IMG/VR virus record: IMGVR_UViG_3300020419_001132
DNA length: 64,000 nucleotides
Origin: a virus
Lineage: Duplodnaviria; Caudoviricetes
Direction: 5' to 3' (one strand)
Shown here: one piece after another, positions 1 through 64,000 of the stretch
How positions within the stretch are numbered: position 1 is the stretch's first letter
How the letters are laid out: the number at the start of each line of letters is the position of its first letter
The notes under the pieces: model-generated
Database searches by the model: none
The model's input: only the letters and a program-made list of their open reading frames with translations
Told to the model about the DNA's origin: nothing
Position numbers and translations under genes: made by a program

Positions 1-680
1 AAACTGTTAGTTACTGCGGCTGTATAATATGCAAATGGGTTAGCTGACTTAGATTCATCAAATTGTAATCCAATTTGTGCTAATTGTAATATAGCCTGGC
101 CTTTCATTTCGTCGTTATACGTGTAACCTCTAACATTACCTCTAGTAGCATATCTCTCGCATAGTTTAATCCACATCATAGCTAACTTATCTGTTGCTTT
201 TCCTAAACTTAATTGAAAAAAGCCGTTTTCCATACCGCCCTCCCAATGGCTTTTGCCAACACACACTAGATTGTCGTCTTCATCAAATCTATAGTGCTGA
301 AACGGTGGAAAGTTAAGTTTTACTTTTGTATCTGCTACAGTTTTAGGGTTCTTTTTTCTACCTGGTTCTTCAGGAACATGATCATATGTCATTATTCTAA
401 AAACCAAGTCAGTTTTCTGTATTTTTCTGTAATCTATTTCAAATTGAGCCTGTTTTACTTTTTTTCCTTCTGCTTTTGCCTGTTCAAATGCCTTCTGTCC
501 TAGCCGTTTGGCTTGGTTTCGCTTTGCTTCTGCTATTGTTCTAATATTAATCTTATCAACGCTAGGTAAGATAATATCGTATACTGCATACTCCTTTTCA
601 GTATAGCTACAAAATGTATTTTTTGATTTTGCTATTTCTGCAAGTATGTCTTTGTTGTTTAAGTAATTGATTTTTCTCAT
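1..680 (-). CDS. gp55: T4 gp55-like sigma factor for late transcription (3'-truncated by window edge)
   Basis: Hand translation from ATG at 680 (GGAG SD upstream) is open to base 1: MRKINYLNNKDILAEIAKSK...KLAMMWIKLCERYATRGNVRGYTYNDEMKGQAILQLAQIGLQFDESKSANPFAYYTAAVTNS. The YxNNK, YTYxDEM and FDxxKSxNPFAYxT motifs are gp55 hallmarks. Absent from the ORF track because there is no stop codon in the window. Confidence 0.85.
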   Translation of the reverse strand, partial: MRKINYLNNKDILAEIAKSKNTFCSYTEKEYAVYDIILPSVDKINIRTIAEAKRNQAKRLGQKAFEQAKAEGKKVKQAQFEIDYRKIQKTDLVFRIMTYDHVPEEPGRKKNPKTVADTKVKLNFPPFQHYRFDEDDNLVCVGKSHWEGGMENGFFQLSLGKATDKLAMMWIKLCERYATRGNVRGYTYNDEMKGQAILQLAQIGLQFDESKSANPFAYYTAAVTNS

Positions 681-703
681 CTTTTCTCCAATTTAATACT
701 CTT

Positions 704-732
704 ATTATAAACTACGTAGTTAAAAAAGTCAA
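704..732 (-). promoter_or_regulatory. sigma70-type promoter for the gp55-like gene
   Basis: Minus strand TTGACT (732-727), 17-bp spacer, TATAAT (709-704), 24 nt upstream of the ATG at 680. Confidence 0.7.
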
Positions 733-742
733 TAAATAAATA
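732..742 (+). promoter_or_regulatory. Tandem T4-late-like motif ATAAATA (732-738, 736-742) upstream of the baseplate operon
   Basis: ATAAATAAATACAGTAGGAG precedes the ATG at 763; resembles the T4 late promoter TATAAATA, and a gp55-like gene is adjacent. Confidence 0.65.
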
Positions 743-762
743 CAGTAGGAGACAAAAAAAAT

Positions 763-1605
763 ATGGACAGAATACAGCGAATAGCGGCATCACAGGCTCG
801 AAATAATTCTTCACCTAGTGAATCGTCACCCAATTGGACAGGCAAATTTACAGATGCTGTGAACCAAGTAGGGTCTAATGCCAAGTCACAGTTTATGGAT
901 AATTTATCAGAATCAAGTTTTGGTAAAGTTTTACGTGCTTTTAACTTATTGCCAGACGCAACACCAGAAGGTTTTAACTTCGGCGGCGCATCTTGGGCAC
1001 AAAATTCTGAAAAACCAGCAGACTGGCGTGTTAGATTGTCTATACCTCCAAGTTTTGCTAGTAGCAGTATATTGTCTCCACTTATTAGGACTAACGGATT
1101 AATATGGCCTTACACACCACAGATATATGTTACCCATAGTGCGGCATATACTCCAATTAAACCTATACATAGTAATTATCCATTTTTTGCATATCAAAAT
1201 TCACAAGTGGATTCATTCTCAATTACAGGCGACTTCTTTGTAGAAAATTCTTTAGAAGGACAATATTGGGTAGCGGCAGTACATTTTTTAAGAAGTGTTT
1301 CTAAGATGGCATATGGTAATACTCCAGATCAAGGAAACCCACCTCCAGTTTTAAGATTAAACGGATACGGTGATTATGTTTTTAAAAATGTTCCAGTTGT
1401 TGTAACACAATTTGCTGTTGAAATGAACCAAGACGTTGACTATATTTTTGTTGAAGGTTTAGGAGAAGGCGGAACATATGCTCCTACGAGAAGTAACATA
1501 CAGGTTACGGTACAACCTATTTACAGCAGGCGAGCTGTAGAATCATTTAGCCTACAAAATTTTGTAAACGGAGGCTATATAGGTAAAGGCGGAGGCTTTA
1601 TCTAA
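763..1605 (+). CDS. Baseplate/tail-tube initiator-like protein (gp48/gp54/CIS-tube-like)
   Basis: 280 aa; FPYTPQI-like and PPPVLRLNGYG..FKNVPVVVTQF segments typical of tube-initiator folds; first gene of the baseplate module, followed by a LysM protein. Confidence 0.6.
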   Translation: MDRIQRIAASQARNNSSPSESSPNWTGKFTDAVNQVGSNAKSQFMDNLSESSFGKVLRAFNLLPDATPEGFNFGGASWAQNSEKPADWRVRLSIPPSFASSSILSPLIRTNGLIWPYTPQIYVTHSAAYTPIKPIHSNYPFFAYQNSQVDSFSITGDFFVENSLEGQYWVAAVHFLRSVSKMAYGNTPDQGNPPPVLRLNGYGDYVFKNVPVVVTQFAVEMNQDVDYIFVEGLGEGGTYAPTRSNIQVTVQPIYSRRAVESFSLQNFVNGGYIGKGGGFI

Positions 1606-1907
1606 TGGCTAATTATAAAAAAAGCAGTCCGTGGTCAAGTACGACAACTGTAAACAACCAATATATGGATATTCTCACTATTAGACCAGTTCCTGCAGAA
1701 GGCGATGATATATTGTATGAGATTGAAGAGCAATATACACATAGACCAGATTTGTTAGCCTATGATTTATATAATGACAAGGATTTATGGTGGGTATTTG
1801 CACAAAGAAATATGGATGTAATAAAAGATCCTGTTTATGATATACAAGCAGGTACTAAGATATATTTGCCCAAAGGTGAACAATTAAGAAAACTGTTAGG
1901 AATGTAA
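1605..1907 (+). CDS. LysM-like baseplate wedge protein (gp53-like)
   Basis: 100 aa; YEIEEQYTHRPDLLAYDLYNDKDLWWVFAQRN...GTKIYLP matches the LysM/gp53 pattern; TAATG coupling to the upstream gene. Confidence 0.75.
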   Translation: MANYKKSSPWSSTTTVNNQYMDILTIRPVPAEGDDILYEIEEQYTHRPDLLAYDLYNDKDLWWVFAQRNMDVIKDPVYDIQAGTKIYLPKGEQLRKLLGM

Positions 1908-1908
1908 A

Positions 1909-4368
1909 ATGGTTGCAATCTCAGTAGATAGAATTGCAGATGCAGTAGTAGGTAGTGCTACTGAAAAAATTGGAGCTACAATAGTTCCAAAATTAGGTGT
2001 TAGACCCGAAGATGCAATAGGATTTGAATCATCTTTAGCAGACCTACAGGCAATTGCTAGTGTATTGTCAGGATCTGGCCCGCCATTTCCAAATGAGCTT
2101 AGAGACTTTGCTTCTTACAACTATATTTTTAGTTTTGGTTGCCTTAACAATTTCGAAATTAATTTTCCTGATGTAACTTATAGAAGAAGTGATCCTTCAA
2201 TTTTAATTTTAAAATCAGGCGGCGGCGCAGGATCTGGAGGAAGAACAGCCGCAGAAACTGGAGGAAAAACTGAATATTACATAGATGATGTTGAAATTAA
2301 CACTATTGTAGGAGCGAATCCTAGAACAGGACAATCAAACGCTGTACAGATCGACTTTAAAATTACAGAGCCTTATAGTATGGGTATGTTTTTACAAGCA
2401 CTTCAAGTAGCATCGATAAGATCAGGACATAAGAATTACTTAGAAGCACCTTGGGTACTAGCAGTAGAATTCAAAGGTTGGGATCAAAACGGTAATTCTA
2501 TTAGAAAACCAGGAACTAGAAGAATTTTTCCGTTAAAGTTAGTTAACATAGGATTTGAAGTAAATGAAGGAGGTAGTGTTTATAACGTAAAAGCAATACC
2601 TTGGCACGAGTCAGCAATGAACAATGATGTACAGGGACTTAAAACGGATGTTCAGATTAGCGGAAGAACTTTACAGGAAATTTTGCAAACAGGCGGAGCA
2701 AGTTTAACACAACATATTAACAGACGTTTGCAAGAAATGAAAAAATCAAAAGAAGTTATTACACCGGACGAATTTGTAATACTTTTTCCAAAAAATAGAA
2801 GTTCTGCTACAGAAAATTTAGCAGGGTCTAGCGATCAGGTAGATTCTGCCACAGTGAATCCTTCTGATAAAACTGACCAACGTGAAATCTCAGCAGAAGA
2901 TAAAAGAAAGATATTTGAATCAGTTGGCGGAGAATCTGACGCAGATTTGCCTGAAGATTTTGACGCACAGTTAAGTAAACTTTTAGGTATTGTTGTAAAG
3001 CGTAGTAAAATAGGAGAAGCAATTAGAGAGTTTGCAGAAAAAGAAGAAAATACAAACGATATAGGAAAAGCAGAAATAGTACAGTCTTTCTTAGAAGGCG
3101 GAAAACAACCATTTGGTAAACCTTCCTTTTCTGAAGTTAAAGATAAACCAGGACTTATTGAAAGAGGTAAAATTCAAATTAACAATAAAACAAGATCTTT
3201 TACATTTAAGTCTGGCACTACTATTCAAGAAATGGTAGAAGAACTAGTGATTTTAAGTGATTACGGAAAGAAAATCATGGAAGAATCGGAAAAAACAAAA
3301 GACGGAATGATACCTTGGTTTAAGGTAGAGGCAGATGTCTATAATATTACAGATATGAAACACCAAGATTTGACAGGAACCTCACCAAAAGTTTATGTAT
3401 ATAGAGTTGTTCCTTACAAAGCACATATAAGTAGATTTCAACCACCAACTGCGGCTAGTCCTGGTATTGATTACTTAAACAAACAATGTTGTAAAGAGTA
3501 TGATTACATTTATACAGGTAAAAATGATGATATTTTAGATTTTGATATTAACTTTGATGTTGCGTTTTTTACGTCTATTACACCGTTTGGTGGTAAAAAC
3601 AAATATGGTTCAAAAAATGCTGATCAAAATACAGCAGTAAAACAGGAAGACAAACCGGAAAAAACTAAGCAAGAAGGAACTACAGATAATCTATCAAGTT
3701 CAGGTAACACAACTAGTAAAGAAGGAACAGAAGCTAACCAAAGCACAGGTAAAAAAGGTGGCGGAGGCGACTTAATGAGTCCAGAAGTACAAGTAGCAAG
3801 AGACTTTAATGAAGCATTAGTAAACAGTCCTGTAGATTTAATAACAGCTAGAATGACAATATGGGGAGATCCGTACTACATAGCAGATAGCGGTATGGGA
3901 AATTATAATGCGCCTGAAACACCTTTAATAAATTTAACTAAAGACGGAACAATGGATTATCAAAGTAGCGAAGTGGATTTACGGCTCAATTTTAGAACTC
4001 CATTGGATTATAGTTTAGATGGTACTATGGATTTTCCAAGTGTAGGCTTTCAACCAGTAGGAGCATTCAGTGGAGTATACCAAATTATATTTGTCCTCAA
4101 TAGATTTTCAGAAGGTGTGTTTACACAGGATTTAAAACTAATTAGACGTAAAAATCAGCCTGGCGGCGATACTAACGCTAAACCCACAACAGGAGGCAAT
4201 ATTGCTGTTAAAGATAATCCTGATAAAAAGAAAAAAGGAACGTCATCCGGCCCAACGGGTCAGTCACCTGGTGCAATGGGTGGTCCAGTAGCAAAAAACA
4301 AAGGACAGGGCGAAGGAGCAAACACAGCAGGACCAGTGTTTGATTACGATAACGCAGGTGCATTTTAA
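1909..4368 (+). CDS. Putative baseplate hub (gp27/gpD-like) protein
   Basis: 819 aa lying between LysM and spike genes; C-terminal IWGDPYY...LNFRTP...FSGVYQIIFV..RFSEGVFTQDL pattern of hub proteins. Confidence 0.55.
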   Translation: MVAISVDRIADAVVGSATEKIGATIVPKLGVRPEDAIGFESSLADLQAIASVLSGSGPPFPNELRDFASYNYIFSFGCLNNFEINFPDVTYRRSDPSILILKSGGGAGSGGRTAAETGGKTEYYIDDVEINTIVGANPRTGQSNAVQIDFKITEPYSMGMFLQALQVASIRSGHKNYLEAPWVLAVEFKGWDQNGNSIRKPGTRRIFPLKLVNIGFEVNEGGSVYNVKAIPWHESAMNNDVQGLKTDVQISGRTLQEILQTGGASLTQHINRRLQEMKKSKEVITPDEFVILFPKNRSSATENLAGSSDQVDSATVNPSDKTDQREISAEDKRKIFESVGGESDADLPEDFDAQLSKLLGIVVKRSKIGEAIREFAEKEENTNDIGKAEIVQSFLEGGKQPFGKPSFSEVKDKPGLIERGKIQINNKTRSFTFKSGTTIQEMVEELVILSDYGKKIMEESEKTKDGMIPWFKVEADVYNITDMKHQDLTGTSPKVYVYRVVPYKAHISRFQPPTAASPGIDYLNKQCCKEYDYIYTGKNDDILDFDINFDVAFFTSITPFGGKNKYGSKNADQNTAVKQEDKPEKTKQEGTTDNLSSSGNTTSKEGTEANQSTGKKGGGGDLMSPEVQVARDFNEALVNSPVDLITARMTIWGDPYYIADSGMGNYNAPETPLINLTKDGTMDYQSSEVDLRLNFRTPLDYSLDGTMDFPSVGFQPVGAFSGVYQIIFVLNRFSEGVFTQDLKLIRRKNQPGGDTNAKPTTGGNIAVKDNPDKKKKGTSSGPTGQSPGAMGGPVAKNKGQGEGANTAGPVFDYDNAGAF

Positions 4369-5966
4369 TGAGTAGAGCAGAACCAAACAGATCCACTAGG
4401 GGACTAAAACCTGCCTGGATGGAAGGACCTGGACCTTATATAGGAAGAATTACTAATCACTTAGATCCTACCAATATGGGAAGTCTTGAAGTTGAGATTT
4501 TAAAAACAACCGGATCGGGAAACGAAGCATCAGAAACTAGCAGTGGATATACAATACCCTGTGAATATGTAAGTCCTTTTTACGGTGTAACTCCTTATGA
4601 AGGAACTTCTGATAATAAAGGATTTGATTTTACACAACAAAGTTACGGTATGTGGGCTATTCCTCCTGATATAGGAGTTAAGGTAATAGTATTCTTTGCA
4701 CAAGGAAATTACGGCTTAGGATATTGGATGGGTTGTATTCAAGATAAAAACATGAATTTTATGTTGCCTGGTAATCCAAGCACAACATATAATAGTGAAA
4801 ACAAAAGCAAACCAAGACCAGTTGGAGAATATAATAAAAAAACAGAAACAGGTGCAGGAAAAGATGCAACACAATATGTAAAACCTTGTTGGGCAGATCA
4901 ATGTGCAGTCTTAGATAATCAAGGACTTGCAGATGATCATACTAGAGGTACAAATACTTCAAGTGCAAGACGCGAAGCACCTAGTATGGTTTTTGGAATT
5001 AGCACACCTGGTGCGTATGACCGTAGATCAGGAAAACCTAAAGTAAAATACGGCGAAAAATTTTCAGAGTCACAAGTTCCATTTAACAGACTGGGCGGCT
5101 CTAGTATTGTAATGGACGACGGAGATATGTCTTTACTAAGAAAAACTTTTGCAAGTCAGGGCGGAAGTGAATATGTAAATGTTGAAGCAGGTGAAAGTGG
5201 CGGAATGGCTACTGCTCCGCACAACGAATTTTTAAAATTAAAAACACGGACAGGACACCAAATACTTTTACACAATTCCGAGGATTTAATTTATATTTCT
5301 CATGGTAGCGGAAACAGTTGGATAGAGCTTACTGCTAACGGAAAAATTGATATTTACGCAAAAGATAGTGTTAGTATAAGATCTGAAAATGATTTAAATT
5401 TTAAAGCAGATAGAGATATAAATTTACAAGCTGGAAGAACTATTAATTTAAATGCAGTTGAAAACATCAATGAAACAGCTACAAAGAATATTGAAATAAA
5501 AGCAGGAGTAGATGGAAAAATAACCACAGCAGGAAATATAGAAATAAAATCTGGAGCAGATGGAAAAATAACAACTTCAGGTAAATTAGATATTGACACT
5601 CCTAAGACGCATGTGAATAATTTAGATGTAACAGGAAAAGCACTTGTTTCAGAGATGGTTAATACACCTATGGTACAAGCAGGCAATGTAAATGGTACTG
5701 CCGCAGGTGCATTTTGGCCAAATCCAGGTGCTTACCAACAATTAGGAGGATATGGTGCAAGTGCGCCAACTGCTCCGACTTCTGCTACTTCTGCTGTTGA
5801 TGCTAAGGTGCCACAAAGGATACCAAGTCATGAACCATGGGACGGACATGAAAATGTAGATCCTACTTTGCATACGCCTGATAAAACTGATAGTAGCACA
5901 GTAACTACACCAGGTAAAGGTACATCAGGAAAAGTAAGAGATACATTCAAGAAAACAATAGGTTAA
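4368..5966 (+). CDS. gp5: Baseplate central spike (gp5/VgrG-like; OB-fold plus beta-helix, no lysozyme domain seen)
   Basis: 532 aa; N-terminal GPYIGRI..DP...GSLEV, YGMWAIPPDIGVKVIVFF OB-fold; TRTGHQILL..NSWIEL..GKIDI; short beta-helix repeats (NIEIKAGVDGKITTAG/NIEIKSGADGKITTSG); RIPSHEPW near the C-terminus. Confidence 0.75.
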   Translation: MSRAEPNRSTRGLKPAWMEGPGPYIGRITNHLDPTNMGSLEVEILKTTGSGNEASETSSGYTIPCEYVSPFYGVTPYEGTSDNKGFDFTQQSYGMWAIPPDIGVKVIVFFAQGNYGLGYWMGCIQDKNMNFMLPGNPSTTYNSENKSKPRPVGEYNKKTETGAGKDATQYVKPCWADQCAVLDNQGLADDHTRGTNTSSARREAPSMVFGISTPGAYDRRSGKPKVKYGEKFSESQVPFNRLGGSSIVMDDGDMSLLRKTFASQGGSEYVNVEAGESGGMATAPHNEFLKLKTRTGHQILLHNSEDLIYISHGSGNSWIELTANGKIDIYAKDSVSIRSENDLNFKADRDINLQAGRTINLNAVENINETATKNIEIKAGVDGKITTAGNIEIKSGADGKITTSGKLDIDTPKTHVNNLDVTGKALVSEMVNTPMVQAGNVNGTAAGAFWPNPGAYQQLGGYGASAPTAPTSATSAVDAKVPQRIPSHEPWDGHENVDPTLHTPDKTDSSTVTTPGKGTSGKVRDTFKKTIG

Positions 5967-5969
5967 ATA
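5963..5969 (+). promoter_or_regulatory. Late-promoter-like motif TTAAATA
   Basis: TTAAATACAGTATG directly before the ATG at 5974; shares the CAGTA tail seen after the motifs at 736 and 25825. Confidence 0.4.
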
Positions 5970-5973
5970 CAGT

Positions 5974-6426
5974 ATGAGTACAATTGAAAAAAAGCTATTT
6001 AAAGAAATTGAGGTTAAAGGGTCTCAACCCATTAATCCTTATGAGGCAGGCACCAAATATTATAGGGGAATAAGCACAGTAAATCCTGAAAATCCTAATC
6101 CTGTACTTTACGATCTAGCTTTAATAAAACAAGATATTATTAATCATTTTCATATTAGGCAAGGAGAAAAATTATCAGATCCTTCATTTGGAACTATTAT
6201 TTGGGATGCCTTATTTGAACCGCTTACAGATGGTATGAAAGATGCTATTACGCAAAATGTAACGAGAGTTGTAAGTGCAGACCCGAGGGTAAGAATTAAG
6301 TCAGTTATTGTAGATCAATTTGAGAGTGGTCTACAAGTTGAAATAAACTTAGAGTATTTGCCATATAATATAGAAGAAACTATGCGTTTAACATTTGACC
6401 AAAATGCTGGATACTTAGCTTCTTAA
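5974..6426 (+). CDS. gp25: Baseplate wedge subunit gp25-like
   Basis: 150 aa; IKQDIINHFHIRQGEKLSDPSFGTIIWDALFEP...DPRV fits the GPW/gp25 family. Confidence 0.85.
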   Translation: MSTIEKKLFKEIEVKGSQPINPYEAGTKYYRGISTVNPENPNPVLYDLALIKQDIINHFHIRQGEKLSDPSFGTIIWDALFEPLTDGMKDAITQNVTRVVSADPRVRIKSVIVDQFESGLQVEINLEYLPYNIEETMRLTFDQNAGYLAS

Positions 6427-6451
6427 ATATATGCGTACTTAACTTCCTTCG

Positions 6452-6458
6452 ATAAATA
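6452..6458 (+). promoter_or_regulatory. Late-promoter-like motif ATAAATA
   Basis: Intergenic, 18 nt before the ATG at 6477, with an AAGGA SD between. Confidence 0.6.
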
Positions 6459-6476
6459 TTAAAAAGGATACAAAGT

Positions 6477-9400
6477 ATGTCATCTACAGATAGACAAAAT
6501 AGATTGCTTGTTGCAGAAGATTGGAAACGTGTATACCAATCTTATCGTAATGCAGACTTCAAAAGCTATGATTTCGACAATTTACGTCGAACAATGATTA
6601 ATTATCTTAGGCAGAATTATCCTGAAGATTTTAACGATTATATTGAAAGTTCGGAATACCTAGCATTAATTGATTTAATTGCATTTTTAGGACAAAATAT
6701 AGCATTTAGAATGGACCTAAATGCTAGAGAAAATTATCTAGAACTAGCAGAACGCAGAGAAAGCGTATTACGTTTGGCTAGATTGTTAAGTTATAATCCA
6801 AAAAGAAATGTTCCTGCAAATGGCTTACTAAAAATTAGTAGTGTAAGCACAACCGAGGCTTTTGTAGATTCAAATAATATTAATTTACAAGATCAAACAA
6901 TTATATGGAATGACCCTTCTAATCCAAACTGGTATGAACAGTTTATAAAAGTCCTTAACAGATCAATGCCAGTAAATGCTACAGTAGGAAGACCTATCAA
7001 AAAAGAAACTATAGACGGTGTCCCTACAGAGATGTATAGAATTACTTCAAACAACGTAGATGTTCCTGCTTTTAGTTTTAATAAAACAATAGACGGAGCA
7101 ACTGCTCAATTTGAAATTGTATCAACAGATATTTCAAGTTCAGAAATATTTGAAGAAACACCACTTCCAGGAAATAGATTTGCTATAGCTTACAGAGAAG
7201 ATGGTAGAGGATCAGGAAGTGCTAATACAGGATTTTTTAGTCACTTTAGACAGGGAACTTTAGACAACGGTACATTTAGTGTTGTGAATCCTAGCACTAA
7301 TCAAACAGTATCTATTGATGCAACAAATATTAACAATAAAGATGTTTGGTTATACAAGTTAAACTCTGACGGAGCAGAAGATGAGCTATGGTCTAAAGTA
7401 GATGCTGTTGAAGGAAACAATGTAATCTATAATAGTTTATCTAAAAAAATTAGAAATATTTACAGCGTATTAACACGAGTAGATGATAGAATAAGTTTAA
7501 TTTTTTCAGATGGCGTATTTGGTAATTTACCGCAAGGAGATTTTAGAGCATATTTTAGAACTAGTAGAAATGCAAATATCGTTATTACTCCTCCTGACAT
7601 GAGAGGAGTTTCTATAGATATTAATTATGTTAGTAGAGTAGGAAAAATAGAAACTTTAACATTGGTTTACGAATTAAAATATACTGTAGACAATGCTAGT
7701 TCAACAGAATCTAGTGCAAATATAAAACAAAGAGCTCCTGCAACTTACTATACACAAAACAGATTAATTACAGCTGAAGACTACCAAATAGGACCGTTGT
7801 CAGTAAGTCAAGAAATTATTAAAACAAAAAGTGTTAATAGAACAACAAGCGGAATTTCAAGGTATTTTGATTTACTTGATGCTACTGGAAAATATAGTAA
7901 AACAAATTTATTTGGTGTAGACGGAATACTATATAAAGAAATATTAGATACTAAGGAAAAATTTACTTTTTCAACACAAACCGACATAGAGGGTGTTATT
8001 ATAAACACCATTCAACCTATCCTCGGCGGCAAAAAAATTAGAAACTATTATTCAAGTGAATTTCCAAAGATTGACACAGAAGACTTAAACATAAAATGGA
8101 ACCAAGTAACAAAAGATACAAATCTTACGACAGGGTATTTTACTAATATTAATGTTATAAAACAAACATTAGGAACATTTACTACTTCTCTTCTAAAACT
8201 TGTTAAAATAGGAGCAAGTATAAAATTCCAAGCACCGACAGGAAAACATTTTACTCCAGAAGGTACATTAAAAGATGGAGATGCAGATTACATAGGAGCA
8301 GTTACATACAAATGGGTAAAAATTGTTAATGTAAATGGTAATGGAACAGTAGACAATACAGACGGGTCAGGACCAGTATTAATAAACGATGTTATACCAA
8401 CAGATTCGTTAATGGTGGAGATAAAACCTAGCGTAACAAGTATATTACAAGACGATGTAAAAACACAAATTGTAGATCAAATTTTTGCTTATAAAACATT
8501 TGGCTTAAGATTTGATAGAGATTTAGGACAATGGCGTTTAGTCACAGAAAGTAACTTAAATGTTACTTCTGCATTTAGTATTGGTAAAACTGGAGATGTT
8601 ACAGGACAAAAACTAGATTCAAGCTGGTTGTTAAAATTTACAACTGACGGAGAAACTTACGATATAGATTATAGAGGATCAAGATATATATTCGAATCAG
8701 ACAAAGAAATAAGATTTTATTTTGATAGTAGCGATAAAATATACAATAACTTAACAGGAAAAATTGTTAAAGATAAAATTGTTATACTTAATAACAATAA
8801 TAAACCCGACAGCATTAGTAATTTTACTATAGATCATAATTGGGAAATTACAGAAGAGTATAGAGACTCAGTTGGGTATGTTAACAGTAAAAAAGTACAA
8901 ATAACATTTTTTGATAACGACGATGACGGCGTTGTAGATGATCCTCAAATTTTTGAAGAAGTAATTGCACCTTTGACTAATCCTACTAAAAAGTATATCT
9001 TTTTGAAAAAGTTTACTACTCCAGACGGTGTTACAGATTTCAATTATACAAGTAATTCTACACTTAGTATAGTCGTTTTACAAAACAAAACAGTACAAGG
9101 TGCATTAAGTTCTTATACTGACGGACAAATTTTTTATTATATTGATGAAGATATATTCGAAGTCTACAATAAAACTTCTGGATTGCTTTCTATTACAACT
9201 GATTACAAGGCGTATATAGGAAGAGATAATTTAAAGTTTCATTATGTGCATGCCGCAGATGATTCAACACGTATTGATCCTAGTTCAAGTAACTTTATCG
9301 ACACCTATGTACTTACTAGATCCTATGACACTAGCTTTAGACAATACTTAGATGGAACAGTCGTAGCAAAACCACTACCTCCGTCAAGTGATCAGTTGTT

Positions 9401-10046
9401 TACTAGTTATAGTACAAATATTAATAAAATTAAATCACTTACTGATGAAGTAGTATACCATCCTGTTAAGTATAGAATATTATTTGGAAGCAAAGCAGAA
9501 AGTAGTTTGCAGGCAAAATTTAAAGTTGTAAAAAATCCTGACGTTGTGTTAAACGATAATGATGTAAAATCCAGGATTATAGGTTTTATTAATCAATTTT
9601 TTGCTTTAGAGAATTGGGACTTTGGAGAAAAGTTTTACTTTTCAGAACTATCTACATATGTCATGCAAAGAATGGCACCAGATGTTGTAACTTTTTTAAT
9701 TGTGCCAAACGATGCAAGTCAGACTTTTGGTAGTTTATATGAAATAAAATCAGAAGTTGATGAGATTTTCATTAGTGGTGCAACTGTTAACGATTTAGAA
9801 ATTATCGATGCTGTAACTGCTAGTAGAATAGTTGCTGATGGCAATGTTGTAACAACTTCTTCAGGAGCAAATGTAGGCATACAAAGCTCTGCAAATACTA
9901 GCTCAACCTCAACATCAACTGGTACATCTACCTCAAGTAGCACTTCAACTAGTAGCTCAAGCAGTTCGAGCAGTAGTAGTGGCAACGGCGGCTCTGGTAG
10001 CAGTGGCGGCGGTGGTGGTGGTTCCAGCGGAGGATATGGTTACTAA
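6477..10046 (+). CDS. gp6: Baseplate wedge subunit gp6-like (baseplate J family), enlarged, with Ser/Thr/Gly C-terminal tail
   Basis: 1189 aa; DFDNLRRTMINYLRQNYPEDFNDYIESSEYLALIDLIAF...ESVLRLARLLSYNPKR N-terminus and ESSANIKQRAP..YYTQNRLITAEDY are gp6/gpJ motifs. Confidence 0.85.
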   Translation: MSSTDRQNRLLVAEDWKRVYQSYRNADFKSYDFDNLRRTMINYLRQNYPEDFNDYIESSEYLALIDLIAFLGQNIAFRMDLNARENYLELAERRESVLRLARLLSYNPKRNVPANGLLKISSVSTTEAFVDSNNINLQDQTIIWNDPSNPNWYEQFIKVLNRSMPVNATVGRPIKKETIDGVPTEMYRITSNNVDVPAFSFNKTIDGATAQFEIVSTDISSSEIFEETPLPGNRFAIAYREDGRGSGSANTGFFSHFRQGTLDNGTFSVVNPSTNQTVSIDATNINNKDVWLYKLNSDGAEDELWSKVDAVEGNNVIYNSLSKKIRNIYSVLTRVDDRISLIFSDGVFGNLPQGDFRAYFRTSRNANIVITPPDMRGVSIDINYVSRVGKIETLTLVYELKYTVDNASSTESSANIKQRAPATYYTQNRLITAEDYQIGPLSVSQEIIKTKSVNRTTSGISRYFDLLDATGKYSKTNLFGVDGILYKEILDTKEKFTFSTQTDIEGVIINTIQPILGGKKIRNYYSSEFPKIDTEDLNIKWNQVTKDTNLTTGYFTNINVIKQTLGTFTTSLLKLVKIGASIKFQAPTGKHFTPEGTLKDGDADYIGAVTYKWVKIVNVNGNGTVDNTDGSGPVLINDVIPTDSLMVEIKPSVTSILQDDVKTQIVDQIFAYKTFGLRFDRDLGQWRLVTESNLNVTSAFSIGKTGDVTGQKLDSSWLLKFTTDGETYDIDYRGSRYIFESDKEIRFYFDSSDKIYNNLTGKIVKDKIVILNNNNKPDSISNFTIDHNWEITEEYRDSVGYVNSKKVQITFFDNDDDGVVDDPQIFEEVIAPLTNPTKKYIFLKKFTTPDGVTDFNYTSNSTLSIVVLQNKTVQGALSSYTDGQIFYYIDEDIFEVYNKTSGLLSITTDYKAYIGRDNLKFHYVHAADDSTRIDPSSSNFIDTYVLTRSYDTSFRQYLDGTVVAKPLPPSSDQLFTSYSTNINKIKSLTDEVVYHPVKYRILFGSKAESSLQAKFKVVKNPDVVLNDNDVKSRIIGFINQFFALENWDFGEKFYFSELSTYVMQRMAPDVVTFLIVPNDASQTFGSLYEIKSEVDEIFISGATVNDLEIIDAVTASRIVADGNVVTTSSGANVGIQSSANTSSTSTSTGTSTSSSTSTSSSSSSSSSSGNGGSGSSGGGGGGSSGGYGY
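9885..10043 (+). repeat. Low-complexity Ser/Thr then Gly/Ser-rich coding tract
   Basis: Encodes SSANTSSTSTSTGTSTSSSTSTSSSSSSSSSSGNGGSGSSGGGGGGSSGGYGY; locally GC-rich. Confidence 0.9.
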
Positions 10047-13000
10047 TGGCTTTCGAAAACAATCAACAGGAACCATCGCTTCCAGCAGGTGATAAAAATT
10101 ATAAAAGAAAGTCAGCGAATCATCTTCCAAAGTATTTTCGTACGGAGTTTAATAATAAATTCTTAAATGCAACACTTGACCAGATGTTGCAACCTGGAGT
10201 AGCAGAGAAACTTAATGTTTTTTATGGAAGAAAAAATGCAACAGCTTTTAGTAGCACTGATAATTATGTAGGAGACGTAAATCCGGAAAGAGAAAATTAT
10301 CAGCTTGAACCCGCAAGTGTTATTAAAGACGACTTAGGTAATGTAGATTTTTATGCAGATTATAACGATTATATTAATAAGTTAACAACATTATCAGGAG
10401 CAACAAGCAATCACAGTAGTATAAATGCACAGGAATATTATGCTTGGAACCCTCATATAGATTGGGATAAGTTTGTTAATTTTAGAGAATATTACTGGCT
10501 ACCAACAGGACCAGATAGTGTAAATGTATACGGACAATCCAAAGCTATACAAAGTACATATACTGTTGGACTTAGAATAGTAAACGGTGATCCAACTTAT
10601 TTGTTAACACCAGACGGCTTAACAAATAATCCTAGTTTAACTTTATATAGAGGACAAACATATATATTTGATGTAAATGCTCCTAGTTATCCTATTGCGT
10701 TTGCAACACAGCGGAGTTACACCCCAGGCAGATTACCAACAGATGGACAACAAAATACTTCATTAATTTATGACACCGGAGTTACAAAAGTTGATGCAGA
10801 CGGAAACGCAACAACTGAAACTTGGTTAGACGAAGGAACAATTACATTTACAGTTCCAGATACAGCGCCTGATACTTTGTATTATGTTTCTAAAGGTGAC
10901 GCAAATGTTGCTGGTACTATAAAAGTAAATGATATTATTGAAAATACAGAAATTGATATTGATAAAGAAATAATAGGAAAGAAAACTTACAAGACAGGTG
11001 GAGGATGGGATTTTTCAAACGGAATGAAAGTTCAGTTTGTAGGTAATGTTACTCCAGCAAAATACGCTACTGGTGAATGGTATGTTGAGGGAGTGGGTGA
11101 AGCAATTCAACTTATTAAACAAGAAGACCTAGCAGTTAGCGGATTATTCACACAAGATATAGAAGTTGCATTTGATGCCCAAGAATTTGATTTCTATCCA
11201 TTTAGTGAAGCATTAGGTTTTCCAAAGAATAAAGATTATATTATAATAAACAGAGGTAGTAAAGATGGAAACCTTTGGAGTAGATATAATAGATGGTTTC
11301 ATAAAGATGTAATAGAGAAGACTGCCACGTTAAATGGTCAAGTTAGTAATGTAGATCAGTCTACACGAGCTAGTAGGCCAATAATTGAATTTAACAAGGG
11401 ATTAAAATTATATAATTTTGGTACTGAGAGCAAGGAAAATATTAATTTAATTGATACTAAAACTGTAGATGCGTTTTCTTATATTGAAGGTACAACAGGT
11501 TATAATATTGATGGTGTAGATTTAACAGAGGGTATGAGAGTATTATTTACTGCTGACACTGACACATTAGTTAATGGCAGAATATTCAAAGTTAAGTTTA
11601 TTAAAATCAACAACTCTACACAAATATCTTTGATAGAAGAAACAGATTCTACACCGCAAGAAAATGAAACGGTATTAGTCACGCAAGGTAATATAAACAG
11701 AGGAAAATATTTTTATTATGACGGTACATCCTGGAAAGCAGGACAAGATAAGACAAGTGTTAATCAACAACCAATGTTTGATATGTTTAACTCTAGTGAT
11801 AAAGGATTTGCAGATTCGACAGCTTATGAATCTTCGTTATTTACTGGAAATAAGGTTTTTTCTTACACAGTAGGAACCGGAACAAACGATACCGAATTAG
11901 GATTTCCTTTAAGTTATCGCAGTATTACAAACTCAGGAGATATACTATTTTCGTTTAACTTATTGAATGAAACATTTACATATACATTAAACAACGCATT
12001 GTATAAAAAATCTGCAAGTACAGGATTTTTACGAAAGTATGAAGATAGGACTACCTATGTTTTACAGAACGGTTGGCAAAAAGCCGACAAAGATAGTACA
12101 CAAAATGTTATAAGACAGTATATTGCTACAGCAGATCAAACAGTATTTGCATTGGATATGTACGATAATATTTTGTTTATAAATGATGTATGGTTAAGAG
12201 TTTTTGTAAACAATACTTTACAAGTTATAGATCAGGATTTTACTATAACAAGTGATGCAAACGGAAGTAGTTTTATAACATTTGTTAAGAAATTAAAAGC
12301 AAATGATAATGTTATTATAAAAACTAGAAGTAAGTATGAAAAGAATGAAAACGGATATTATGAAATTGCAAGTAATTTAGAAAAGAATCCGTTAAACAAT
12401 GACATAAATCAATTTACGTTAGGAGAAGTTAATGATCACTTGCGTACAATAGTTGAAGAGTCAAACGAATTTTCAGGTGCGTATCCTGGAGTTAGTAATT
12501 TAAGAGACATAGGCGGCCTTACAAAGCTAGGTAAAAAGTTTTTGAAACATTCATCGCCAATTAATTTTTCTTTATATCATTTACTTGATAATAATGCAAA
12601 TATTATAAAGGCTATTTCAAGTGCAAGACTTGACTATAGTAAATTTAAAAGATTATTTTTAGAAACAGCAGATACTTTAGGATATGAAGGACCTGTTAGA
12701 GAACATGTAGATAAGATTATTGCAGAAGTAAACAAAGACAAAGTTAATTCTATGCCTTATTACTTTAGTGATATGATACCGCAGGGCGGGACAGTTGTTA
12801 ATTCTACAACCATTGAAGATACTGATCAAAAGTTTTTTGCTTTAAGTGCAGTATTCAGTATGAGTACACCTAGTACAAAAGCTGTGCAAATTTACAAAAA
12901 CGGATTGCAATTAACACATGGTGTAGATTACACATTTAACACAGACGGATTTGCTGTTATCACATGCACAAAACAATTAAATGATGTTATTGATATAATA

Positions 13001-16000
13001 GAGTATACTGATACTAACGGAAGTTACGTAGCACCAACTCCTACAAAGTTAGGACTATATCCTAGCTTTGTTCCTGAAATTTACATTGATACAACTGTAC
13101 AAAGTACACCTCCAGCCATTGCAACAGGTGCATATAAACTATATGGAATAGCAGGACCTGATCAAAACGGAGCAGGCAAACTTGGGTGGTATTATCCTCT
13201 GTACACAACACTAGCAGAAGCACAAACTAGAGATACAGAATTAGGTGGATCTGGACAAGCACATGTTCATACATTTACTGGATTGAACAGGCCATTTTAT
13301 ATGCCTAACACAGGAGCAGGCCATGGTTTACAAGATACTACGCAGTATGAAGAATGGGTTGAAGGAAGTGTTGTAATACAAGGACATGATGGAAGTAAAA
13401 CTGTTGCATACAAAGACTTTAGAGATAATTTATTATTAGAACTAGAAAGAAGAATTTTTAATAATTTAAAAGTTGCATATGACAAAAGTATTTTTGATAT
13501 AAACGATTACCAGAGTGGCTTGAATAGAAGTACAGGGATAACAAAAGTTTATCAAGATAATGCCTTGATAGCTGAATTTTTATCTTGGTCAAGACTCGTT
13601 GATCTTGAATATTCAAAACATACCTACTATGATAGGCAGAACAGATTTACTTTTAATTATAGCAGAACAAACTATCCTAATAACACATCTTTACCAGGAT
13701 GGTGGAGACAAGCATTTATCTATGCTTTTGATACAGACAGACCACACACACATCCATGGGAAATGTTAGGATTTTCTATAAAACCTACTTGGTGGGAAAC
13801 ACAGTACGGTAAAGCACCGTATACAAGGAATAACTTGTTGTTATGGGAAGACCTTGAAGGCGGAATAATTAGACAACCTAGTTATACTATAGATAAAAAA
13901 TATATTCGCCCTGGGTTAACTACGCATATACCAGTCGATCAAGATGGAAACTTACTAAGTCCAAACGATTGTGGACTAGCTTTAAATTTAAATATTGCAG
14001 ATGCAAGTGGTCCGTTTAACTTTGGAGATGGAGGACCAGTCGAGTCTGCTTGGAGAAGAAGTAGCGAATTTCCATTTGCACTTATAAGAAGTTTTATTTT
14101 AAACAAGCCTTCAAAAGCGTTTGCAACAGGTTTTGATAGAATAAGGCAAAAAAGGAATTTAGCTGATCAGATAATTTACGGAGATACAGAAAAGCAAGTA
14201 CAATTAAGCACATTAGTATTTCCAACTACTGTTGATGATACTACACAAGTATTTACAAGCGGATTTATAAATTATATTTACGATTATCAATTTAATTTAT
14301 CAAGAGAAAATATTGATGTTTACAAAAATAATCTTTCAAGATTAAGGAACCAAATTGGTTTTAAAATTGGAGGATTTACTGATAAAAATAAGTTTAAGTT
14401 AATATTAGATAGTAGAACTCCGCTGAATGAAGGAAACGTTTTTGTTCCAAATGAAAATTATAGTATATTTTTAAATAGTAGTTTTCCTACAAAAGAGATA
14501 AGTTACAGTGGTGTAATAGTTGAAAAATTTGCAGAGGGGTATTATGTAAAAGGTTATGATAACCAAAATCCAACTTTTAAATATTATCCTGTGCTTCCTA
14601 AGCAGGCCGATCCTGCAATAAATGTAGGAGGAGTTAGTGAACCTTTTGTTACATGGAGTGCTAACAAAACTTATGCTGTTGGAACAATAGTTAAGTCTGG
14701 TAGTGATTATTATAGATCTAAAGAAACACATACTAGCGGAACAGACTTTGATCTAGATAAATTTGTAGCAATACCTGAGTTGCCAGTAACAGGAGGTAGA
14801 TCAGCATATTTAAGAAGAAGCTTCTCTGATCAAATATCAATACTTAATTATGGAACACTATTTACAACAATCCAGGATGTAGTTGATTTCTTACTAGGAT
14901 ACGGCAATTATTTAGAAAGAATAGGATTTAGTTTTAGTTCTTTCAGAAACGAAACATATGAAGTTTCAGATTGGCAAACGTCTGTAAGAGAGTTCTTGTA
15001 TTGGACTACTCAAAACTGGGGAGAAGGTACAGTATTATCTTTAAGTCCTGGCGCAGGAAAAATTAATTTTAAAAGTGAATATGCAACTTCAGATAATGTG
15101 CTAGAACCATTTTACGGGTACAGTATATTCAAAGCAGACGGTAAAGTTTTAGAACCAACAAATTTAAAGTTTTCTAAAGATACTGAAAACAATTTCTCTG
15201 TAAGAACAATTAACACGGAAGATGGAATATATTCTATCAAGATTCCATTAGTAGTAAAAGAGCATGTTGTACTAATAGATAATACTACAGTATTTGGTGA
15301 TATAATTTACGATGTAGAGCCAGGATACAGACAGGAAAGAATAAAGGTATTAGGATACAGAACAGGAGACTGGAACGGTAGTTTAAATATTCCAGGATTT
15401 ATATATGATGATGCAAAGGTAACTTTATGGGAAGCCTGGAAAGATTATTCCATTGGCGATTTGGTCAAGTATAAAGAGTTTTACTACACAGCTAAAAACA
15501 AAGTTGCAGGAAATTCAACTTTTGTTAATGAGCAATGGGTAAGATTAGACGAGCAACCTGAAGCAGGACTATATGCTAACTTTGATTATAAAGTAAATCA
15601 GTTTGCAGATTTTTATGATTTAGATTCTGATAATTTTGATAGCGAACAACAGAAGTTGGCACAACATTTAATAGGATATCAGAAGAGGAAATATTTAGAA
15701 AATATTGTAAATGATGATGTAAGTCAGTACAAGTTTTATCAAGGATTTATTCAAGATAAAGGAACGAAAAATGCATTAACAAAATTATTTGATGCATTAT
15801 CAAGTGCTGACAAAGATAGCTTAGAATTTTATGAAGAATGGGGAATCAAAGATGGCCAATACGGAGCATCGGACGGGTTTGAAGAAGTTGAGTATCTTTT
15901 AGATGAAAGTAAATTTAGGCTTAGTCCACAACCTATATTACTAACCAATACAGTTACAGGAAAAGAAACAGATTTAATTTATAGAATTCAAGACTACGAA

Positions 16001-19000
16001 ACATACTTGCGTTCCAAAAATTATAATCATAAACCTTTTCCAACAAAGTTGATTACTGACGGATATACCAAAGATAGTGGGTATGTAAATCCTGATGATG
16101 TAAACTTTGTATTAGGCACGTACGACAGTTTACTTAATTTAGATATTGATAAAATTAAGCGTGATGATTATGTATGGGTAGGTAATGTTAACTTTGACTG
16201 GAGTGTATATCAATATAAAAACAGTGGACACGATATTACATCAATAACTAAAGCTGACAAATCTTTTACAATTCAGTTATCTTCAATACCAGCAGATATC
16301 AAAGTAGGAGATATTGTTGGTATATTGGAAGTTACCAATGTTACTTACAATCCAGAGGATAGTACGCAACAGGCAACTTTTGCAGAATCAACTGCAAAAG
16401 GATTTTATAAAGTTAAAAATATTACTCTAGATAAGATTGAATTTGACTCAGATAGCCCACCAAGTGATTTTGAAAATGCATCTGGAATATTAACAAAGTT
16501 TGAATCTGTCAGAGCAAGTAACTTAGATACTGCAAATGTTGTCGCCCAAAAAGGTATGGAAAATGGCTTCAAAATTTGGGTAGATAATGATGGTGTTGGT
16601 AAATGGACAGTAATAGAACGTACTTCAAATTTTTCTAAGTCAACAACTATAGCTAATCCAGAAGGTGTAACTAATGATAGCAGTATTACAAATTTTGCAG
16701 AGTCCTTTAGTGTAGATGAGAGAAACTGCCTATTAGCTGTTGGAGCACCTAATGATGAAGATGGAAAAGTATACGTATACAGAAGACCAAGTGAATCTGT
16801 TAATTGGGAATTATTGCAAGTACTGGAACCTATCACACTTTATGCATCTACACAAAGATTTGGTAGCTCAGTAAAGGTATCTGCAGACGGAAAGTATGTA
16901 ATAGTTGGTGCACCTAATGCATCAAATGTAAAGACTACTTTCAAAGGAACATATAACCAACCTACTGATTATTCTGCAGGTGACATTGTAACTTACCAAA
17001 ACAGTTATTGGTCAGCTGATACTGCTATACAGGGCAGTGAAAGTAATATTACTTTTAATAGTTTTGGAAATTATGATCAAATAGTTTATGATTTAAACCT
17101 TGATGAAGAAAGACCTGAAGAATTAGACTTGTTACTAGCAGGTAATTATCCTTTTACAGGTATTAATGCTGATCACTTTTTAGTTAGAGCTCCAAAAGAT
17201 ATTTATGAGGGGATAGGTGTTACTGACGAAGTGTTCTTACATTGGAATAAATTAACAAATGCTAATCAAACACAAACCACATTAACAGATAGACAACCGT
17301 TTGATGGTACTATACCATATTTAAATAAATCCTACTTAGAGAGTAATCATACAGTTTCAGCTAAAATTGATGCTATATTATATGTTTCTCAGGTTACTAA
17401 TATACCAACTATAGGACAGCAAGTAACCACACAGGATGCAAGTGGAATCGTTGCATATACATATCAAGCTGGCGGAGCTGTTACAATTTATGTAAACAAC
17501 GTTACAGGTACTTTACCAGATAGTAATAGTTTGTTTATTGCAAACAACGACTTTGTTGGAGAATATACATTATCAGGACCTAGTGATTTAACATTTACTG
17601 CTACTGCACAGCTAGGTGGTTATTTGATGATAAACACAAATCAATATGCAATAGGCACAACAAATGTAGACAGTGGTAGAGGACTTGTTATAAAAGATAT
17701 AATACCAGATAGTGTAGCTAGTAACAGGTATTATTATAATTCTTTAGACTATGATACAGCAGTAGTTGATAGCGAAAATACAAATCATAGTTTTGTTTCA
17801 ATTACCAGTTTCACAGGATCACCAGGTCCTAATGGAACAACTGGTGATTTCAATTCTCCTTATTGGGTTATGAGAGCACCAAAACCTCTAACTGATACAA
17901 TCTCCCCAGGAAGCCAGTTAGAAACATATTTTAGTAGGCTTAAAAGAACAGTGACTACTTTAACTGTCAATCAAAACACATCAGTAGTCAAGGGAGAAGT
18001 AATTACCCAGGATAATACAAATGCTACTGCTACAGTTTTTGAAAGTGTTACATTAGGTACACAAATCAAAGTTGAAAACGTAAGTGGTAGCTTTACTACG
18101 ATAGATTTCCTTTCAGGATCTCAGAGCGGACCTTTACTAGTCAGACCAAATAGTAACCCAGCTGTAGGAACACTTGTACAACCAAGTGATATAAATTTAA
18201 GTTTTGCAATTACAAATAAAACACAAACAGTATTTGATATTTGGGACGGATACATTGTTTACAAGAATTTATTTTTCTTAGACGGTGAACCTTTTGAGCC
18301 TATGGCTAGATATAGACTAAACGGAGGAGTTTGGACAGATTTCGGCACAGGACAAACAGTTGAAGATGTAACAACAGGCGCAACTGGTGAAGTAATGTTT
18401 TACGAAAGAAATTTTAACGATGTAAAAATATATGTAAAAAATGTTACTGGCTCATGGAGTAAAGGTGACTTGTTTGGGGACAATGCAGAAATAAGGATGA
18501 AAGCATTTCCAAGTGGTCCTGATCCTGATCCGTTTGGTAGGGTAGCCATTTATACTGTTGACAGAATAATGGGACAGACACAAAAAACATCATTAGGATA
18601 TGCACCTGGTAATATTGGCAAATTACTTGTGTTTGATGCAAAAACTAATGTAGCTATTCCTACATCACAAGAAATTAATAACATAGAATATTGGATGTAT
18701 ACAACAGGTACTGTTAATGGAATACCAAGAGTAGCAAATGTGCCTAATAGTAGTAATTTAGATTGGACAGAAGTTTTTAAAGTTACAGCAACTACTACAG
18801 GAGGGCAAAGCTCACATACTAATGAAGGATTAGTTTATCTTTATGAAAAGTTTGGAGAACAATATTTAGAACAGTCAGCGATTGTTTCGCCCCAAAGAAA
18901 AGGTAATCATTACTTTGGAAGCAATGTGTCTCTTACAAAACAAGGAGATATTTATAGAGCATTTATTGCGGCTTATGATGAGGAAACAACCACTTATCCT

Positions 19001-22000
19001 GGAAAGATATATTTCCTTAAGAATGGTACTGAAAATAATAATAGTTATAATTGGGAATATGCTAAGAATAAAAAGTTTAGAGGTGAATTTTCATCAGTAC
19101 AAGATTATGTAACAGGAGATATTGTATACTTAAATGATCCTCAAGGTACATTATACACAGCAAAAACAAATATAACTGCCGGAGTGTTTGATGCACTACA
19201 ATGGTCATCAGTAGATGACCTAATTGACTATGTTGGTTTTATCCCTAATGATACAGGATTAAAAGTAGTAAATGACAGTTCTTTAGATAGCGTTATAGAT
19301 ACTAATGAAATGTATGACTTTGGTTCAGAGTTTGATACTAGTTCTGATGGCGAAGTATTAATATCAACAGTTAAGTATACTACTAAACCTAATATTGTAG
19401 CAGTTTACAGAAATAAAAGAGGTCATTACGGATGGAGTCAAGACATACCGGCTCCAACCACAGGAAGTATGTTTGGTAATGGTATAGCAATTAGTAATGA
19501 TGGTATGTATATTGCTATAGGAGATCCTAAAGACGATACTGTAAAAAATGATCAAGGAAGAGTTTATATTTACAAACAAGTTAGTGGATCCTTTTCTTTA
19601 CATCAAACACTTGAAAGTCCAGGAAACGAATTAGCTGAGTACTTTGGTAATAAAGTAGGTTTTGATGGAACTAGATTAGTAGTAAATGCAAGAAACGCAG
19701 ATAATTTTAACACAACAACATTTGATACAAATACACTTACTTTTGATAAAGAATTTACAAAATTTAGATATGAGTCACACGAAGGTGGAACAATTTATGT
19801 CTACGAACAAATAAAAGATTATCTAGTTTATGGACATAGCTTAAGACATGAAACAGGTATAGATCCAGAAACAGGACAATCTCTAGGACCTGTATATTAC
19901 TTTGGTAGAAAATTATTATTAAAAAATAATCACATTTATGTAGGACTTCCTAATGTTCCTGATAACACAACCACTGTAGGCACATTGTTAGATTACAGGG
20001 TACCTAATAAAGTGTTTACAGAAATTAGATCCGCAAAAGATACAGTAAATTTAAGTAAAATTAAAAGAGTCCTTTTATATAATACTAAAACAAAGAAAAT
20101 TGTAAAATATTTAGATTACATTGATCCTATACAAGGAAAAATTGCAGGAACTGCAGAAGAAAATATTAGCTTCAAATTATATTATGATCCAGCTGTATAT
20201 ACAAACGGAACAGCCACTACAGTGATCGATCAACAAAATCCGTGGACTACTACACATGTAGGTGAACTTTGGTGGGACCTTTCTAATGCAAAATTCTATA
20301 ATGCCTATCAGGGCGACGTAACTTTTAGTACAAATAACTGGAACAAATTGTTTACGACAAACACAATAGACATTTACGAATGGATTGAAACACAATACAC
20401 TCCTGCAGAATGGGATACACTTGCAGATACAGATGACGGATTGTCACAAGGAATATCAGGTAAGTCTAAATATGGTGCTGATGTATACACAATATCAAAG
20501 CAATACGACGAAATATCGCAATCTTTTTCTAACAAATATTATTTTTGGGTAAAAGATAAAAAAGTAAAACCAGATATCGAAGGTAGAACATTAAAAGCTA
20601 CCGATGTTGCTAATTTAATTTCAGACCCAGCAAGTAATGCTTATCAATTCGCGGCGCTTTTTAGCAATGATAGTTTTGCAATATATAATTGTGATAAACT
20701 ATTAGAAGACAAAAATATTGCAATAGGCATACAGTATTGGACAATAGATAATCAAACTCTAAATATCCATAATCAATATCAAATTATTACAGATGGATTA
20801 GAAACAAGTAAGCCTAATAGAGATATTGAAGCTAAGTGGATAGATAGTTTGGTTGGTTATGATTTGTATGGCAGAATAATTCCTGATCCAACATTAAGTG
20901 AAAAAGAAAAGTATGGTAATCTAAATACTCCAAGACAAAGCTGGTTTGTAAATAGGTTAGAAGCACTAAAACAATATTTTGAAAGAGTAAATGGTGTTTT
21001 AGCAAAAGAGTTGATTGTTGATAGTAAAGATTTATCAAACCTAAACAAAAAGGAAGCGTTTCCATCAGCAGTTACAAATTTGTATGATAAGTCAGTAGCA
21101 ACAGTAGCTGAATTAAATTTATTAGGTGTTGCAAAAGCAAAACAAGCAACAATGACAGTTTCAGTCAAAGACGGAAAGATAGATACAGCTACTATACTTG
21201 ATCCAGGAAGAGGATATAACGTAACTCCTACAGTGGTAATTTCCGGAACTGGATCTGATGCAGAATTTAAATTTACAATTAACACAGTAGGATCTATTAC
21301 TAATGTTGAAATAGTAAATGCAGGAAAAAATTACGGTGATACTACAAGTGTTGAAATTAGAAAATATACTGTTTTAGTTACTGCTGATGAAACTATTAGT
21401 GGTAAATGGTCAATTTACGAAAGAAATACAACTTCTAATACATGGGATAGAATTAGAAGTCAGGCATATAACACAACTTTATTTTGGGATTACAAAGATT
21501 GGTACAAATCAACTTACGGTCCTTTCACACCAATAAGCCATGTCATTGATTATGCATACCAACTAGACGCATTAGATGATGTGCTAGATGAAGTTGTAAG
21601 GATTAATAATATAGGATCTGGAGGTTGGCTACTTTTACGTAAGATCGGAAATACAATCGGAGCAGATTATACTGTAAATTATGAAACAATTGGTAGACAG
21701 AATGGCACAATAGCATTTGAAAGAACGTTATATGATACGTCAACGTCGTTCGATGGATTTGATGAAATAAGCTATGATACAAAGTTCTATGATAGTTTAC
21801 CAAGTACAGAAACTAGAATAATTACCGATGCAATAAAGAAAGATTTATTCATTGAAGATCTTGAATTAGAATATAACCGGTTGTTCTTTGCATCTTTAAG
21901 ATATGTTTTATCTGAACAACAATATGTAGATTGGATATTTAAAACTAGCTTTATAAAAGCAAAACATAATGCAGGATCATTAAGAAAAGATCTAACATTT

Positions 22001-25000
22001 AATAATGATAATCTTCCTAGTTATCAAAGCTACATAGACGAAGTAAAACCCTTTAAAACAAAGTTAAGGGAATATGTAAGTAGTTATGAAAGTTTAGAAA
22101 ACGCCAATAACTTAATTTCAGACTTTGATTTACCTCCAGCCTGGAACGATGATACTAAACAGATTGAACCTTCTAGTGCAAAAATTATAGATGGTGTACT
22201 AACAGGAGCAGAATCAAGAACAGATGTTTATCCTGCAAAAAACTGGAAGGACAATTTAGGTTTTATTGTAAAAGAAATTTTAATTAAAGATGGTGGCTCA
22301 GGATATACATCACCTCCTGTCATAACAATAACTGGTGGGGGCGGATCCGGAGCAAAAGCAATAACAAAATTAGGTTTAGGAGGAAAAGTTACTGCTGTTG
22401 AAGTTACAAATAATGGAACAGGATATCTATCTACTCCTACATTAAGTTTAAATGGTTCTACGTCAGACGGAGGTAAAGATGCTACTCTTAGTTTAGTAAT
22501 AGGACAGTCTTTAGCTAGGTCAATGCACACTATTGTAAAATTAGATAGAACAACAGGAATTTATTTAATAACAAACTTAGCTGAATCTGAAACATATACC
22601 GGCACAGGATCAAAGTATGTATTTGATCTACCTTGGCCGATGGATATGAAAAATACAAATGTAACTGTAAGTGTTGCTAATACAGAACTTTTAAAAAGTG
22701 AATATACTTATGAAAATATTTTAGACGTTTCAAAAGGTTATGATAGATATTTTGGAAGAATAACTTTAACACAACCTGCTGTTAATAGCAGTAGTGTCGT
22801 TGTTACTTACAAAAAAGATATAAGTTTACTCCAAGCACAAGATAGAATAAATCTTGTTTATGATCCAAAGACAGGGCAGTATGCAAAAGATCTTTCTCAG
22901 TTAATGGACGGGATAGATTATGGAGGAGTAGAAGTAAAGAGTTTTGATTTCGGAGGACCGAGTGGATGGGATAGTGCTCCTTGGTATACAGGGTCATTTG
23001 ATACTTATGATACAACATTCGAAGATGAAACAATTACTGTTGATGGATCTAGTACTACAATTACTCTAAGCAAGGCATTAGAAAATGGAGTTTTATATAA
23101 TTTGTATAAAAACGGAGTTAGATTAGACGACCCTGATTGGGTAGGAGATTCGACTCAATTTACAAATCCTAATGCAATTATGAGAAGTATAACAGGAGAC
23201 GGAACAACTAATACAATTTATTTGCAGGATTTAGGTGTATCAGTAGTTGCTGATGATATTATAACTATAAGGAAAACAACAAGCGACGGAAGTTTCTTAC
23301 CAACTGATATAAGCTATGACACACAAATCACAGGTGGAGATTTAGCATATACTACTGCAAAAGGATTGAATCCTGAGGACATTGACTTAGACGGTGATGG
23401 ATTTACAACGCCTACTAATTCTAAAGGACCAGAGGAGCTGGTTCCAGGATGGGTTCAAGACACTCTCGACATAAAAATATATGAAAGACCTACAACAGGT
23501 GCAAGTCAAGTTATAAGTAGAAACTACACAGGTGATGGAACAACAAAAATATTTTCTATAGGAACTAAGCCTGTAACTGAAAGTGCATTACTTGTAAAAG
23601 TTAATAATATATTGAAAAAGATCACAACAGATTACACAATAAACTATGCTACAGGAAATGTAGAGTTTGTAACAGCACCTACAACAAATCATAAAATTAA
23701 TTTTGTATCTTTAGAATATAGTGGAGCAAAGATTTTAGATATTGATGAATTTATAGGTGATGGATCTACAGTAGAATTTTTAACTAATATTAGATATACC
23801 GAAAACATGTCTAGTTTAGTTACAATAGATGGTAAGAAAGTAGAGCATGTTTTAATAAAAAGTACATCTTCTTATATAGTTCCTAACAATGTTGTTATTA
23901 ATTTTGCTGAACCTCCTAAAATGGATGCTGTGGTTAGATTTGCAATCTTTGAAGGAATAGTACAAAATTTTAGTAATGTAACTATTGATAATCTTGAACA
24001 CGATGGAAGTTCTACATCGTATCAACTTACACAAACTCCGTTTACTGAAACTCCACATGAATGGTTTACAATAGTACAATTAAATAATCAAATTTTAAAT
24101 TCAGGTTATAGCGAATCATTTACAGTATCAGCAACTAGAGAATATAGGATGAGATTATATCAAACTCCAACAGCTTCTTTACGTAATGATCAATTGAGAG
24201 TATACCTAAATGGACAAGAAATTCATTTTCCTACAGACTGGACGTTTAGTGCGGCAGATGCATTTGATCCACTAAAGCCTTTAGATCAACAACTTGGAAG
24301 TACTATTTTATTAAATGATAGTGTAGGGGTAGCAGGTGACTCGCTAAGGGTTTACGTAACAGGATGGGACGATAGCACCATGTCCGGCGGTGATTATAGA
24401 TTTGGATATTTTGACTCAGCAGGTGATTTTGTAAGCACTCCTGGACAGCTACATTTAAGTCCTAATGTTGCAGTAGGTGATAAGATAACAGTATACCAAT
24501 TTAGTAATCATGACAGCCAAGGAATTGATAGGCAAAGTTTTGATGTCAAAGAAAGAACGTTGCTTTCTTCAGGAACACAATCAGGATCACAGACATATCA
24601 ATTAGACGGAAGCACATCTGAACTTACTTTAAGCACAGCATTAGAACCTGACTTTAGCTATTCCGTATTTTTAAATAATGTAAGGTTAGATGATCCTAAT
24701 TTTGGAACAGGAAATCCTGTTAGTAATGTAAATGCAATTATGAAAACAATAACACCGTTGGCAACTACTAATGTTATACAACTTCAAAATTTAGGAATAA
24801 ACACCAATGTTGGCGATATTCTAAAAATTGTTGAATTGAATGCCGCTATTGTTCCAGATGCAAGTACTCCTGACTGGTATGAATTGCGTAATTTAAGGAA
24901 CGGTTATGTTCCGTTAAATAGTCCTGCTGTAGATGATCAGTATGTTTGGGTAATTAAAAATGGTGTAATGTTAGATCCGTCAGTTGATTATTTTGTAACC

Positions 25001-25828
25001 ACTGACAAGACAAGAGTAAAAGTTATTGGTGGGTTGGCTGAAGATGACAATATTCAAACCATACATTTTAGCAACACACAGTTAAGAAATAAATTTGGAT
25101 GGAGACAATTTAAAGATATTCTAAATAGAACACATTATAAAGTTCTAGATGGAACAAAGAATATTAAATTAGTAAAAGACCTAAAATGGTATGATAAAGA
25201 TATTCAGTTAGAAAATTACGAAAGTCTACCGCAACCTAATATTAATACAAAAAATCCTGGAGTAATTTTTATAGATGGTGAAAGGATTGAATATTTTATC
25301 AAAGACGGAAACAAGTTAAAACAGCTTAGACGAGGAACAATGGGTACTGGAGTTAAAGATAACTATACAACAGGAACTGAAGTGTATAATCAGTCTGCAA
25401 CTTCAACATTACCTTATAGAGATGAAACATATAGCACAGTATTCACAGCAGATGGTACATCTAAGGTATACGTTTTAGACTTTACTCCGTCTAGTACTAA
25501 TGAATTTGAAGTATTTGTTGCTGGAAAAAGACTACGTAAAACTACTCTTGCTTCGTATGAAATGAATACTGCAAATAGAACGGCATATGCTACAGCATCT
25601 CAAGATATTGCACAAGATTCTCCGGAAGGAGATGTAACTTTACCCGCAGAATTTAGCTTACAGAACACCAATGAGCTTGTTTTGCTGAATGTACCTTCAG
25701 AAAATCAGAAAGTGATTGTAGTCAGACGTATAGGTAAGACATGGACGAACTCGGGTAAAACTTTAAGTAACAGCGATAGTGATATTGCAAGATTCTTGAG
25801 ATCTACACAGGTAGACTTGCCAAGATAA
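10046..25828 (+). CDS. Giant (5260 aa) multidomain virion/baseplate-associated protein
   Basis: One uninterrupted ORF coupled to gp6 (TAATG). Contains FG-GAP-like propeller repeats, four CBM5/12-like aromatic modules, GxGYT..P.V.I.GG repeats and internal duplicated modules typical of large myovirus structural proteins. Confidence 0.8.
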   Translation: MAFENNQQEPSLPAGDKNYKRKSANHLPKYFRTEFNNKFLNATLDQMLQPGVAEKLNVFYGRKNATAFSSTDNYVGDVNPERENYQLEPASVIKDDLGNVDFYADYNDYINKLTTLSGATSNHSSINAQEYYAWNPHIDWDKFVNFREYYWLPTGPDSVNVYGQSKAIQSTYTVGLRIVNGDPTYLLTPDGLTNNPSLTLYRGQTYIFDVNAPSYPIAFATQRSYTPGRLPTDGQQNTSLIYDTGVTKVDADGNATTETWLDEGTITFTVPDTAPDTLYYVSKGDANVAGTIKVNDIIENTEIDIDKEIIGKKTYKTGGGWDFSNGMKVQFVGNVTPAKYATGEWYVEGVGEAIQLIKQEDLAVSGLFTQDIEVAFDAQEFDFYPFSEALGFPKNKDYIIINRGSKDGNLWSRYNRWFHKDVIEKTATLNGQVSNVDQSTRASRPIIEFNKGLKLYNFGTESKENINLIDTKTVDAFSYIEGTTGYNIDGVDLTEGMRVLFTADTDTLVNGRIFKVKFIKINNSTQISLIEETDSTPQENETVLVTQGNINRGKYFYYDGTSWKAGQDKTSVNQQPMFDMFNSSDKGFADSTAYESSLFTGNKVFSYTVGTGTNDTELGFPLSYRSITNSGDILFSFNLLNETFTYTLNNALYKKSASTGFLRKYEDRTTYVLQNGWQKADKDSTQNVIRQYIATADQTVFALDMYDNILFINDVWLRVFVNNTLQVIDQDFTITSDANGSSFITFVKKLKANDNVIIKTRSKYEKNENGYYEIASNLEKNPLNNDINQFTLGEVNDHLRTIVEESNEFSGAYPGVSNLRDIGGLTKLGKKFLKHSSPINFSLYHLLDNNANIIKAISSARLDYSKFKRLFLETADTLGYEGPVREHVDKIIAEVNKDKVNSMPYYFSDMIPQGGTVVNSTTIEDTDQKFFALSAVFSMSTPSTKAVQIYKNGLQLTHGVDYTFNTDGFAVITCTKQLNDVIDIIEYTDTNGSYVAPTPTKLGLYPSFVPEIYIDTTVQSTPPAIATGAYKLYGIAGPDQNGAGKLGWYYPLYTTLAEAQTRDTELGGSGQAHVHTFTGLNRPFYMPNTGAGHGLQDTTQYEEWVEGSVVIQGHDGSKTVAYKDFRDNLLLELERRIFNNLKVAYDKSIFDINDYQSGLNRSTGITKVYQDNALIAEFLSWSRLVDLEYSKHTYYDRQNRFTFNYSRTNYPNNTSLPGWWRQAFIYAFDTDRPHTHPWEMLGFSIKPTWWETQYGKAPYTRNNLLLWEDLEGGIIRQPSYTIDKKYIRPGLTTHIPVDQDGNLLSPNDCGLALNLNIADASGPFNFGDGGPVESAWRRSSEFPFALIRSFILNKPSKAFATGFDRIRQKRNLADQIIYGDTEKQVQLSTLVFPTTVDDTTQVFTSGFINYIYDYQFNLSRENIDVYKNNLSRLRNQIGFKIGGFTDKNKFKLILDSRTPLNEGNVFVPNENYSIFLNSSFPTKEISYSGVIVEKFAEGYYVKGYDNQNPTFKYYPVLPKQADPAINVGGVSEPFVTWSANKTYAVGTIVKSGSDYYRSKETHTSGTDFDLDKFVAIPELPVTGGRSAYLRRSFSDQISILNYGTLFTTIQDVVDFLLGYGNYLERIGFSFSSFRNETYEVSDWQTSVREFLYWTTQNWGEGTVLSLSPGAGKINFKSEYATSDNVLEPFYGYSIFKADGKVLEPTNLKFSKDTENNFSVRTINTEDGIYSIKIPLVVKEHVVLIDNTTVFGDIIYDVEPGYRQERIKVLGYRTGDWNGSLNIPGFIYDDAKVTLWEAWKDYSIGDLVKYKEFYYTAKNKVAGNSTFVNEQWVRLDEQPEAGLYANFDYKVNQFADFYDLDSDNFDSEQQKLAQHLIGYQKRKYLENIVNDDVSQYKFYQGFIQDKGTKNALTKLFDALSSADKDSLEFYEEWGIKDGQYGASDGFEEVEYLLDESKFRLSPQPILLTNTVTGKETDLIYRIQDYETYLRSKNYNHKPFPTKLITDGYTKDSGYVNPDDVNFVLGTYDSLLNLDIDKIKRDDYVWVGNVNFDWSVYQYKNSGHDITSITKADKSFTIQLSSIPADIKVGDIVGILEVTNVTYNPEDSTQQATFAESTAKGFYKVKNITLDKIEFDSDSPPSDFENASGILTKFESVRASNLDTANVVAQKGMENGFKIWVDNDGVGKWTVIERTSNFSKSTTIANPEGVTNDSSITNFAESFSVDERNCLLAVGAPNDEDGKVYVYRRPSESVNWELLQVLEPITLYASTQRFGSSVKVSADGKYVIVGAPNASNVKTTFKGTYNQPTDYSAGDIVTYQNSYWSADTAIQGSESNITFNSFGNYDQIVYDLNLDEERPEELDLLLAGNYPFTGINADHFLVRAPKDIYEGIGVTDEVFLHWNKLTNANQTQTTLTDRQPFDGTIPYLNKSYLESNHTVSAKIDAILYVSQVTNIPTIGQQVTTQDASGIVAYTYQAGGAVTIYVNNVTGTLPDSNSLFIANNDFVGEYTLSGPSDLTFTATAQLGGYLMINTNQYAIGTTNVDSGRGLVIKDIIPDSVASNRYYYNSLDYDTAVVDSENTNHSFVSITSFTGSPGPNGTTGDFNSPYWVMRAPKPLTDTISPGSQLETYFSRLKRTVTTLTVNQNTSVVKGEVITQDNTNATATVFESVTLGTQIKVENVSGSFTTIDFLSGSQSGPLLVRPNSNPAVGTLVQPSDINLSFAITNKTQTVFDIWDGYIVYKNLFFLDGEPFEPMARYRLNGGVWTDFGTGQTVEDVTTGATGEVMFYERNFNDVKIYVKNVTGSWSKGDLFGDNAEIRMKAFPSGPDPDPFGRVAIYTVDRIMGQTQKTSLGYAPGNIGKLLVFDAKTNVAIPTSQEINNIEYWMYTTGTVNGIPRVANVPNSSNLDWTEVFKVTATTTGGQSSHTNEGLVYLYEKFGEQYLEQSAIVSPQRKGNHYFGSNVSLTKQGDIYRAFIAAYDEETTTYPGKIYFLKNGTENNNSYNWEYAKNKKFRGEFSSVQDYVTGDIVYLNDPQGTLYTAKTNITAGVFDALQWSSVDDLIDYVGFIPNDTGLKVVNDSSLDSVIDTNEMYDFGSEFDTSSDGEVLISTVKYTTKPNIVAVYRNKRGHYGWSQDIPAPTTGSMFGNGIAISNDGMYIAIGDPKDDTVKNDQGRVYIYKQVSGSFSLHQTLESPGNELAEYFGNKVGFDGTRLVVNARNADNFNTTTFDTNTLTFDKEFTKFRYESHEGGTIYVYEQIKDYLVYGHSLRHETGIDPETGQSLGPVYYFGRKLLLKNNHIYVGLPNVPDNTTTVGTLLDYRVPNKVFTEIRSAKDTVNLSKIKRVLLYNTKTKKIVKYLDYIDPIQGKIAGTAEENISFKLYYDPAVYTNGTATTVIDQQNPWTTTHVGELWWDLSNAKFYNAYQGDVTFSTNNWNKLFTTNTIDIYEWIETQYTPAEWDTLADTDDGLSQGISGKSKYGADVYTISKQYDEISQSFSNKYYFWVKDKKVKPDIEGRTLKATDVANLISDPASNAYQFAALFSNDSFAIYNCDKLLEDKNIAIGIQYWTIDNQTLNIHNQYQIITDGLETSKPNRDIEAKWIDSLVGYDLYGRIIPDPTLSEKEKYGNLNTPRQSWFVNRLEALKQYFERVNGVLAKELIVDSKDLSNLNKKEAFPSAVTNLYDKSVATVAELNLLGVAKAKQATMTVSVKDGKIDTATILDPGRGYNVTPTVVISGTGSDAEFKFTINTVGSITNVEIVNAGKNYGDTTSVEIRKYTVLVTADETISGKWSIYERNTTSNTWDRIRSQAYNTTLFWDYKDWYKSTYGPFTPISHVIDYAYQLDALDDVLDEVVRINNIGSGGWLLLRKIGNTIGADYTVNYETIGRQNGTIAFERTLYDTSTSFDGFDEISYDTKFYDSLPSTETRIITDAIKKDLFIEDLELEYNRLFFASLRYVLSEQQYVDWIFKTSFIKAKHNAGSLRKDLTFNNDNLPSYQSYIDEVKPFKTKLREYVSSYESLENANNLISDFDLPPAWNDDTKQIEPSSAKIIDGVLTGAESRTDVYPAKNWKDNLGFIVKEILIKDGGSGYTSPPVITITGGGGSGAKAITKLGLGGKVTAVEVTNNGTGYLSTPTLSLNGSTSDGGKDATLSLVIGQSLARSMHTIVKLDRTTGIYLITNLAESETYTGTGSKYVFDLPWPMDMKNTNVTVSVANTELLKSEYTYENILDVSKGYDRYFGRITLTQPAVNSSSVVVTYKKDISLLQAQDRINLVYDPKTGQYAKDLSQLMDGIDYGGVEVKSFDFGGPSGWDSAPWYTGSFDTYDTTFEDETITVDGSSTTITLSKALENGVLYNLYKNGVRLDDPDWVGDSTQFTNPNAIMRSITGDGTTNTIYLQDLGVSVVADDIITIRKTTSDGSFLPTDISYDTQITGGDLAYTTAKGLNPEDIDLDGDGFTTPTNSKGPEELVPGWVQDTLDIKIYERPTTGASQVISRNYTGDGTTKIFSIGTKPVTESALLVKVNNILKKITTDYTINYATGNVEFVTAPTTNHKINFVSLEYSGAKILDIDEFIGDGSTVEFLTNIRYTENMSSLVTIDGKKVEHVLIKSTSSYIVPNNVVINFAEPPKMDAVVRFAIFEGIVQNFSNVTIDNLEHDGSSTSYQLTQTPFTETPHEWFTIVQLNNQILNSGYSESFTVSATREYRMRLYQTPTASLRNDQLRVYLNGQEIHFPTDWTFSAADAFDPLKPLDQQLGSTILLNDSVGVAGDSLRVYVTGWDDSTMSGGDYRFGYFDSAGDFVSTPGQLHLSPNVAVGDKITVYQFSNHDSQGIDRQSFDVKERTLLSSGTQSGSQTYQLDGSTSELTLSTALEPDFSYSVFLNNVRLDDPNFGTGNPVSNVNAIMKTITPLATTNVIQLQNLGINTNVGDILKIVELNAAIVPDASTPDWYELRNLRNGYVPLNSPAVDDQYVWVIKNGVMLDPSVDYFVTTDKTRVKVIGGLAEDDNIQTIHFSNTQLRNKFGWRQFKDILNRTHYKVLDGTKNIKLVKDLKWYDKDIQLENYESLPQPNINTKNPGVIFIDGERIEYFIKDGNKLKQLRRGTMGTGVKDNYTTGTEVYNQSATSTLPYRDETYSTVFTADGTSKVYVLDFTPSSTNEFEVFVAGKRLRKTTLASYEMNTANRTAYATASQDIAQDSPEGDVTLPAEFSLQNTNELVLLNVPSENQKVIVVRRIGKTWTNSGKTLSNSDSDIARFLRSTQVDLPR

Positions 25829-25831
25829 ATA
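25825..25831 (+). promoter_or_regulatory. Late-promoter-like motif ATAAATA
   Basis: Overlaps the giant ORF stop; ATAAATAACACAGTAGGA precedes the ATG at 25849. Confidence 0.6.
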
Positions 25832-25848
25832 ACACAGTAGGATAAAAA

Positions 25849-26463
25849 ATGATAGATGTATTAAAAGAAAAAAACGGAATACTTGTTGAAGGGCATATAA
25901 AGATATTTGACCCTGAAAGTGATCACGTATACGTAAATAAAAGAAATGCTATTCATTATGAAAACATGAGTATTGCGTTAGCTAAAAGTTTGTCTAATGC
26001 AGGTGAAGGTTGGATATATGAAATGAGTTTTGGTAATGGCGGTACTAGTGTTGATCCTACAGGTATTATTACATATTTGACCCCAAACAGCACAGGAACA
26101 AATGCAAGTTTATATAACCAAACATATACTAAAGTTGTAGATGACAGAAGTATTAATAATTTAGACCCTGTGAGAAATAAGATAGAAACACGACATGTAA
26201 GCGGAACAAATTATACAGATGTGCTTGTTACTTGTTTGTTAGATTACGGAGAGCCGTCAGGACAAGATGCATTTGATACAGCAACTAATGCTTCAAGTTT
26301 ATATGTGTTTGACGAACTAGGATTAAAAGGTTGGGATTCCACAGGAACTGGAGATTTACTGACACATGTTATTTTTCATCCTGTACAAAAAAGTTTAAAC
26401 AGACTAATTCAAATTGACTATACTGTAAGAGTACAGAGTTTGTCTGGCTTAGCTGAGGAATAA
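25849..26463 (+). CDS. Putative virion structural protein (baseplate/fibre-attachment)
   Basis: 204 aa between the giant protein and the fibres; EGHIKIFD..NAIHYEN..MSFGNGGT pattern; late motif upstream. Confidence 0.5.
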   Translation: MIDVLKEKNGILVEGHIKIFDPESDHVYVNKRNAIHYENMSIALAKSLSNAGEGWIYEMSFGNGGTSVDPTGIITYLTPNSTGTNASLYNQTYTKVVDDRSINNLDPVRNKIETRHVSGTNYTDVLVTCLLDYGEPSGQDAFDTATNASSLYVFDELGLKGWDSTGTGDLLTHVIFHPVQKSLNRLIQIDYTVRVQSLSGLAEE

Positions 26464-26466
26464 TAA

Positions 26467-28482
26467 ATGGCATATACTATACCATATACTGATCAAGCTA
26501 ATAAGGGAACTATTACTATAGAAGATAGTACTCTTAACCAGGATACTTCTTTAAAACTACCAGGCAGAAACACAACAGCTTATGGTAGTGCAATAGCAGA
26601 AAATTTTTTACACCTACTGGAAAATTTTGCTAGTGCAACACAACCTGCTACACCAGTTGAAGGACAGTTATGGTACGATGCTACACCAGGAGTGGATCAA
26701 CTTAAAGTTTACGATGGTACTAATTGGGTAGCTTCAGGTGGACTTAAAAAAGCTAGTACAGAGCCACAAGCCGCACAAAGTTTAATTGGTGACTTATGGG
26801 TTGATACAGACAATCAACAGTTATATCTATATAGCGGAAGTGGATGGGTATTAGTAGGACCAGAGTTTAGTGATGGATTGGTTACAGGAATTTCACCTAA
26901 AGTTCTTACAGGAACTGATGATTCATCTTATAATATTTTACAAATTGATGTTTCTTCACAACCTATGGCAGTTGTAGCAACTAATAGTTTTACACCTAAG
27001 ATAAAGATACCAGGTTTTACAACAATAGTTCCAGGAGTAAATTTAAGTACTGCCAACATTACAGGATCAGGAGTGCCAAAGTATGTTGGCACAGCAGAAA
27101 AGGCAGAAAGTTTAATTGTTTCAGGAAATGCTGTTGCCGCCGGAAACTTTTTAAGGGGTGATACTACTAGTACAACATCTTTTCCAATCAATGTGCAAAA
27201 TAACAGCGGTATAAACTATGGTATAAATGCGGAAATGAATATAGGTGTTGTTGGCAATGCAGGCGTAATACAACATAATATTGCAGGTAGTAGTGTTGAT
27301 TTTAAAGTTAAAAATGCTGGTATATTAAAAACTGCGTTACGGGTTGATAGTAATTTAAGAATAGGTATAAACAATGTTGCACCTGATGAAGCATTAGATG
27401 TTACAGGAAATATTTTATCTAGCGGAACAATAAGAAATACTGATACTACTGATAGCACAAGTTTTAGTACAGGAGCAATAAGAACAGCAGGCGGAATAGG
27501 AATTTCCAAGAATTTAAATGTTGGCGGAAGTTCAGAATTTACAGGAACAATAACAACTAGGAATATCTTACCTGAACAAAACAATTTGAGAGATATAGGA
27601 GCAACAGCAACTAAGTATGCAAATGTTTATGCTACAACATTTATTGGTAACTTAACAGGTAATGTAAGTGGTACAGTAAGTGGTAGAGCAGGCTCTGCAG
27701 ACAAACTTACATCTGCAACAACATTCAGACTAACAGGTGATGTTACAGCTAGTGATATTATATTTGACGGACAGGTAGGCGGATCACTTAAAACTTTTAC
27801 AACAACAATAGCTAATACTATAATTTCTGGAAAAACTAATGTTGCATCCTCACAAAATGATGACGAATTTATAATTAACAGAGTTACAGGAGCAACTGGA
27901 CTTAAGAAAATAAGCGTACAAAATTTATTGGCCGCTGTGCCAGTTACACCTATAGGTTTAATTTCTCCGTATGCAGGTACAGCCGCACCAACAGGGTGGT
28001 TATTGTGTGATGGTTCAGAGATTTTAATTTCTGCATATACACAGCTATACAATGTGCTAGGAACAACATATAAAGCTAGTCCTACATCTGGTTACTTTGC
28101 ACTTCCAGATTTACGTGGTAGATTTCCATTAGGTAAAGATAATATGAACGATTCAAGTGCAAACAATGTTACAGATATTGCCGCTGATGTATTAGGTGCT
28201 AAGAACGGAGCTGAAAGCGTAAGCATACAAGTTGCAAACTTACCTGAACACAAACACGACTTAAGAGGCGATAGCGGAGACCAGTATTATGTAGTAAGAG
28301 ATGTTTCAGGAACACCTAGTGATAACAATGCTATTGTTTATGATGCTCCAAACGCAACTGGAGCAGGACAAGCGTTACCAGATAGTGGAGGCATACTTAC
28401 AACTGACAGTCTAGGAACAGCAATGGACGTAATGAATCCTTACATGACTTTAAATTACATCATATATGCAGGGCAGGGGTAA
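26467..28482 (+). CDS. Tail fibre protein with tail-collar domain
   Basis: 671 aa; shared fibre N-terminus (ENFLHLLENFA...GQLWYD); C-terminal collar PIGLISPYAGTAAPTGWLLCDGS...LPDLRGRFPLG and MNPYMTLNYII (T4 gp12-type collar). Confidence 0.8.
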   Translation: MAYTIPYTDQANKGTITIEDSTLNQDTSLKLPGRNTTAYGSAIAENFLHLLENFASATQPATPVEGQLWYDATPGVDQLKVYDGTNWVASGGLKKASTEPQAAQSLIGDLWVDTDNQQLYLYSGSGWVLVGPEFSDGLVTGISPKVLTGTDDSSYNILQIDVSSQPMAVVATNSFTPKIKIPGFTTIVPGVNLSTANITGSGVPKYVGTAEKAESLIVSGNAVAAGNFLRGDTTSTTSFPINVQNNSGINYGINAEMNIGVVGNAGVIQHNIAGSSVDFKVKNAGILKTALRVDSNLRIGINNVAPDEALDVTGNILSSGTIRNTDTTDSTSFSTGAIRTAGGIGISKNLNVGGSSEFTGTITTRNILPEQNNLRDIGATATKYANVYATTFIGNLTGNVSGTVSGRAGSADKLTSATTFRLTGDVTASDIIFDGQVGGSLKTFTTTIANTIISGKTNVASSQNDDEFIINRVTGATGLKKISVQNLLAAVPVTPIGLISPYAGTAAPTGWLLCDGSEILISAYTQLYNVLGTTYKASPTSGYFALPDLRGRFPLGKDNMNDSSANNVTDIAADVLGAKNGAESVSIQVANLPEHKHDLRGDSGDQYYVVRDVSGTPSDNNAIVYDAPNATGAGQALPDSGGILTTDSLGTAMDVMNPYMTLNYIIYAGQG

Positions 28483-28485
28483 TAA

Positions 28486-30399
28486 ATGAGTTATAGAATA
28501 AACAGAACAGATGGAGAACTATTAATAGACCTTACTGATGGTATTATTGATATTACAACTACTGACCTTACACTTATTGGAAAAAATTATAAAGGGTTTG
28601 GCGAATATTTTAACGAAAATTTTGTTAAATTACTAGAAAATTTTGCTTCAACATCACAGCCTACAAATCCTATGGTAGGACAAATGTGGTATGACAAACA
28701 AGATTCAAGATTAAAAGTTTATGACGGTACTGTTTTTAAAGCCGCATCGGGATCAGTTGTAGCGGCCAGTCAACCTTCTAATTTAACAACAGGCGATATT
28801 TGGATAGACAATGAAAACAACAAATTGTATCTATGGGATGGTACTGATCTAGTATTAGTAGGACCTAATTATGATGCAGGCCAAGGAAAAACAGGGTTTG
28901 AAACAGCAAGTCAGTTAGATACAACTGACGTACAACGAACAATTTTAAAATTATTCTTAGGTGGAACATTAGTAGGAATTTATTCACCTGAAACATTTAT
29001 TTTACCACTTGATCAATCTATTGCAGGATTAAGTGTAGATCCTAATGACACTTTTAGCCCAAAAAGACAGAAACTTTACAAGGGTTTTAACATTGCAAAC
29101 ACTTCAACAGAAACTGCAACTGATGGTTTTTGGTGGAGAGGAACATCGGACAAAGCTAAAAAGTTAGTTGATGATGCAGGAAATGAAAGATCCGCATCAA
29201 ACTTTTTACCCACAGACGCAAACGGAGTTACAACAGGCAGTATAAGAATTAAAAATAGTGCAGGACTTAGTGTTGGCGTAGGAGATACTGAATATGGGAT
29301 ACTTAAAGTATCTGGTGCAACTACATTATTAGAAACACAACAAAGTAATGCAGATTTAGCAATAAGAGTAAGATCAGGAAGTAGCTTTTTAAACGCTTTT
29401 TATATAGATTCTTCAACATCTAGAGTTGGAATGTTTAAAACAAATCCAACATCTACGTTAGATGTTAATGGAGATGTGACAGTACAAGGAAATCTTAATG
29501 TAAAAGGAACACAGACTTTTATTGATACAGCAACTTTAAGAGTTGAAGATAAAAATATAGAATTAGGATTACAAAGTGATAGTACAGAAGGTAACGATGT
29601 AGCAGTAGACGGCGGCGGAATTATTTTAAGAAGTTCCGACGGATCTAAAGACTTTACTTGGGAAAACGGAACCGATTCTTGGACAAGTAATCAAAATGTT
29701 GATTTATCTGATGACACAACATCTTACAAAATTGCAGGAACAACAGTAGTATCAAAAAATGCATTAGGAAGCTCAATTACAAGTGCTCCTGGATTAACAA
29801 GTTTTGGTACGTTAGCAGAGCTTACTGTTGATAATATAAAATTAGACGGACAAACTATTAGTAGAGTTGGAGGTGCAGGACTAAACATTACAGCTTTAGG
29901 AGATATTACTATTGATAGTCAAAAGATTATTAGTCTAGCAGATCCTACAAATGCACAAGATGCCGCTACAAAAAATTATGTTGATACACAACTTGCGGCA
30001 AGTTCTATTATAATGTCAATGGATGTTACAGGACTTACAGATCCTAATGACATACTAACAGGTAATGGACCGACAACGTCAATTATAACAATATTAGAAG
30101 CAATGAGATCTGCAGGTAGTACATCTAACGGCACACAAGCTAAAGTTTTAGTAGTTTCGTATAGTAACAGTACAGTTTCAGGCATAAATGTTTCGGTAAG
30201 TACAGGCGGGTCAGCAGTATTACAGAAATCAACAGTTTCTGTTAGAGATGCCGCAGGTACAGGTACAGAGAGTGTAATTCAAGATGTTGTGGCTAGCAAT
30301 ACTGCAAGTGGTACAGTTTCATTAACAGCCACAAGATATGTTTATGTGTTTACAAATACAGGCGGCACATGGGCGTTTACAAGCAGGGCTTCAGTATAA
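28486..30399 (+). CDS. Tail fibre-like protein (paralogous N-terminus)
   Basis: 637 aa; N-terminus GKNYKGFGEYFNENFVKLLENFA...GQMWYD; Thr/Ser/Gly-rich beta repeats; ADPTNAQDAATKNYVD motif common in phage fibres. Confidence 0.7.
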   Translation: MSYRINRTDGELLIDLTDGIIDITTTDLTLIGKNYKGFGEYFNENFVKLLENFASTSQPTNPMVGQMWYDKQDSRLKVYDGTVFKAASGSVVAASQPSNLTTGDIWIDNENNKLYLWDGTDLVLVGPNYDAGQGKTGFETASQLDTTDVQRTILKLFLGGTLVGIYSPETFILPLDQSIAGLSVDPNDTFSPKRQKLYKGFNIANTSTETATDGFWWRGTSDKAKKLVDDAGNERSASNFLPTDANGVTTGSIRIKNSAGLSVGVGDTEYGILKVSGATTLLETQQSNADLAIRVRSGSSFLNAFYIDSSTSRVGMFKTNPTSTLDVNGDVTVQGNLNVKGTQTFIDTATLRVEDKNIELGLQSDSTEGNDVAVDGGGIILRSSDGSKDFTWENGTDSWTSNQNVDLSDDTTSYKIAGTTVVSKNALGSSITSAPGLTSFGTLAELTVDNIKLDGQTISRVGGAGLNITALGDITIDSQKIISLADPTNAQDAATKNYVDTQLAASSIIMSMDVTGLTDPNDILTGNGPTTSIITILEAMRSAGSTSNGTQAKVLVVSYSNSTVSGINVSVSTGGSAVLQKSTVSVRDAAGTGTESVIQDVVASNTASGTVSLTATRYVYVFTNTGGTWAFTSRASV

Positions 30400-30412
30400 A
30401 TGTGTTTTTGCG

Positions 30413-30419
30413 ATAAATA
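30413..30419 (+). promoter_or_regulatory. Late-promoter-like motif ATAAATA
   Basis: Intergenic, before the ATG at 30441. Confidence 0.55.
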
Positions 30420-30440
30420 AAACTATAATAGGGGTAAAGA

Positions 30441-31949
30441 ATGGCGTATACTATTAACAAATATAATACAACCCAACTTGCTGTAGTCGAAGACGGGACA
30501 ATTAATCAAACTACAGACTTAAAGCTGGTTGGAAAAAACTATGCTGGTTACGGTGAAATACAAAACGAAAATTTTGTATTCTTACTAGAAAACTTTGCTG
30601 GAGCAAATCAACCGCCAAAAGCATTAAGCGGTCAAATTTGGTTTGATACTAGTAATAGTAAATTAAAATTTTATGATGGCACACAATGGAGAACAACAGG
30701 TGGTGCAGAAGTAAGTTCTTCGACTCCTGCAGGATTATCACAAGGTGATTTTTGGTGGGATACTACTAATAAACAGTTATACGCCTATGACGGATCAAGT
30801 TTTGTATTAGTAGGACCTCAAGGAGCAGGATCTGCTGTAACACAGTTTCAAAGTAGAACAATAAAAGATAACACTGGCACAAATAGAGCTGTAATTTGCT
30901 CTATTATTGCAGATGAAGTAATACACATAATAAGTGGTATACAGTTTACAATAGGATCAACAGATGCCGCAAGTTATCCAGGATTTGATGTTATTAAACA
31001 AGGTGTAACACTTAAAAACACCATTAACAGCACCGGCGGTGTAACAAGTTCAAATCATAGATTTTTCGGTACAGCATCTAACGCAGATAAGTTAGGCGGA
31101 GTAAGTGCATCTAACTTTGTGCAGACAGGGGCGGCGACCTTTGCAAGTATGGTTGAGTTCGGCGATTTGGGTATTGCTATAGGTGCATCTAATGATTTAA
31201 AAATTAAGATTGTAAATGATGATAAAGGATTAATTTCTAACGAACAAGGTCAGCACATTTACTTCCAAGCAAATAATTCATCAGCTACATTAAAAATGCC
31301 AATGAGGCTTGAAGCTAATGCAGTTTTGCCTGGTTATAGCAATATTACTGCTTACACAGGTACAGAAACAGTAGACGTTGGAAGCTCAAGTCACAGTTTT
31401 GGCACAATGTATGCAACTACATTTAACGGATCTGCAACACTAGCACAAACCTTAGAACAAGGAGGTATAGGACGATCAGCAAGTACTTCGGCAACTGCTA
31501 ATACAATAGCCGCTAGGAATTCTACAGGCGACATATATGCTAATGTGTTTAACGGAACAGCAACTTCTGCACAGTACGCTGACTTGGCAGAAAAGTATAG
31601 AGCAGATAAGGATTACGAGTGCGGTACAGTCTTAGTATATGGTGGAGAGGCAGAAGTAACAGAGTCAGTATCATTTTGTGACAACAGATTAGCAGGAGTT
31701 GTTTCAACAGAGCCAGCACATTTAATGAATAGTGAAATCGAAGGTGTTGCTATTGCACTTAAAGGCAGGGTACCTTGCAAGGTAGAAGGTCCAGTTAAAA
31801 AAGGTGATATCCTAGTCACAGGGCCAATTAAAGGCACAGCTACTGGATTAAAGAAAGATAGTGCTATGCCAAGTTGTTTATGTGTAGTAGGTAAAAGTTT
31901 AGAAGATTGTAACGAAAGTGGTGTCCGACTCATAGAAGTTGCAGTTTAA
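30441..31949 (+). CDS. Tail fibre/appendage protein with C-terminal peptidase-G2-like autocleaving chaperone domain
   Basis: 502 aa; same N-terminal module; C-terminal YADLAEKY...GVVST.PAHLMN...IALKGRVPCKV.GPVKKGDILV. Confidence 0.7.
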   Translation: MAYTINKYNTTQLAVVEDGTINQTTDLKLVGKNYAGYGEIQNENFVFLLENFAGANQPPKALSGQIWFDTSNSKLKFYDGTQWRTTGGAEVSSSTPAGLSQGDFWWDTTNKQLYAYDGSSFVLVGPQGAGSAVTQFQSRTIKDNTGTNRAVICSIIADEVIHIISGIQFTIGSTDAASYPGFDVIKQGVTLKNTINSTGGVTSSNHRFFGTASNADKLGGVSASNFVQTGAATFASMVEFGDLGIAIGASNDLKIKIVNDDKGLISNEQGQHIYFQANNSSATLKMPMRLEANAVLPGYSNITAYTGTETVDVGSSSHSFGTMYATTFNGSATLAQTLEQGGIGRSASTSATANTIAARNSTGDIYANVFNGTATSAQYADLAEKYRADKDYECGTVLVYGGEAEVTESVSFCDNRLAGVVSTEPAHLMNSEIEGVAIALKGRVPCKVEGPVKKGDILVTGPIKGTATGLKKDSAMPSCLCVVGKSLEDCNESGVRLIEVAV

Positions 31950-31955
31950 CAAAAC

Positions 31956-31976
31956 ATAAATAAGTACGTATATAAA
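31956..31976 (+). promoter_or_regulatory. Late-promoter-like ATAAATA plus 17-bp motif ATAAGTACGTATATAAA
   Basis: Intergenic; ATAAATA at 31956-31962; the 17-mer at 31960-31976 is identical to 40792-40808. Confidence 0.55.
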
Positions 31977-31987
31977 GAGGATTAAAA

Positions 31988-32950
31988 ATGGCAACAGTTT
32001 CTTCCGGACAAACGGTTACAGCGGCGCAATATAATGATTTGCAAAGTAGAACTAACCAAATTTTAGGTACTGGTTCTGGTGACTCTGGTTACGGACAGTC
32101 ACTTACAAGTGCCCAGGTATTAACAGGAAATACCATAACAGCTACGCAAATGGACAATTTGCGTGTAGATATTAATAAATGTCATAACCACCAACAAGGA
32201 ACAGATGCAGGTATAGGAAATATCGATGCTGGACAAATTATTGGTGCAGATGCTAGTGGAACAGCACTAGGGTCGTTGACCGAAACAACTGAAGGTTATA
32301 ACGATTACGACTCAGCTGTTACAACAATCACAACAAATAGATTTTTAATTAATGAAGTTCCTGCTAATTCAACTACAGGATCTTTAGACAGTAGTGCAAG
32401 AACAAGTTCTTGGAGTACAAGTGTTAATCATGAATTTACATGTTCTTTTACAGATGCTAATCATGCTAGACATTTTTTTAACAGTGGTGGAGAGATTAGA
32501 TTTGCTTCAACGCATACAGGCGGATCAGGATCAAAGACTACAAGTTGGCAGTCCATTCAAAGTACAATGGGAACAATTAAATTTAAGTATACTTCGACAG
32601 CTCAAACAGGTACCGGCGGTACAACTACAAGCATAGGATGGTATGATTTAACAACATCTTATCAAGAAGTTTTTAGACAAAACGCAACCGGTGCAACATA
32701 TGGAGAAAACTACTATAAAATAAGTGCTAAAAGAAATTCTCCGAGCACAATTATTACTTTTAATGTTGAATATATAGATGCAGATACAGGTGATCCACCT
32801 ATTACTCCAGTTCCTTATGGAGGTACTCCTGGAGGTGTAGACGAAAGTGTATCTGGCACAATTACAAGCGTCATAACAGGCCTAAGAGCTTCTGGCTCAA
32901 ATGTTTCTGTTAATTTTCCTTCAGTATCTACTACTTCTGAACTGCAATAA
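31988..32950 (+). CDS. Putative virion structural protein (Thr/Ser/Gly-rich)
   Basis: 320 aa; Thr/Ser/Gly-rich, last gene of the fibre block, late motif and GAGG SD upstream. Confidence 0.55.
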   Translation: MATVSSGQTVTAAQYNDLQSRTNQILGTGSGDSGYGQSLTSAQVLTGNTITATQMDNLRVDINKCHNHQQGTDAGIGNIDAGQIIGADASGTALGSLTETTEGYNDYDSAVTTITTNRFLINEVPANSTTGSLDSSARTSSWSTSVNHEFTCSFTDANHARHFFNSGGEIRFASTHTGGSGSKTTSWQSIQSTMGTIKFKYTSTAQTGTGGTTTSIGWYDLTTSYQEVFRQNATGATYGENYYKISAKRNSPSTIITFNVEYIDADTGDPPITPVPYGGTPGGVDESVSGTITSVITGLRASGSNVSVNFPSVSTTSELQ

Positions 32951-32962
32951 CCAATAAAACAC

Positions 32963-32991
32963 TTGACAATATATCCATATTAGTATATACT
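32963..32991 (+). promoter_or_regulatory. Consensus sigma70-type promoter at the start of the enzyme island
   Basis: TTGACA (32963-32968), 17-bp spacer, TATACT (32986-32991); AGGAG SD then ATG at 33012. Confidence 0.75.
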
Positions 32992-33011
32992 ATTACTAAT
33001 AGGAGAATACT

Positions 33012-33347
33012 ATGGATACAAAGTTAAGCAAAGCATTGGATTTTTCCCAATATATGACTACACTAAACAATCAAAAAAGGTTGTTGTGGGAAAAATACCA
33101 AGAAAGTTTGTTATATTATTGTAATGGAGGAAAGTTTACTATAACTCCTGAACTAATAGCATATTGTAATGCCGCAGGTTATGATAATGTTGTGCTAATA
33201 GATGATAATCAATTACCCATAAAAGTTACACTGAAAGAATTTTTGTATGATATACGTGTACAATATGGAAAAGCATCTACAGAATATTATGAGCAGTACT
33301 CCAAGTTAAAAGTAAAAAGAAAAATAGAGGATTTAATTGAAGTATGA
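33012..33347 (+). CDS. Hypothetical protein (111 aa; possibly fibre-assembly/chaperone-like)
   Basis: Good SD, ATGA coupling to the next gene; no catalytic motif recognised. Confidence 0.5.
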   Translation: MDTKLSKALDFSQYMTTLNNQKRLLWEKYQESLLYYCNGGKFTITPELIAYCNAAGYDNVVLIDDNQLPIKVTLKEFLYDIRVQYGKASTEYYEQYSKLKVKRKIEDLIEV

Positions 33348-34159
33348 GTCAAGGAGTACTGTTATTTGCACACAACAGCCCTCAAATTGATTATGTAAAA
33401 CAGGCAGTATATTGTGCTAAGAAAATAAAAAAACATTTAAGTTTACAGGTAGCACTAGTAACCGATTCTAAAGCATATTTAGAACGAGCATTTCCTTATT
33501 ATTCTAATTATATTGACATTGTTGTAAGCAAACATCATAAAACAGAACAACATAGAAAGTTCTGGAATGGCACTATGTACAAAACATTGCCTTGGAATAA
33601 CTTTACAAGATGTCATAGTTACGATCTGTCGCCATTTGATAGAACACTAGTATTAGATACAGATTTTTTAGTAGGAAATAACTTGTTGCTAAAATGTTTC
33701 AGCAACAATAACTTTAAAATTAGTAGCAGTTTTATAGATTTAAATCCAAGTAGAAATGACATTACACTAAGCAGGGTAAGTGATACATCAATTAATATGT
33801 ATTGGGCAACTGTATTTTATTTTTGTAAAAATAAATTTAGCAAAACTTTTTTTAATTTAGTACAACACATACAAGATAATTGGAACTATTATAGGCTTTG
33901 TTATCAAATACAAGAAAATAACTTTAGGAATGATTTTGCATTTTCTATTGCATTGCACTTAATGGGTAATCCTCAAAAAGAATTACCTTGTAGTATATAC
34001 CTAACAACTGATAAAGACTTGCTTCTTAAAATACAAGATGATAGATATAAGATATTATTAGAGAATGAAACTTTATGTTCTGTAAACGAAACAAATATAC
34101 ATCTTATGAATAAGTTTACATTGAACGACAACATACATAAGGAGTTACAAAATGAGTAA
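33344..34159 (+). CDS. GT-A-fold glycosyltransferase-like protein
   Basis: 271 aa; YDLSPFDRTLVLDTDFLV (DxD), MYWATVFYF, FRNDFAFSIALHLM. Confidence 0.65.
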   Translation: MSQGVLLFAHNSPQIDYVKQAVYCAKKIKKHLSLQVALVTDSKAYLERAFPYYSNYIDIVVSKHHKTEQHRKFWNGTMYKTLPWNNFTRCHSYDLSPFDRTLVLDTDFLVGNNLLLKCFSNNNFKISSSFIDLNPSRNDITLSRVSDTSINMYWATVFYFCKNKFSKTFFNLVQHIQDNWNYYRLCYQIQENNFRNDFAFSIALHLMGNPQKELPCSIYLTTDKDLLLKIQDDRYKILLENETLCSVNETNIHLMNKFTLNDNIHKELQNE

Positions 34160-34973
34160 AGGATTTTGTTTTGTAGCCCAAAATAACGATACTACAGACT
34201 ACGTAAGGCAAGCATGTCTACTTGCAGTTAGTATACACAAGTTTAACAATAGTCAAAATATTTCCTTAATTACTAATGACCAAGTTCCAAAGAAGTATAG
34301 GGTATTATTTGATAAAATTATACCAATACAAAAAGATGATGCAGAAACTGCAACAAAAAAAATGCATAATCGTTGTAAGATGTATGAGCTATCACCTTAT
34401 ACACAAACTATTGGTATGGATGTAGACATGTTAGTTATGCGTGATATAACTAATTGGTGGTCATATTTAAAAAATTATGATTTATTTTTTGTAAGCAATG
34501 TGAAAACTTATAGAAACGAAACTGTTACGTCTACCTGGCATCGAAAAGTTTTTATTAATAATAATTTACCTAACTTATACAATGGAATATTTTATTTTAA
34601 AAAGTCAAAAACAGCAAAAAAATATTTTGATTTACTAAAAATTATTACACAGAATTGGGAAACATTTTATAAAGTTTACTCTCCTATCAAAATGCAAAAG
34701 TTTTATAGTGTAGATGTTAGTACAGCTATTGCCTGTAAAATTTTAGGAATAGACAAGCAAGTATGCGATCCTAATAGTTTTATTAGTTTTGTTCATATGA
34801 AACCAGCTTTACAAAACTGGAGAGAATCCTGTCTAAATTGGACAGATAAAGTGGATTGGTCTGTAAATAATAGCAAAGAACTTATGGTAGATAACTTTAT
34901 ACAAAACAATGTATTTCATTATGTAGAAGATAAGTTTTTAACAGACGAACTTATAAAGGAACTTGAAACATGA
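34152..34973 (+). CDS. GT-A-fold (GT8-like) glycosyltransferase
   Basis: 273 aa; YELSPYTQTIGMDVDMLV (DxD), LPNLYNGIFYFKKS, FVHMKP; paralogous to the upstream gene. Confidence 0.7.
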   Translation: MSKGFCFVAQNNDTTDYVRQACLLAVSIHKFNNSQNISLITNDQVPKKYRVLFDKIIPIQKDDAETATKKMHNRCKMYELSPYTQTIGMDVDMLVMRDITNWWSYLKNYDLFFVSNVKTYRNETVTSTWHRKVFINNNLPNLYNGIFYFKKSKTAKKYFDLLKIITQNWETFYKVYSPIKMQKFYSVDVSTAIACKILGIDKQVCDPNSFISFVHMKPALQNWRESCLNWTDKVDWSVNNSKELMVDNFIQNNVFHYVEDKFLTDELIKELET

Positions 34974-35542
34974 GTTGTTTTGCATATTTTAATGAAGACA
35001 CGGGCGAAGTTACAGAAATAACTAGCGAAAAAGATAGCACACGTCTTTATATAGAAATAGATGATGCTCTTGCAACAAGTTTTTTAAATGCAACAGAAAG
35101 TATGTTGGATTGGATTGTAACAACTGACAGTGATAACAAGTATGTAATATCAAAAAAACAAAAAAATAAAAAAGAAGTAATAACAAACAATAGTATTTTT
35201 CCATTAAAAAGATTTAACAAAATACAAGAAACACAAGATGTATTTCAAGTTATACAAATAGGAACAAAATGGTTAGGTTATGCAAGTTTAACAAACGAGT
35301 GTAGAGATTTTTATAAACGTAGTAAAGATTATTTTGGACAATATAAGGTTTTGTATGTTACAGAAAAAGGCGATAAAAGAAAACTATTAGAAACTATTTC
35401 TGTTGACTTTGAAAATTTTTTTACTGATACTAAGTTTGAAATACAAGCAGAGACATTAAAAGATTGTGACCTGTATATTGCTTCAGGAAATGATAATTTT
35501 ATACATGTAAGGTGTGATAATGAGCATGAAATACTTTACTAG
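34970..35542 (+). CDS. Hypothetical protein (190 aa)
   Basis: ATGA-coupled ORF inside the GT operon; no motif recognised. Confidence 0.5.
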   Translation: MSCFAYFNEDTGEVTEITSEKDSTRLYIEIDDALATSFLNATESMLDWIVTTDSDNKYVISKKQKNKKEVITNNSIFPLKRFNKIQETQDVFQVIQIGTKWLGYASLTNECRDFYKRSKDYFGQYKVLYVTEKGDKRKLLETISVDFENFFTDTKFEIQAETLKDCDLYIASGNDNFIHVRCDNEHEILY

Positions 35543-35891
35543 AAAGATGATAGCCCACAAAGACTTAAACAGTAATGGGACTCTTTTTGGCGGTCGTGTA
35601 CTTGACTGGATTGATGAGGAAGCATATATTTACTGTAGCTGTCAATTAGATAATGACAGAGTAGTAACAAGAAGTATGAGTAATATTGATTTTCTGCATA
35701 GTGCAGTAAGAGGAGATATTATTGAAATAGGCATGGAAACAGTGAAGCTAGGAATTACAAGTATTACAATTAAATGTAACGTAAGAAATAAACGTACAGA
35801 AAAAACAATTACCAGTGTTGATAAAATTGTATTTGTAAACTTAGGACCTGATGGTAAGCCTGCACCACACGGAGTAACAAATGAAAGTTAA
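35526..35891 (+). CDS. Hotdog-fold acyl-CoA thioesterase (YciA-like)
   Basis: MKYFTRKMIAHKDLNSNGTLFGGRVLDWIDEEA...VVTRSMSNIDF...GDIIEIG...GITSITI; likely start at ATG 35526 rather than GTG 35514. Confidence 0.8.
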   Translation: MKYFTRKMIAHKDLNSNGTLFGGRVLDWIDEEAYIYCSCQLDNDRVVTRSMSNIDFLHSAVRGDIIEIGMETVKLGITSITIKCNVRNKRTEKTITSVDKIVFVNLGPDGKPAPHGVTNES

Positions 35892-37470
35892 CGTTCCAGA
35901 CTGTGATGTAGTTTATTTGTCATATGACGAACCTAATGCAGAAAAAAATTATGCAGATCTTCTAACAAAAGTTCCTTGGGCAAAACGTATACACGGAGTT
36001 GAAGGATCAGATGCGGCACACAAGGCATGTGCAGAAATATCAGAAACACAGCGTTTTATAACTATAGACGGTGATAATATGGTTAAGCCAGAATTTATAA
36101 ATCAAAGTGTAGAGTTTGTAGCAGGTTCAGATATTTCTAAAAATGTAATAAGTTGGACAGGATATAACAAGATTAACGGATTGATGTATGGCAACGGCGG
36201 AATAAAATGTTGGGATAGAGATACTGTGTTAAACATGAAAACACACGAAAATGCAGATCCTGATAACATACAAGCACAAGTTGATTTCTGTTGGGATTTA
36301 GAATACATTCAAATGGATGATTGTATGAGTATTGTTGAAAATAACTATAATTCCAAACAAGCATGGAGAGCTGGTTTTAGAGAAGGTGTAAAAATGTGTT
36401 TAATTGAAGGAGAAAAACCTTCCTTAGATGACCTTATAAATGTTCATTGGAAAAATATGCACAGACTATTTGTTTGGACAATGGTAGGGGCAGATGTTAA
36501 AAACGGGCAGTGGGCAATATACGGTGCTCGTGAAGGATTTTACAAAACGATGCTAACAGATTGGGATTATATAAATGTAAGAGATTTTGAATACCTTAAT
36601 GAATATTGGAAAAACAAAATAACTACTGAAGATACTGTATATGACAAGATAGAAGAATACGGAGAAGAACTTATTAACCAGATACAGGTACCTATAAGTC
36701 AATTACCACTGGACGAAGGTGGTAGCAAATTCTTCAAAACATTATATCAAAATCCTCCACGTATAACACATCATACTGTATTACCTAAAGATAGTGGACA
36801 GTATGATATTATAATGTTATCGTATGGAGAACAAAATTCTAATGAAAATTTTGCAAAACTTAAACAGCGTTTCCCTCAAGCAAAACGTATACATGGAGTA
36901 AAAGGTATTGCAAATGGACACATTGCTTGTGCAGAAATAGCAGATACAGATATGATGTGGATTGTAGACGGAGATGCAGAAGTTTTAGATAATTTTAATT
37001 TTAATTATGTAGTACCAGAGCATGAAAAAGATGCTGTCCATGTATGGAGAAGTGTAAATCCTGTCAACGACTTAGAATACGGATACGGTGGAGTAAAACT
37101 TTTACCGGTAGAGCTAACAAAAGAAGTGGACACAAGTAGTGTAGATGTAAACACCAGCATTAGTACAAAATTTAAAGTCATGAAAGAGGTAAGTTGTGTT
37201 ACTAAGTTTAATACAGGCCCGTACGAGGCCTGGAAAAGTGCATTTAGAGAATGTTCAAAATTAGCAAGTAAGGTAATAGATCGACAGAAAGAGGATGAAA
37301 CAAATGCCAGACTTAAAACTTGGACGACCGTGGGACACGATAGATTATATGGTGAATATGCTCTGGCAGGCGCTACCGCTGGTATGGAGTTTGGCCTTTC
37401 TGGGGGGTCTGATCTTCAGTTGATAAACGATTTTGATTGGTTAAAGGAAAGATTTGATGAACAATTCTGA
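35881..37470 (+). CDS. Tandem-duplicated GT-A-like glycosyltransferase
   Basis: 529 aa with two homologous halves (LSYDEPNA..KRIHGVEG..AHKACAE..IDGDN and LSYGEQNS..KRIHGVKG..GHIACAE..VDGDA), each with a DGD motif and AWxxxFRExxK. Confidence 0.6.
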   Translation: MKVNVPDCDVVYLSYDEPNAEKNYADLLTKVPWAKRIHGVEGSDAAHKACAEISETQRFITIDGDNMVKPEFINQSVEFVAGSDISKNVISWTGYNKINGLMYGNGGIKCWDRDTVLNMKTHENADPDNIQAQVDFCWDLEYIQMDDCMSIVENNYNSKQAWRAGFREGVKMCLIEGEKPSLDDLINVHWKNMHRLFVWTMVGADVKNGQWAIYGAREGFYKTMLTDWDYINVRDFEYLNEYWKNKITTEDTVYDKIEEYGEELINQIQVPISQLPLDEGGSKFFKTLYQNPPRITHHTVLPKDSGQYDIIMLSYGEQNSNENFAKLKQRFPQAKRIHGVKGIANGHIACAEIADTDMMWIVDGDAEVLDNFNFNYVVPEHEKDAVHVWRSVNPVNDLEYGYGGVKLLPVELTKEVDTSSVDVNTSISTKFKVMKEVSCVTKFNTGPYEAWKSAFRECSKLASKVIDRQKEDETNARLKTWTTVGHDRLYGEYALAGATAGMEFGLSGGSDLQLINDFDWLKERFDEQF

Positions 37471-38293
37471 ATCGACATTACAATGGGTTAGAGGTTTGTC
37501 AGAATATCTTGACTTTGTAAAAGACGATAAATCTAAAATGTTTATTGATTTTTTAGAACAAAGTATGTATGCAGATAATCCAGTTATTGATAATACTAAT
37601 CAAAAAGGAATGATAGAATTTATAAGTATCCTTAGAAAATTTGCTCCTAATGAGATTTTTGATATATTCCATAAGTATTATAGATTAGGTTTTGATCCAA
37701 AAGCACTTCAAGATGCATTTAGTAGAGGACAAGTATTAAGTAAAATCTGGTTAGTAAATGAGCTTGTAAAAATACAAAAAAACTTTGATATGATTCATGT
37801 ACATGCAGGTTGGTTTGGGCAAATAAGATTGTACTTAGATCAGATGCAGATAAAGTATAATAAAATGCGTGTGTTTGATATAGATAAAACAGCAAATGAA
37901 GTAAGTGACAAAGTGTTTAATAATTTGTTGTTAGAAAATTATTATGTTAAAGCTTCTATTGCAGACGTAGATAATCTTGCAACACTTTATAGAACAGGAT
38001 TTGAATATCCAATTACTGAGGACAAAAATGAAAAAACAGAAGCAGACTTGATTATAAACACAAGTGCAGAACATTTTCAAGAAAATTGGTTTTTAAAATA
38101 TAGAAATAAACCACAGTCTACAGATCCTTTGTTTATTATTCAGACAAATAATTTGCATAGTCTACCCGAGCATGTAAATACTATACACAACGTAGAAGAA
38201 ATGATAAAAAAATATCCTATGTCTCGGGTAGAGTATAGTGGACAATTAGAATTACAAGGATATACTAGATATATGTTGATAGGAAGAATATAA
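37457..38293 (+). CDS. Class I SAM-dependent methyltransferase-like protein
   Basis: HVHAGWFG (motif I variant), RVFDID, ADLIINTSAEH; ATG at 37457. Confidence 0.6.
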   Translation: MNNSESTLQWVRGLSEYLDFVKDDKSKMFIDFLEQSMYADNPVIDNTNQKGMIEFISILRKFAPNEIFDIFHKYYRLGFDPKALQDAFSRGQVLSKIWLVNELVKIQKNFDMIHVHAGWFGQIRLYLDQMQIKYNKMRVFDIDKTANEVSDKVFNNLLLENYYVKASIADVDNLATLYRTGFEYPITEDKNEKTEADLIINTSAEHFQENWFLKYRNKPQSTDPLFIIQTNNLHSLPEHVNTIHNVEEMIKKYPMSRVEYSGQLELQGYTRYMLIGRI

Positions 38294-38964
38294 TGTCAGT
38301 AAGAAAAATTGAAGCTGGTGAAGATTGGGCTCTATGGAGGTCAGACGTAGTAGAAAATAATATTGAACAAATGTCTGCAGAACTAGGCAGAGCATATAGG
38401 CTTTTTACAGAAACATTTACAGGTATGAATTCTTCGCTTACAAGTTTAGATCCTTTTAATAATACTTCGTTAAAAGATTTACCAAATATATTCCAAAATG
38501 TAAAACGAGAAGAACAGGAAGATAGAAATTTTTTAAACACTAATCAAGATGTATCAGGTTACAGATTTTACAATGTGTTTGCCTTAACTACACCGAGTCC
38601 TCTTTTTTGGGAACTATTTCAAGAAATAAAATATATTGTTGAACAACAGTTTGATTATCACGGACCAAAATGGATTCAGTGCTGGTTAAATTATCACAAG
38701 CAAGATGAAGTTTTAGATTGGCATAACCATGCTTTCCCTATGCACGGGTATGTGTCTATTCGCCCTCATTATACTACAACTACTTTTGGTGATTATGAAG
38801 TTAAAAATGAAATTGGAAATATATACATTGGTCCTGGCCATAGAGATCATAAAGTAATTGTAAACAAGGAATGGAAAGATGATATGCCTAGGTTAACACT
38901 AGGATATGATATAATTACAGATGTAAATATCCCAGACAATCAATTTTCCGCTATACCGTTATGA
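38293..38964 (+). CDS. Putative Fe(II)/2OG oxygenase (HxH type)
   Basis: WLNYHKQDEVLDWHNHAFPMHGYVSI...GHRDHKV...RLTLGYD jelly-roll pattern. Confidence 0.6.
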   Translation: MSVRKIEAGEDWALWRSDVVENNIEQMSAELGRAYRLFTETFTGMNSSLTSLDPFNNTSLKDLPNIFQNVKREEQEDRNFLNTNQDVSGYRFYNVFALTTPSPLFWELFQEIKYIVEQQFDYHGPKWIQCWLNYHKQDEVLDWHNHAFPMHGYVSIRPHYTTTTFGDYEVKNEIGNIYIGPGHRDHKVIVNKEWKDDMPRLTLGYDIITDVNIPDNQFSAIPL

Positions 38965-39188
38965 TTGAAAATTTAACTTTACGCAAATTACAGTTAGAAT
39001 GTGCTAGAGCTTTACAGACTATGCAAGCCACTAATAATAACATACATCAATTTAATAAAAAGGCCCACCATAATAGCCAAGACTGGTATAAGGCAGTAGT
39101 AGAATGGTATATTAATTCATATGGTGGATTACCGAGCAAGGTAGGTCCTGGCACAAAAGTAAAATTAATTATGGATAGTGAAGAATGA
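38961..39188 (+). CDS. Small hypothetical protein (75 aa)
   Basis: ATGA-coupled on both sides, consistent with a real gene. Confidence 0.5.
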   Translation: MIENLTLRKLQLECARALQTMQATNNNIHQFNKKAHHNSQDWYKAVVEWYINSYGGLPSKVGPGTKVKLIMDSEE

Positions 39189-39733
39189 AAGATATCACAC
39201 CAAAACACAACCAACACAAACAAAACAAAAACAAAATTTTTGTTAAAAAAAATAAAGTTTATAAAACTTTACGAACCGGTAAAGTATATGGACCTGATTG
39301 GTTAAAAGCCTATCGTAAAATATATGAACGTAATAAAAATTTGGTTAAAGTTTATGATGTTTTAGAAGAAGGTACAATGATATTAATGGAGAGGCTAGAC
39401 ATAATATGTACTTTAGACCAACTTTTTAGTAAAGATTCTAAACATAAAAATTTAATAACAAAAGATTTAATATGTGAAATAATTAGTGTTATAAGTAGGT
39501 CTTGGGCAATAGATTTTGAATATTCTAAAACACTTACAGGCCATGAATATTTTATACACAATGACTTAAAATTATCTAATTTAGCTTTGACTAGCGACTA
39601 TCAGATTAAATTCATAGATCCTGACTCATACGGATTTACTTTTGAATTAGATGGTGGATACACGTTTATTCAAACACATATAGAACTAATGCATAGAATA
39701 CAAAGGTATTATAATAATATAAAAGATGTATAA
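39185..39733 (+). CDS. Minimal protein-kinase-like phosphotransferase
   Basis: 182 aa; VYK, LVKVYD..ILMERL hinge, catalytic loop HNDLKLSN, and KFIDPD in place of DFG. Confidence 0.65.
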   Translation: MKDITPKHNQHKQNKNKIFVKKNKVYKTLRTGKVYGPDWLKAYRKIYERNKNLVKVYDVLEEGTMILMERLDIICTLDQLFSKDSKHKNLITKDLICEIISVISRSWAIDFEYSKTLTGHEYFIHNDLKLSNLALTSDYQIKFIDPDSYGFTFELDGGYTFIQTHIELMHRIQRYYNNIKDV

Positions 39734-40790
39734 TTACGCAGATATAAAAACAATTCATTTAGAGATTACGCAGAATTGTCAAGCGGCTTGTCCTATGTGC
39801 GATCGTAACATGAATGGTGAAGGAATAAATCCTCATATAAACTTAGATGAACTATCTCTAAAAGATTGTATGGATATCTTTCCTCCAAAATTTATTAGTC
39901 AACTTGATACTATGTATATGTGTGGAAATTTAGGAGATCCTATAATTGCAAAAGACACATTAGAAGTATTTGATTATTTTAGACAAAATAATTCTACAAT
40001 GTGGTTAAGCATGAATACAAACGCAGGAGCAAAAAATGTTGAATGGTGGAAAAAACTTGCTAAAACAATTGGAAAAAAGGGTGCCGTTATATTCTCTGTT
40101 GACGGTCTTAGTGACACTAATCATCTGTATAGGCAAAATGTTGTTTGGAACAATGTAGAACGCAACATGCGAGCATTTATTGAAGCTGGAGGTAGAGCTC
40201 GTTGGGATTTTTTAATTTTTGAACATAATCAACATCAAGTAGAAGAAGCACAAGACCTTGCAAACAAATGGGGTTGTGAAAAATTTGTTGCTAAAAAAAC
40301 AGGAAGGTTTATTACACAAGATTCACAAAAGAAAGAATCACACCAAGCAGTAAGTAAGAAAGGACAAAACACAGCTGAATTAAAAAAGCCTGATCCTAAG
40401 TACCAAAACAAGGCATTAAAAAAACAAGATATTATTATAAAAAAATATGGTAGTATGGATGCATACTATGATGTTGCTCCTATTAAACCTAAATGTGTTG
40501 ACAAGAAGGAAATTTACGTAAGTGCAGAAGGGTTAGTACTTCCTTGTTGTTGGACAGCAGGTAGGATGTATAAATGGTGGCATAAAGATCCTTATGTAGA
40601 ACAGATATGGGATTTCATAGATAAAGATAAAATTAACGCTAAGAAAGGCTTAGAACAAGTTTTCGAGACAGACATATTTACAAATATATCTAACAGTTGG
40701 AATAAATCCAGTTGTGCTGATGGAAAATTAAAAGTTTGTGCAATGAAATGCGGAGCAGAATTTGATCCATTTACTGAACAATTTAAATAA
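39726..40790 (+). CDS. Radical SAM protein with C-terminal SPASM/twitch domain (type A)
   Basis: CQAACPMC (CxxxCxxC); CGNLGDP; C-terminal YVSAEGLVLPCC...CAMKC. Confidence 0.9.
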   Translation: MYNYADIKTIHLEITQNCQAACPMCDRNMNGEGINPHINLDELSLKDCMDIFPPKFISQLDTMYMCGNLGDPIIAKDTLEVFDYFRQNNSTMWLSMNTNAGAKNVEWWKKLAKTIGKKGAVIFSVDGLSDTNHLYRQNVVWNNVERNMRAFIEAGGRARWDFLIFEHNQHQVEEAQDLANKWGCEKFVAKKTGRFITQDSQKKESHQAVSKKGQNTAELKKPDPKYQNKALKKQDIIIKKYGSMDAYYDVAPIKPKCVDKKEIYVSAEGLVLPCCWTAGRMYKWWHKDPYVEQIWDFIDKDKINAKKGLEQVFETDIFTNISNSWNKSSCADGKLKVCAMKCGAEFDPFTEQFK

Positions 40791-40791
40791 G

Positions 40792-40808
40792 ATAAGTACG
40801 TATATAAA
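40792..40808 (+). promoter_or_regulatory. 17-bp intergenic motif ATAAGTACGTATATAAA (late-promoter-like)
   Basis: Fills almost the whole intergenic spacer and is identical to 31960-31976. Confidence 0.5.
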
Positions 40809-41864
40809 ATGAATATAGATAGTATACGTAAAATAGAGCTAGAGATTACAAGCGATTGTAATGCGGCATGTCCAGGTTGTGCTAGGACACAACATATAGA
40901 TAAACTTGAAATTAAGAGTTTCATGTTATCTGATCTGCTTAGATTATTTCCAGACACAAAACATATTAAAGATAAGCAGTTTAAGTTTTGTGGTGTACTA
41001 GGAGATCCTGCACTTAATAAAGATGCTGTTAGTATGACAGAACATCTTACAGATCATGGCGGGTATTGCCAATGGAGTACTAACGGCGCATATCAAACTT
41101 CTGATTGGTGGCATGCATTAGGCGAGATAAGTGCTAATACTAACCTTGTTGATGTAAATTTTTGTGTAGATGGACATAAGGAAACTAATCATATCTATAG
41201 GGTAAACACAAACTGGAAAGTATTAGAACGCAACATGCAAGCCTATAGTGACGCAGGTGGAAAAGCAACTTGGATTTTTATTGTTTTTGATCATAATGAA
41301 TTTGAATTGGAAACAGCTAGAGAACATGCAAATAAATTAGGATTTACGTTTGCAACTCGTACTGGAATGAGAAACAGTTATGACGACTGGGTTTCTCAAA
41401 TAGGAAAGAAAAATGAAAAACAAAAGAAAGTCATTACTACTACTGGAAAGAAAGAACATAGTAAAAAAGATCAGGTATTGGAACTAGACAAGTTTCTTGC
41501 TAACGAAAATAAAACAAATAAAGAAACAAAAGAAATACTTACAACAATAAAATGTAAACTTGTACACGAAGGTGAAATTTTTATTAGTTCTAAACAAGAA
41601 ATGTGGCCTTGTTGTTTTTTATGGGATAGTGCATTTAAAAATAAAGAAAATATTTTAAATAAACTTAGTGAATACCAAACTGGTTGGAACAGTCTTAAAA
41701 CTAACAGCATTGATACTGTTTTACAACATCCATGGTTTGACAAAATATTAGGACAAAGCTGGAACCCTAATCACGAGAAACATCTACCAAGATGTATAAA
41801 AACATGTGCTTATCATAAAGCATATCACAATGAGATAAACATAGATGTCACAAGCAATTTGTAA
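40809..41864 (+). CDS. Radical SAM protein with C-terminal twitch domain (type A)
   Basis: CNAACPGC; CGVLGDP; FISSKQEMWPCC...CIKTC. Confidence 0.9.
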   Translation: MNIDSIRKIELEITSDCNAACPGCARTQHIDKLEIKSFMLSDLLRLFPDTKHIKDKQFKFCGVLGDPALNKDAVSMTEHLTDHGGYCQWSTNGAYQTSDWWHALGEISANTNLVDVNFCVDGHKETNHIYRVNTNWKVLERNMQAYSDAGGKATWIFIVFDHNEFELETAREHANKLGFTFATRTGMRNSYDDWVSQIGKKNEKQKKVITTTGKKEHSKKDQVLELDKFLANENKTNKETKEILTTIKCKLVHEGEIFISSKQEMWPCCFLWDSAFKNKENILNKLSEYQTGWNSLKTNSIDTVLQHPWFDKILGQSWNPNHEKHLPRCIKTCAYHKAYHNEINIDVTSNL

Positions 41865-43041
41865 ATTACAGTCAACAGGAATAACAATTGATGGTGCTGA
41901 AGGTCGTGTGAAGCCATGTTGTCATTTTGATTCAAATAAAACTTTTAATATTCCTGACGTAAGTGACATAGAAAATTTTGAGCAAGTGTTAGATAGCAAA
42001 CTTTCAAAACGTATAAAAAAGTTAACAAAAAAAGGAATTTTATTTCAAAAGGAGACAGAGATAATACCTCAGTGTAATACTTGTTGGGATAGAGAGAGAA
42101 ATAAATTACAATCACGTCGTAATTGGTATAACACAAAATTAACCGGAACTGGTGCTACGGTAGAAAATTTGCAAATAGCATTAGATTATACTTGTAATCT
42201 CATGTGTAGAATTTGTGCTCCTAAGCATAGTAGTAAATGGAATAGTGCCAAAGATGTAATAAAAAAATTAAGAACAATTTATCCCGAACATCCAGTTTAT
42301 GAAGCAAATCCTATAAAACAAAATTATTCTGAGAATATAAAAAGAGTCATACAAAATAGTGATTTAACTAATTTAAAAACAATAGAACTGATAGGCGGTG
42401 AACCTTTTTACAGTAAGCATTTTAATTGGTTTATAGAAACTATATGTGAGAAATGTAATCCAGAAAATATTGAATTTTCTACAATTACCAATGGGACTAT
42501 TATACCTCCTAAAGATATATTAGATAAATTACTTAGGTTTAAATGTGTAAACATAAAATTAAGTATTGACGGGTTGGGTCCTTTAGCTGAAAGCACGAGA
42601 CACGGAGTTGATTGGAATACAATAGATAAAAATATTCACACGTGGGCCAAATTGCATAACAAAGCTAATACAAGACAGATAGAAGTCAGAGCCAATCCTA
42701 CAGTAAGTATTCTTAATGTGAATAAATTACAAGAAATTATTGATTATTTTGATGACTGGAAAAATATTACAGTTGCTCCACATGGCTTGGAAGGACCTAG
42801 TTGGTTGTGTTTAGAGCAAATTCCTATTAAAATAAGAAAAAAATGGGTACCAACTTATCGGCATCCGTATCAAAATCATCAATTTAAAAACATTGTACTA
42901 AATGATAGAGTGGTGGAAAATAAATTACAACGGTTTTTAGAAAGCACATTAGTTTTAGATAATCATTACGGCATGGCTTTCAAAGATTGTAATCCAGAAA
43001 TGTACGAAACTATAGAAAGGCTTGTCAATGTGGAACAGTGA
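41845..43041 (+). CDS. Radical SAM protein with N-terminal twitch domain (type B)
   Basis: N-terminal C...GRVKPCC...CNTC; CNLMCRIC..HSSKW; GGEP. Confidence 0.88.
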   Translation: MSQAICKLQSTGITIDGAEGRVKPCCHFDSNKTFNIPDVSDIENFEQVLDSKLSKRIKKLTKKGILFQKETEIIPQCNTCWDRERNKLQSRRNWYNTKLTGTGATVENLQIALDYTCNLMCRICAPKHSSKWNSAKDVIKKLRTIYPEHPVYEANPIKQNYSENIKRVIQNSDLTNLKTIELIGGEPFYSKHFNWFIETICEKCNPENIEFSTITNGTIIPPKDILDKLLRFKCVNIKLSIDGLGPLAESTRHGVDWNTIDKNIHTWAKLHNKANTRQIEVRANPTVSILNVNKLQEIIDYFDDWKNITVAPHGLEGPSWLCLEQIPIKIRKKWVPTYRHPYQNHQFKNIVLNDRVVENKLQRFLESTLVLDNHYGMAFKDCNPEMYETIERLVNVEQ

Positions 43042-43969
43042 TACACTAGAATGGATTGACATTGAACTTACAAGTTTTTGTAATATAAGTTGTAAAGGTT
43101 GTTTTAGGGTAATATCTAAGGAAGCAGATAAAATTCTTAACAAAACATACCTTGATTTGAATGTAATTAAAGAAAAATTTAAAAAAGAAATGTTTCCTAA
43201 TATAAAAATTATTAATTTTTGTGGAAGTGTAGACGAACCTACAACTCATCCTCAGTTTTTTGAAATAATAAAGCACTTTGCAACATGGGATTGTCATATC
43301 AATGTTGCAACAAATGGTAGTTTAAGAACTGCTAGTTGGTGGACTAAACTTGCAGAGATAATGCCTGAAAGCCATGTTGTAACTTGGGGCATAGATGGTA
43401 GTGATGAAACTAGCGAGTTATACAGACAAGGGTCTAATTTTAAAAAAGTACAGCAAAATTTTAGGGCGTTTATAGCCGCCGGAGGCAGAGCTCATTGGCA
43501 ATTTATTGTATTTGAACACAACGAGCACCAATTAGAAATTGCAAAGAAAATGGCAGTAAATGAAGGCTTTAAGGAGTTCAAAACAATCATTAGTCATAGA
43601 AAAGACATAGGTGGAGTGAAACATAAAAAGCTCGAAGTAGAAGAATCTCCTACAATAAGTTGTAAGTATGGTAATCAAAAGCGTATATTTGTAAATCATA
43701 TGGGAAATGTAATTCCTTGTTGTCACCTTAACAGCAAAATGTTAGAATTTTCAGTTAACGATAAACAAAAAGATAGATTTGAACAAATATTAGTTGAAAA
43801 CAACTATATGTCTGATATTAATCTTAAAAATGTTTCATTAGATGATGCTATACATGGTAAAGTTTGGACAGATATACAAAAAAGTTGGAATTCAAACAAT
43901 AGAATACCAAGATGTGAAAGTGTTTGCAAACAAAACATGCGAGATAAATTTATAAAAGAAAAGTTATAG
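43028..43969 (+). CDS. Radical SAM protein with C-terminal twitch domain (type A)
   Basis: CNISCKGC; CGSVDEP; FVNHMGNVIPCC...CESVC; ATG at 43028. Confidence 0.9.
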   Translation: MWNSDTLEWIDIELTSFCNISCKGCFRVISKEADKILNKTYLDLNVIKEKFKKEMFPNIKIINFCGSVDEPTTHPQFFEIIKHFATWDCHINVATNGSLRTASWWTKLAEIMPESHVVTWGIDGSDETSELYRQGSNFKKVQQNFRAFIAAGGRAHWQFIVFEHNEHQLEIAKKMAVNEGFKEFKTIISHRKDIGGVKHKKLEVEESPTISCKYGNQKRIFVNHMGNVIPCCHLNSKMLEFSVNDKQKDRFEQILVENNYMSDINLKNVSLDDAIHGKVWTDIQKSWNSNNRIPRCESVCKQNMRDKFIKEKL

Positions 43970-44608
43970 TATAGTATAGGTTACTTTTTTATCATATCGT
44001 TCTACATACCGTAGTATATCATTACTTTCATCTTTTAAAACAACATTACTGTGGAAGTTTGTATTTGGATAACCTATTCCTAACATTGTTATAATATTTG
44101 AGTCAAGAGTATACCCTATACTTTTAAGATAATTTTTAAGTAATTCGGTGTTATAACAACAACAAAATCCTGTTCTCATGCCCAGCTGATTTGCGGCTAG
44201 TGCAACAGCACCAGAGCTAATACCTGCAGATAAAGTAGCATTAAAATTGTGTACATGGTGTTGTTGCTGTATACTATCCTTTTTTTCATGGCCAGCATAT
44301 TTAAAATTATCTCCTGTGTATTCATTTTTTAAATATATGAAAAGTAAAGGACTATCAACTTGAGAGTTTCTGTCCTTAGTACCCTTGTTTTCTTCGTCAA
44401 TAGAACATTTATATATATTTTTGTTGTAAACAGGATTATCAGAAACCAATAGATGATAATACGCTTGATTTTGCTTTGTAGGAAGATCTATAGCTATATT
44501 GATCAAGGTATACTTTACAAGTTGGGATATTTTTTTATTTCTATCCCAATTACGTTGACATTGATTTGCAGTTTTACTAGCACTTACTAGTAATTTTCTA
44601 ACACCCAT
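43964..44608 (-). CDS. Nitroreductase-family flavoprotein
   Basis: 214 aa; CQRNWD, PTKQNQ, SAGISSGAVALAANQLGMRTGFCCC, LGIGYP. Confidence 0.75.
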   Translation of the reverse strand: MGVRKLLVSASKTANQCQRNWDRNKKISQLVKYTLINIAIDLPTKQNQAYYHLLVSDNPVYNKNIYKCSIDEENKGTKDRNSQVDSPLLFIYLKNEYTGDNFKYAGHEKKDSIQQQHHVHNFNATLSAGISSGAVALAANQLGMRTGFCCCYNTELLKNYLKSIGYTLDSNIITMLGIGYPNTNFHSNVVLKDESNDILRYVERYDKKVTYTIL

Positions 44609-44653
44609 GTGAAACCCTGTTTTTCAGCTTAAATAAATCCATACTAAGTTTAA

Positions 44654-44668
44654 TATAAATATATTTAT
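44654..44668. promoter_or_regulatory. Back-to-back late-promoter motifs in the 14-bp palindrome ATAAATATATTTAT
   Basis: Plus strand TATAAATA at 44654-44661 (exact T4 late consensus); minus strand ATAAATA at 44668-44662; lies between divergent genes. Confidence 0.6.
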
Positions 44669-44691
44669 GTTCATTAAAGTAGTAGTTAACT

Positions 44692-46098
44692 ATGCATAGA
44701 AAACCTCCTTCAGAAACGTTTTGCTTGTTACCATGGGTGCATTTAAGCACTAGACCAGATGGAAGTATGCGAGTATGCTGTACTGCAAACGCAAGTTCAG
44801 TAGGAGCTACTAATGACCGAGAACACGGTGGGCAAGTGGGTATTTTAAAAACAGAAGATGGTAAACCAAACAATTTAAATGTAAGTGACTTCGAAACTGC
44901 TTGGAATAGCACATATATGAAAAATGTACGTAAGCAGATGCTTAACGGAGAAAAACCGCCTAGCTGTTTGAAATGTTATAAAGAAGAAGCGGCCGGCCAC
45001 AAAAGTAAGCGTATGTGGGAAACACATTACTGGGGACAGCGTGTTGATTTAGATAAAATACTAGCTGACACCAAAGAGGATGGGTCTGTTCCTCCACAAC
45101 TAGCATACATAGATTTACGTTTTGGTACCAAATGTCAGTTAGCTTGTGTTATGTGTTCTCCACATGACAGTTCTGGTTGGATTAAGGATTGGAAAGCTGT
45201 TTTTCCTGCTGTAGAAAATGCTAGTCTGAAAGAAACTATGCAATGGAAAGACAAGGGTAGTTTTAACGGAAGTAGCTATAACTGGCACAAACAAAATCCT
45301 ACATTTTGGAAACAGTTTTATGAGCAGATGCCAAGTATGCAACAGATATATTTTGCAGGCGGCGAAAGTTTAATTATTGAGGAGCATTATGAAATACTTG
45401 AACATGCTATTAAAATGGGATATGCTAAAAATTTAGAGTTACGATATAATTCAAATGGTGTTGAATGGCGTGACGATTTGTTTGACCTTTGGAAGCATTT
45501 TAAATTAGTGCGTTTTCACTATAGTGTAGATAGCATAAAACAAATGAATGATTACATACGTTATCCTAGTGAGTGGAAACGGCAAGAAGAAGTTTTCCAT
45601 ATTTTAGATAATGAAACAAGTGATAATGTTGAAGTAACTATAGCTTGTGCAGTACAGGCTTTAAACATTTATTACATTCCAGATTTTATAAAATGGAAAC
45701 TTGAAAAGAAATTTAGAAAAATAAACATGTGGCCGTTTGCCGCAGGAGCAATAAATTATCATTTTGTTTATCATCCGCCACATCTTAATGTAAAGATATT
45801 ACCTACATGGTTTAAAAAAGAATGTAGATTAAAGTATGAAAGATTTTATCCATGGTGGGAAGAAAATTGGGAGTTAGGTGTACCTAGTTGGCATAAAGGT
45901 AAAGTAACATATGAAGAATGGCGTAGTGCAGAATACGGCATTAAGAGACTAAAAGGTATGCTTAAATTTATGGAAAGTGAAGATTGGAGTAGGCGTCTAC
46001 CTGAGATGAAGGAATTTCTACAACTTTGTGATAAGCAAAGAGGCATAACTTTCGAAAAAACTTTTCCTGAAATGCGGGGCATATTTAATGATTTCTAA
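44692..46098 (+). CDS. Radical SAM protein with N-terminal twitch domain (type B)
   Basis: FCLLPWVHLSTRPDGSMRVCC...CLKC; CQLACVMC..DSSGW; AGGES. Confidence 0.92.
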   Translation: MHRKPPSETFCLLPWVHLSTRPDGSMRVCCTANASSVGATNDREHGGQVGILKTEDGKPNNLNVSDFETAWNSTYMKNVRKQMLNGEKPPSCLKCYKEEAAGHKSKRMWETHYWGQRVDLDKILADTKEDGSVPPQLAYIDLRFGTKCQLACVMCSPHDSSGWIKDWKAVFPAVENASLKETMQWKDKGSFNGSSYNWHKQNPTFWKQFYEQMPSMQQIYFAGGESLIIEEHYEILEHAIKMGYAKNLELRYNSNGVEWRDDLFDLWKHFKLVRFHYSVDSIKQMNDYIRYPSEWKRQEEVFHILDNETSDNVEVTIACAVQALNIYYIPDFIKWKLEKKFRKINMWPFAAGAINYHFVYHPPHLNVKILPTWFKKECRLKYERFYPWWEENWELGVPSWHKGKVTYEEWRSAEYGIKRLKGMLKFMESEDWSRRLPEMKEFLQLCDKQRGITFEKTFPEMRGIFNDF

Positions 46099-47326
46099 TA
46101 CAATGTGCCCTTATCCTTACATGCATCAGTTAATTAGTTCCTCAGGAACTGTTACACCTTGCTGTCATGTTTATGAACCTCCTGGTACTCCTTGGAAAAA
46201 AGTAAATTTTAGAGATGGCATAACAACTGACTTACATAAGTTAATGCGTAAGCAAATGGAAAGTGGTAAATGGCCTGGTATTTGTGTAAAATGCAAAGAT
46301 CAAGAACTTAGGGGAGATATTAGTCATAGACAACTTGCCCTTGAACAATTTGGGAATACACACGATATTAAAATAAAATCACTTGACGTGGCATATACTA
46401 ATAAATGTAATTTAGCATGTAGAATGTGTAAACCTTCAGATAGTAGTTTGCTAGACGAACTTTATATAAAAGCAAAAGAAGATGGCATAAATGAGATTCC
46501 TAGTTGGATTAAGATTTTTGGACATTCACCTACTTATGAATACGAAGCCATAGAAAAGGTTAAGTACACGAAGAAACTTATTGCAGAAGGATTAACTAAT
46601 TTAAAAGTAACTGGCGGAGAACCTACAGCGTGTAAACATTTTATGGGACTAGTTGAATGGATATTACAAAAGGGCCACGCAAAGAATATAGCTATACAAA
46701 TTACAACAAATGGTACAAAACTTAATAAAGTGTTAATTAAAAAATTACTACAGTTTAAACAAGTAAAGTTAGTATTAAGTATAGACGGCACTGGAAATGT
46801 ATACAACTATGTTAGACATCACGGTTCTTGGGATAAAACATATAGTAACTTACAGGAATTATCAAAGCATCCTAGTATAACAGTAAGTGTAGCATGTATT
46901 GCTTCTTTTTTTAACACTACTAATATAATAGATTTAATATACCAATGTGCAGAACTTGGCATTGCAGTTCATGTTGATCAAGATCTTAAACCAAGAAATT
47001 CAGAAATAACACCGTACAATCACGATAGTAATATTTCAAGTATCCTATTAGACCAAGCGACCCAATTAAGAAAAGATTTTAAAAGTTGGAAATCGTATAG
47101 TGGTGAAGACACAAAAATGCCGGTTGGATTTAATAAAATTATTTGGTATGCAAATAAGTCAGCAAAAACACTTGAAAATATTGCTAATACTCCACGTCCT
47201 AAAGGACATATTAGAGATCGATTACAACAGACAATAAAAATACAAGACAAGTTATATAATACCAACTTTGAAGATTTTCTGCAACCTGAACAAATAAGAT
47301 ACCTAGGTGGTAACTATGCCCAGTGA
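46088..47326 (+). CDS. Radical SAM protein with N-terminal twitch domain (type B)
   Basis: CPYPYMH..SGTVTPCC...CVKC; CNLACRMC..DSS; TGGEP. Confidence 0.9.
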   Translation: MISNTMCPYPYMHQLISSSGTVTPCCHVYEPPGTPWKKVNFRDGITTDLHKLMRKQMESGKWPGICVKCKDQELRGDISHRQLALEQFGNTHDIKIKSLDVAYTNKCNLACRMCKPSDSSLLDELYIKAKEDGINEIPSWIKIFGHSPTYEYEAIEKVKYTKKLIAEGLTNLKVTGGEPTACKHFMGLVEWILQKGHAKNIAIQITTNGTKLNKVLIKKLLQFKQVKLVLSIDGTGNVYNYVRHHGSWDKTYSNLQELSKHPSITVSVACIASFFNTTNIIDLIYQCAELGIAVHVDQDLKPRNSEITPYNHDSNISSILLDQATQLRKDFKSWKSYSGEDTKMPVGFNKIIWYANKSAKTLENIANTPRPKGHIRDRLQQTIKIQDKLYNTNFEDFLQPEQIRYLGGNYAQ

Positions 47327-49838
47327 AGTTAAATTACCTTGTTACTATGCCCACGGAGGGTTGAATTATAAAAACGGATTTGCAACAGTATGTCCTATTA
47401 GCGGAGCTAGGTTAAAAGAAATAGATGAAGAACTTCCTAGTAAATTTTGGAATAATAATTATTTTACAGAATACAGAAAATCTTTAGATAGAGGCGTCTA
47501 TCCTCCTGATTGTAACCTATGTAAAACTAACGAAGAAAATAATATAAAAAGTATGAGACAGGATTACCCTGCAGATTTATCTAATTATGATCCAGCTACT
47601 GGAAAAGTAAACTTTGCAGGATTAAAACATGTAGAACTAAGATTTAGTAATGCTTGTAATATGGCTTGCTTACATTGTAGTGATGTTTATAGTAGCCAAT
47701 GGGGTAGCAGGTTAAAAGATTATGTACCAGATGAAATAGATAAGGAATATAACTTAGAACAATTACTTAAAACACAACACCGAGTATGGTGGCCGGAAAG
47801 AGATGCTAACTGGAAAGTAGGAAATAAAGATCCGGGACCTGCAAAGTTTTTTGATGTAAACATAAGTTTAAAGACAGCCCATGTACTAGAAATTGTAGAA
47901 GATTTAATTAAAAATTTTCCTAATATAGAAAAGATAGATTTTGCAGGCGGAGAAGTATTATATCAAAAACAATTTTTTCCATGTTTACATAAATTAGCTG
48001 AACACCCTAATGCTAAAAATATATTAATATTTTTCCATAGTAATTTTAATGCTGACTTTGATGTTCAAGATCTAAGTGATGCTTTGGAACCTTTTGGCAA
48101 AAGTCAAATTCAGATTAGTGTTGATGCAGGAACAAATATATATCCTTACTTTAGAGACGGCAGTTGGAAAAAGTTAAAAGAAAATTTAAAAAACTTTAAC
48201 CAAGTAAATAACTTTACTGAGATAAATGCAGTATGTACTACTAGTGCATACCAGATAATGGATATAGAAAATGTAATAGAATCTTTACTTGAATTAAACT
48301 TAAATGCTATAAATTGTAGTATTGTTTATACCCCAAGATACATAAATCCAGCTATAATGATGCGACATTTTTCTAAGGAAGTAATTGAAGATTTAGAATC
48401 TACTAGAGAAATAATTAGACATATTGAATCAGTAAGATATTTAGATGATCCGAAAAAACACAGATCGTGGAACGGACAGATATTTAGTGACATTAGATCT
48501 GCACTTCAGGGTATAGACAATATAGAAGAATATGTTACTAATTACAAACATACAGTAGAAAAAGACTGGGAAGGGTTTTTACACTACAGTAAAAAAATGG
48601 ACAAATTGTGGAAAAAAGATTTTAATAAACATTTTATAAAATACAAAAGAAAGGATGGTAAAATGAATAGAATAAACATAGTAAAAGCTCACGTACTTAC
48701 ATATGAGTCAATTCCCTACAAGGAATCAATAAAAGTTCCTGTCAGTAACAATCATGTAGACGCTATCCTTGAGAAACAGAAATTACTTAAAAATGTCCCC
48801 CAATTAAGAAAGCGATCCGACGAAGTTGATGTTTGGAAAGAAAAATTACAAAAATTAAACGATGAAAGAAATTATTCTGAACATGTTAAGGATTTAGGAC
48901 CTGAAGAAAAGAAAGCATTTGCAGATGCAAAAAATGATAGTGAGATGTATGAGATTATTAGAACACATCATCAAGATGAAATACGCAAACGTCTATTAGA
49001 TCGACAAAACCTAAGCAAAGTAAAACTTGTAACAGAAGAAATAAGAAAAATTATTTTTTTAAGAGAAGAAGAAAATATTAGAAACTTAATTAGGCGTGGA
49101 ATAAAAACATTTGATCAAGACGGAGTTGATATACCTTTGAATCCGTGTTGGAATAAAATAGCAATTATGCTAAGTGGTGGAGCAGATAGTGCTAGTCTTG
49201 CTTACATACTCTGTGCAGAAATTGAAAAAAATAAACATGAATGTACTGTAGATATTTTAAGTTCACATAGATGTTGGGAAACCAGACCATGGCAGGCAGA
49301 TATTAGCTTAAGAGTTTTTAACTGGCTAAAAGATAGATTTCCGAATATAATTGGAGAACGTTTTACAACCTTTGTTGCACCACAACTAGAACACGGTGTA
49401 TCTGGAGAGATGTTTGATGGCAGATCTGGAGAACAGGTTCTAATGTCAGAATTTAACAACTATATGGCTCATGCTAATGGATACAATGCTGTGTATAATG
49501 CAACAACTGCTAACCTACCAGGATATACTGGGCAAAGAATGCTTAATAGAGATGAAGGTGCTGAAAAGTTTGTAGGCATAGCAAAAGAAGGAGGTTGGTG
49601 GAATTTACAACCATATTCACATGTTCCAAAAGATTGGGTAATCAAGCAGTACAAAGATTTAAATATACTGGACTTCTTAAATTTAACACGAAGCTGTGAA
49701 GGAGATTCACAAAAAGAACGTACCCATTTTGGAATGGATGCTACGTGGTACAAGTGTACTGGAGAAATACCAGACGAGTGTGGTATTTGTTATTGGTGCA
49801 AAGAAAGAAAATGGGCTATGGAAAAGAATGAGCTTTGA
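47316..49838 (+). CDS. N-twitch radical SAM protein fused via a charged helical linker to a QueC-like PP-loop domain
   Basis: N-terminal CYY..VCP...CNLC; CNMACLHC..YSSQW; AGGE; C-terminal IAIMLSGGADS and TRSC...CGICYWCKER; ATG at 47316. Confidence 0.8.
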   Translation: MPSEVKLPCYYAHGGLNYKNGFATVCPISGARLKEIDEELPSKFWNNNYFTEYRKSLDRGVYPPDCNLCKTNEENNIKSMRQDYPADLSNYDPATGKVNFAGLKHVELRFSNACNMACLHCSDVYSSQWGSRLKDYVPDEIDKEYNLEQLLKTQHRVWWPERDANWKVGNKDPGPAKFFDVNISLKTAHVLEIVEDLIKNFPNIEKIDFAGGEVLYQKQFFPCLHKLAEHPNAKNILIFFHSNFNADFDVQDLSDALEPFGKSQIQISVDAGTNIYPYFRDGSWKKLKENLKNFNQVNNFTEINAVCTTSAYQIMDIENVIESLLELNLNAINCSIVYTPRYINPAIMMRHFSKEVIEDLESTREIIRHIESVRYLDDPKKHRSWNGQIFSDIRSALQGIDNIEEYVTNYKHTVEKDWEGFLHYSKKMDKLWKKDFNKHFIKYKRKDGKMNRINIVKAHVLTYESIPYKESIKVPVSNNHVDAILEKQKLLKNVPQLRKRSDEVDVWKEKLQKLNDERNYSEHVKDLGPEEKKAFADAKNDSEMYEIIRTHHQDEIRKRLLDRQNLSKVKLVTEEIRKIIFLREEENIRNLIRRGIKTFDQDGVDIPLNPCWNKIAIMLSGGADSASLAYILCAEIEKNKHECTVDILSSHRCWETRPWQADISLRVFNWLKDRFPNIIGERFTTFVAPQLEHGVSGEMFDGRSGEQVLMSEFNNYMAHANGYNAVYNATTANLPGYTGQRMLNRDEGAEKFVGIAKEGGWWNLQPYSHVPKDWVIKQYKDLNILDFLNLTRSCEGDSQKERTHFGMDATWYKCTGEIPDECGICYWCKERKWAMEKNEL

Positions 49839-51003
49839 TACAATTGACTTATTAACTGGAAAAGTATTTCAAGTAACCTGGGATACTGGTAGAAGATGTA
49901 ACTATGATTGTAGTTATTGTCCTGTACATCGACATGACAATTTTAGTAAACATGCAACATTAGATGAACTTAAAGCAAACACAGATTTTTTATTCGAGTA
50001 TATAGATACATACATGCAATACAGAGATTATAAGTATGCTAGTATCAGTTTTACAGGCGGAGAACCTACTGTAAACCCCAATTTTATTCCTTTTATACAA
50101 TACTTAAAAAATGAATACAATACAAGATATGCAAATAAATGGAATGCAAATTTTGCATTGACAAGTAATGGAGCCATGGGAGAAAAAATGGCTCAACGTG
50201 TAATGGAAAACATGAGACATATAACAGTAAGTTATCATGCAGAAAGCGATATTAAATTAAAGCAACAGGTTAGAGATAGAATATTACAGTTTCATACAGA
50301 CGGACCGGCTCACAAAATGACTTTAAGTATAAATGTAATGTTTCACGCAGAGCATTTTGATGAATGTAAAGACCTTTGTGAGTTTTTAGATGAGCATGGA
50401 GTAAAATATGTACCTAGAATAATAGGCGAGGAAGCGGGCAGTAGGAATAACTTTGCTCATCAATATACAGATCAACAACTAGATTACATAAAAAATTATT
50501 GGAAATATAAAAACGAAAAACTTAATAACACCAGAGAAGAAGCTAACATTTTAAGTGCCGCCGGAGAAAAAACTACAGAAAAGAAAAAATTAGGCTTTAC
50601 AGTAGGTAGACCATGTTGTGGTAGCAGAGAAATGTGTTTAAGTATGAAAGGCAAAAGTAGAAAAGCAACCTTTGTAGATATGCGTGAATTTAAAGGTTGG
50701 AATTGTAGCGTAAACTGGTTTTTCTTACATTTAGAACAACAAACAGATAGCATTTATCATCATCAAACATGCCAAGCTAGGTTTGATAAAACTAGAGGAC
50801 CTATTGGAAAATTAAGTGAAGGCAAAAAATTAATTGCAGAACTAAAAAGTAATTTAAAAAATAATACAATGCCGACTGTAGTATGTCCTAAGCATACCTG
50901 TGGATGTGGGTTGTGTGCGCCTAAATCAAAATATAAAGAAAATTATATGGAAGTAATGAAAAATCACATAGATACTTCTGTATTAGGAACCATAAGTGGA
51001 TAA
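49828..51003 (+). CDS. Radical SAM protein (type C, Cys-rich C-terminus)
   Basis: VTWDTGRRCNYDCSYC; TGGEPT; WNC...TC...CPKHTCGCG; likely start at ATG 49828 (the ORF-track start 49696 overlaps the previous gene extensively). Confidence 0.88.
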   Translation: MSFDTIDLLTGKVFQVTWDTGRRCNYDCSYCPVHRHDNFSKHATLDELKANTDFLFEYIDTYMQYRDYKYASISFTGGEPTVNPNFIPFIQYLKNEYNTRYANKWNANFALTSNGAMGEKMAQRVMENMRHITVSYHAESDIKLKQQVRDRILQFHTDGPAHKMTLSINVMFHAEHFDECKDLCEFLDEHGVKYVPRIIGEEAGSRNNFAHQYTDQQLDYIKNYWKYKNEKLNNTREEANILSAAGEKTTEKKKLGFTVGRPCCGSREMCLSMKGKSRKATFVDMREFKGWNCSVNWFFLHLEQQTDSIYHHQTCQARFDKTRGPIGKLSEGKKLIAELKSNLKNNTMPTVVCPKHTCGCGLCAPKSKYKENYMEVMKNHIDTSVLGTISG

Positions 51004-52087
51004 GAAATATGCATGTCCTCTACCGTTCAATCATATGGCGGTAAGACCTGATGGTCAAATTTTTCCATGCTGTATTTTTAGATGGGACGATGTTCCTGAA
51101 GATTTAAATATCTATCATAAAGACCCTTTTAACCATAATTACATGAAAAAACTTAGACAAGACATGTTAGAAGATAAACCTATTTCAGGTTGTTCGCATT
51201 GTTATGATAGGGAAAAAAGTAATGCTAGTAGTTTTAGATTAGAAGCATGGAACGAACAGGAAAAGTATGGTACGACAAGTTTGTCTACAGGACAAGAACC
51301 TCAATTACGGTATGTTGACCTAAGTATTAGTAACACTTGTAACAACAAGTGTAGAATGTGTGTTCCTGCTTTAAGCACTCATTGGTATAGTGATGCAAAA
51401 AAATTAGGACTACAAATTCCAAAAGGAATAGTAAGAAATCCTTTTATAGAAAACACAGATTTTTCAACATTAAGTTATATAAAATTATTAGGCGGAGAGC
51501 CTTTAATGGAGCAAAATGTATTAATAAAGATTTTAAAACAATGTGATTTAGAAAATCTAACAGTACATTTAATTACAAATGCAACTTTAAGACCTAACGA
51601 AGAATTGCTTAATTTATTTGAAAAATGTAAACAAGTAAAGGTTACATTAAGCATAGATGCATATGGAGATTTAAATGACTTTTTACGTAAAGGAAGTTAC
51701 TGGAAAACTACATTTAAAAATCTGCTGTGGTTTTTAGATATGTTTCCAAAGTCCTCTGTTCATAGTGTTCTAAGCATTTACAATATAAACAAAGCAAAAG
51801 AATTTGTTTATTTTTGCAATGAATTAAAAAAAGGCTGTCAAAAGTATTTTCTTATAGATGGACCCGATTATATGATGCCAAGACATTTACCAGAACAAGT
51901 TAAACCAAAAATACTAGAAAGTTTACAAGGTATAGAAAGTTTTGAAGTATATGAAAAAGAATTACATAAAACGGGAGATTTTAATATATTTGTTAAACAA
52001 GACAAAGTAATGAATAATTTGCGTAATGAACATTGGAAAAATGCAAATCCGGACTTGCATAATCTTGTAAAAGAGTATATAATATAA
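50996..52087 (+). CDS. Radical SAM protein with N-terminal twitch domain (type B)
   Basis: CPLPFNHMAVRPDGQIFPCC...CSHC; CNNKCRMC..LSTHW; GGEP. Confidence 0.9.
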   Translation: MDKKYACPLPFNHMAVRPDGQIFPCCIFRWDDVPEDLNIYHKDPFNHNYMKKLRQDMLEDKPISGCSHCYDREKSNASSFRLEAWNEQEKYGTTSLSTGQEPQLRYVDLSISNTCNNKCRMCVPALSTHWYSDAKKLGLQIPKGIVRNPFIENTDFSTLSYIKLLGGEPLMEQNVLIKILKQCDLENLTVHLITNATLRPNEELLNLFEKCKQVKVTLSIDAYGDLNDFLRKGSYWKTTFKNLLWFLDMFPKSSVHSVLSIYNINKAKEFVYFCNELKKGCQKYFLIDGPDYMMPRHLPEQVKPKILESLQGIESFEVYEKELHKTGDFNIFVKQDKVMNNLRNEHWKNANPDLHNLVKEYII

Positions 52088-52090
52088 GTA
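52083..52090 (+). promoter_or_regulatory. Late-promoter-like TATAAGTA abutting a start codon
   Basis: One mismatch from TATAAATA; overlaps the stop at 52087 and the ATG at 52090. Confidence 0.3.
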
Positions 52091-53202
52091 TGACCGAAGA
52101 TTTAAAATGGAGTAATTATGACTTTTCTAAAATACCATTTGACGACATTGTTAAGGTCGGCCAAAGGACGCTTCTATACAGAGATCTGTTTACTGTTAGT
52201 TGGCTTCTTGGTCGCTTTTGCAACTATCGTTGCAGTTATTGTTGGCCATACGCCAGATCAGATAAAAAAGATCACAGGCCCACACAGCTCGCTTATCATA
52301 CAATCGATGAGATAAAGAGGCAAGCACGTGACAACAATTTTAATTCTTTTCATTTTAGTCTTTCTGGTGGCGAGCCTACGTTTCACCCAGGATACCTTGA
52401 CATCCTTAAATATTTGGCTGATGATGTCGACAATACTAATTATACTAGTATACACATGACAAGTAATTGTTCGAGACCAATGAAGTGGTTTCGTACGTAT
52501 GTAGATTATGCAAAGCCGTTTCATCGTGCCAGCATAACTGCAAGCCTACATGTTGAACATGTAAATACAAAAGATAAGATGCAAGACTTTGCAGACAAGT
52601 TAAATTTATGTCAGGAGTACGATGTTCAAGTTACAATTAATCAGGTTATGGTTCCAGAACATTTTGAAAGAGATTGGGAAAATGCTCTTTTCTTTCACGA
52701 ACAAGGAATCAACGTTACCCTTAAACCTCAGTCGGATCCGACTGCGTCCAGAGTGGTTGATGGATACAAAGACGAAGATCTCAAAAGACTCTACAACGGA
52801 ATGCCGCAAAGAGCCTTCACCGAAACGAAACGTATTTGGAATAACCGTCCACGACCACAGTTTCAAGTTCCCGCAGGAATAACAGGAAAAAATGATGCTA
52901 GTGTGCCTTGGCATATGCAGGTTGAATTAGAAGATAGCAAAGGTAAAAAATGGTATATGGACCAAGCAGAACGGTTTAATGCCTTTAATTTTAACAATTT
53001 TGAAGGATGGGCATGTAACGCCGGTTACAGCGGAATAATAATACGGGAGCCTGACGGTTCGGTAAAAAGGAGTTATTCGTGCCATGATGTGCCCCTTGGT
53101 AACATCGAAACAGGTTTCGAGCTATTTAAGGCACCTAAACCTTGTATTACAAAAAGTTGCGTAAGTTCCGCCGATTCTAAAATACCAAAAAACAAGTACT
53201 AA
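52090..53202 (+). CDS. Radical SAM protein (type C)
   Basis: VSWLLGRFCNYRCSYC; SGGEPT; WACNAG...SYSC...CITKSC. Confidence 0.9.
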   Translation: MTEDLKWSNYDFSKIPFDDIVKVGQRTLLYRDLFTVSWLLGRFCNYRCSYCWPYARSDKKDHRPTQLAYHTIDEIKRQARDNNFNSFHFSLSGGEPTFHPGYLDILKYLADDVDNTNYTSIHMTSNCSRPMKWFRTYVDYAKPFHRASITASLHVEHVNTKDKMQDFADKLNLCQEYDVQVTINQVMVPEHFERDWENALFFHEQGINVTLKPQSDPTASRVVDGYKDEDLKRLYNGMPQRAFTETKRIWNNRPRPQFQVPAGITGKNDASVPWHMQVELEDSKGKKWYMDQAERFNAFNFNNFEGWACNAGYSGIIIREPDGSVKRSYSCHDVPLGNIETGFELFKAPKPCITKSCVSSADSKIPKNKY

Positions 53203-53206
53203 CAAG

Positions 53207-53213
53207 TTAAATA
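53207..53213 (+). promoter_or_regulatory. Late-promoter-like TTAAATA
   Basis: Intergenic, 5 nt before the ATG at 53219; same variant as 5963. Confidence 0.3.
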
Positions 53214-53218
53214 TTAAT

Positions 53219-53977
53219 ATGAGTCTAGTATGTGAAGAAATATTATCCTTAAGCACAGCAGTACGTACAAACGTGTTAGAAGATGTTAACCGTGCTGTAG
53301 AGGGCTTAAAATGCGATTTAGACGGTGTTTTAAAGTACTCTACTAATATAGTTGAGTGGTTAAAACCGGTTGTAGATCTGTCTAATTTCCATGTATATCC
53401 TATGAATGGAATAACGCAAGGACTAGATTGGTGGTACGATAAAGAGTCTAGATGCGTGGTTATGAAGCCAGGAGATTACCAATGGATATCTCCAAAAGGT
53501 GGATATGGAAGGGTATGTTACATCAGTGTACCGAGTGCTATTGATGGTAACTTTGTTGATATTCCAAAAGACAATCCTACAGTGGTTGACTTAGCTTATG
53601 TTGGAAGTACAAAAGTTAAAAAAATAAATATTCCAGAAAATACACAATTTGCATTTTATAGTTTTAGTAAACCGTTTGGCATTAGGAATGTAAGAACAGG
53701 ATGGATTTTTACAAAGAAACCCGATCTTAGATTAGAAGCACTTACCCATAGTGCAAAGTACTACAATTATCATGCTCATAATATTGCAGAAACTATAATT
53801 AATAATTTTGATATTGATTATGTTTGGAACCAATTAAAAGAAAAACAAAAAGTCGTATGTGAAAAATATAGCTTTACACCAAGTGATAGTGTTTGGTTAG
53901 CATCTACACAAGATCCAGCTTACGATAAATTTAAAAGAGGGGAACGTGCCAGGTTATGTCTCGCACCGTGTTATTAG
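53219..53977 (+). CDS. Compact PLP-dependent aminotransferase/decarboxylase-like protein (fold type I)
   Basis: 252 aa; NGITQG, VDLAY (DxAY), SFSKPFGIRNVRTGW (PLP-lysine motif of class I/II). Confidence 0.7.
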   Translation: MSLVCEEILSLSTAVRTNVLEDVNRAVEGLKCDLDGVLKYSTNIVEWLKPVVDLSNFHVYPMNGITQGLDWWYDKESRCVVMKPGDYQWISPKGGYGRVCYISVPSAIDGNFVDIPKDNPTVVDLAYVGSTKVKKINIPENTQFAFYSFSKPFGIRNVRTGWIFTKKPDLRLEALTHSAKYYNYHAHNIAETIINNFDIDYVWNQLKEKQKVVCEKYSFTPSDSVWLASTQDPAYDKFKRGERARLCLAPCY

Positions 53978-55476
53978 GAACTATCTCAAGTGTATATCAC
54001 GACTGGGTACCATACCCGGTTGGTTGCCTAATCTCTCACTGTCTAAAAAATCCTAAAATAAAAAAAGAATACAAATTTCTTGAACCTTTATATAAGAATA
54101 AATGGGATAATCAAGAAACCCACGATAAATTAAAACAAGCAGATATATTAGGTTTAACCTGTTATGTTTGGAATCAAAATGCAAATGATGAAATAGCTCA
54201 AATATTTAAACAGTACAATCCTGCAGGTATTGTTGTGTACGGAGGACCTAACGTACCAGAAGAAAATTTACAAGAATTTAAACGTAACTATGTAGATCAT
54301 TACATGACAGGCCCTGGAGAATTACAATGGGAAAAATTATTAGATCCTGCTAGTGATAGCGAATATGCAATACCAACTCCTTACACTGACGGAATATTTG
54401 ATAATATTTTAAAACACGAAGATGATATTGCTGTTGCATTTGAAACAAACAGAGGATGTCCATATCACTGTGCATTTTGTGATTGGGGAGGAGTCAGTCG
54501 TAGTAAAATTACAAAACTTAAAGATGCCGCAGTAAAAGAAACTATAGAACACGTATTAAGTTTTGACAAAGTAAAACGTTTAGAAATACTAGATGCAAAC
54601 TATGGTATATTTCCAAGAGATGTGGATTTTGTACAGCATATAGTCGATAATAAAAAACGTGATGATATGTTATTAACCTTTGCAGGATTTGCTAAAAATG
54701 GATCGCCATACCTTCCTGATATAATGAATTTAACAATGGATAATTTTAACGACAAGTTAAGGAATGTAAAAATAAGTTTGCAGACATTAACGCCTGATGT
54801 GTTAGATACAATACAAAGAAAAAATATTTCTACAGATAAATTACTCCGTATCATGGATCAGTTGAGAGATATAAAAGTAAATTCAGAACTTATAATAGGC
54901 TTGCCTGGAGAAACAGCAAGTAGTTGGGCTGATACTTTGTTCAAACATCCTGAGTTAGGAATAGATTTTGCTAGAGCATACCCGTTATACGTATTGCCTA
55001 ATACGCCTATGGCTACACAAGATTATAGAACTAAACACAAAATAAAAACTAAAAAAATTAATTTGCCTAATAAAGAAACGTTTGAAATGATATATGAGTG
55101 TAGTAGTTATGATTTAGATGAAATTACACAAATATATTTAAACTGGTGGTACTTTAACACTTTTTATAATTTTGGTATAGATAAAACTATTACAAAAGAT
55201 ACTATGAATGACTTTTTTGCAAATTTAAAAGATACGCCTTTTATGAGTTGTTGTGTAGAAGAAGTAAGAAATATATTACACAGAATATTCAAACCAGAGG
55301 ACGAAATGTTGTTAGAAGGATATGATTATAACTTTTTACATAAACAGCTAGGCAGAGGAAAAGAATTGTTATACATGAAGAAACACAACAAGACAGTACA
55401 ACAAGAACTAGGAATAAAGTTTGACATAAAAAATGATGATAAAGAACTAGGGAGCGCCTTTGCGTATATAAAATGA
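53956..55476 (+). CDS. Cobalamin-binding-domain radical SAM protein (class B methylase-like)
   Basis: 506 aa; N-terminal DILGLTCYVWN and VVYGGP; ETNRGCPYHCAFCDW; DANYG; ELIIGLPGET; YPLYVLPNTPM. Confidence 0.85.
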   Translation: MSRTVLLGTISSVYHDWVPYPVGCLISHCLKNPKIKKEYKFLEPLYKNKWDNQETHDKLKQADILGLTCYVWNQNANDEIAQIFKQYNPAGIVVYGGPNVPEENLQEFKRNYVDHYMTGPGELQWEKLLDPASDSEYAIPTPYTDGIFDNILKHEDDIAVAFETNRGCPYHCAFCDWGGVSRSKITKLKDAAVKETIEHVLSFDKVKRLEILDANYGIFPRDVDFVQHIVDNKKRDDMLLTFAGFAKNGSPYLPDIMNLTMDNFNDKLRNVKISLQTLTPDVLDTIQRKNISTDKLLRIMDQLRDIKVNSELIIGLPGETASSWADTLFKHPELGIDFARAYPLYVLPNTPMATQDYRTKHKIKTKKINLPNKETFEMIYECSSYDLDEITQIYLNWWYFNTFYNFGIDKTITKDTMNDFFANLKDTPFMSCCVEEVRNILHRIFKPEDEMLLEGYDYNFLHKQLGRGKELLYMKKHNKTVQQELGIKFDIKNDDKELGSAFAYIK

Positions 55477-56138
55477 AAGACGTAATTTTTACACCATTAG
55501 CAATTCCACCAATACCAGAAAAACAAAAAGTATTAGATAGATTTAATGCTCCAGATTTTTATGTTTGGTGGGACGAAGAAACACTATTAGGAGAAAAAGA
55601 AAATAACAATCCATTAGGACATCCTCAACAATGGACAGATAATGCAAGAAATAACTATCCAGAACTTATAGATTGGGTTGAAACTTACATTCCTTGCGAC
55701 GAATGGTATTACATACGTATAGCAAGAGCTAAGGAAGAGATACCTCCACACGTAGATGGCAACTCTGTAAATCCTACACATAAGCACCATCTTGCAATAC
55801 TTCCAGAAGCACTAGAATATAATATGAAACACGAGCCAATAGGATATAGATTTGTTATAGCAGGTAGCAAAGACAAAATGTACATGTGTAAAGAACATGA
55901 TTACTCTAAAGATATGACATGGCAGGAAAAACATATGTGTATTGTCCCTGAAGATACAGATGCATTTGTTATTAGAAACCAAGACCAAGCACATGGTGTT
56001 GAAGCTGATACAGATGATCGATTAATAGGTTTTATACTAGGAAAAGTAAATGCCAAAAAACATTGGGACCTAATAGAAAAGAGTGTAAGTACATACAGCG
56101 ATAAAGTGATAAGGAAACAAGATGTATTCAATGCATGA
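55473..56138 (+). CDS. Fe(II)/2OG-oxygenase/cupin-like protein
   Basis: IRIARAKEEIPPHVD (HxD)...QAHGVE...RLIGF. Confidence 0.55.
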   Translation: MKDVIFTPLAIPPIPEKQKVLDRFNAPDFYVWWDEETLLGEKENNNPLGHPQQWTDNARNNYPELIDWVETYIPCDEWYYIRIARAKEEIPPHVDGNSVNPTHKHHLAILPEALEYNMKHEPIGYRFVIAGSKDKMYMCKEHDYSKDMTWQEKHMCIVPEDTDAFVIRNQDQAHGVEADTDDRLIGFILGKVNAKKHWDLIEKSVSTYSDKVIRKQDVFNA

Positions 56139-56706
56139 TGGTATGGACACAAGCATACATTTAGAAGTAGCTGAAAGGCTTAATCCTAGCACCTGTGTAG
56201 AAGTAGGCACTTATTACGGAGGTATAACTTACAAACTATGTAAAGCATTACCCCATTGTCATTTTTTTGCAGTCCAGGCATACCACGATCATAAACTTAA
56301 TCACATGCCGGATACAATAAGAGGAGAATACAGCCAAGGAGTAGCTGATAAGACAAAAAGCATTAATCTAGATCCTAGCTTGAAAAACCAAGATTGGAAA
56401 AGAGCAGTAGCACAAAATTTTCCTCCTGAATATCATGATTATTTTGATTTTAATTTATTAGTAAAAACATTCCAAGATTGTAACAATGTAAGCATAATAT
56501 TAGATACAAGTCCATTTAAATGGCAGTTTCCTGAAGTAGATTTAACTATTTTTGATTTATCTCCATTACTAGAAGAGAATATAAAACAGTATGAATTTTG
56601 GAAAAATAAAAGTAAAAATATTTTAGTAGGAGCATATAATCATCAACAAGAGTTTATTGATTATGCAGGCGGAGCAAAAATGAGAAAGGATTATGTATTG
56701 GTATGA
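56122..56706 (+). CDS. Class I SAM-dependent methyltransferase-like protein
   Basis: VEVGTYYGG motif I; AAGGA SD 6 nt upstream. Confidence 0.6.
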   Translation: MYSMHDGMDTSIHLEVAERLNPSTCVEVGTYYGGITYKLCKALPHCHFFAVQAYHDHKLNHMPDTIRGEYSQGVADKTKSINLDPSLKNQDWKRAVAQNFPPEYHDYFDFNLLVKTFQDCNNVSIILDTSPFKWQFPEVDLTIFDLSPLLEENIKQYEFWKNKSKNILVGAYNHQQEFIDYAGGAKMRKDYVLV

Positions 56707-57416
56707 CAAAGAATTATCACGAAGCAGTTGGCTTTTATCAAACATATGAATTAAATGTAGATTTTGTTGAAAGAGTAAGAGAAGAGATTACACCTTTTTT
56801 TGAAAATTATGTTGTTGATGATGTAGCACAAGGAGGATGGGGTAGCGGTTATGTGCCTTTTGAAGATTGCGGTCCTTGGACACACAAGTTTATAGATTTG
56901 TTTAAAGGCAACTTTTTAAGTAATATAAGATTAAGTGCTTTCAGTCCAACAAATAGTTATGATTGGCATATTGGTATAGAGAAAGAAAACAATAAATGGA
57001 AACAGGGTGGTGAGAACGAAGAACCGGAAATTTATCCTTATCAAGTTAAATGTAGCACACTAAATGTTTTTTGTAGTCCTTCTATAGGTGATAGAACATT
57101 GTTTGCAACCGATATGGATATGCCTCCTTATAGAGGATATTATATTGGATATGGCACCAAAAAGAAGATGCTTGTAATAGATGAAATGGTTGTAGATAGA
57201 AATCCTGTTATTTTAAATACAGGGCTATGGCATAAAATAGATGCAAGTGGAGAAAGAAACATGGCTAGTTTTCTGTTTACTCCTTATCTTAGTTTTGCAG
57301 GATTAGTAGCATATTGTAGAGAAGTAGGATTATTGATCGAAAGGACTAATCCTATTATACCTTATTACGAAGAAGATTGGGAAGACAAGTATATGCAAGG
57401 AAGAAAATTTGACTAA
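56703..57416 (+). CDS. Fe(II)/2OG-oxygenase/cupin-like protein
   Basis: IRLSAF..YDWHIG...PVILNTGLWHKID..RNMASF. Confidence 0.5.
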   Translation: MTKNYHEAVGFYQTYELNVDFVERVREEITPFFENYVVDDVAQGGWGSGYVPFEDCGPWTHKFIDLFKGNFLSNIRLSAFSPTNSYDWHIGIEKENNKWKQGGENEEPEIYPYQVKCSTLNVFCSPSIGDRTLFATDMDMPPYRGYYIGYGTKKKMLVIDEMVVDRNPVILNTGLWHKIDASGERNMASFLFTPYLSFAGLVAYCREVGLLIERTNPIIPYYEEDWEDKYMQGRKFD

Positions 57417-57999
57417 TTGTGCATATAATTTAAATATTGATGTTACTGATCTTAGAAAAGAATTATTAGAGTATCAAAAGACACTTTCTTATACTAAAGA
57501 AGATTGGGGTAGCTTATTTGTAGAAAGAGAAAAATTAGGAAAACATACAGAAAATTTTTATAAAATACTTCCTAATTGTTTTTTAAGTAAAATAAGATTT
57601 ATAGATTATACACAATTTGACGAAGAAAATCCCCATTTATATCATATAGATGTTGATGTAGCTAATCAAGGTTATTATGATGGTGAGATACATCACATGC
57701 AGATTAGACAAGCATCAATTAACATTTTACTTTCAGGCAATGAGAATATAGAAACATTATTTGCTGTAGATCTTGAAAGTGAATATAGTGACAAGCTACA
57801 TTATTTCAAAGAAAGAAATATGAAAGTTGTCGATAGAAAAAAAGCTACTAAGTTTCCAATGCTTATTAATACAGGAATGTGGCATAAGTCAGATCCAATT
57901 GATAACACAAGAAAGCTAGCCAGTTTTATATTTCATCCTTTTGTATCATTTATTGAAGCAAGAGAAAGGTGCAAACATAAAGGAGTATTAATAGAATGA
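57409..57999 (+). CDS. Fe(II)/2OG-oxygenase/cupin-like protein
   Basis: IRFID..LYHID (HxD)...PMLINTGMWHKSD..RKLASF; paralog of the upstream gene. Confidence 0.55.
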   Translation: MTNCAYNLNIDVTDLRKELLEYQKTLSYTKEDWGSLFVEREKLGKHTENFYKILPNCFLSKIRFIDYTQFDEENPHLYHIDVDVANQGYYDGEIHHMQIRQASINILLSGNENIETLFAVDLESEYSDKLHYFKERNMKVVDRKKATKFPMLINTGMWHKSDPIDNTRKLASFIFHPFVSFIEARERCKHKGVLIE

Positions 58000-58607
58000 A
58001 AAAGAATCAATTACCTAGTATACATAATTTAAATTTAGATATAGATCTAAAAACATTGCAAAATGAATGTGATAAACTTGCAGAAAAATTTGTTGATGTA
58101 AAAACTGCAAATCCAATGTTGTGTGATAATCATATGGAATTGGTTGCAGATGTATATGATAATTTTGAACAAATAAATCTAACAACTCCGAGCGAAATAC
58201 TGCCTTATACTGCTAGTATAAAAGAAAGACTAAAACGTAAGGAAGAACACTTATACAATATTCCTACAGAAGATTACACAGGAAGTTATTTTGAAAAAAT
58301 TGTTACACAACTTAAAGCACCTGCAAGTAGAATACGTATAACAAAATTAGCACCAGGAAAAAATATTCCGTTTCATGTTGATTATGATGTCAGTTATGCT
58401 GTAAGATGTATAGTTCCAATTTACGGAGATAAGCAAGTAATTAATTTATTCAAGCGTGACGGAAAGTTAGAAGCCTATAATCTAGATAGTGGAAATGCAT
58501 ATTTTTTAAATATCGGATATCCACATGCTGTTATTAACATGAGTACAAAACCAAGAATTGCACTTATGTTTAGTTTAAATGGTACTGAAGATCTAGAATC
58601 AATATGA
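57996..58607 (+). CDS. Aspartyl/asparaginyl beta-hydroxylase-like Fe(II)/2OG oxygenase
   Basis: RIRITKLAPGKNIPFHVD...YFLNIGYPHAVIN..PRIALMF. Confidence 0.75.
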   Translation: MKKNQLPSIHNLNLDIDLKTLQNECDKLAEKFVDVKTANPMLCDNHMELVADVYDNFEQINLTTPSEILPYTASIKERLKRKEEHLYNIPTEDYTGSYFEKIVTQLKAPASRIRITKLAPGKNIPFHVDYDVSYAVRCIVPIYGDKQVINLFKRDGKLEAYNLDSGNAYFLNIGYPHAVINMSTKPRIALMFSLNGTEDLESI

Positions 58608-59149
58608 TTATATTTCCAGATAGGATTTTTATTCTTATTCCTAAGTGTGGCTGTAACAGTATTATGAGTATGTATGGTGTAAATCCTTGGGCAAAACATA
58701 GACAACATATTGAAAATAAAGAGGAAGCAGTTTTATATTTAAAAGGAGATTATCCCCATATGCCTGTTAGTCAGATTCCAGAAAGATTTTCTTATCTGCC
58801 TACAGAAGCGATAGTCAGAAACCCTTGGCATAGAACTGTAAGTAGATATTTTTATCTACAAAAAATGAACGACTTCGAAATGAGTTTTGAAGAATTTGTA
58901 AAAAGTAAGTATATACATCCTATGTACAAACAAGATCCTGATTATGCCAAATGGGGTAGTGTAAGTTGGACACAACAGATTGAATGGATTGACGATAATA
59001 CAAAGGTACATAAATTTGAAGAGTATGATTTTACGTTACATGAAAATAAATCACATAGTCGAGATTTTGAAAGTATGTATAATAACGAGTTATATAAAAT
59101 AGTAGGAGATTATTACATAAAAGATGTAGAAAGGTTTAATTATGTATAA
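58604..59149 (+). CDS. Sulfotransferase (Sulfotransfer_2-like)
   Basis: FILIPKCGCNSI (5'-PSB) and VRNPWHRTVSRY (3'-PB). Confidence 0.75.
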   Translation: MIIFPDRIFILIPKCGCNSIMSMYGVNPWAKHRQHIENKEEAVLYLKGDYPHMPVSQIPERFSYLPTEAIVRNPWHRTVSRYFYLQKMNDFEMSFEEFVKSKYIHPMYKQDPDYAKWGSVSWTQQIEWIDDNTKVHKFEEYDFTLHENKSHSRDFESMYNNELYKIVGDYYIKDVERFNYV

Positions 59150-59729
59150 AAGTTGTTATGAAGTAGATGTTAAATTGCCAGATGATTATGTAGATAAGGC
59201 ATTAAAAGCATTTCACGAAAGATTGCCGGAGGCTTATACAGATAGAGCACCTGATGCCCATATAGATGAGTATCCCGAATTGTTTGAAATATTTGGAGAT
59301 ATGAAAGGTTGGTTTGCACCAAAGGTTAGATTGCTTAACCACACTCCTAACGAACTAGGGACAACGGCACCACACTTTGATGTCAATGAGCATTGGCAAT
59401 ATGAAGATATGGATAGATTTATTAAAATTGAAGCAAGTTTGAATGTTCCATTATTTGCCCCAGAAGGCGTTGTTACACGTTGGTATCAACAAAAGAATCC
59501 AGATGTTATACACCCATATGACTTTTGGGAAGGTAAAAAATATGAAATGCGAACAGTAGATGAATTTGAAATTACAAATAAGCCTGTATTGTTTAGAACA
59601 GGTATTTGGCATGCTGTAGAAAAATCAGACAGCAAACGCACTATGCTAAGTTTCAGTGCAAGATATGGTATCGATTGGGATACTTTTGTAAATTGTTGGA
59701 GAGACAGCGGATTACTTATTGAGCGTTAG
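59142..59729 (+). CDS. Fe(II)/2OG-oxygenase/cupin-like protein
   Basis: APHFD (HxD)...SLNVPL...PVLFRTGIWHAVE..RTMLSF. Confidence 0.6.
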   Translation: MYKSCYEVDVKLPDDYVDKALKAFHERLPEAYTDRAPDAHIDEYPELFEIFGDMKGWFAPKVRLLNHTPNELGTTAPHFDVNEHWQYEDMDRFIKIEASLNVPLFAPEGVVTRWYQQKNPDVIHPYDFWEGKKYEMRTVDEFEITNKPVLFRTGIWHAVEKSDSKRTMLSFSARYGIDWDTFVNCWRDSGLLIER

Positions 59730-60276
59730 ACTCGCCCTTCCAGCGTAAAAATGGTTCTTCACTTGCAAAAGGCCAACCACTAATATTTAATCTATCACCA
59801 GTACAGTTATCTACTTCATGTAGTATGTCTACATGCATACATACAAGCCTATTTCGTTTAGGTAATATGCTTATACCATCGACACGTAAAGCACCATCAG
59901 TTTCGTCTGTCAGGTATAACATGTATGTCCAATCACCGTATATTTTATGATCCTCTATATGTGGAGCACAGAAACTTCTTTCTGGTTCAAACTTTTTTGC
60001 AAACAGTTGCAGGGGATTAAGTTTTTCTGTTGGAAGATCTAAACCTATTACATTGCCTATTTTTTTCAACAAAGGATAACGCAAGTCACTTCGCCTAAGT
60101 TCTGTGCGTAGCATATACCAATCATAGTCTGTTTTTTCTTCCATTACATGATTACAGTCTTCATTGTTTAATGAAATAGTTTCAGCTCCGGTAACTAACT
60201 TTGTAAGATCTGTAATTAATTCTTCTTCTAAAAAATTATCACAAATTATTAATGTATCAAACTCAGTTCTTAGCAT
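59716..60276 (-). CDS. Prolyl-4-hydroxylase-like Fe(II)/2OG oxygenase
   Basis: FCAPHIED...MLYLTDETDGAL...PKRNRLV...LHEVD...RLNISGW. Confidence 0.7.
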   Translation of the reverse strand: MLRTEFDTLIICDNFLEEELITDLTKLVTGAETISLNNEDCNHVMEEKTDYDWYMLRTELRRSDLRYPLLKKIGNVIGLDLPTEKLNPLQLFAKKFEPERSFCAPHIEDHKIYGDWTYMLYLTDETDGALRVDGISILPKRNRLVCMHVDILHEVDNCTGDRLNISGWPFASEEPFLRWKGESNAQ

Positions 60277-61336
60277 AATTTAATTCCTTTGTATTCCAAT
60301 TTTTTCCATATCCACTACTGTATTCAAATTTTTGCCCACATGTCCTTCCACATGTATATATTCTTTTATATTTGTCATCAGGATTATTCCAGGATCTTTC
60401 TAAATAAGTTTGGAAAAATTCGTTTTGTAAAACATTCCAACCATATTTTCTCATATCATTAAAATCTTCGCCATACAAGTCTAAAAAATATTTAAAACTT
60501 TCCCATTGTTTAGTATGCCTTTTGTCGGCAAAATATTTAGGACCACCAAACCAACAGCATGGCCATAGGCGCATATCCATATCAATAAATAATCTAAAAT
60601 CTTTTTTAAACTTACAAGTGATATCTGTATTTGCAACATAATCATCAAAGTTTTTGTATTGAGAAAGTACAGAAGAAAAGTCTTGTGTTACGTGACTGTC
60701 TTTATTTTTTACCGTATTGCCTTTTCTAGTTTTAACTTGCGTTTTTGTATCTTGAAATCTAGCAGTATATTTTACAGTAAAATTGGTAAATCCTAATTTA
60801 CTTGCTAATTTTTCTGCATCATCTATTTGATGATAATTATGTGCAAACTCTATAAATTGCCATTCTGCTTTCCCACCAGCTTTTATATAAGCAGTTGCAT
60901 TTTCAATAATTTTTTCGAAATTACTTCCTATTCTATACAAATGATTAGTATCTTTTAATCCGTCTATTGAAAATACTACAGATAGTTTTTCTTTGCCGTT
61001 ATTAGCTAAGTCAGTCCACCACTTAGGTTTCCTAGCACTACCATTTGTTTCTATTCTCATTGTTCTTGTAAAATCTAAACTGTATAAAAAAGTTTCTTCA
61101 AAGGTCGGACTTGCTATTATATCTCCAAAGTTTCCACAATGAATAATTTGGTCTAATTTATTATTTGTAAAAGGTTCTAATATAATTTTATAATCTTGTA
61201 AAGTTAAATCAGTGATTGGCATACCTGGATTTACTTTTTGATCTTTACTTACCCTGCCACATTGTGGACACATTAAATTACATCTGCTTGTATGATCAAG
61301 CATTAATTTTTTAATGTATGAAGTATTAGTAAACAT
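60263..61336 (-). CDS. Radical SAM protein with C-terminal twitch domain (type A)
   Basis: CNLMCPQC; CGNFGD; FIDMDMRLWPCC...CGRTC; likely start at 61336 (TAATG overlap). Confidence 0.9.
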   Translation of the reverse strand: MFTNTSYIKKLMLDHTSRCNLMCPQCGRVSKDQKVNPGMPITDLTLQDYKIILEPFTNNKLDQIIHCGNFGDIIASPTFEETFLYSLDFTRTMRIETNGSARKPKWWTDLANNGKEKLSVVFSIDGLKDTNHLYRIGSNFEKIIENATAYIKAGGKAEWQFIEFAHNYHQIDDAEKLASKLGFTNFTVKYTARFQDTKTQVKTRKGNTVKNKDSHVTQDFSSVLSQYKNFDDYVANTDITCKFKKDFRLFIDMDMRLWPCCWFGGPKYFADKRHTKQWESFKYFLDLYGEDFNDMRKYGWNVLQNEFFQTYLERSWNNPDDKYKRIYTCGRTCGQKFEYSSGYGKNWNTKELNYAKN

Positions 61337-61983
61337 TATTTTATAAGTGCAAATTTCTTGCAGTCGTCCCAACTTTCAGTATCGTAAGGTATATGGGCAA
61401 CTACTCGCCAATGATCAGTAGGATTCACAACCTGATGAAACTGATGTCTATTAAAGATAGCAGGCTTTTCGTGTAAACAATATTCTACAGCAACTTCTTC
61501 GTCTGGTATTTCTGATAATTCTGGCCTGCCTTTAATATAATTATAGCTGTCTATATATCTATTATCTTCTGGATCGTGCCAATGTGCATACTTTGTTATG
61601 CTTTGTTCATCAGTGCCTATTAATGGTAACATTAAGGCACCTGCATGCCAATCAGGTGAAGGAGCAGGATGTCTGTGCGGGACAAATATAGGAGTTATTT
61701 CTGGACATGTAACAAAAAACATAACATCAGATACAAGATGAAACTTAGGTATTAATCTTTGCCATTCGTTGTATTCAGGTAAATGCATAATTTGTCCAAT
61801 ACGAACTTTTGTCCACATTCTGGCTCTATAAAATGCATCATTGCGTTCAAAATGTTTTTTAAAGTAATCGGTTCTTGGTTGGTTAGTGACTAAGCTAGGA
61901 CATATATTAAATATATCTCTACACATCCTTTGCATTAACGTATAATCTTCACTCCATTCAAGTTCTATTATAAAATCATCCAT
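61336..61983 (-). CDS. Fe(II)/2OG-oxygenase/cupin-like protein
   Basis: FVPHRH...ALMLPL...PAIFNRHQFHQVVN..WRVV. Confidence 0.5.
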   Translation of the reverse strand: MDDFIIELEWSEDYTLMQRMCRDIFNICPSLVTNQPRTDYFKKHFERNDAFYRARMWTKVRIGQIMHLPEYNEWQRLIPKFHLVSDVMFFVTCPEITPIFVPHRHPAPSPDWHAGALMLPLIGTDEQSITKYAHWHDPEDNRYIDSYNYIKGRPELSEIPDEEVAVEYCLHEKPAIFNRHQFHQVVNPTDHWRVVAHIPYDTESWDDCKKFALIK

Positions 61984-62609
61984 TTATATTCCCTTGCATT
62001 TTCTATTACTGACTCGTAATCTATGTAATCTCTCATTTTAGCATATTCAGTAGATAAATTCATTTCCTCATAGTTAAATGTTTTAAGTTTATTAAATTTT
62101 CTCAAATCTAAACTGTTATCACGGTTATTAATATCTAACCATAATTCTACGTCAGATTTATCAATTTGTATTTTTTGTTTTTTAATTTTGTTCATTTCAC
62201 TTACTTTAGGATTAGGATGCTCCCAACCTGTTTTTTGTTGATATGTATGACTTAAAAACTGCTCCCATTTGTTTTGTCTTTGTAAATAGTATACATTTTT
62301 ATCTTCGTAAAAACTATATAACCATTCTCTATGATCTTCCCAGTTATATATCTGACTTGGAAATAGTTTTATACAATAGTGCCTGTCTTTTTTTATTTCT
62401 GATTCAATAAACTTGGTTTTTGAAGCAAGATTGTCTTTATCTAACTGGTCAAACATTTCTAATAGATGTTTATGGTTTCTTCTTTTAATCCAATATAACC
62501 AATCTTTGTTAAAGTATTCTCCAATGTAATTACTAGGTTTATCCAAGTAGCTATCTATAAACCAAGTGCTTCCACTTCTTGGACTAGCTATTAGTAGTTT
62601 AGTATCCAT
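61968..62609 (-). CDS. Sulfotransferase (P-loop, Stf0-like)
   Basis: LLIASPRSGSTW (5'-PSB), GEYF, YLQRQNKWEQFLS; likely start at 62609. Confidence 0.7.
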   Translation of the reverse strand: MDTKLLIASPRSGSTWFIDSYLDKPSNYIGEYFNKDWLYWIKRRNHKHLLEMFDQLDKDNLASKTKFIESEIKKDRHYCIKLFPSQIYNWEDHREWLYSFYEDKNVYYLQRQNKWEQFLSHTYQQKTGWEHPNPKVSEMNKIKKQKIQIDKSDVELWLDINNRDNSLDLRKFNKLKTFNYEEMNLSTEYAKMRDYIDYESVIENAREYKWMIL

Positions 62610-63327
62610 TTTGTTTCTGCCAGTCACTCCAATCAAAACTTCCATCTTCTAGCCACTGATTATTATGAGTATCACCCTTGCTTTGCAGACCGTGAATACT
62701 ACCTACTAAGTGTAATCTTTTATAATCTGTATATGGAACTTGATGAGGGCGAACAGTATTAAGTAGGAATGCTTCTCCTGGATCACACATAATAGGCCCA
62801 GCATCAGTATCTATTGCACTTACTTTAGGATCATTTTCTAATACATGATGATATCTAAATCCAGTATCTCCATCTGTATGCCATTCAAAGATACATTCAT
62901 TTTCCATATAGCTATACCAATAATTACTTCGACCCATATTATTACAATATTCATTTAATGCCTGATAATGATGTTCGCCTAGTTTTTTCATATCATTATG
63001 TAAAAAACACCAAATATCTTTTTGTGTATAGTTTCCTAGTCTTGCATTTTCTTGGCGCATCATTATCTTATATAGTGTTCCTGTTTCAAGATGATGTTCT
63101 TCAGTGTAATCTTCCCAGTCTGGTTCATCTTCTATTACAAACCCACGTAAGCTATCAACAAAATCTTTTTTATGCATAAGTTTGTCACTACGTTTTAGAT
63201 ATACATTCATGTATGTTTGGTTGCCAAACTTAATATCATCAAAAAATTCTTCAGTCATCTCATAGAATAGATCTGTCATTTCTTTTGTATTACTGATAGG
63301 CGGAATCTTTTTCCAAGCGTCTGTCAT
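62599..63327 (-). CDS. Fe(II)/2OG-oxygenase (AspH-like) protein
   Basis: FEWHTD (HxD)..FRYHHVL...FLLNTVRPHQV..RLHLVG; start at 63327 by ATGA overlap. Confidence 0.6.
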   Translation of the reverse strand: MTDAWKKIPPISNTKEMTDLFYEMTEEFFDDIKFGNQTYMNVYLKRSDKLMHKKDFVDSLRGFVIEDEPDWEDYTEEHHLETGTLYKIMMRQENARLGNYTQKDIWCFLHNDMKKLGEHHYQALNEYCNNMGRSNYWYSYMENECIFEWHTDGDTGFRYHHVLENDPKVSAIDTDAGPIMCDPGEAFLLNTVRPHQVPYTDYKRLHLVGSIHGLQSKGDTHNNQWLEDGSFDWSDWQKQNGY

Positions 63328-63782
63328 ATGTGGGTCAAACATTCGTATACTTCCTCTATTGGTTCTGCAAAACAAATTTGAAAATTTGTCCGCACATGGT
63401 TATTATTATTTACAAAATGTTCCTTTTGTGTATTCATTAGCACAGGAGTTTCATGTGTAACAATAGGACCATCTACAAATTCACAGTTAGCGTAATCTTT
63501 GTGCCAATAAAGTGGAACAATCAATACTGTGTTTCTATCCCATTTGTCGTTGTCTATATGGGGAATAACTTTTGATCCAGGCGGCTGTTGAACAAACATA
63601 GTATAACTTTTTAACGGAAACCTATTATACTTTTCAATGTTGTTATCCCAACATAGGTTGCCGTCATATGCTCCACCTTTTGTTGGATATGATATAAAAT
63701 TACTCCAGTCTAGACTTAGTTCTAATTCTTTAACTTCGCCATCAGAGATAACATTAGGTATCGCTATCCAATAAGGTAGCAT
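63324..63782 (-). CDS. Fe(II)/2OG-oxygenase/cupin-like protein
   Basis: QQPPGSKVIPHID (HxD)..LIVPL...PVLMNTQKEHFVNN..RTNFQI. Confidence 0.65.
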   Translation of the reverse strand: MLPYWIAIPNVISDGEVKELELSLDWSNFISYPTKGGAYDGNLCWDNNIEKYNRFPLKSYTMFVQQPPGSKVIPHIDNDKWDRNTVLIVPLYWHKDYANCEFVDGPIVTHETPVLMNTQKEHFVNNNNHVRTNFQICFAEPIEEVYECLTHI

Positions 63783-64000
63783 TATGTATATACCGCAAAT
63801 TTTTGTGCTTGTACAGCTTCTTCACAAACTTTAACATTAAGTATTAGCCATAAGCTATCACTGTTTACACTATTATTAAATAGGCAATGCGGTTTATGTG
63901 TGTTCATAAAGTATGATGTACCTTGTTGCCAATAGATAGGTTGCATGGTTGCTCCACCACCAAACATAAAATGAAATGTTGGAGGGTTTACATTTTTAAT
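63782..64000 (-). CDS. C-terminal part of a cupin/2OG-oxygenase-like protein (5'-truncated by window edge)
   Basis: Frame open to base 64000 (IKNVNPPTFHFMFGG...YFMNTHKPHCLFN..WLILNV); shares the family signature. Confidence 0.5.
   Translation of the reverse strand: MKNVNPPTFHFMFGGGATMQPIYWQQGTSYFMNTHKPHCLFNNSVNSDSLWLILNVKVCEEAVQAQKFAVYT

What the first reader, a model, noticed from the sequence alone, without database searches (positions are those of the whole stretch)
33012..64000. Phage-encoded ~31-kb BGC-like tailoring island (12 radical SAM, ~11 Fe/2OG enzymes, GTs, sulfo-/methyl-/phospho-transferases) abutting the tail fibres
Seen: from the end of the fibre block to beyond the window edge, nearly every recognisable gene encodes a modifying enzyme. 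These are 12 CxxxCxxC radical SAM proteins, about 11 His-ligand jelly-roll proteins, 3 DxD GT-A-like proteins, 2 sulfotransferases, 2 MTases, a kinase-like protein, a PLP enzyme, a nitroreductase, a thioesterase and a QueC-like domain. Most are translationally coupled, and I recognised no replication, scaffold-synthase (NRPS/PKS/YcaO/LanC) or transporter gene. Established: twitch radical SAM enzymes such as BtrN, NeoN and AprD4 oxidise, epimerise or dehydrate sugars; sulfo-, methyl- and phosphotransferases and 2OG hydroxylases are classic glycan/protein tailoring enzymes; phage thymidine hypermodification also uses PLP, rSAM, flavin and 2OG enzymes. Inference: the island is a combinatorial decoration pathway. 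The best fit is building and diversifying a glycan or other modification on virion proteins (fibre adjacency, late motifs, Ser/Thr-rich structural proteins), with host-surface remodelling or DNA hypermodification as alternatives.
Basis: partly seen in the sequence, partly recalled or inferred. Interest (0 to 1): 0.92.

Follow-up and report, generated by a model that had tools for sequence, protein, structure and literature searches.

The report
Phage fibre-linked radical-SAM tailoring island
An abundant uncultured marine jumbo phage devotes about 33 kb behind its tail-fibre genes to sugar-transferring enzymes and a fast-changing array of 12 radical-SAM and about 10 iron-oxygenase genes; the island is real and common to the whole lineage, it most likely builds and edits a glycan-type decoration, and nobody has tested its chemistry.

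Summary
The window carries 12 intact radical SAM (rSAM) genes in four paralogue groups, 10-11 cupin/2OG-type proteins, two GT8-like glycosyltransferases and a weaker tandem GT-A-like protein. It also carries a 4HBT thioesterase, a compact PLP enzyme, a nitroreductase-like protein, a sulfotransferase and a QueC/Cap9-like PP-loop domain fused to an rSAM. The methyltransferases, the second sulfotransferase and the kinase rest on motifs or sub-threshold hits only.

New here:
- The phage is a marine jumbo myovirus, and its relatives carry 8-19 rSAM genes per record.
- The order fibre genes, small gene, GT8, GT8, GT-A-like, rSAM array is conserved down to about 30-50% protein identity, behind a conserved sigma-70-type promoter.
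- Two rSAMs (44692, 52090) are 80-89% conserved anchors. The rest of the array is reshuffled even between strains.
- QueC-like, nitroreductase-like and PLP genes recur as array components.
- The N-terminal-twitch rSAM family (NF033640) has more than 8,600 clusters at 50% identity and no studied member that I could find.
- The island ends about 2 kb beyond the window, at another fibre-like gene.

The substrate is not shown. Glycan tailoring on virion proteins is the best fit (about 0.4). The host envelope, a deazapurine or DNA modification, and direct protein modification remain open.

Multi-rSAM phages are known (CP220, a Tara genome). This scan has already reported look-alike islands in many other genomes.

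The parts
32963..32991 (+). sigma-70-type promoter (TTGACA, 17 nt spacer, TATACT) in the gap ahead of the island's first gene
   Evidence: It is the best-scoring site in 32-52 kb. Both hexamers are conserved in 7 relatives (-35 TTGAC invariant; -10 TATA(A/C)T), while the spacer varies.
33012..33347 (+). 111-aa protein of unknown function, always between the last fibre gene and the GT8 pair
   Evidence: Its position is conserved at 45-50% identity in L104-L112. It has no family hit.
33344..34159 (+). GT8-like glycosyltransferase 1
   Evidence: PDB hits of profile A4 are 19 of 20 glycogenin-1/2, best E 0.004, and cover the DxD motif. D105 and D107 are invariant.
34152..34973 (+). GT8-like glycosyltransferase 2, a paralogue of 33344
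   Evidence: BLAST E 2e-11 to 33344. It belongs to the same profile.
34970..35542 (+). 190-aa unknown protein, syntenic in relatives
   Evidence: No family hit.
35514..35891 (+). 4HBT-fold thioesterase (gene callers start it at 35520)
   Evidence: PF03061, 54 bits.
35881..37470 (+). tandem two-domain GT-A-like protein (weak support)
   Evidence: It shows an internal repeat with two DGD motifs. GT2 scores 18.9 bits against a cut-off of 23.3. Relatives carry a single-domain version in the same position.
37454..38293 (+). 279-aa protein, possibly a methyltransferase (motif only)
   Evidence: It has a glycine-rich motif. No Pfam, PHROG or PDB hit.
38293..38964 (+). 2OG-oxygenase-like protein
   Evidence: phrog_2696, 148 bits. 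phrog_81 (2OG-Fe(II) oxygenase), E 6e-4.
38961..39188 (+). 75-aa unknown protein
   Evidence: 73% identical in 7 loci.
39185..39733 (+). small kinase-like protein
   Evidence: Pkinase scores 18.3 bits, below the cut-off. An HNDLKLSN catalytic-loop-like motif is present.
39726..40790 (+). radical SAM, group A (CxxxCxxC at the N-terminus, Cys-rich C-terminal half)
40809..41864 (+). radical SAM, group A
41845..43041 (+). radical SAM, group B (N-terminal twitch, NF033640)
   Evidence: NF033640 scores 203 bits against a cut-off of 170.
43022..43969 (+). radical SAM, group A with a SPASM-like C-terminus
43964..44608 (-). nitroreductase-like flavoprotein, a recurrent array component
   Evidence: The nearest Atlas clusters carry PF00881 in 95-96% of members, score 0.93. 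The family has 60 members in 45 of 80 loci.
44654..44668 (.). palindrome carrying the late-type motif ATAAATA on both strands
   Evidence: The motif is 11-fold enriched upstream of ORF starts in 80 loci.
44692..46098 (+). conserved N-twitch radical SAM (lineage anchor)
   Evidence: NF033640, 423 bits. It is 80% identical in 75 of 80 loci. More than 4,000 metagenomic homologues were found.
46088..47326 (+). radical SAM, group B
   Evidence: NF033640, 220 bits.
47316..49838 (+). fusion of an N-twitch radical SAM, a charged linker and a QueC/Cap9-like PP-loop domain
   Evidence: The model has pLDDT 84.5. The top Foldseek hits are QueC 3bl5 and Cap9 9nto_B. 10 of the top 20 AFDB clusters are named QueC.
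49828..51003 (+). radical SAM, group C (a paralogue of 52090)
50996..52087 (+). radical SAM, group B
   Evidence: NF033640, 229 bits.
52090..53202 (+). conserved group C radical SAM, the 3' anchor of the array
   Evidence: It is 78-99% identical in the 80 loci kept (145 related stretches found in IMG/VR). Its fold is a generic SPASM/twitch type; the top hit is BlsE with TM about 0.5.
53219..53977 (+). compact PLP fold-type I enzyme
   Evidence: Profile A3 hits class I/II aminotransferases at E 3e-6. D124 and K151 (in an SxSK motif) are invariant.
53956..55476 (+). class B-like (cobalamin-type) radical SAM, probably a methyltransferase
   Evidence: PF04055, 42 bits. The B12-binding domain scores 19 bits, below its cut-off. 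The KedN5 family scores 155 bits, below its cut-off of 700.
55473..56138 (+). possible cupin (HVD...H), motif only
   Evidence: No family hit.
56122..56706 (+). possible class I methyltransferase (motif only)
   Evidence: Methyltransf_4 at E 0.18. A VEVGTYYGG motif is present.
56703..57416 (+). cupin paralogue with HxG in place of HxD
   Evidence: It is replaced in some strains.
57409..57999 (+). cupin paralogue (HxD...H)
57996..58607 (+). Asp/Asn-hydroxylase-like cupin, conserved
   Evidence: PF05118, 25.9 bits. The family has 82 members in 61 of 80 loci.
58604..59149 (+). sulfotransferase (Sulfotransfer_2)
   Evidence: 22.7 bits against a cut-off of 22. It is replaced by other DNA in some strains.
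59142..59729 (+). cupin paralogue
59716..60276 (-). 2OG-Fe(II) oxygenase
   Evidence: PF13640, 31.6 bits.
60263..61372 (-). radical SAM, group A (gene callers give 357 aa)
61336..61983 (-). cupin paralogue with an HxH...H triad
61968..62645 (-). possible sulfotransferase (SPRSGSTW motif only)
   Evidence: No Pfam or PDB hit.
62599..63375 (-). cupin paralogue
63324..63782 (-). cupin paralogue
63782..64000 (-). cupin paralogue cut by the window edge (216 aa in full). The island continues to a fatty-acid-desaturase gene and an Mtd_N fibre-like gene.

Best explanation
This is a lineage-wide enzyme island inside the tail-fibre module of an abundant marine jumbo myovirus. It runs from about 33.0 to about 65.9 kb in window coordinates.

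It has a stable core:
- a small protein, two GT8-like glycosyltransferases and a GT-A-like protein directly behind the fibre genes, under a conserved sigma-70-type promoter;
- two highly conserved radical SAM (rSAM) enzymes, 44692 and 52090.

Around the core lies a rapidly reshuffled set of tailoring enzymes:
- N-terminal-twitch and SPASM-type radical SAMs;
- QueC/Cap9-like PP-loop ATPases;
- nitroreductase-like flavoproteins and small PLP enzymes;
- cobalamin-type rSAM methylases;
- Asp/Asn-hydroxylase-like cupins and sulfotransferases.

The most likely working is inferred, not shown. The GT core builds a glycan, probably on a virion protein such as the fibres or the Ser/Thr-tailed baseplate protein. 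The variable enzymes then edit it by radical oxidation, epimerisation or methylation, carboxylate activation or amidation, hydroxylation and sulfation. Different strains would thus display different chemistry.
For: Shown.
- Enzyme families and intact catalytic motifs are present in the window. Across 80 relatives, CxxxCxxC is found in 361 of 368, 134 of 135 and 58 of 58 full-length rSAMs of the three families, and SGGxDS in 65 of 66 QueC-like proteins.
- Relatives hold 8-19 rSAM genes per record. The three records checked for NF033640 hold 8-12 members above the cut-off.
- The same families recur as mosaics in the 80 loci.
- The order fibre, 33012, GT8, GT8, 34970, GT-A-like, N-twitch rSAM is conserved at 30-55% identity.
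- The promoter hexamers are conserved while the spacer varies.
- The island is bracketed by fibre genes on both sides.
- Late-type ATAAATA motifs precede the structural genes and 44692.

Carbohydrate leaning.
- GT8 (glycogenin-like) proteins are present.
- A Sulfotransfer_2 protein is present.
- N-twitch rSAMs elsewhere are fused to an FkbM methyltransferase and, weakly, to a Stf0-like sulfotransferase.
- PMM, cytidylyltransferase and UDP-sugar dehydrogenase genes lie in the same genome.
- The best PDB match of 52090 is the sugar-acid decarboxylase BlsE, although this match is weak.

Candidate acceptors. The gp6-like baseplate protein carries a poly-Ser/Thr tail in the window and in four relatives.
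Against: - No substrate, acceptor or product is shown.
- The GT core has a host-type, probably early, promoter rather than a late one. That suits enzymes directed at DNA or the host at least as well.
- Fold matches of the rSAMs are generic: BlsE, CteB, MoaA, viperin and anSME all give TM about 0.5.
- Nitroreductase-like and QueC-like enzymes are not typical glycan enzymes.
- Fibre regions of T4-like phages are recombination hot spots, so adjacency alone is weak evidence.
- Strain-level gain and loss argues against one fixed pathway.
- GT-A, methyltransferase, second sulfotransferase and kinase assignments are weak.
Confidence: 0.4

Rival explanations
1. Host-envelope remodelling. The island modifies lipopolysaccharide, capsule or lipid of the infected cell, for example to block superinfection or to stop progeny from re-adsorbing.
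For: - The GT operon has a conserved sigma-70-type promoter.
- By established knowledge, GT8 is also the LPS-core transferase family, PF05118 includes the lipid A hydroxylase LpxO, and the LPS kinases WaaP and KdkA are kinase-like.
- A thioesterase is present, and a fatty-acid desaturase lies at the island's end.
Against: - No membrane-anchored enzyme, flippase, polymerase or lipid-carrier gene was recognised.
- The position inside the fibre module is conserved.
- A late-type promoter sits inside the array.
- rSAM arrays are not known in LPS pathways.
Confidence: 0.17
2. Nucleobase, nucleoside or DNA hypermodification. The QueC-like and rSAM enzymes derivatise a 7-deazapurine or another nucleotide that ends up in phage DNA or in a small molecule.
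For: - The QueC/Cap9-like fold is fused to an N-twitch rSAM. An rSAM lies directly upstream of 34 of 66 stand-alone copies.
- FolE lies about 14 kb past the window end and is present in the three most complete relatives.
- The GT operon has an early-type promoter.
- PLP, rSAM and flavin enzymes serve thymidine hypermodification (PMC8989533).
- Campylobacter phage CP220, with 11 rSAMs, has fully dADG-modified DNA (PMC2853527; 10.1101/2023.04.13.536721).
Against: - No TGT/DpdA match was found in five relatives.
- No QueE, QueD or TGT domain was recognised next to FolE.
- A thymidylate-synthase-family gene, needed for hmU or hmC routes, was found in only one of five relatives.
- There are several QueC-like paralogues per genome and all fall below the QueC threshold.
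- One DNA base does not need 12-19 rSAMs.
Confidence: 0.15
3. Direct protein or peptide modification without a glycan. The SPASM/twitch rSAMs and the Asp/Asn-hydroxylase-like cupins cross-link, epimerise or hydroxylate virion proteins, for instance the poly-Ser tail, or a peptide.
For: - Most characterised SPASM enzymes act on peptides or proteins, and the weak NCBIfam hits are to such maturases.
- PF05118 members hydroxylate protein Asp/Asn.
- Ser/Thr-rich tails occur on the gp6-like protein.
- The Cap9 precedent shows QueC-like protein conjugation (PDB 9nto).
Against: - There is no PqqD/RRE domain, no precursor-like small Cys- or Gly-rich ORF, and no protease or exporter.
- Group A proteins begin directly with the cluster motif.
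- The structural proteins are Cys-poor.
Confidence: 0.12
4. No common pathway. A hyperplastic region next to the fibre genes has accumulated independently acting accessory enzymes.
For: - Gene content differs between near-identical strains and between relatives.
- There are at least three transcription units with different promoter types.
- Only two rSAMs are strongly conserved.
Against: - The family content is non-random and recurs in 80 loci.
- Genes overlap tightly.
- A domain fusion and conserved adjacency link rSAM and QueC-like genes.
- The GT-core synteny is conserved.
- Catalytic motifs are almost universally intact.
Confidence: 0.14

Closest known systems
NCBIfam NF033640, N_Twi_rSAM (twitch domain-containing radical SAM protein)
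   Same: Four window proteins pass the curated cut-off with full-length matches. All have four N-terminal Cys ahead of CxxxCxxC.
   Different: The family is only catalogued. I found no paper on a member. Here it forms arrays of 5 per window and 8-12 per genome, and is fused once to a QueC-like domain.
Campylobacter phages CP220 and CPt10, with 11-12 radical SAM genes in interchangeable modules (Timms 2010, PMC2853527)
   Same: These are T4-related phages with many diverged rSAM genes in exchangeable blocks and no known function. Group A has a 23% identical relative in CP220.
   Different: The phage lineage and host differ. No N-twitch or group C homologue was detected there. Their modules carry amidinotransferases, not GT, cupin or sulfotransferase genes.
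T4-like Tara Oceans genome TARA_ERS488813_N000010 with 12 rSAM genes (Nishimura 2017, PMC5332604)
   Same: It is a marine uncultured T4-like phage with the same count, noted in passing in an Fe-S context.
   Different: Its G+C content is 54.4% against about 33% here, so it is another lineage. No analysis of arrangement or function was given.
Virus-encoded virion glycosylation: mycobacteriophage capsid and tail glycosylation (Freeman 2023, cited in PMC12619734) and the chlorovirus PBCV-1 capsid glycan machinery (own knowledge)
   Same: Soluble viral glycosyltransferases are encoded beside structural genes, and Ser/Thr-rich acceptor tails occur.
   Different: Those systems have no rSAM, QueC-like, nitroreductase or cupin arrays. 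Glycosylation is not shown here.
QueC (PDB 3bl5, 2pg3) and Cap9 (PDB 9nto)
   Same: The PP-loop SGGxDS motif, the C-terminal Cys cluster and the overall fold are shared (TM by target 0.6-0.7).
   Different: Pfam QueC scores 13-17 bits against a cut-off of 22. The first-to-second Cys spacing is longer. There are several paralogues per genome, embedded in rSAM arrays. The substrate is unknown.
Sugar-acting twitch or SPASM-type rSAMs: BtrN (own knowledge) and BlsE (PDB 7vob)
   Same: They have a small auxiliary-cluster domain and no peptide-recognition domain. BlsE is the best PDB match of 52090.
   Different: TM is only about 0.5, and peptide- and nucleotide-acting rSAMs score almost as well. 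In group B the auxiliary domain sits at the other end of the protein.
Phage thymidine hypermodification pathways (Lee 2021, PMC8989533)
   Same: They use the same toolkit of PLP, rSAM, flavin and kinase enzymes in a phage.
   Different: No hydroxymethylase or aGPT-Pplase-type genes were seen. ThyA-family genes are absent from most relatives.

Membership tests
Radical SAM superfamily (PF04055) | CxxxCxxC cluster motif | tested here: met
   There is exactly one motif in each of the 12 proteins.
Radical SAM superfamily (PF04055) | Pfam gathering score of 29.5 bits | tested here: met
   Ten of 12 pass. 39726 (24.0) and 60263 (26.3) fall just below, but are paralogues of members at E 1e-36 to 1e-51.
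NF033640 N_Twi_rSAM | curated cut-off of 170 bits with a full-length match | tested here: met
   41845 scores 203, 44692 scores 423, 46088 scores 220 and 50996 scores 229 bits. The N-terminal half of 47316 was not scanned against the model, but it aligns with the conserved Cys.
NF033640 N_Twi_rSAM | Cys-rich auxiliary domain N-terminal to the rSAM barrel | tested here: met
   C11 and C29 are nearly invariant and C92 and C95 are invariant, all ahead of C148/C152/C155. A Pfam SPASM hit lies at residues 6-96.
Class B (cobalamin-dependent) radical SAM methylases | N-terminal B12-binding domain | tested here: inconclusive
   PF02310 scores 19.1 bits against a cut-off of 32.1. The KedN5 family scores 155 against 700.
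QueC (PF06508) | Pfam gathering score of 22 bits | tested here: not met
   The window domain scores 13.5 bits and a stand-alone relative 17.4. One relative reaches 22.9.
QueC (PF06508) | PP-loop SGGxDS and a C-terminal Cys site | tested here: met
   S29, G30, G31, D33, S34 and C203, C231, C234, C237 are invariant in 37 sequences.
QueC (PF06508) | QueC fold | tested here: met
   The top PDB hits are QueC 3bl5 and Cap9, and QueC 2pg3 also matches full-length. 10 of the top 20 AFDB clusters are named QueC.
QueC (PF06508) | conversion of CDG to preQ0 | not testable with these tools
   This needs an enzyme assay.
GT8 glycosyltransferases | GT-A N-terminal domain with a DxD motif | tested here: met
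   The profile hits glycogenins only, aligned through the DxD motif. D105 and D107 are invariant.
GT8 glycosyltransferases | significant family-model score | tested here: inconclusive
   No Pfam hit. The PDB profile E-value is 0.004.
2OG/Fe(II) or cupin oxygenases | HxD/E...H facial triad in a jelly-roll fold | tested here: met
   The triad aligns in 8 proteins, with variants HxG in 56703 and HxH in 61336. No fold model was made.
Sulfotransferases | family-model score | tested here: inconclusive
   58604 scores 22.7 against a cut-off of 22. 61968 has a motif only.
RiPP biosynthetic clusters | precursor peptide plus an RRE/PqqD-like recognition domain | tested here: not met
   There is no such domain and no candidate ORF.
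7-deazaguanine DNA modification system | DpdA/TGT transglycosylase | tested here: not met
   There is no PF01702 match in five relatives, and none is on record for the genes next to FolE. Divergent DpdA3/4 could be missed.

The most novel reading that the evidence does not exclude
The reshuffled arrays of N-twitch radical SAMs, QueC-like ligases, flavoproteins and cupins act as a combinatorial chemistry generator. They diversify a modification on baseplate or fibre proteins, for example on the variable poly-Ser/Thr tail of the gp6-like protein. This would be a chemical counterpart to tail-fibre mosaicism that tunes host range or evasion. It would also give a first function to an enzyme family of more than 8,600 clusters, found here only in phage-like contigs, that has no studied member.
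Probability: 0.15. Interest if true: 0.9.

Novelty: new variant of a known kind. Interest (0 to 1): 0.72.

Why it matters
Radical SAM enzymes are costly and oxygen-sensitive. Even so, a phage lineage common in surface-ocean metagenomes keeps 12-19 of them intact, in a region that changes between strains. That points to a strongly selected and still unknown chemistry at the phage-host interface.

The N-terminal-twitch family is very large and has no characterised member, so one solved reaction would annotate thousands of genes. If the product sits on the virion, it would extend phage glycobiology well beyond the few known cases. If it is a nucleobase derivative, it would extend the known range of DNA modification.

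Tried and rejected
- Megablast of 48 kb of the window against GenBank phages found nothing.
- tblastn of 52090 found no isolate phage. 44692 found only three jumbo phages at about 20% identity, in uninformative surroundings.
- The window's own assembly is not held. The nearest record, G001, is a 49-kb fragment without rSAM genes.
- The diverse N-twitch alignment could not seed a scan of bacterial genomes.
- The single-protein scan found only MAG contigs labelled Crocinitomicaceae or Bdellovibrionales. At 10-256 kb they are probably binned phage DNA, so they give neither a bacterial context nor a host.
- Single-sequence PDB searches for 61968, 37454 and 35881 gave nothing. Pfam at E up to 10 gave nothing useful for 55473, 56122, 56703 and 57409.
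- The contexts of two fusion proteins lay on 5-kb contigs and were uninformative.
- RNA evidence is weak. Three oligo-dT marine RNA libraries from one study hold short, near-identical contig pieces scattered over 40-59 kb. DNA carry-over is not excluded and contigs cannot give expression levels. Stretches without cover mean nothing.
- The ORF at 44598-44912(-) looks conserved only because it overlaps the conserved start of 44692. Gene callers do not call it.
- The exact T4 late motif TATAAATA occurs only twice. The shorter ATAAATA is the informative form.
- The 2025 'moraphage' paper does not mention radical SAM.
- I did not use complex prediction, because an enzyme-substrate pair chosen on adjacency alone is a poor case for it.

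Full report
**What the window is.** The left half encodes a T4-type late sigma factor, a baseplate hub, wedge proteins, a 5,260-aa giant protein and several fibre or collar proteins. The gp6-like wedge protein is 33-37% identical to those of jumbo myoviruses such as Atu_ph07, Phosso, SCTP-2 and PBCV-unrelated PBECO4. No GenBank phage matches at the DNA level. Identical proteins occur in dozens of marine metagenome assemblies, on contigs up to 232 kb. Relatives in IMG/VR reach 330 kb at 93% estimated completeness. The phage is therefore an abundant, uncultured marine jumbo myovirus with about 33% G+C.

**Checking the observation.**
- Radical SAM (rSAM). Twelve ORFs each carry one CxxxCxxC motif. 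Ten pass Pfam Radical_SAM, and the other two are clear paralogues.
- Paralogue groups.
  - Group A is 39726, 40809, 43022 and 60263(-), with the cluster motif at the N-terminus and a Cys-rich C-terminal half.
  - Group B is 41845, 44692, 46088, 50996 and the N-terminal half of 47316-49838, with a Cys-rich twitch-like domain before the barrel. Four of these pass NCBIfam NF033640.
  - Group C is 49828 and 52090.
  - The last is one cobalamin-type enzyme, 53956.
- Cupins. An iterative profile seeded from the Asp_Arg_Hydrox-like family recruits 57996, 63782(-), 63324(-), 62599(-), 59142, 61336(-) and 57409. 56703 is their paralogue. 59716(-) is a Pfam 2OG oxygenase and 38293 matches a PHROG 2OG family. 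Aligned to the profile, they show HxD/E...H, with HxG in 56703 and HxH in 61336.
- Glycosyltransferases. The profile of 33344, 34152 and relatives finds only glycogenins in the PDB, aligned through the DxD motif. 35881 is an internal duplication with two DGD motifs but only a sub-threshold GT2 hit.
- Other supported families:
  - the 4HBT thioesterase;
  - the PLP enzyme 53219, whose profile hits class I/II aminotransferases at E 3e-6 with an invariant Lys and Asp;
  - the nitroreductase-like 43964(-);
  - sulfotransferase 58604, at the Pfam threshold.
- QueC-like domain. The C-terminal domain of 47316-49838 folds with pLDDT 84.5. Its best matches are QueC and Cap9 in the PDB, and 10 of the top 20 AlphaFold clusters are named QueC. 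It nevertheless fails the Pfam QueC threshold.
- Weakly supported. The second sulfotransferase, both methyltransferases and the kinase rest on motifs or weak hits.
- Packing. Genes overlap by 1-23 nt almost throughout.

**Extent and transcription units.** The island does not stop at the window edge. In a near-identical contig the minus-strand run continues through three more small genes and a fatty-acid desaturase to an Mtd_N fibre-like gene. The island therefore spans about 33.0-65.9 kb and has fibre genes on both sides.

The motif ATAAATA is five-fold depleted in the window (12 matches against 49 expected). Seven of the 12 copies lie 18-54 nt upstream of start codons. Five of the genes concerned are structural genes; the other two are 44692 and, on the other strand, 43964. 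In 80 related loci, 32% of copies lie in the 2.9% of positions just upstream of ORFs. I read this as the lineage's late promoter.

The gap before 33012 is different. It holds the best sigma-70-type site of the region, and its two hexamers are conserved in seven relatives (-35 TTGAC invariant; -10 TATA(A/C)T) while the spacer varies. The GT core is thus probably transcribed by unmodified host polymerase. Read-through from the late fibre genes is also possible.

**Comparative anatomy.**
- 52090 is 78-99% identical in the 80 loci kept (145 related stretches were found in IMG/VR), and 44692 is about 80% identical in 75 of the 80. The other rSAMs find only 25-30% identical paralogues.
- Within 10 kb of the 52090 homologue, loci carry 1-11 rSAM ORFs, and most carry 5-10. 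Five larger records carry 8-19 each. The three of them checked for NF033640 carry 8-12 members above the cut-off.
- Clustering all ORFs shows the recurring components:
  - group A and B rSAMs (399 in 78 loci);
  - group C (139 in 80 loci);
  - AspH-like cupins (82 in 61 loci);
  - stand-alone QueC-like proteins (66 in 45 loci);
  - cobalamin-type rSAMs (60 in 41 loci);
  - nitroreductase-like proteins (60 in 45 loci);
  - PLP-like proteins (42 in 36 loci);
  - two unassigned families.
- Catalytic motifs are intact in essentially every copy.
- An rSAM lies directly upstream of 34 of the 66 QueC-like genes. This matches the fusion in the window.
- Near-identical strains differ by replacement of 56703-57409 and of 58604.
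- The left part is stable. The order fibre genes, 33012, GT8, GT8, 34970, GT-A-like, N-twitch rSAMs is kept in relatives whose proteins are only 30-55% identical.

**Size of the family.** A profile of group B finds 8,655 clusters at 50% identity with E up to 1e-30, and 23,406 with E up to 1e-10. Many are tandem double enzymes. There are also fusions to an FkbM-type methyltransferase, to TPR repeats and, below the Pfam cut-off, to an Stf0-like sulfotransferase. None of 14 model prokaryotes has a member above the cut-off. I found no paper on any member.

**What it most likely does.** The enzymes are real, selected and linked. The substrate is inferred.

Evidence leaning towards carbohydrate:
- the conserved GT core;
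- GT8 and Sulfotransfer_2 proteins;
- the FkbM fusion;
- nucleotide-sugar genes in the same genome, namely PMM, a cytidylyltransferase and a UDP-sugar dehydrogenase that would supply a carboxylate for a QueC-like ligase;
- BlsE as the best, though weak, structural match of 52090.

Evidence for a virion acceptor:
- the position inside the fibre module;
- the late promoter at 44655;
- a Ser/Thr/Gly-rich tail on the gp6-like protein, about 45 residues long in the window and variable in length in four relatives.

Against this, the conserved host-type promoter would suit host-envelope or DNA-directed enzymes.

FolE lies nearby and is present in the three most complete relatives checked. The QueC-like fold keeps a deazapurine reading alive. 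However, no TGT/DpdA was found, and a thymidylate-synthase-family gene was found in only one of five relatives. The genes next to FolE show no QueE or QueD domain at usable thresholds.

A RiPP-type reading lacks a precursor, a recognition domain and an exporter.

My odds are:

| Reading | Probability |
|---|---|
| Glycan-type decoration, probably on virion proteins | about 0.40 |
| Host envelope | 0.17 |
| Nucleobase or DNA | 0.15 |
| No common pathway | 0.14 |
| Direct protein modification | 0.12 |

**Prior knowledge.**
- Campylobacter phages CP220 and CPt10 were reported in 2010 to carry 11-12 rSAM genes in exchangeable modules, with no function assigned (PMC2853527).
- A 183-kb Tara genome with 12 rSAM genes was noted in 2017 (PMC5332604). 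Its 54.4% G+C shows it is another lineage.
- Within this scan, look-alike islands have already been noted in about 28 other genomes. Several follow-ups reached the same glycan-tailoring reading. I treat those notes as leads, not as independent support.

**Verdict.** This is an undescribed variant of the known but unexplained phenomenon of multi-rSAM phages. It has a clearer anatomy than before, and its product is unknown.

Noticed in passing
window 10046-25828 (+): A single 5,260-aa ORF lies between the baseplate wedge gene and the fibre genes. Its only Pfam hits are FG-GAP repeats. It is probably a giant baseplate- or fibre-associated protein.
   Followed up: partly
window about 9870-10043; L117-L120: The gp6-like wedge protein ends in a Ser/Thr/Gly-rich tail, with a run of 10 Ser in the window and 19 Ser in L117. 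The tail is absent from the aligned part of isolate-phage homologues and varies in length among relatives.
   Followed up: partly
window 732, 6452, 25825, 30413, 31956, 44655/44662: ATAAATA is five-fold depleted overall but sits 18-54 nt upstream of structural genes. It is likely the late promoter element of this lineage.
   Followed up: yes
window 56703-59149: Near-identical strains replace or delete 56703-57409. They also swap the sulfotransferase gene for about 630 nt of unrelated sequence.
   Followed up: partly
L097 1291-3874 (about 6-9 kb past the window end): An AAA_5 (MoxR-like) ATPase gene lies next to a DUF2201 metallopeptidase/VWA gene, just beyond the Mtd_N fibre-like gene.
   Followed up: no
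L099/L100 (about 14-28 kb past the window end): This stretch holds FolE, HIT, DUF6552, a PRTase, a 2OG oxygenase and an HhH-GPD glycosylase-like protein. It then holds UDP-sugar dehydrogenase, cytidylyltransferase and PMM genes beside DNA polymerase B. The QueE, QueD and DpdA genes claimed in earlier notes were not recognised by Pfam.
   Followed up: partly
L087-L092: Contigs of 10-256 kb in MAGs labelled Bdellovibrionales carry 53-60% identical homologues of 44692. They are probably freshwater relatives of this phage binned into bacterial genomes.
   Followed up: no
P0122-P0150: Many metagenomic proteins of about 800 aa are tandem fusions of two N-twitch rSAM enzymes.
   Followed up: no
window 56703-57416 and 61336-61983(-): Two cupin paralogues have altered metal triads. 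HxG is the pattern of Fe/2OG halogenases, and HxH gives a three-His site.
   Followed up: partly
L010:17783-19138, L097:5434-6717: The fibre-like gene on the far side of the island carries an Mtd_N domain, the N-terminal domain of the Bordetella phage tropism determinant. I did not look for a diversity-generating retroelement.
   Followed up: no

Follow-up and report, generated by a model that had tools for sequence, protein, structure and literature searches.

A large complement of radical SAM (rSAM) genes in a marine phage is already known from published work: in 2017, a marine T4-like phage with a 183-kb genome was reported to contain 12 such genes (PMC5332604). The rSAM island described here lies in a 64-kb window, the whole stretch of viral DNA that was analyzed, which belongs to a ~350-kb marine jumbo myophage of the Atu_ph07/RaK2-like kind. 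Its baseplate wedge protein shares 37% identity with the Atu_ph07 protein, PHROG tail and baseplate matches agree, and related contigs are as long as 330–354 kb. Tail-fibre genes and a 5260-aa ORF directly precede the island.

The twelve rSAM paralogs and four architectures of the initial annotation are all present (Table 1). The motif CX3CX2C occurs in exactly 12 ORFs of at least 80 aa in the window, all of them rSAM and each with a single copy, compared to a chance expectation of 0.12 (mean; maximum 2) when the residues of the 45 ORFs with at least 150 aa are shuffled. All-against-all BLASTP of the 12 proteins recovers types A, B, C, and D, with 19–32% identity inside a type and marginal similarity between types. 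In related loci, CX3CX2C is kept in 596/596 complete homologues, and the 26 homologue ORFs that lack it are all interrupted at a locus edge. Types B and C share an invariant GGE motif, and the ligand cysteines vary little or not at all. Orthologue dN/dS values of 0.06–0.25, which are rough because dS is near saturation, indicate purifying selection. Relaxed selection and loss of ligands, raised initially as signs to look for, are not seen, and judging from their sequences the twelve genes evidently encode functional radical SAM enzymes. Neither do the paralogs group with characterized enzymes: every one lies far under the cut-offs for MoaA (at most 46.5 bits, cut-off 284) and viperin (at most 41.9 bits, cut-off 180), and scores against QueE are trivial.

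Table 1. Genes of the rSAM island and its accessory genes, in window order.
Feature	Coordinates	Strand	Description
GT2-like pair	35881..37470	+	Tandem, DGD motif; Pfam Glycos_transf_2 E 0.0015, under cut-off
Methyltransferase-like protein	37454..38293	+	Common to phage and bacterial islands
A1	39726..40790	+	rSAM, C-terminal twitch-like Cys domain; island core; CX3CX2C at residue 18
A2	40809..41864	+	rSAM, C-terminal twitch-like domain; CX3CX2C at residue 17
B1	41845..43041	+	N_Twi_rSAM, variable member; NF033640 202.6 bits
A3	43022..43969 (start also listed as 43028)	+	rSAM, C-terminal twitch-like domain; CX3CX2C at residue 20
Nitroreductase-like flavoprotein	43964..44608	-	Opposite strand; Atlas feature search
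B2	44692..46098	+	N_Twi_rSAM, core member, best family-model match; NF033640 422.6 bits
B3	46088..47326	+	N_Twi_rSAM, variable member; NF033640 220.4 bits
B4	47307..49838 (start also listed as 47316)	+	843 aa; N_Twi_rSAM, charged linker, QueC-like PP-loop (weak)
C1	49828..51003	+	Type C rSAM, Cys-rich C-terminal half, ~10 additional conserved Cys; CX3CX2C at residue 24
B5	50996..52087	+	N_Twi_rSAM, variable member; NF033640 229.1 bits
C2	52090..53202	+	Type C rSAM; core member conserved above all others
D1	53956..55476	+	rSAM; N-terminal region resembles B12-binding domain
Asp/Arg-hydroxylase-like cupin	57996-58607	+	PF05118 25.9 bits, at/above cut-off
Sulfotransfer_2-like	58604-59149	+	PF03567 22.7 bits, at/above cut-off
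ORF	59142-59729	+	No match in family scan
2OG-FeII_Oxy_3	59716-60276	-	PF13640 31.6 bits, at/above cut-off
A4	60263..61372	-	rSAM, C-terminal twitch-like domain, convergent arm; CX3CX2C at residue 31

Three of the four types bear an auxiliary-cluster domain, because type C (signature VxWxxGRxCNYxCSYC) likewise carries a conserved Cys domain at its C-terminus, GWxC...C...C-x4-C, that the earlier description missed. The auxiliary cysteines of type A follow the pattern C-x16-18-CC-x54-67-C-x3-C at the C-terminus, and those of type B the pattern C-x16-18-C(C)-x39-61-CxxC at the N-terminus, before the SAM-cluster motif. The two domains are homologous by HHalign (probability 95.2%, E 2.6e-8, 87 columns), which bears out the proposed N-terminal placement of the twitch domain in type B. 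The PCC pattern given for type B holds in B1, B2, B3, and B5 but not in B4, which has a single Cys (VCP). N_Twi_rSAM, named initially as an NCBIfam family, does exist (NF033640), and B1–B5 all score above its cut-off of 170 (203–423 bits). By these sequence comparisons type B is assigned to N_Twi_rSAM, in which a twitch-type auxiliary-cluster domain, C-terminal in type A, appears ahead of the SAM-binding core. The mostly uncultured marine and aquifer sources given initially for this family understate its range, as chromosomes of the predatory Bdellovibrionota also carry many copies: 8–13 per genome in the five genomes counted (E ≤ 1e-30), and at least 12 in each of three further MAGs. A set of 300 type B ORFs falls into 128 clusters at 60% identity, and the type B profile matches 7924 cluster representatives (E ≤ 1e-30), many of which are tandem double-domain proteins.

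Comparison of related phages separates a core from a variable complement. From 145 confirmed relatives, 80 viral contigs were kept, which carry 1–12 rSAM genes each (median 7) inside 21 kb; orthologues were counted over 86 loci. C2 is found in 80/80 viral loci (~83% identity; 78–99% across the contigs) and B2 in 44/80 (~80%), and the gene order A1, B2, C2 is repeated in L001, L005, and L087, all three of the phage loci inspected. These three genes form a conserved core together with the GT2-like and methyltransferase-like genes. A1 orthologues have 64–72% identity in phage contigs and 42–47% in Bdellovibrionota MAGs (dN/dS 0.11); its Pfam Radical_SAM score is 24.0 bits, under the 29.5 cut-off, and its first auxiliary Cys is absent from orthologues (0/24). 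B2 has more than 4000 homologues, the best at 80–87% identity, and a dN/dS of 0.06. Its AF2 model (pLDDT 93.3, pTM 0.92) begins with an N-terminal domain of a β-hairpin followed by helices, and its rSAM core (residues 131–430) aligns with CteB, anSME, BlsE, and viperin (Z 11.5–11.8). In C2 (dN/dS 0.07), C309, C331, C352, and C357 are conserved; the nearest PDB folds to its AF2 model (pLDDT 84.3) are BlsE, viperin, anSME, and MoaA, with TM ~0.46–0.48.

The remaining genes, B1, B3, B4, B5, A2–A4, C1, and D1, differ among related phages and turn over fast. Across the 86 loci, B1 has no orthologue of at least 50% identity, a close orthologue of B3 is absent, and B5 has only two close orthologues. 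A2 has 11 orthologues with at least 50% identity (dN/dS 0.20), and its auxiliary Cys are present in 11/11. C214, C233, C234, C298, and C302 of A3 (dN/dS 0.08) are retained in 22/22 orthologues; against PDB sequences, A3 matches GDGT-MAS (7tol, E 6e-8) in the rSAM core alone. A4 has 5 orthologues (dN/dS 0.25), all of which lack the second Cys of its doublet (0/5); its ORF extends to a TTG start at 61372, and the ATG at 61336 noted initially is the likelier start. C180, C184, C263, C264, C293, C315, C353, C358, C360, and C363 of C1 are retained in 21/21 orthologues. D1, described initially as a B12-binding rSAM, is indeed rSAM (PF04055 41.9 bits), while its B12-binding match is weak (PF02310 19.1 bits, E 0.0012, below cut-off). 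It scores 155.5 bits against the KedN5 family NF033712 (cut-off 700) and has homologues in 21/80 viral loci, with two close orthologues.

Such strong differences in gene content, together with the sporadic accessory genes, are what twelve independent genes with unrelated roles would give if only a hypervariable genome region held them together. This explanation is very improbable given the repeated order of A1, B2, and C2, the adjacency of B2 and C2 in bacteria, the N_Twi-N_Twi and N_Twi-PP-loop fusions observed, and the overlapping of rSAM genes on one strand.

The same module occurs on Bdellovibrionota chromosomes, which carry orthologues of B2, C2, and A1 with homologues of the methyltransferase-like and GT2-like genes. 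One bacterial island is flanked by rpoD, dnaG, yqeY, and tadA, and another lies on a 2.91-Mb single contig. C2 is found in 16/301 genomes at 57–68% identity, and B2 (53–63%) adjoins it in 5/5 bacterial genomes examined, an adjacency repeated across bacteria of 39–58% GC. Beside the island of a complete bacterial genome are GT2 genes (two clear, two weak), a PMT_2/ArnT-type GT-C transferase, and a flavin amine oxidoreductase, and GT2 homologues adjoin N_Twi genes in two more bacterial genomes. The GT2-like pair of the phage has 38–42% identity to two single-domain genes in the island of the complete genome, and members of its family directly adjoin C2 or B2 in three genomes (G155, G055, and G276); among the matches listed, 3/120 homologues have PF13641 or PF00535.

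Other accessory genes are shared less evenly. The methyltransferase-like protein has 28–32% identity to Bdellovibrionota island genes; Pfam and NCBIfam scans gave it no match, and the Atlas search pointed weakly to class I methyltransferases. For the nitroreductase-like protein, the direct Pfam scan was negative and the Atlas feature search returned viral clusters with PF00881 (score 0.93–0.94); homologues occur in 30/80 viral loci, and PF00881 genes are also present in the bacterial island and in phage island L100. NodU/TobZ-type carbamoyltransferases are found in 6 distinct loci, four bacterial islands (L088–L091) and two phage islands, and CTP_transf_3 in one locus, L100, which also has an AsnB-like gene. 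A paralog pair at 33344–34973 has DxD-like motifs by eye, without a family match.

These gene neighborhoods suggest, with about an even chance of being right, that the island is a modular, fast-evolving pathway acting on a sugar, nucleotide-sugar, or glycan. Most likely it builds or modifies a surface structure of an unusual, sugar-based kind, because the core is common to Bdellovibrionota and there lies beside sugar-transferase genes. GT2, PMT_2, carbamoyltransferase, CTP_transf_3, AsnB-like, and Sulfotransfer_2-like genes in or near the islands also argue for a sugar link. All 12 paralogs, we infer, may serve a single pathway in which their specificities have diversified, a view that fits the conserved core, the fast-changing complement, and the fusions of rSAM to rSAM or to PP-loop domains. 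By established rSAM chemistry, each enzyme would reductively cleave SAM at the CX3CX2C cluster, and the resulting 5′-deoxyadenosyl radical would abstract H from the substrate. The auxiliary cluster would accept an electron or bind substrate, so dehydrogenation, epimerization, decarboxylation, or cross-linking is likely, and D1 might methylate an unactivated carbon. The trio A1, B2, and C2 would synthesize the unusual sugar, which the variable paralogs and the Fe/2OG enzymes, sulfo- and carbamoyl-transferases would diversify, and glycosyltransferases would transfer it to an acceptor at the surface of the virion or of the infected cell.

Several observations run against a sugar substrate. The glycosyltransferase assignment of the GT2-like pair depends on sub-threshold Pfam matches and is a prediction, and the sugar-related accessory genes are sporadic. 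SPASM/twitch enzymes characterized so far are mostly peptide or protein modifiers, and protein substrates are common for Asp/Arg-hydroxylase and P4H-like 2OG oxygenases, both of which have family members in the window. A serious rival, if an unlikely one, is post-translational modification of proteins or peptides, either the giant virion and tail-fibre proteins encoded before the island, which could be substrates, or an unrecognized ribosomal precursor peptide. Here the rSAM enzymes would form cross-links, epimerize residues, or carry out formylglycine-type oxidations, with side chains hydroxylated by the Fe/2OG enzymes. An M16/PqqF-like peptidase at the edge of one bacterial island fits this, as do the position of the phage island and the nearest solved folds, among them those of the peptide- or protein-modifying enzymes CteB, SkfB, SuiB, and anSME; the tie among BlsE, viperin, anSME, and CteB does not discriminate. 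RiPP-maturase NCBIfam models supply many of the secondary matches, yet all far under cut-offs. A classical RiPP pathway is also disfavored because small-ORF families reach at most 16/82 sources, leaving no conserved precursor peptide, and no PqqD/RRE family appears in Pfam scans or precomputed Pfam listings of the island proteins scanned. Moreover, types A and C begin at the rSAM core, the N-terminus of type B is occupied by an Fe-S domain, and in bacteria the core adjoins glycosyltransferases without phage structural genes.

A diffusible small molecule acting inside or outside the infected cell, such as an antibiotic of the nucleoside or aminoglycoside type, a cofactor, a modified DNA nucleotide, or a counter-defence compound, is a still more doubtful product. 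The enzyme mix resembles secondary metabolism (twitch rSAM, B12-rSAM, carbamoyltransferase, sulfotransferase, PP-loop, thioesterase, nitroreductase), and a secondary metabolite is one proposed reading of cyanophage tailoring clusters (Iyer et al. 2021, PMC7824862). Structural neighbors include BlsE and DesII, viperin-like scores are weak (pVip 43.6 bits), and B4 bears the QueC-like domain. On the other side, scores fall far short of the cut-offs for viperin, MoaA, and QueE, no gene for a core scaffold (PKS, NRPS, or cyclitol synthase), exporter, or resistance was seen in the window, and the tight bacterial linkage with GT2-like and GT-C transferases points to acceptor transfer.

The fusion in B4 joins N_Twi_rSAM (~1–450) through the charged linker to the PP-loop domain (~603–843), and is real because full-length homologues exist (74% and 46% identity); B4 has only one close orthologue. 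B4 scores 203.6 bits against NF033640, and its translation shows an SGGADS motif and a TRSCEGD...CGICYWCKERKW motif. The PP-loop domain is weakly predicted to be QueC-like (PHROG 1550, E 1e-6; PADLOC QueC, E 0.003; Cap9, E 0.66) and might activate a carboxylate with ATP. In L001 and L005, it is a stand-alone gene.

The island between 39.7 and 61.4 kb of the window contains 12 ORFs with one CX3CX2C motif apiece, and the motif occurs in no other ORF of at least 80 aa across the whole 64 kb. In residue shuffles of the 45 ORFs of at least 150 aa, the number of ORFs with this motif has a mean of 0.12 and a maximum of 2. All-against-all BLASTP regains four types, with 19–32% identity inside a type and marginal similarity between types: type A (A1–A4), with a C-terminal cysteine domain; type B (B1–B5), with an N-terminal cysteine domain ahead of CX3CX2C; type C (C1 and C2), with a VxWxxGRxCNYxCSYC motif; and type D (D1), which is B12-binding-like. 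The initial annotation had described twelve radical SAM (rSAM) genes in these four types, and its coordinates match within a few codons. Ten of the proteins pass the gathering cut-off of PF04055 (29.5 bits) with 30.6–57.1 bits; A1 (24.0) and A4 (26.3) fall under it, yet they are clear homologues of A2 and A3. On sequence grounds all 12 proteins are assigned to the radical SAM superfamily, and reductive SAM cleavage is predicted for them.

The paralogs had also been said to keep their cluster ligands, and this holds with two local exceptions. CX3CX2C is retained in 596 of 596 complete homologues. A further 26 homologues do not contain it, and since every one of them is cut by a locus edge, true loss of the motif is rejected and they give no sign of relaxed selection. 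Pairwise dN/dS against the window genes is 0.06–0.25, values that are rough because dS is near saturation. Apart from the first auxiliary cysteine of A1 and the second cysteine of the A4 doublet, the main auxiliary cysteines are conserved, as is the rSAM triad.

Type B proteins are members of an existing NCBIfam family, N_Twi_rSAM (NF033640), which the initial annotation had named. B1, B2, B3, B4 and B5 match the model end to end (roughly model positions 1–396) with 202.6, 422.6, 220.4, 203.6 and 229.1 bits against a curated whole-protein cut-off of 170 bits; types A, C and D score 25–50 bits and are non-members. The model and B1–B5 have in common an N-terminal C...C(C)...CxxC domain ahead of CX3CX2C. 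In the literature that could be searched, no paper uses the family name. What is new relative to NF033640 is the occurrence of five copies in one phage island, the conserved partnership of B2, C2 and A1, and a PP-loop fusion. A comparison of 111 diverse type B sequences shows no variation at C29, C92, C95, N255, S278 and R290, in the SAM-cluster triad or in GGE, and very little at C11 and C30.

The twitch domain of type B was claimed to lie at the N-terminus, and besides the NF033640 matches this is borne out by HHalign, in which the last 115 residues of type A align with the part of type B preceding CX3CX2C at a probability of 95.2% (E 2.6e-8, 87 columns). The alignment places the first cysteine on the first cysteine, the G-x-PCC hairpin on its counterpart, and the final cysteine pair on the final pair. 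By this profile comparison, type A and type B carry homologous domains, placed at opposite ends of the rSAM core. In the AlphaFold2 model of B2 (pLDDT 93.3, pTM 0.92), the N-terminal domain is a beta-hairpin followed by helices, predicted with high confidence bar one loop. Against the SPASM model PF13186 (cut-off 21.5 bits), B2 scores 23.1, A3 21.0, B5 20.7 and B1 18.7 bits, and no other island rSAM protein matches. The conserved cysteine patterns would fit putative auxiliary [4Fe-4S] clusters, of which a twitch domain binds one and a SPASM domain two. Type C also ends in a conserved cysteine domain (GWxC...C...C-x4-C), for which HHalign detects no homology with the type A and type B domains.

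None of the 12 proteins comes near the cut-off of a characterised enzyme family. The best island scores are 46.5 bits for MoaA (cut-off 284), 41.9 bits for viperin_w_prok (180), 19.7 bits for Clostridial-type QueE (260) and 64 bits for the W-cofactor maturase (380), so the paralogs do not group with these enzymes, in keeping with the initial annotation. A defence viperin is rejected as well: scores against the PADLOC viperin-like models are weak (at most 43.6 bits) and reflect the shared rSAM core. D1 resembles cobalamin-dependent (class B) rSAM methyltransferases, and its B12 binding is putative, with 19.1 bits against PF02310 (B12-binding, cut-off 32.1); membership in the KedN5 family (NF033712) is rejected at 155.5 bits against a cut-off of 700. 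Solved structures align with B2 only over core residues 131–430 (Z 11.8 for CteB, 11.7 for anSME, 11.7 for BlsE and 11.5 for viperin), and Foldseek gives them a TM by query of at most 0.34. Full-length structural matches to B2 are found solely among uncharacterised AlphaFold DB clusters (TM 0.77).

B4 joins an N_Twi rSAM protein to a PP-loop domain in its C-terminal third. The fusion is real, since independent proteins are 74% and 46% identical to B4 over their full length; in other islands, a PP-loop domain of this type is encoded by a separate gene. The domain carries SGGADS and an SC...CGxCxWCxER motif, both conserved in the homologues. The zinc site of QueC has a cysteine motif of this kind, and QueC, Cap9 and B4 have in common an SGGxDS PP-loop with an SC...CGxCxxCxxR-type motif, although in B4 the domain is fused to rSAM. 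The Pfam and NCBIfam QueC models (PF06508) give no match to it at E ≤ 0.05–0.1, and weak matches over the PP-loop motif alone are found with PHROG 1550 (E 1e-6) and PADLOC QueC (E 0.003). A sequence search of the PDB returned nothing significant (Cap9, E 0.66). The shared motifs weakly suggest a QueC-like domain that is very diverged from canonical QueC, and the fusion would couple an ATP-dependent carboxylate-activating step to rSAM chemistry.

The source of the window is a marine jumbo myophage. The genes ahead of the island encode a gp25-like protein, the baseplate hub, a baseplate wedge of 1189 aa and three tail-fibre-like proteins, and there is an ORF of 5260 aa, presumably for a giant virion protein. 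The baseplate wedge is 37% identical to that of Agrobacterium phage Atu_ph07, and Rak2-group phages are among the matches. GC content is about 32%, and related contigs reach 330–354 kb. In a Megablast search of 50,697 phage records the island has no match, tblastn of B2 reached about 20% identity at best (Vibrio and Ralstonia jumbo phages), and the record nearest to the window (G001, 49 kb) has no N_Twi gene.

More than 4000 homologues of B2 come from Tara and other marine assemblies, the best of them 80–87% identical. Loci were compared in a 21-kb frame around C2 orthologues, on 80 IMG/VR contigs and six contigs reached through B2, and contain between 1 and 12 rSAM genes each (median 7), which belong to the four types above. 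All 80 loci have C2, with about 83% identity, and 44 of them have B2, with about 80%; A1, A3 and C1 are each found in about 20 loci. Orthologues of at least 50% identity number 0 for B1, 0 for B3, 1 for B4, 2 for B5, 2 for D1 and 5 for A4. The 300 type B ORFs form 128 clusters at 60% identity, and with a type B profile the representatives of 7924 clusters (50% identity) are reached at E ≤ 1e-30, many of them proteins of some 800 aa with two domains in tandem. The island is modular and occurs throughout this phage lineage. Overall, what the initial annotation observed is confirmed and its interpretation is partly supported; the paralogs may have diversified within one pathway.

A counterpart of the core (A1, B2 and C2) exists in bacteria. 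A scan of species-representative genomes with B2 alone as query reached a MAG labelled Crocinitomicaceae (locus L087, genome G005), in which B2 is 84% and the baseplate wedge 67% identical to the window; these contigs are probably mis-binned sequence of a closely related phage. It also reached six contigs of Bdellovibrionales MAGs (GC 43–58%) with B2 at 53–60% identity, and those long enough also hold C2 (62–65%), A1 (42–47%) and a homologue of the methyltransferase-like gene (28–32%). One of these islands adjoins rpoD, dnaG, yqeY and tadA and is therefore chromosomal. Of 301 Bdellovibrionota genomes sampled, 16 have a C2 orthologue (57–68%), and one of the 16 is a single 2.91-Mb contig. Five Bdellovibrionota genomes have 8–13 N_Twi genes each (E ≤ 1e-30), three MAGs have at least 12 each above the cut-off, and B2 and C2 are immediate neighbours in 5 of 5 bacterial genomes examined. 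The C2 tree joins the Bdellovibrionota sequences in one clade but, with saturated outgroups, does not place that clade firmly among the phage sequences, so it gives no direction of transfer. The islands of two Bdellovibrionales MAGs (G002:C15, about 171–203 kb; G003:C80, about 36–70 kb), at 30–40 kb larger than that of the phage, have some 10 N_Twi genes along with Asp/Arg-hydroxylase, nitroreductase and carbamoyltransferase genes.

The GT2-like tandem ahead of the rSAM genes has single-domain homologues (38–42%) in the bacterial islands, and in three genomes (G155, G055 and G276) a family member directly adjoins C2 or B2. The tandem scores 18.9 bits against PF00535 (cut-off 23.3), PF13641 or PF00535 is present in 3 of its 120 listed homologues, and a search of the PDB with the family profile found no relative. 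Both halves of the tandem, like the bacterial homologues, have an invariant DGD.

There is about an even chance that the substrate of the island is a sugar or glycan. The complete bacterial genome has, flanked by the GT2-like and methyltransferase-like genes on one side and the rSAM genes on the other, genes for four GT2 glycosyltransferases (two clear, two weak), a flavin amine oxidoreductase and a PMT_2/ArnT-type membrane transferase, and in two further bacterial genomes GT2 homologues adjoin N_Twi genes. NodU/TobZ-type carbamoyltransferases are found in four bacterial and two phage islands, and in one phage island a CMP-sugar-type cytidylyltransferase accompanies an AsnB-like amidotransferase. 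The Sulfotransfer_2-like, Asp/Arg-hydroxylase and 2OG oxygenase genes of the window are counted toward the same reading. The sugar-acting twitch/SPASM enzymes BtrN, BlsE (7vob) and DesII (8hzy) combine an rSAM core with one auxiliary-cluster domain, as the island enzymes putatively do, and BlsE is the top Foldseek match of C2 and tied top for B2. The ligands of BtrN are spaced C-x18-C-x43-CxxC, which resembles type B; however, identity to these three enzymes is 13–16% with TM at most 0.48, and their auxiliary domain is C-terminal.

That the island instead modifies a protein or peptide is rather unlikely, although the best-known relatives of the rSAM folds are peptide or protein modifiers: anSME (4k36), CteB (5wgg) and SkfB (6efn) are tied best structural neighbours of the rSAM core (Z 11–11.8). 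An M16/PqqF-like peptidase at the border of one bacterial island and the position of the phage island after giant structural genes also favour such a target. In contrast to the anSME, CteB and SkfB systems, no RRE domain, precursor peptide or sulfatase target was found for the island, and its proteins are far under the cut-offs of the corresponding NCBIfam models. Against a peptide target, the Pfam listings examined show no PqqD/RRE family, and across loci no family of small ORFs is conserved (reaching 16 of 82 sources at most, with examples 6–10 kb from C2), a search that hypervariable or distant precursors would escape. A soluble metabolite or nucleotide as the product is improbable, and unrelated functions of the island genes are more improbable still. 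Returning to sugars and glycans, it may tentatively be proposed that N_Twi_rSAM proteins, along with their partners of types A and C, form a very large, uncharacterised enzyme class that functionalises sugar C–H bonds, and that arrays of these enzymes in jumbo phages and Bdellovibrionota give virions or cell surfaces strain-specific, radical-tailored glycans. A1, B2 and C2 would make a new core sugar, and the paralog arrays would lay down a variable glycan "barcode" of importance in adsorption or in the exclusion of other phages.

Radical SAM enzymes are costly and oxygen-sensitive, and a dozen of them under strong purifying selection in a surface-ocean phage implies a function important for infection. 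The N_Twi family, with about 7900 clusters (50% identity, E ≤ 1e-30), has no known reaction, so its function could open new radical chemistry. A tractable entry point is the three-enzyme conserved core with its GT2-like partner, also present in a complete bacterial genome. Should the island make a surface glycan, this would be relevant to host range, superinfection exclusion and the arms race in abundant marine phages.

Related islands have been described. Jumbo cyanophages such as S-SSM6a have polymorphic sugar- and amino-acid-modification clusters, proposed to serve polysaccharide decoration or to make a secondary metabolite (Iyer et al. 2021, PMC7824862). These are likewise phage-encoded and polymorphic, with carbamoyltransferases, Fe/2OG and cupin hydroxylases, methyltransferases and glycosyltransferases, but radical SAM genes go unmentioned in that paper, whereas the island here is rSAM-dominated and from a different phage lineage. 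TARA_ERS488813_N000010, a 183-kb T4-like marine viral genome, has 12 rSAM genes and, besides these, Fe-S assembly genes (Nishimura et al. 2017, PMC5332604); likened by description only, it too is a marine myophage with twelve rSAM genes and a heavy Fe-S investment, and it differs in its size and T4-like character. Gene counts alone are reported there, with no architectures, core set, bacterial counterpart or function. The present island is an rSAM-dominated variant of phage tailoring islands, with a defined conserved core and a bacterial counterpart.

Features in and around the rSAM island
Feature	Window position	Strand	Remarks
5260-aa ORF	10046-25828	+	between baseplate wedge gene and tail-fibre-like genes
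Two overlapping paralogs, ~272 aa	33344-34973	+	DxD-like motifs (DTD, DVD); possibly GT-A glycosyltransferases
GT2-like tandem	35881-37470		
Methyltransferase-like gene	37454-38293		
A3 start	43022 or 43028		alternative starts
TATAAATA copy	44654-44661		30 nt upstream of B2 start
B4 ORF	47307-49838		843 aa
B4 start	47307 or 47316		alternative starts
Three small ORFs	56703-57999 and 59142-59729	+	N/R-T-G-x-W-H-K/A motif near C-termini (by eye)
Asp_Arg_Hydrox match	57996-58607		
Sulfotransferase-like gene	58604-59149	+	Sulfotransfer_2 match
2OG-FeII_Oxy_3 match	59716-60276		
A4 start	61336		most likely start
Sulfotransferase-like gene	61968-62645	-	PAPS-loop-like SPRSGSTW motif; no family match

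Pfam and NCBIfam scans find nothing for most non-rSAM genes of the island. The two overlapping paralogs have no Pfam match and one weak NCBIfam match (Npun_R2821/R2822 family, E 9e-4), and no family was found for the three small ORFs or for 55473-56138 and 61336-61983. Scans for sigma-70 promoters and terminators are at or under chance. The window has 2 copies of the T4 late-promoter consensus TATAAATA where 15.4 would be expected, a strong depletion, and since two copies, one of them ahead of B2, are too small a body of evidence, no call is made on expression timing. The run of rSAM genes has a single sizeable gap, and the copy ahead of B2 falls within it. By eye, the three small ORFs look like a paralogous series.
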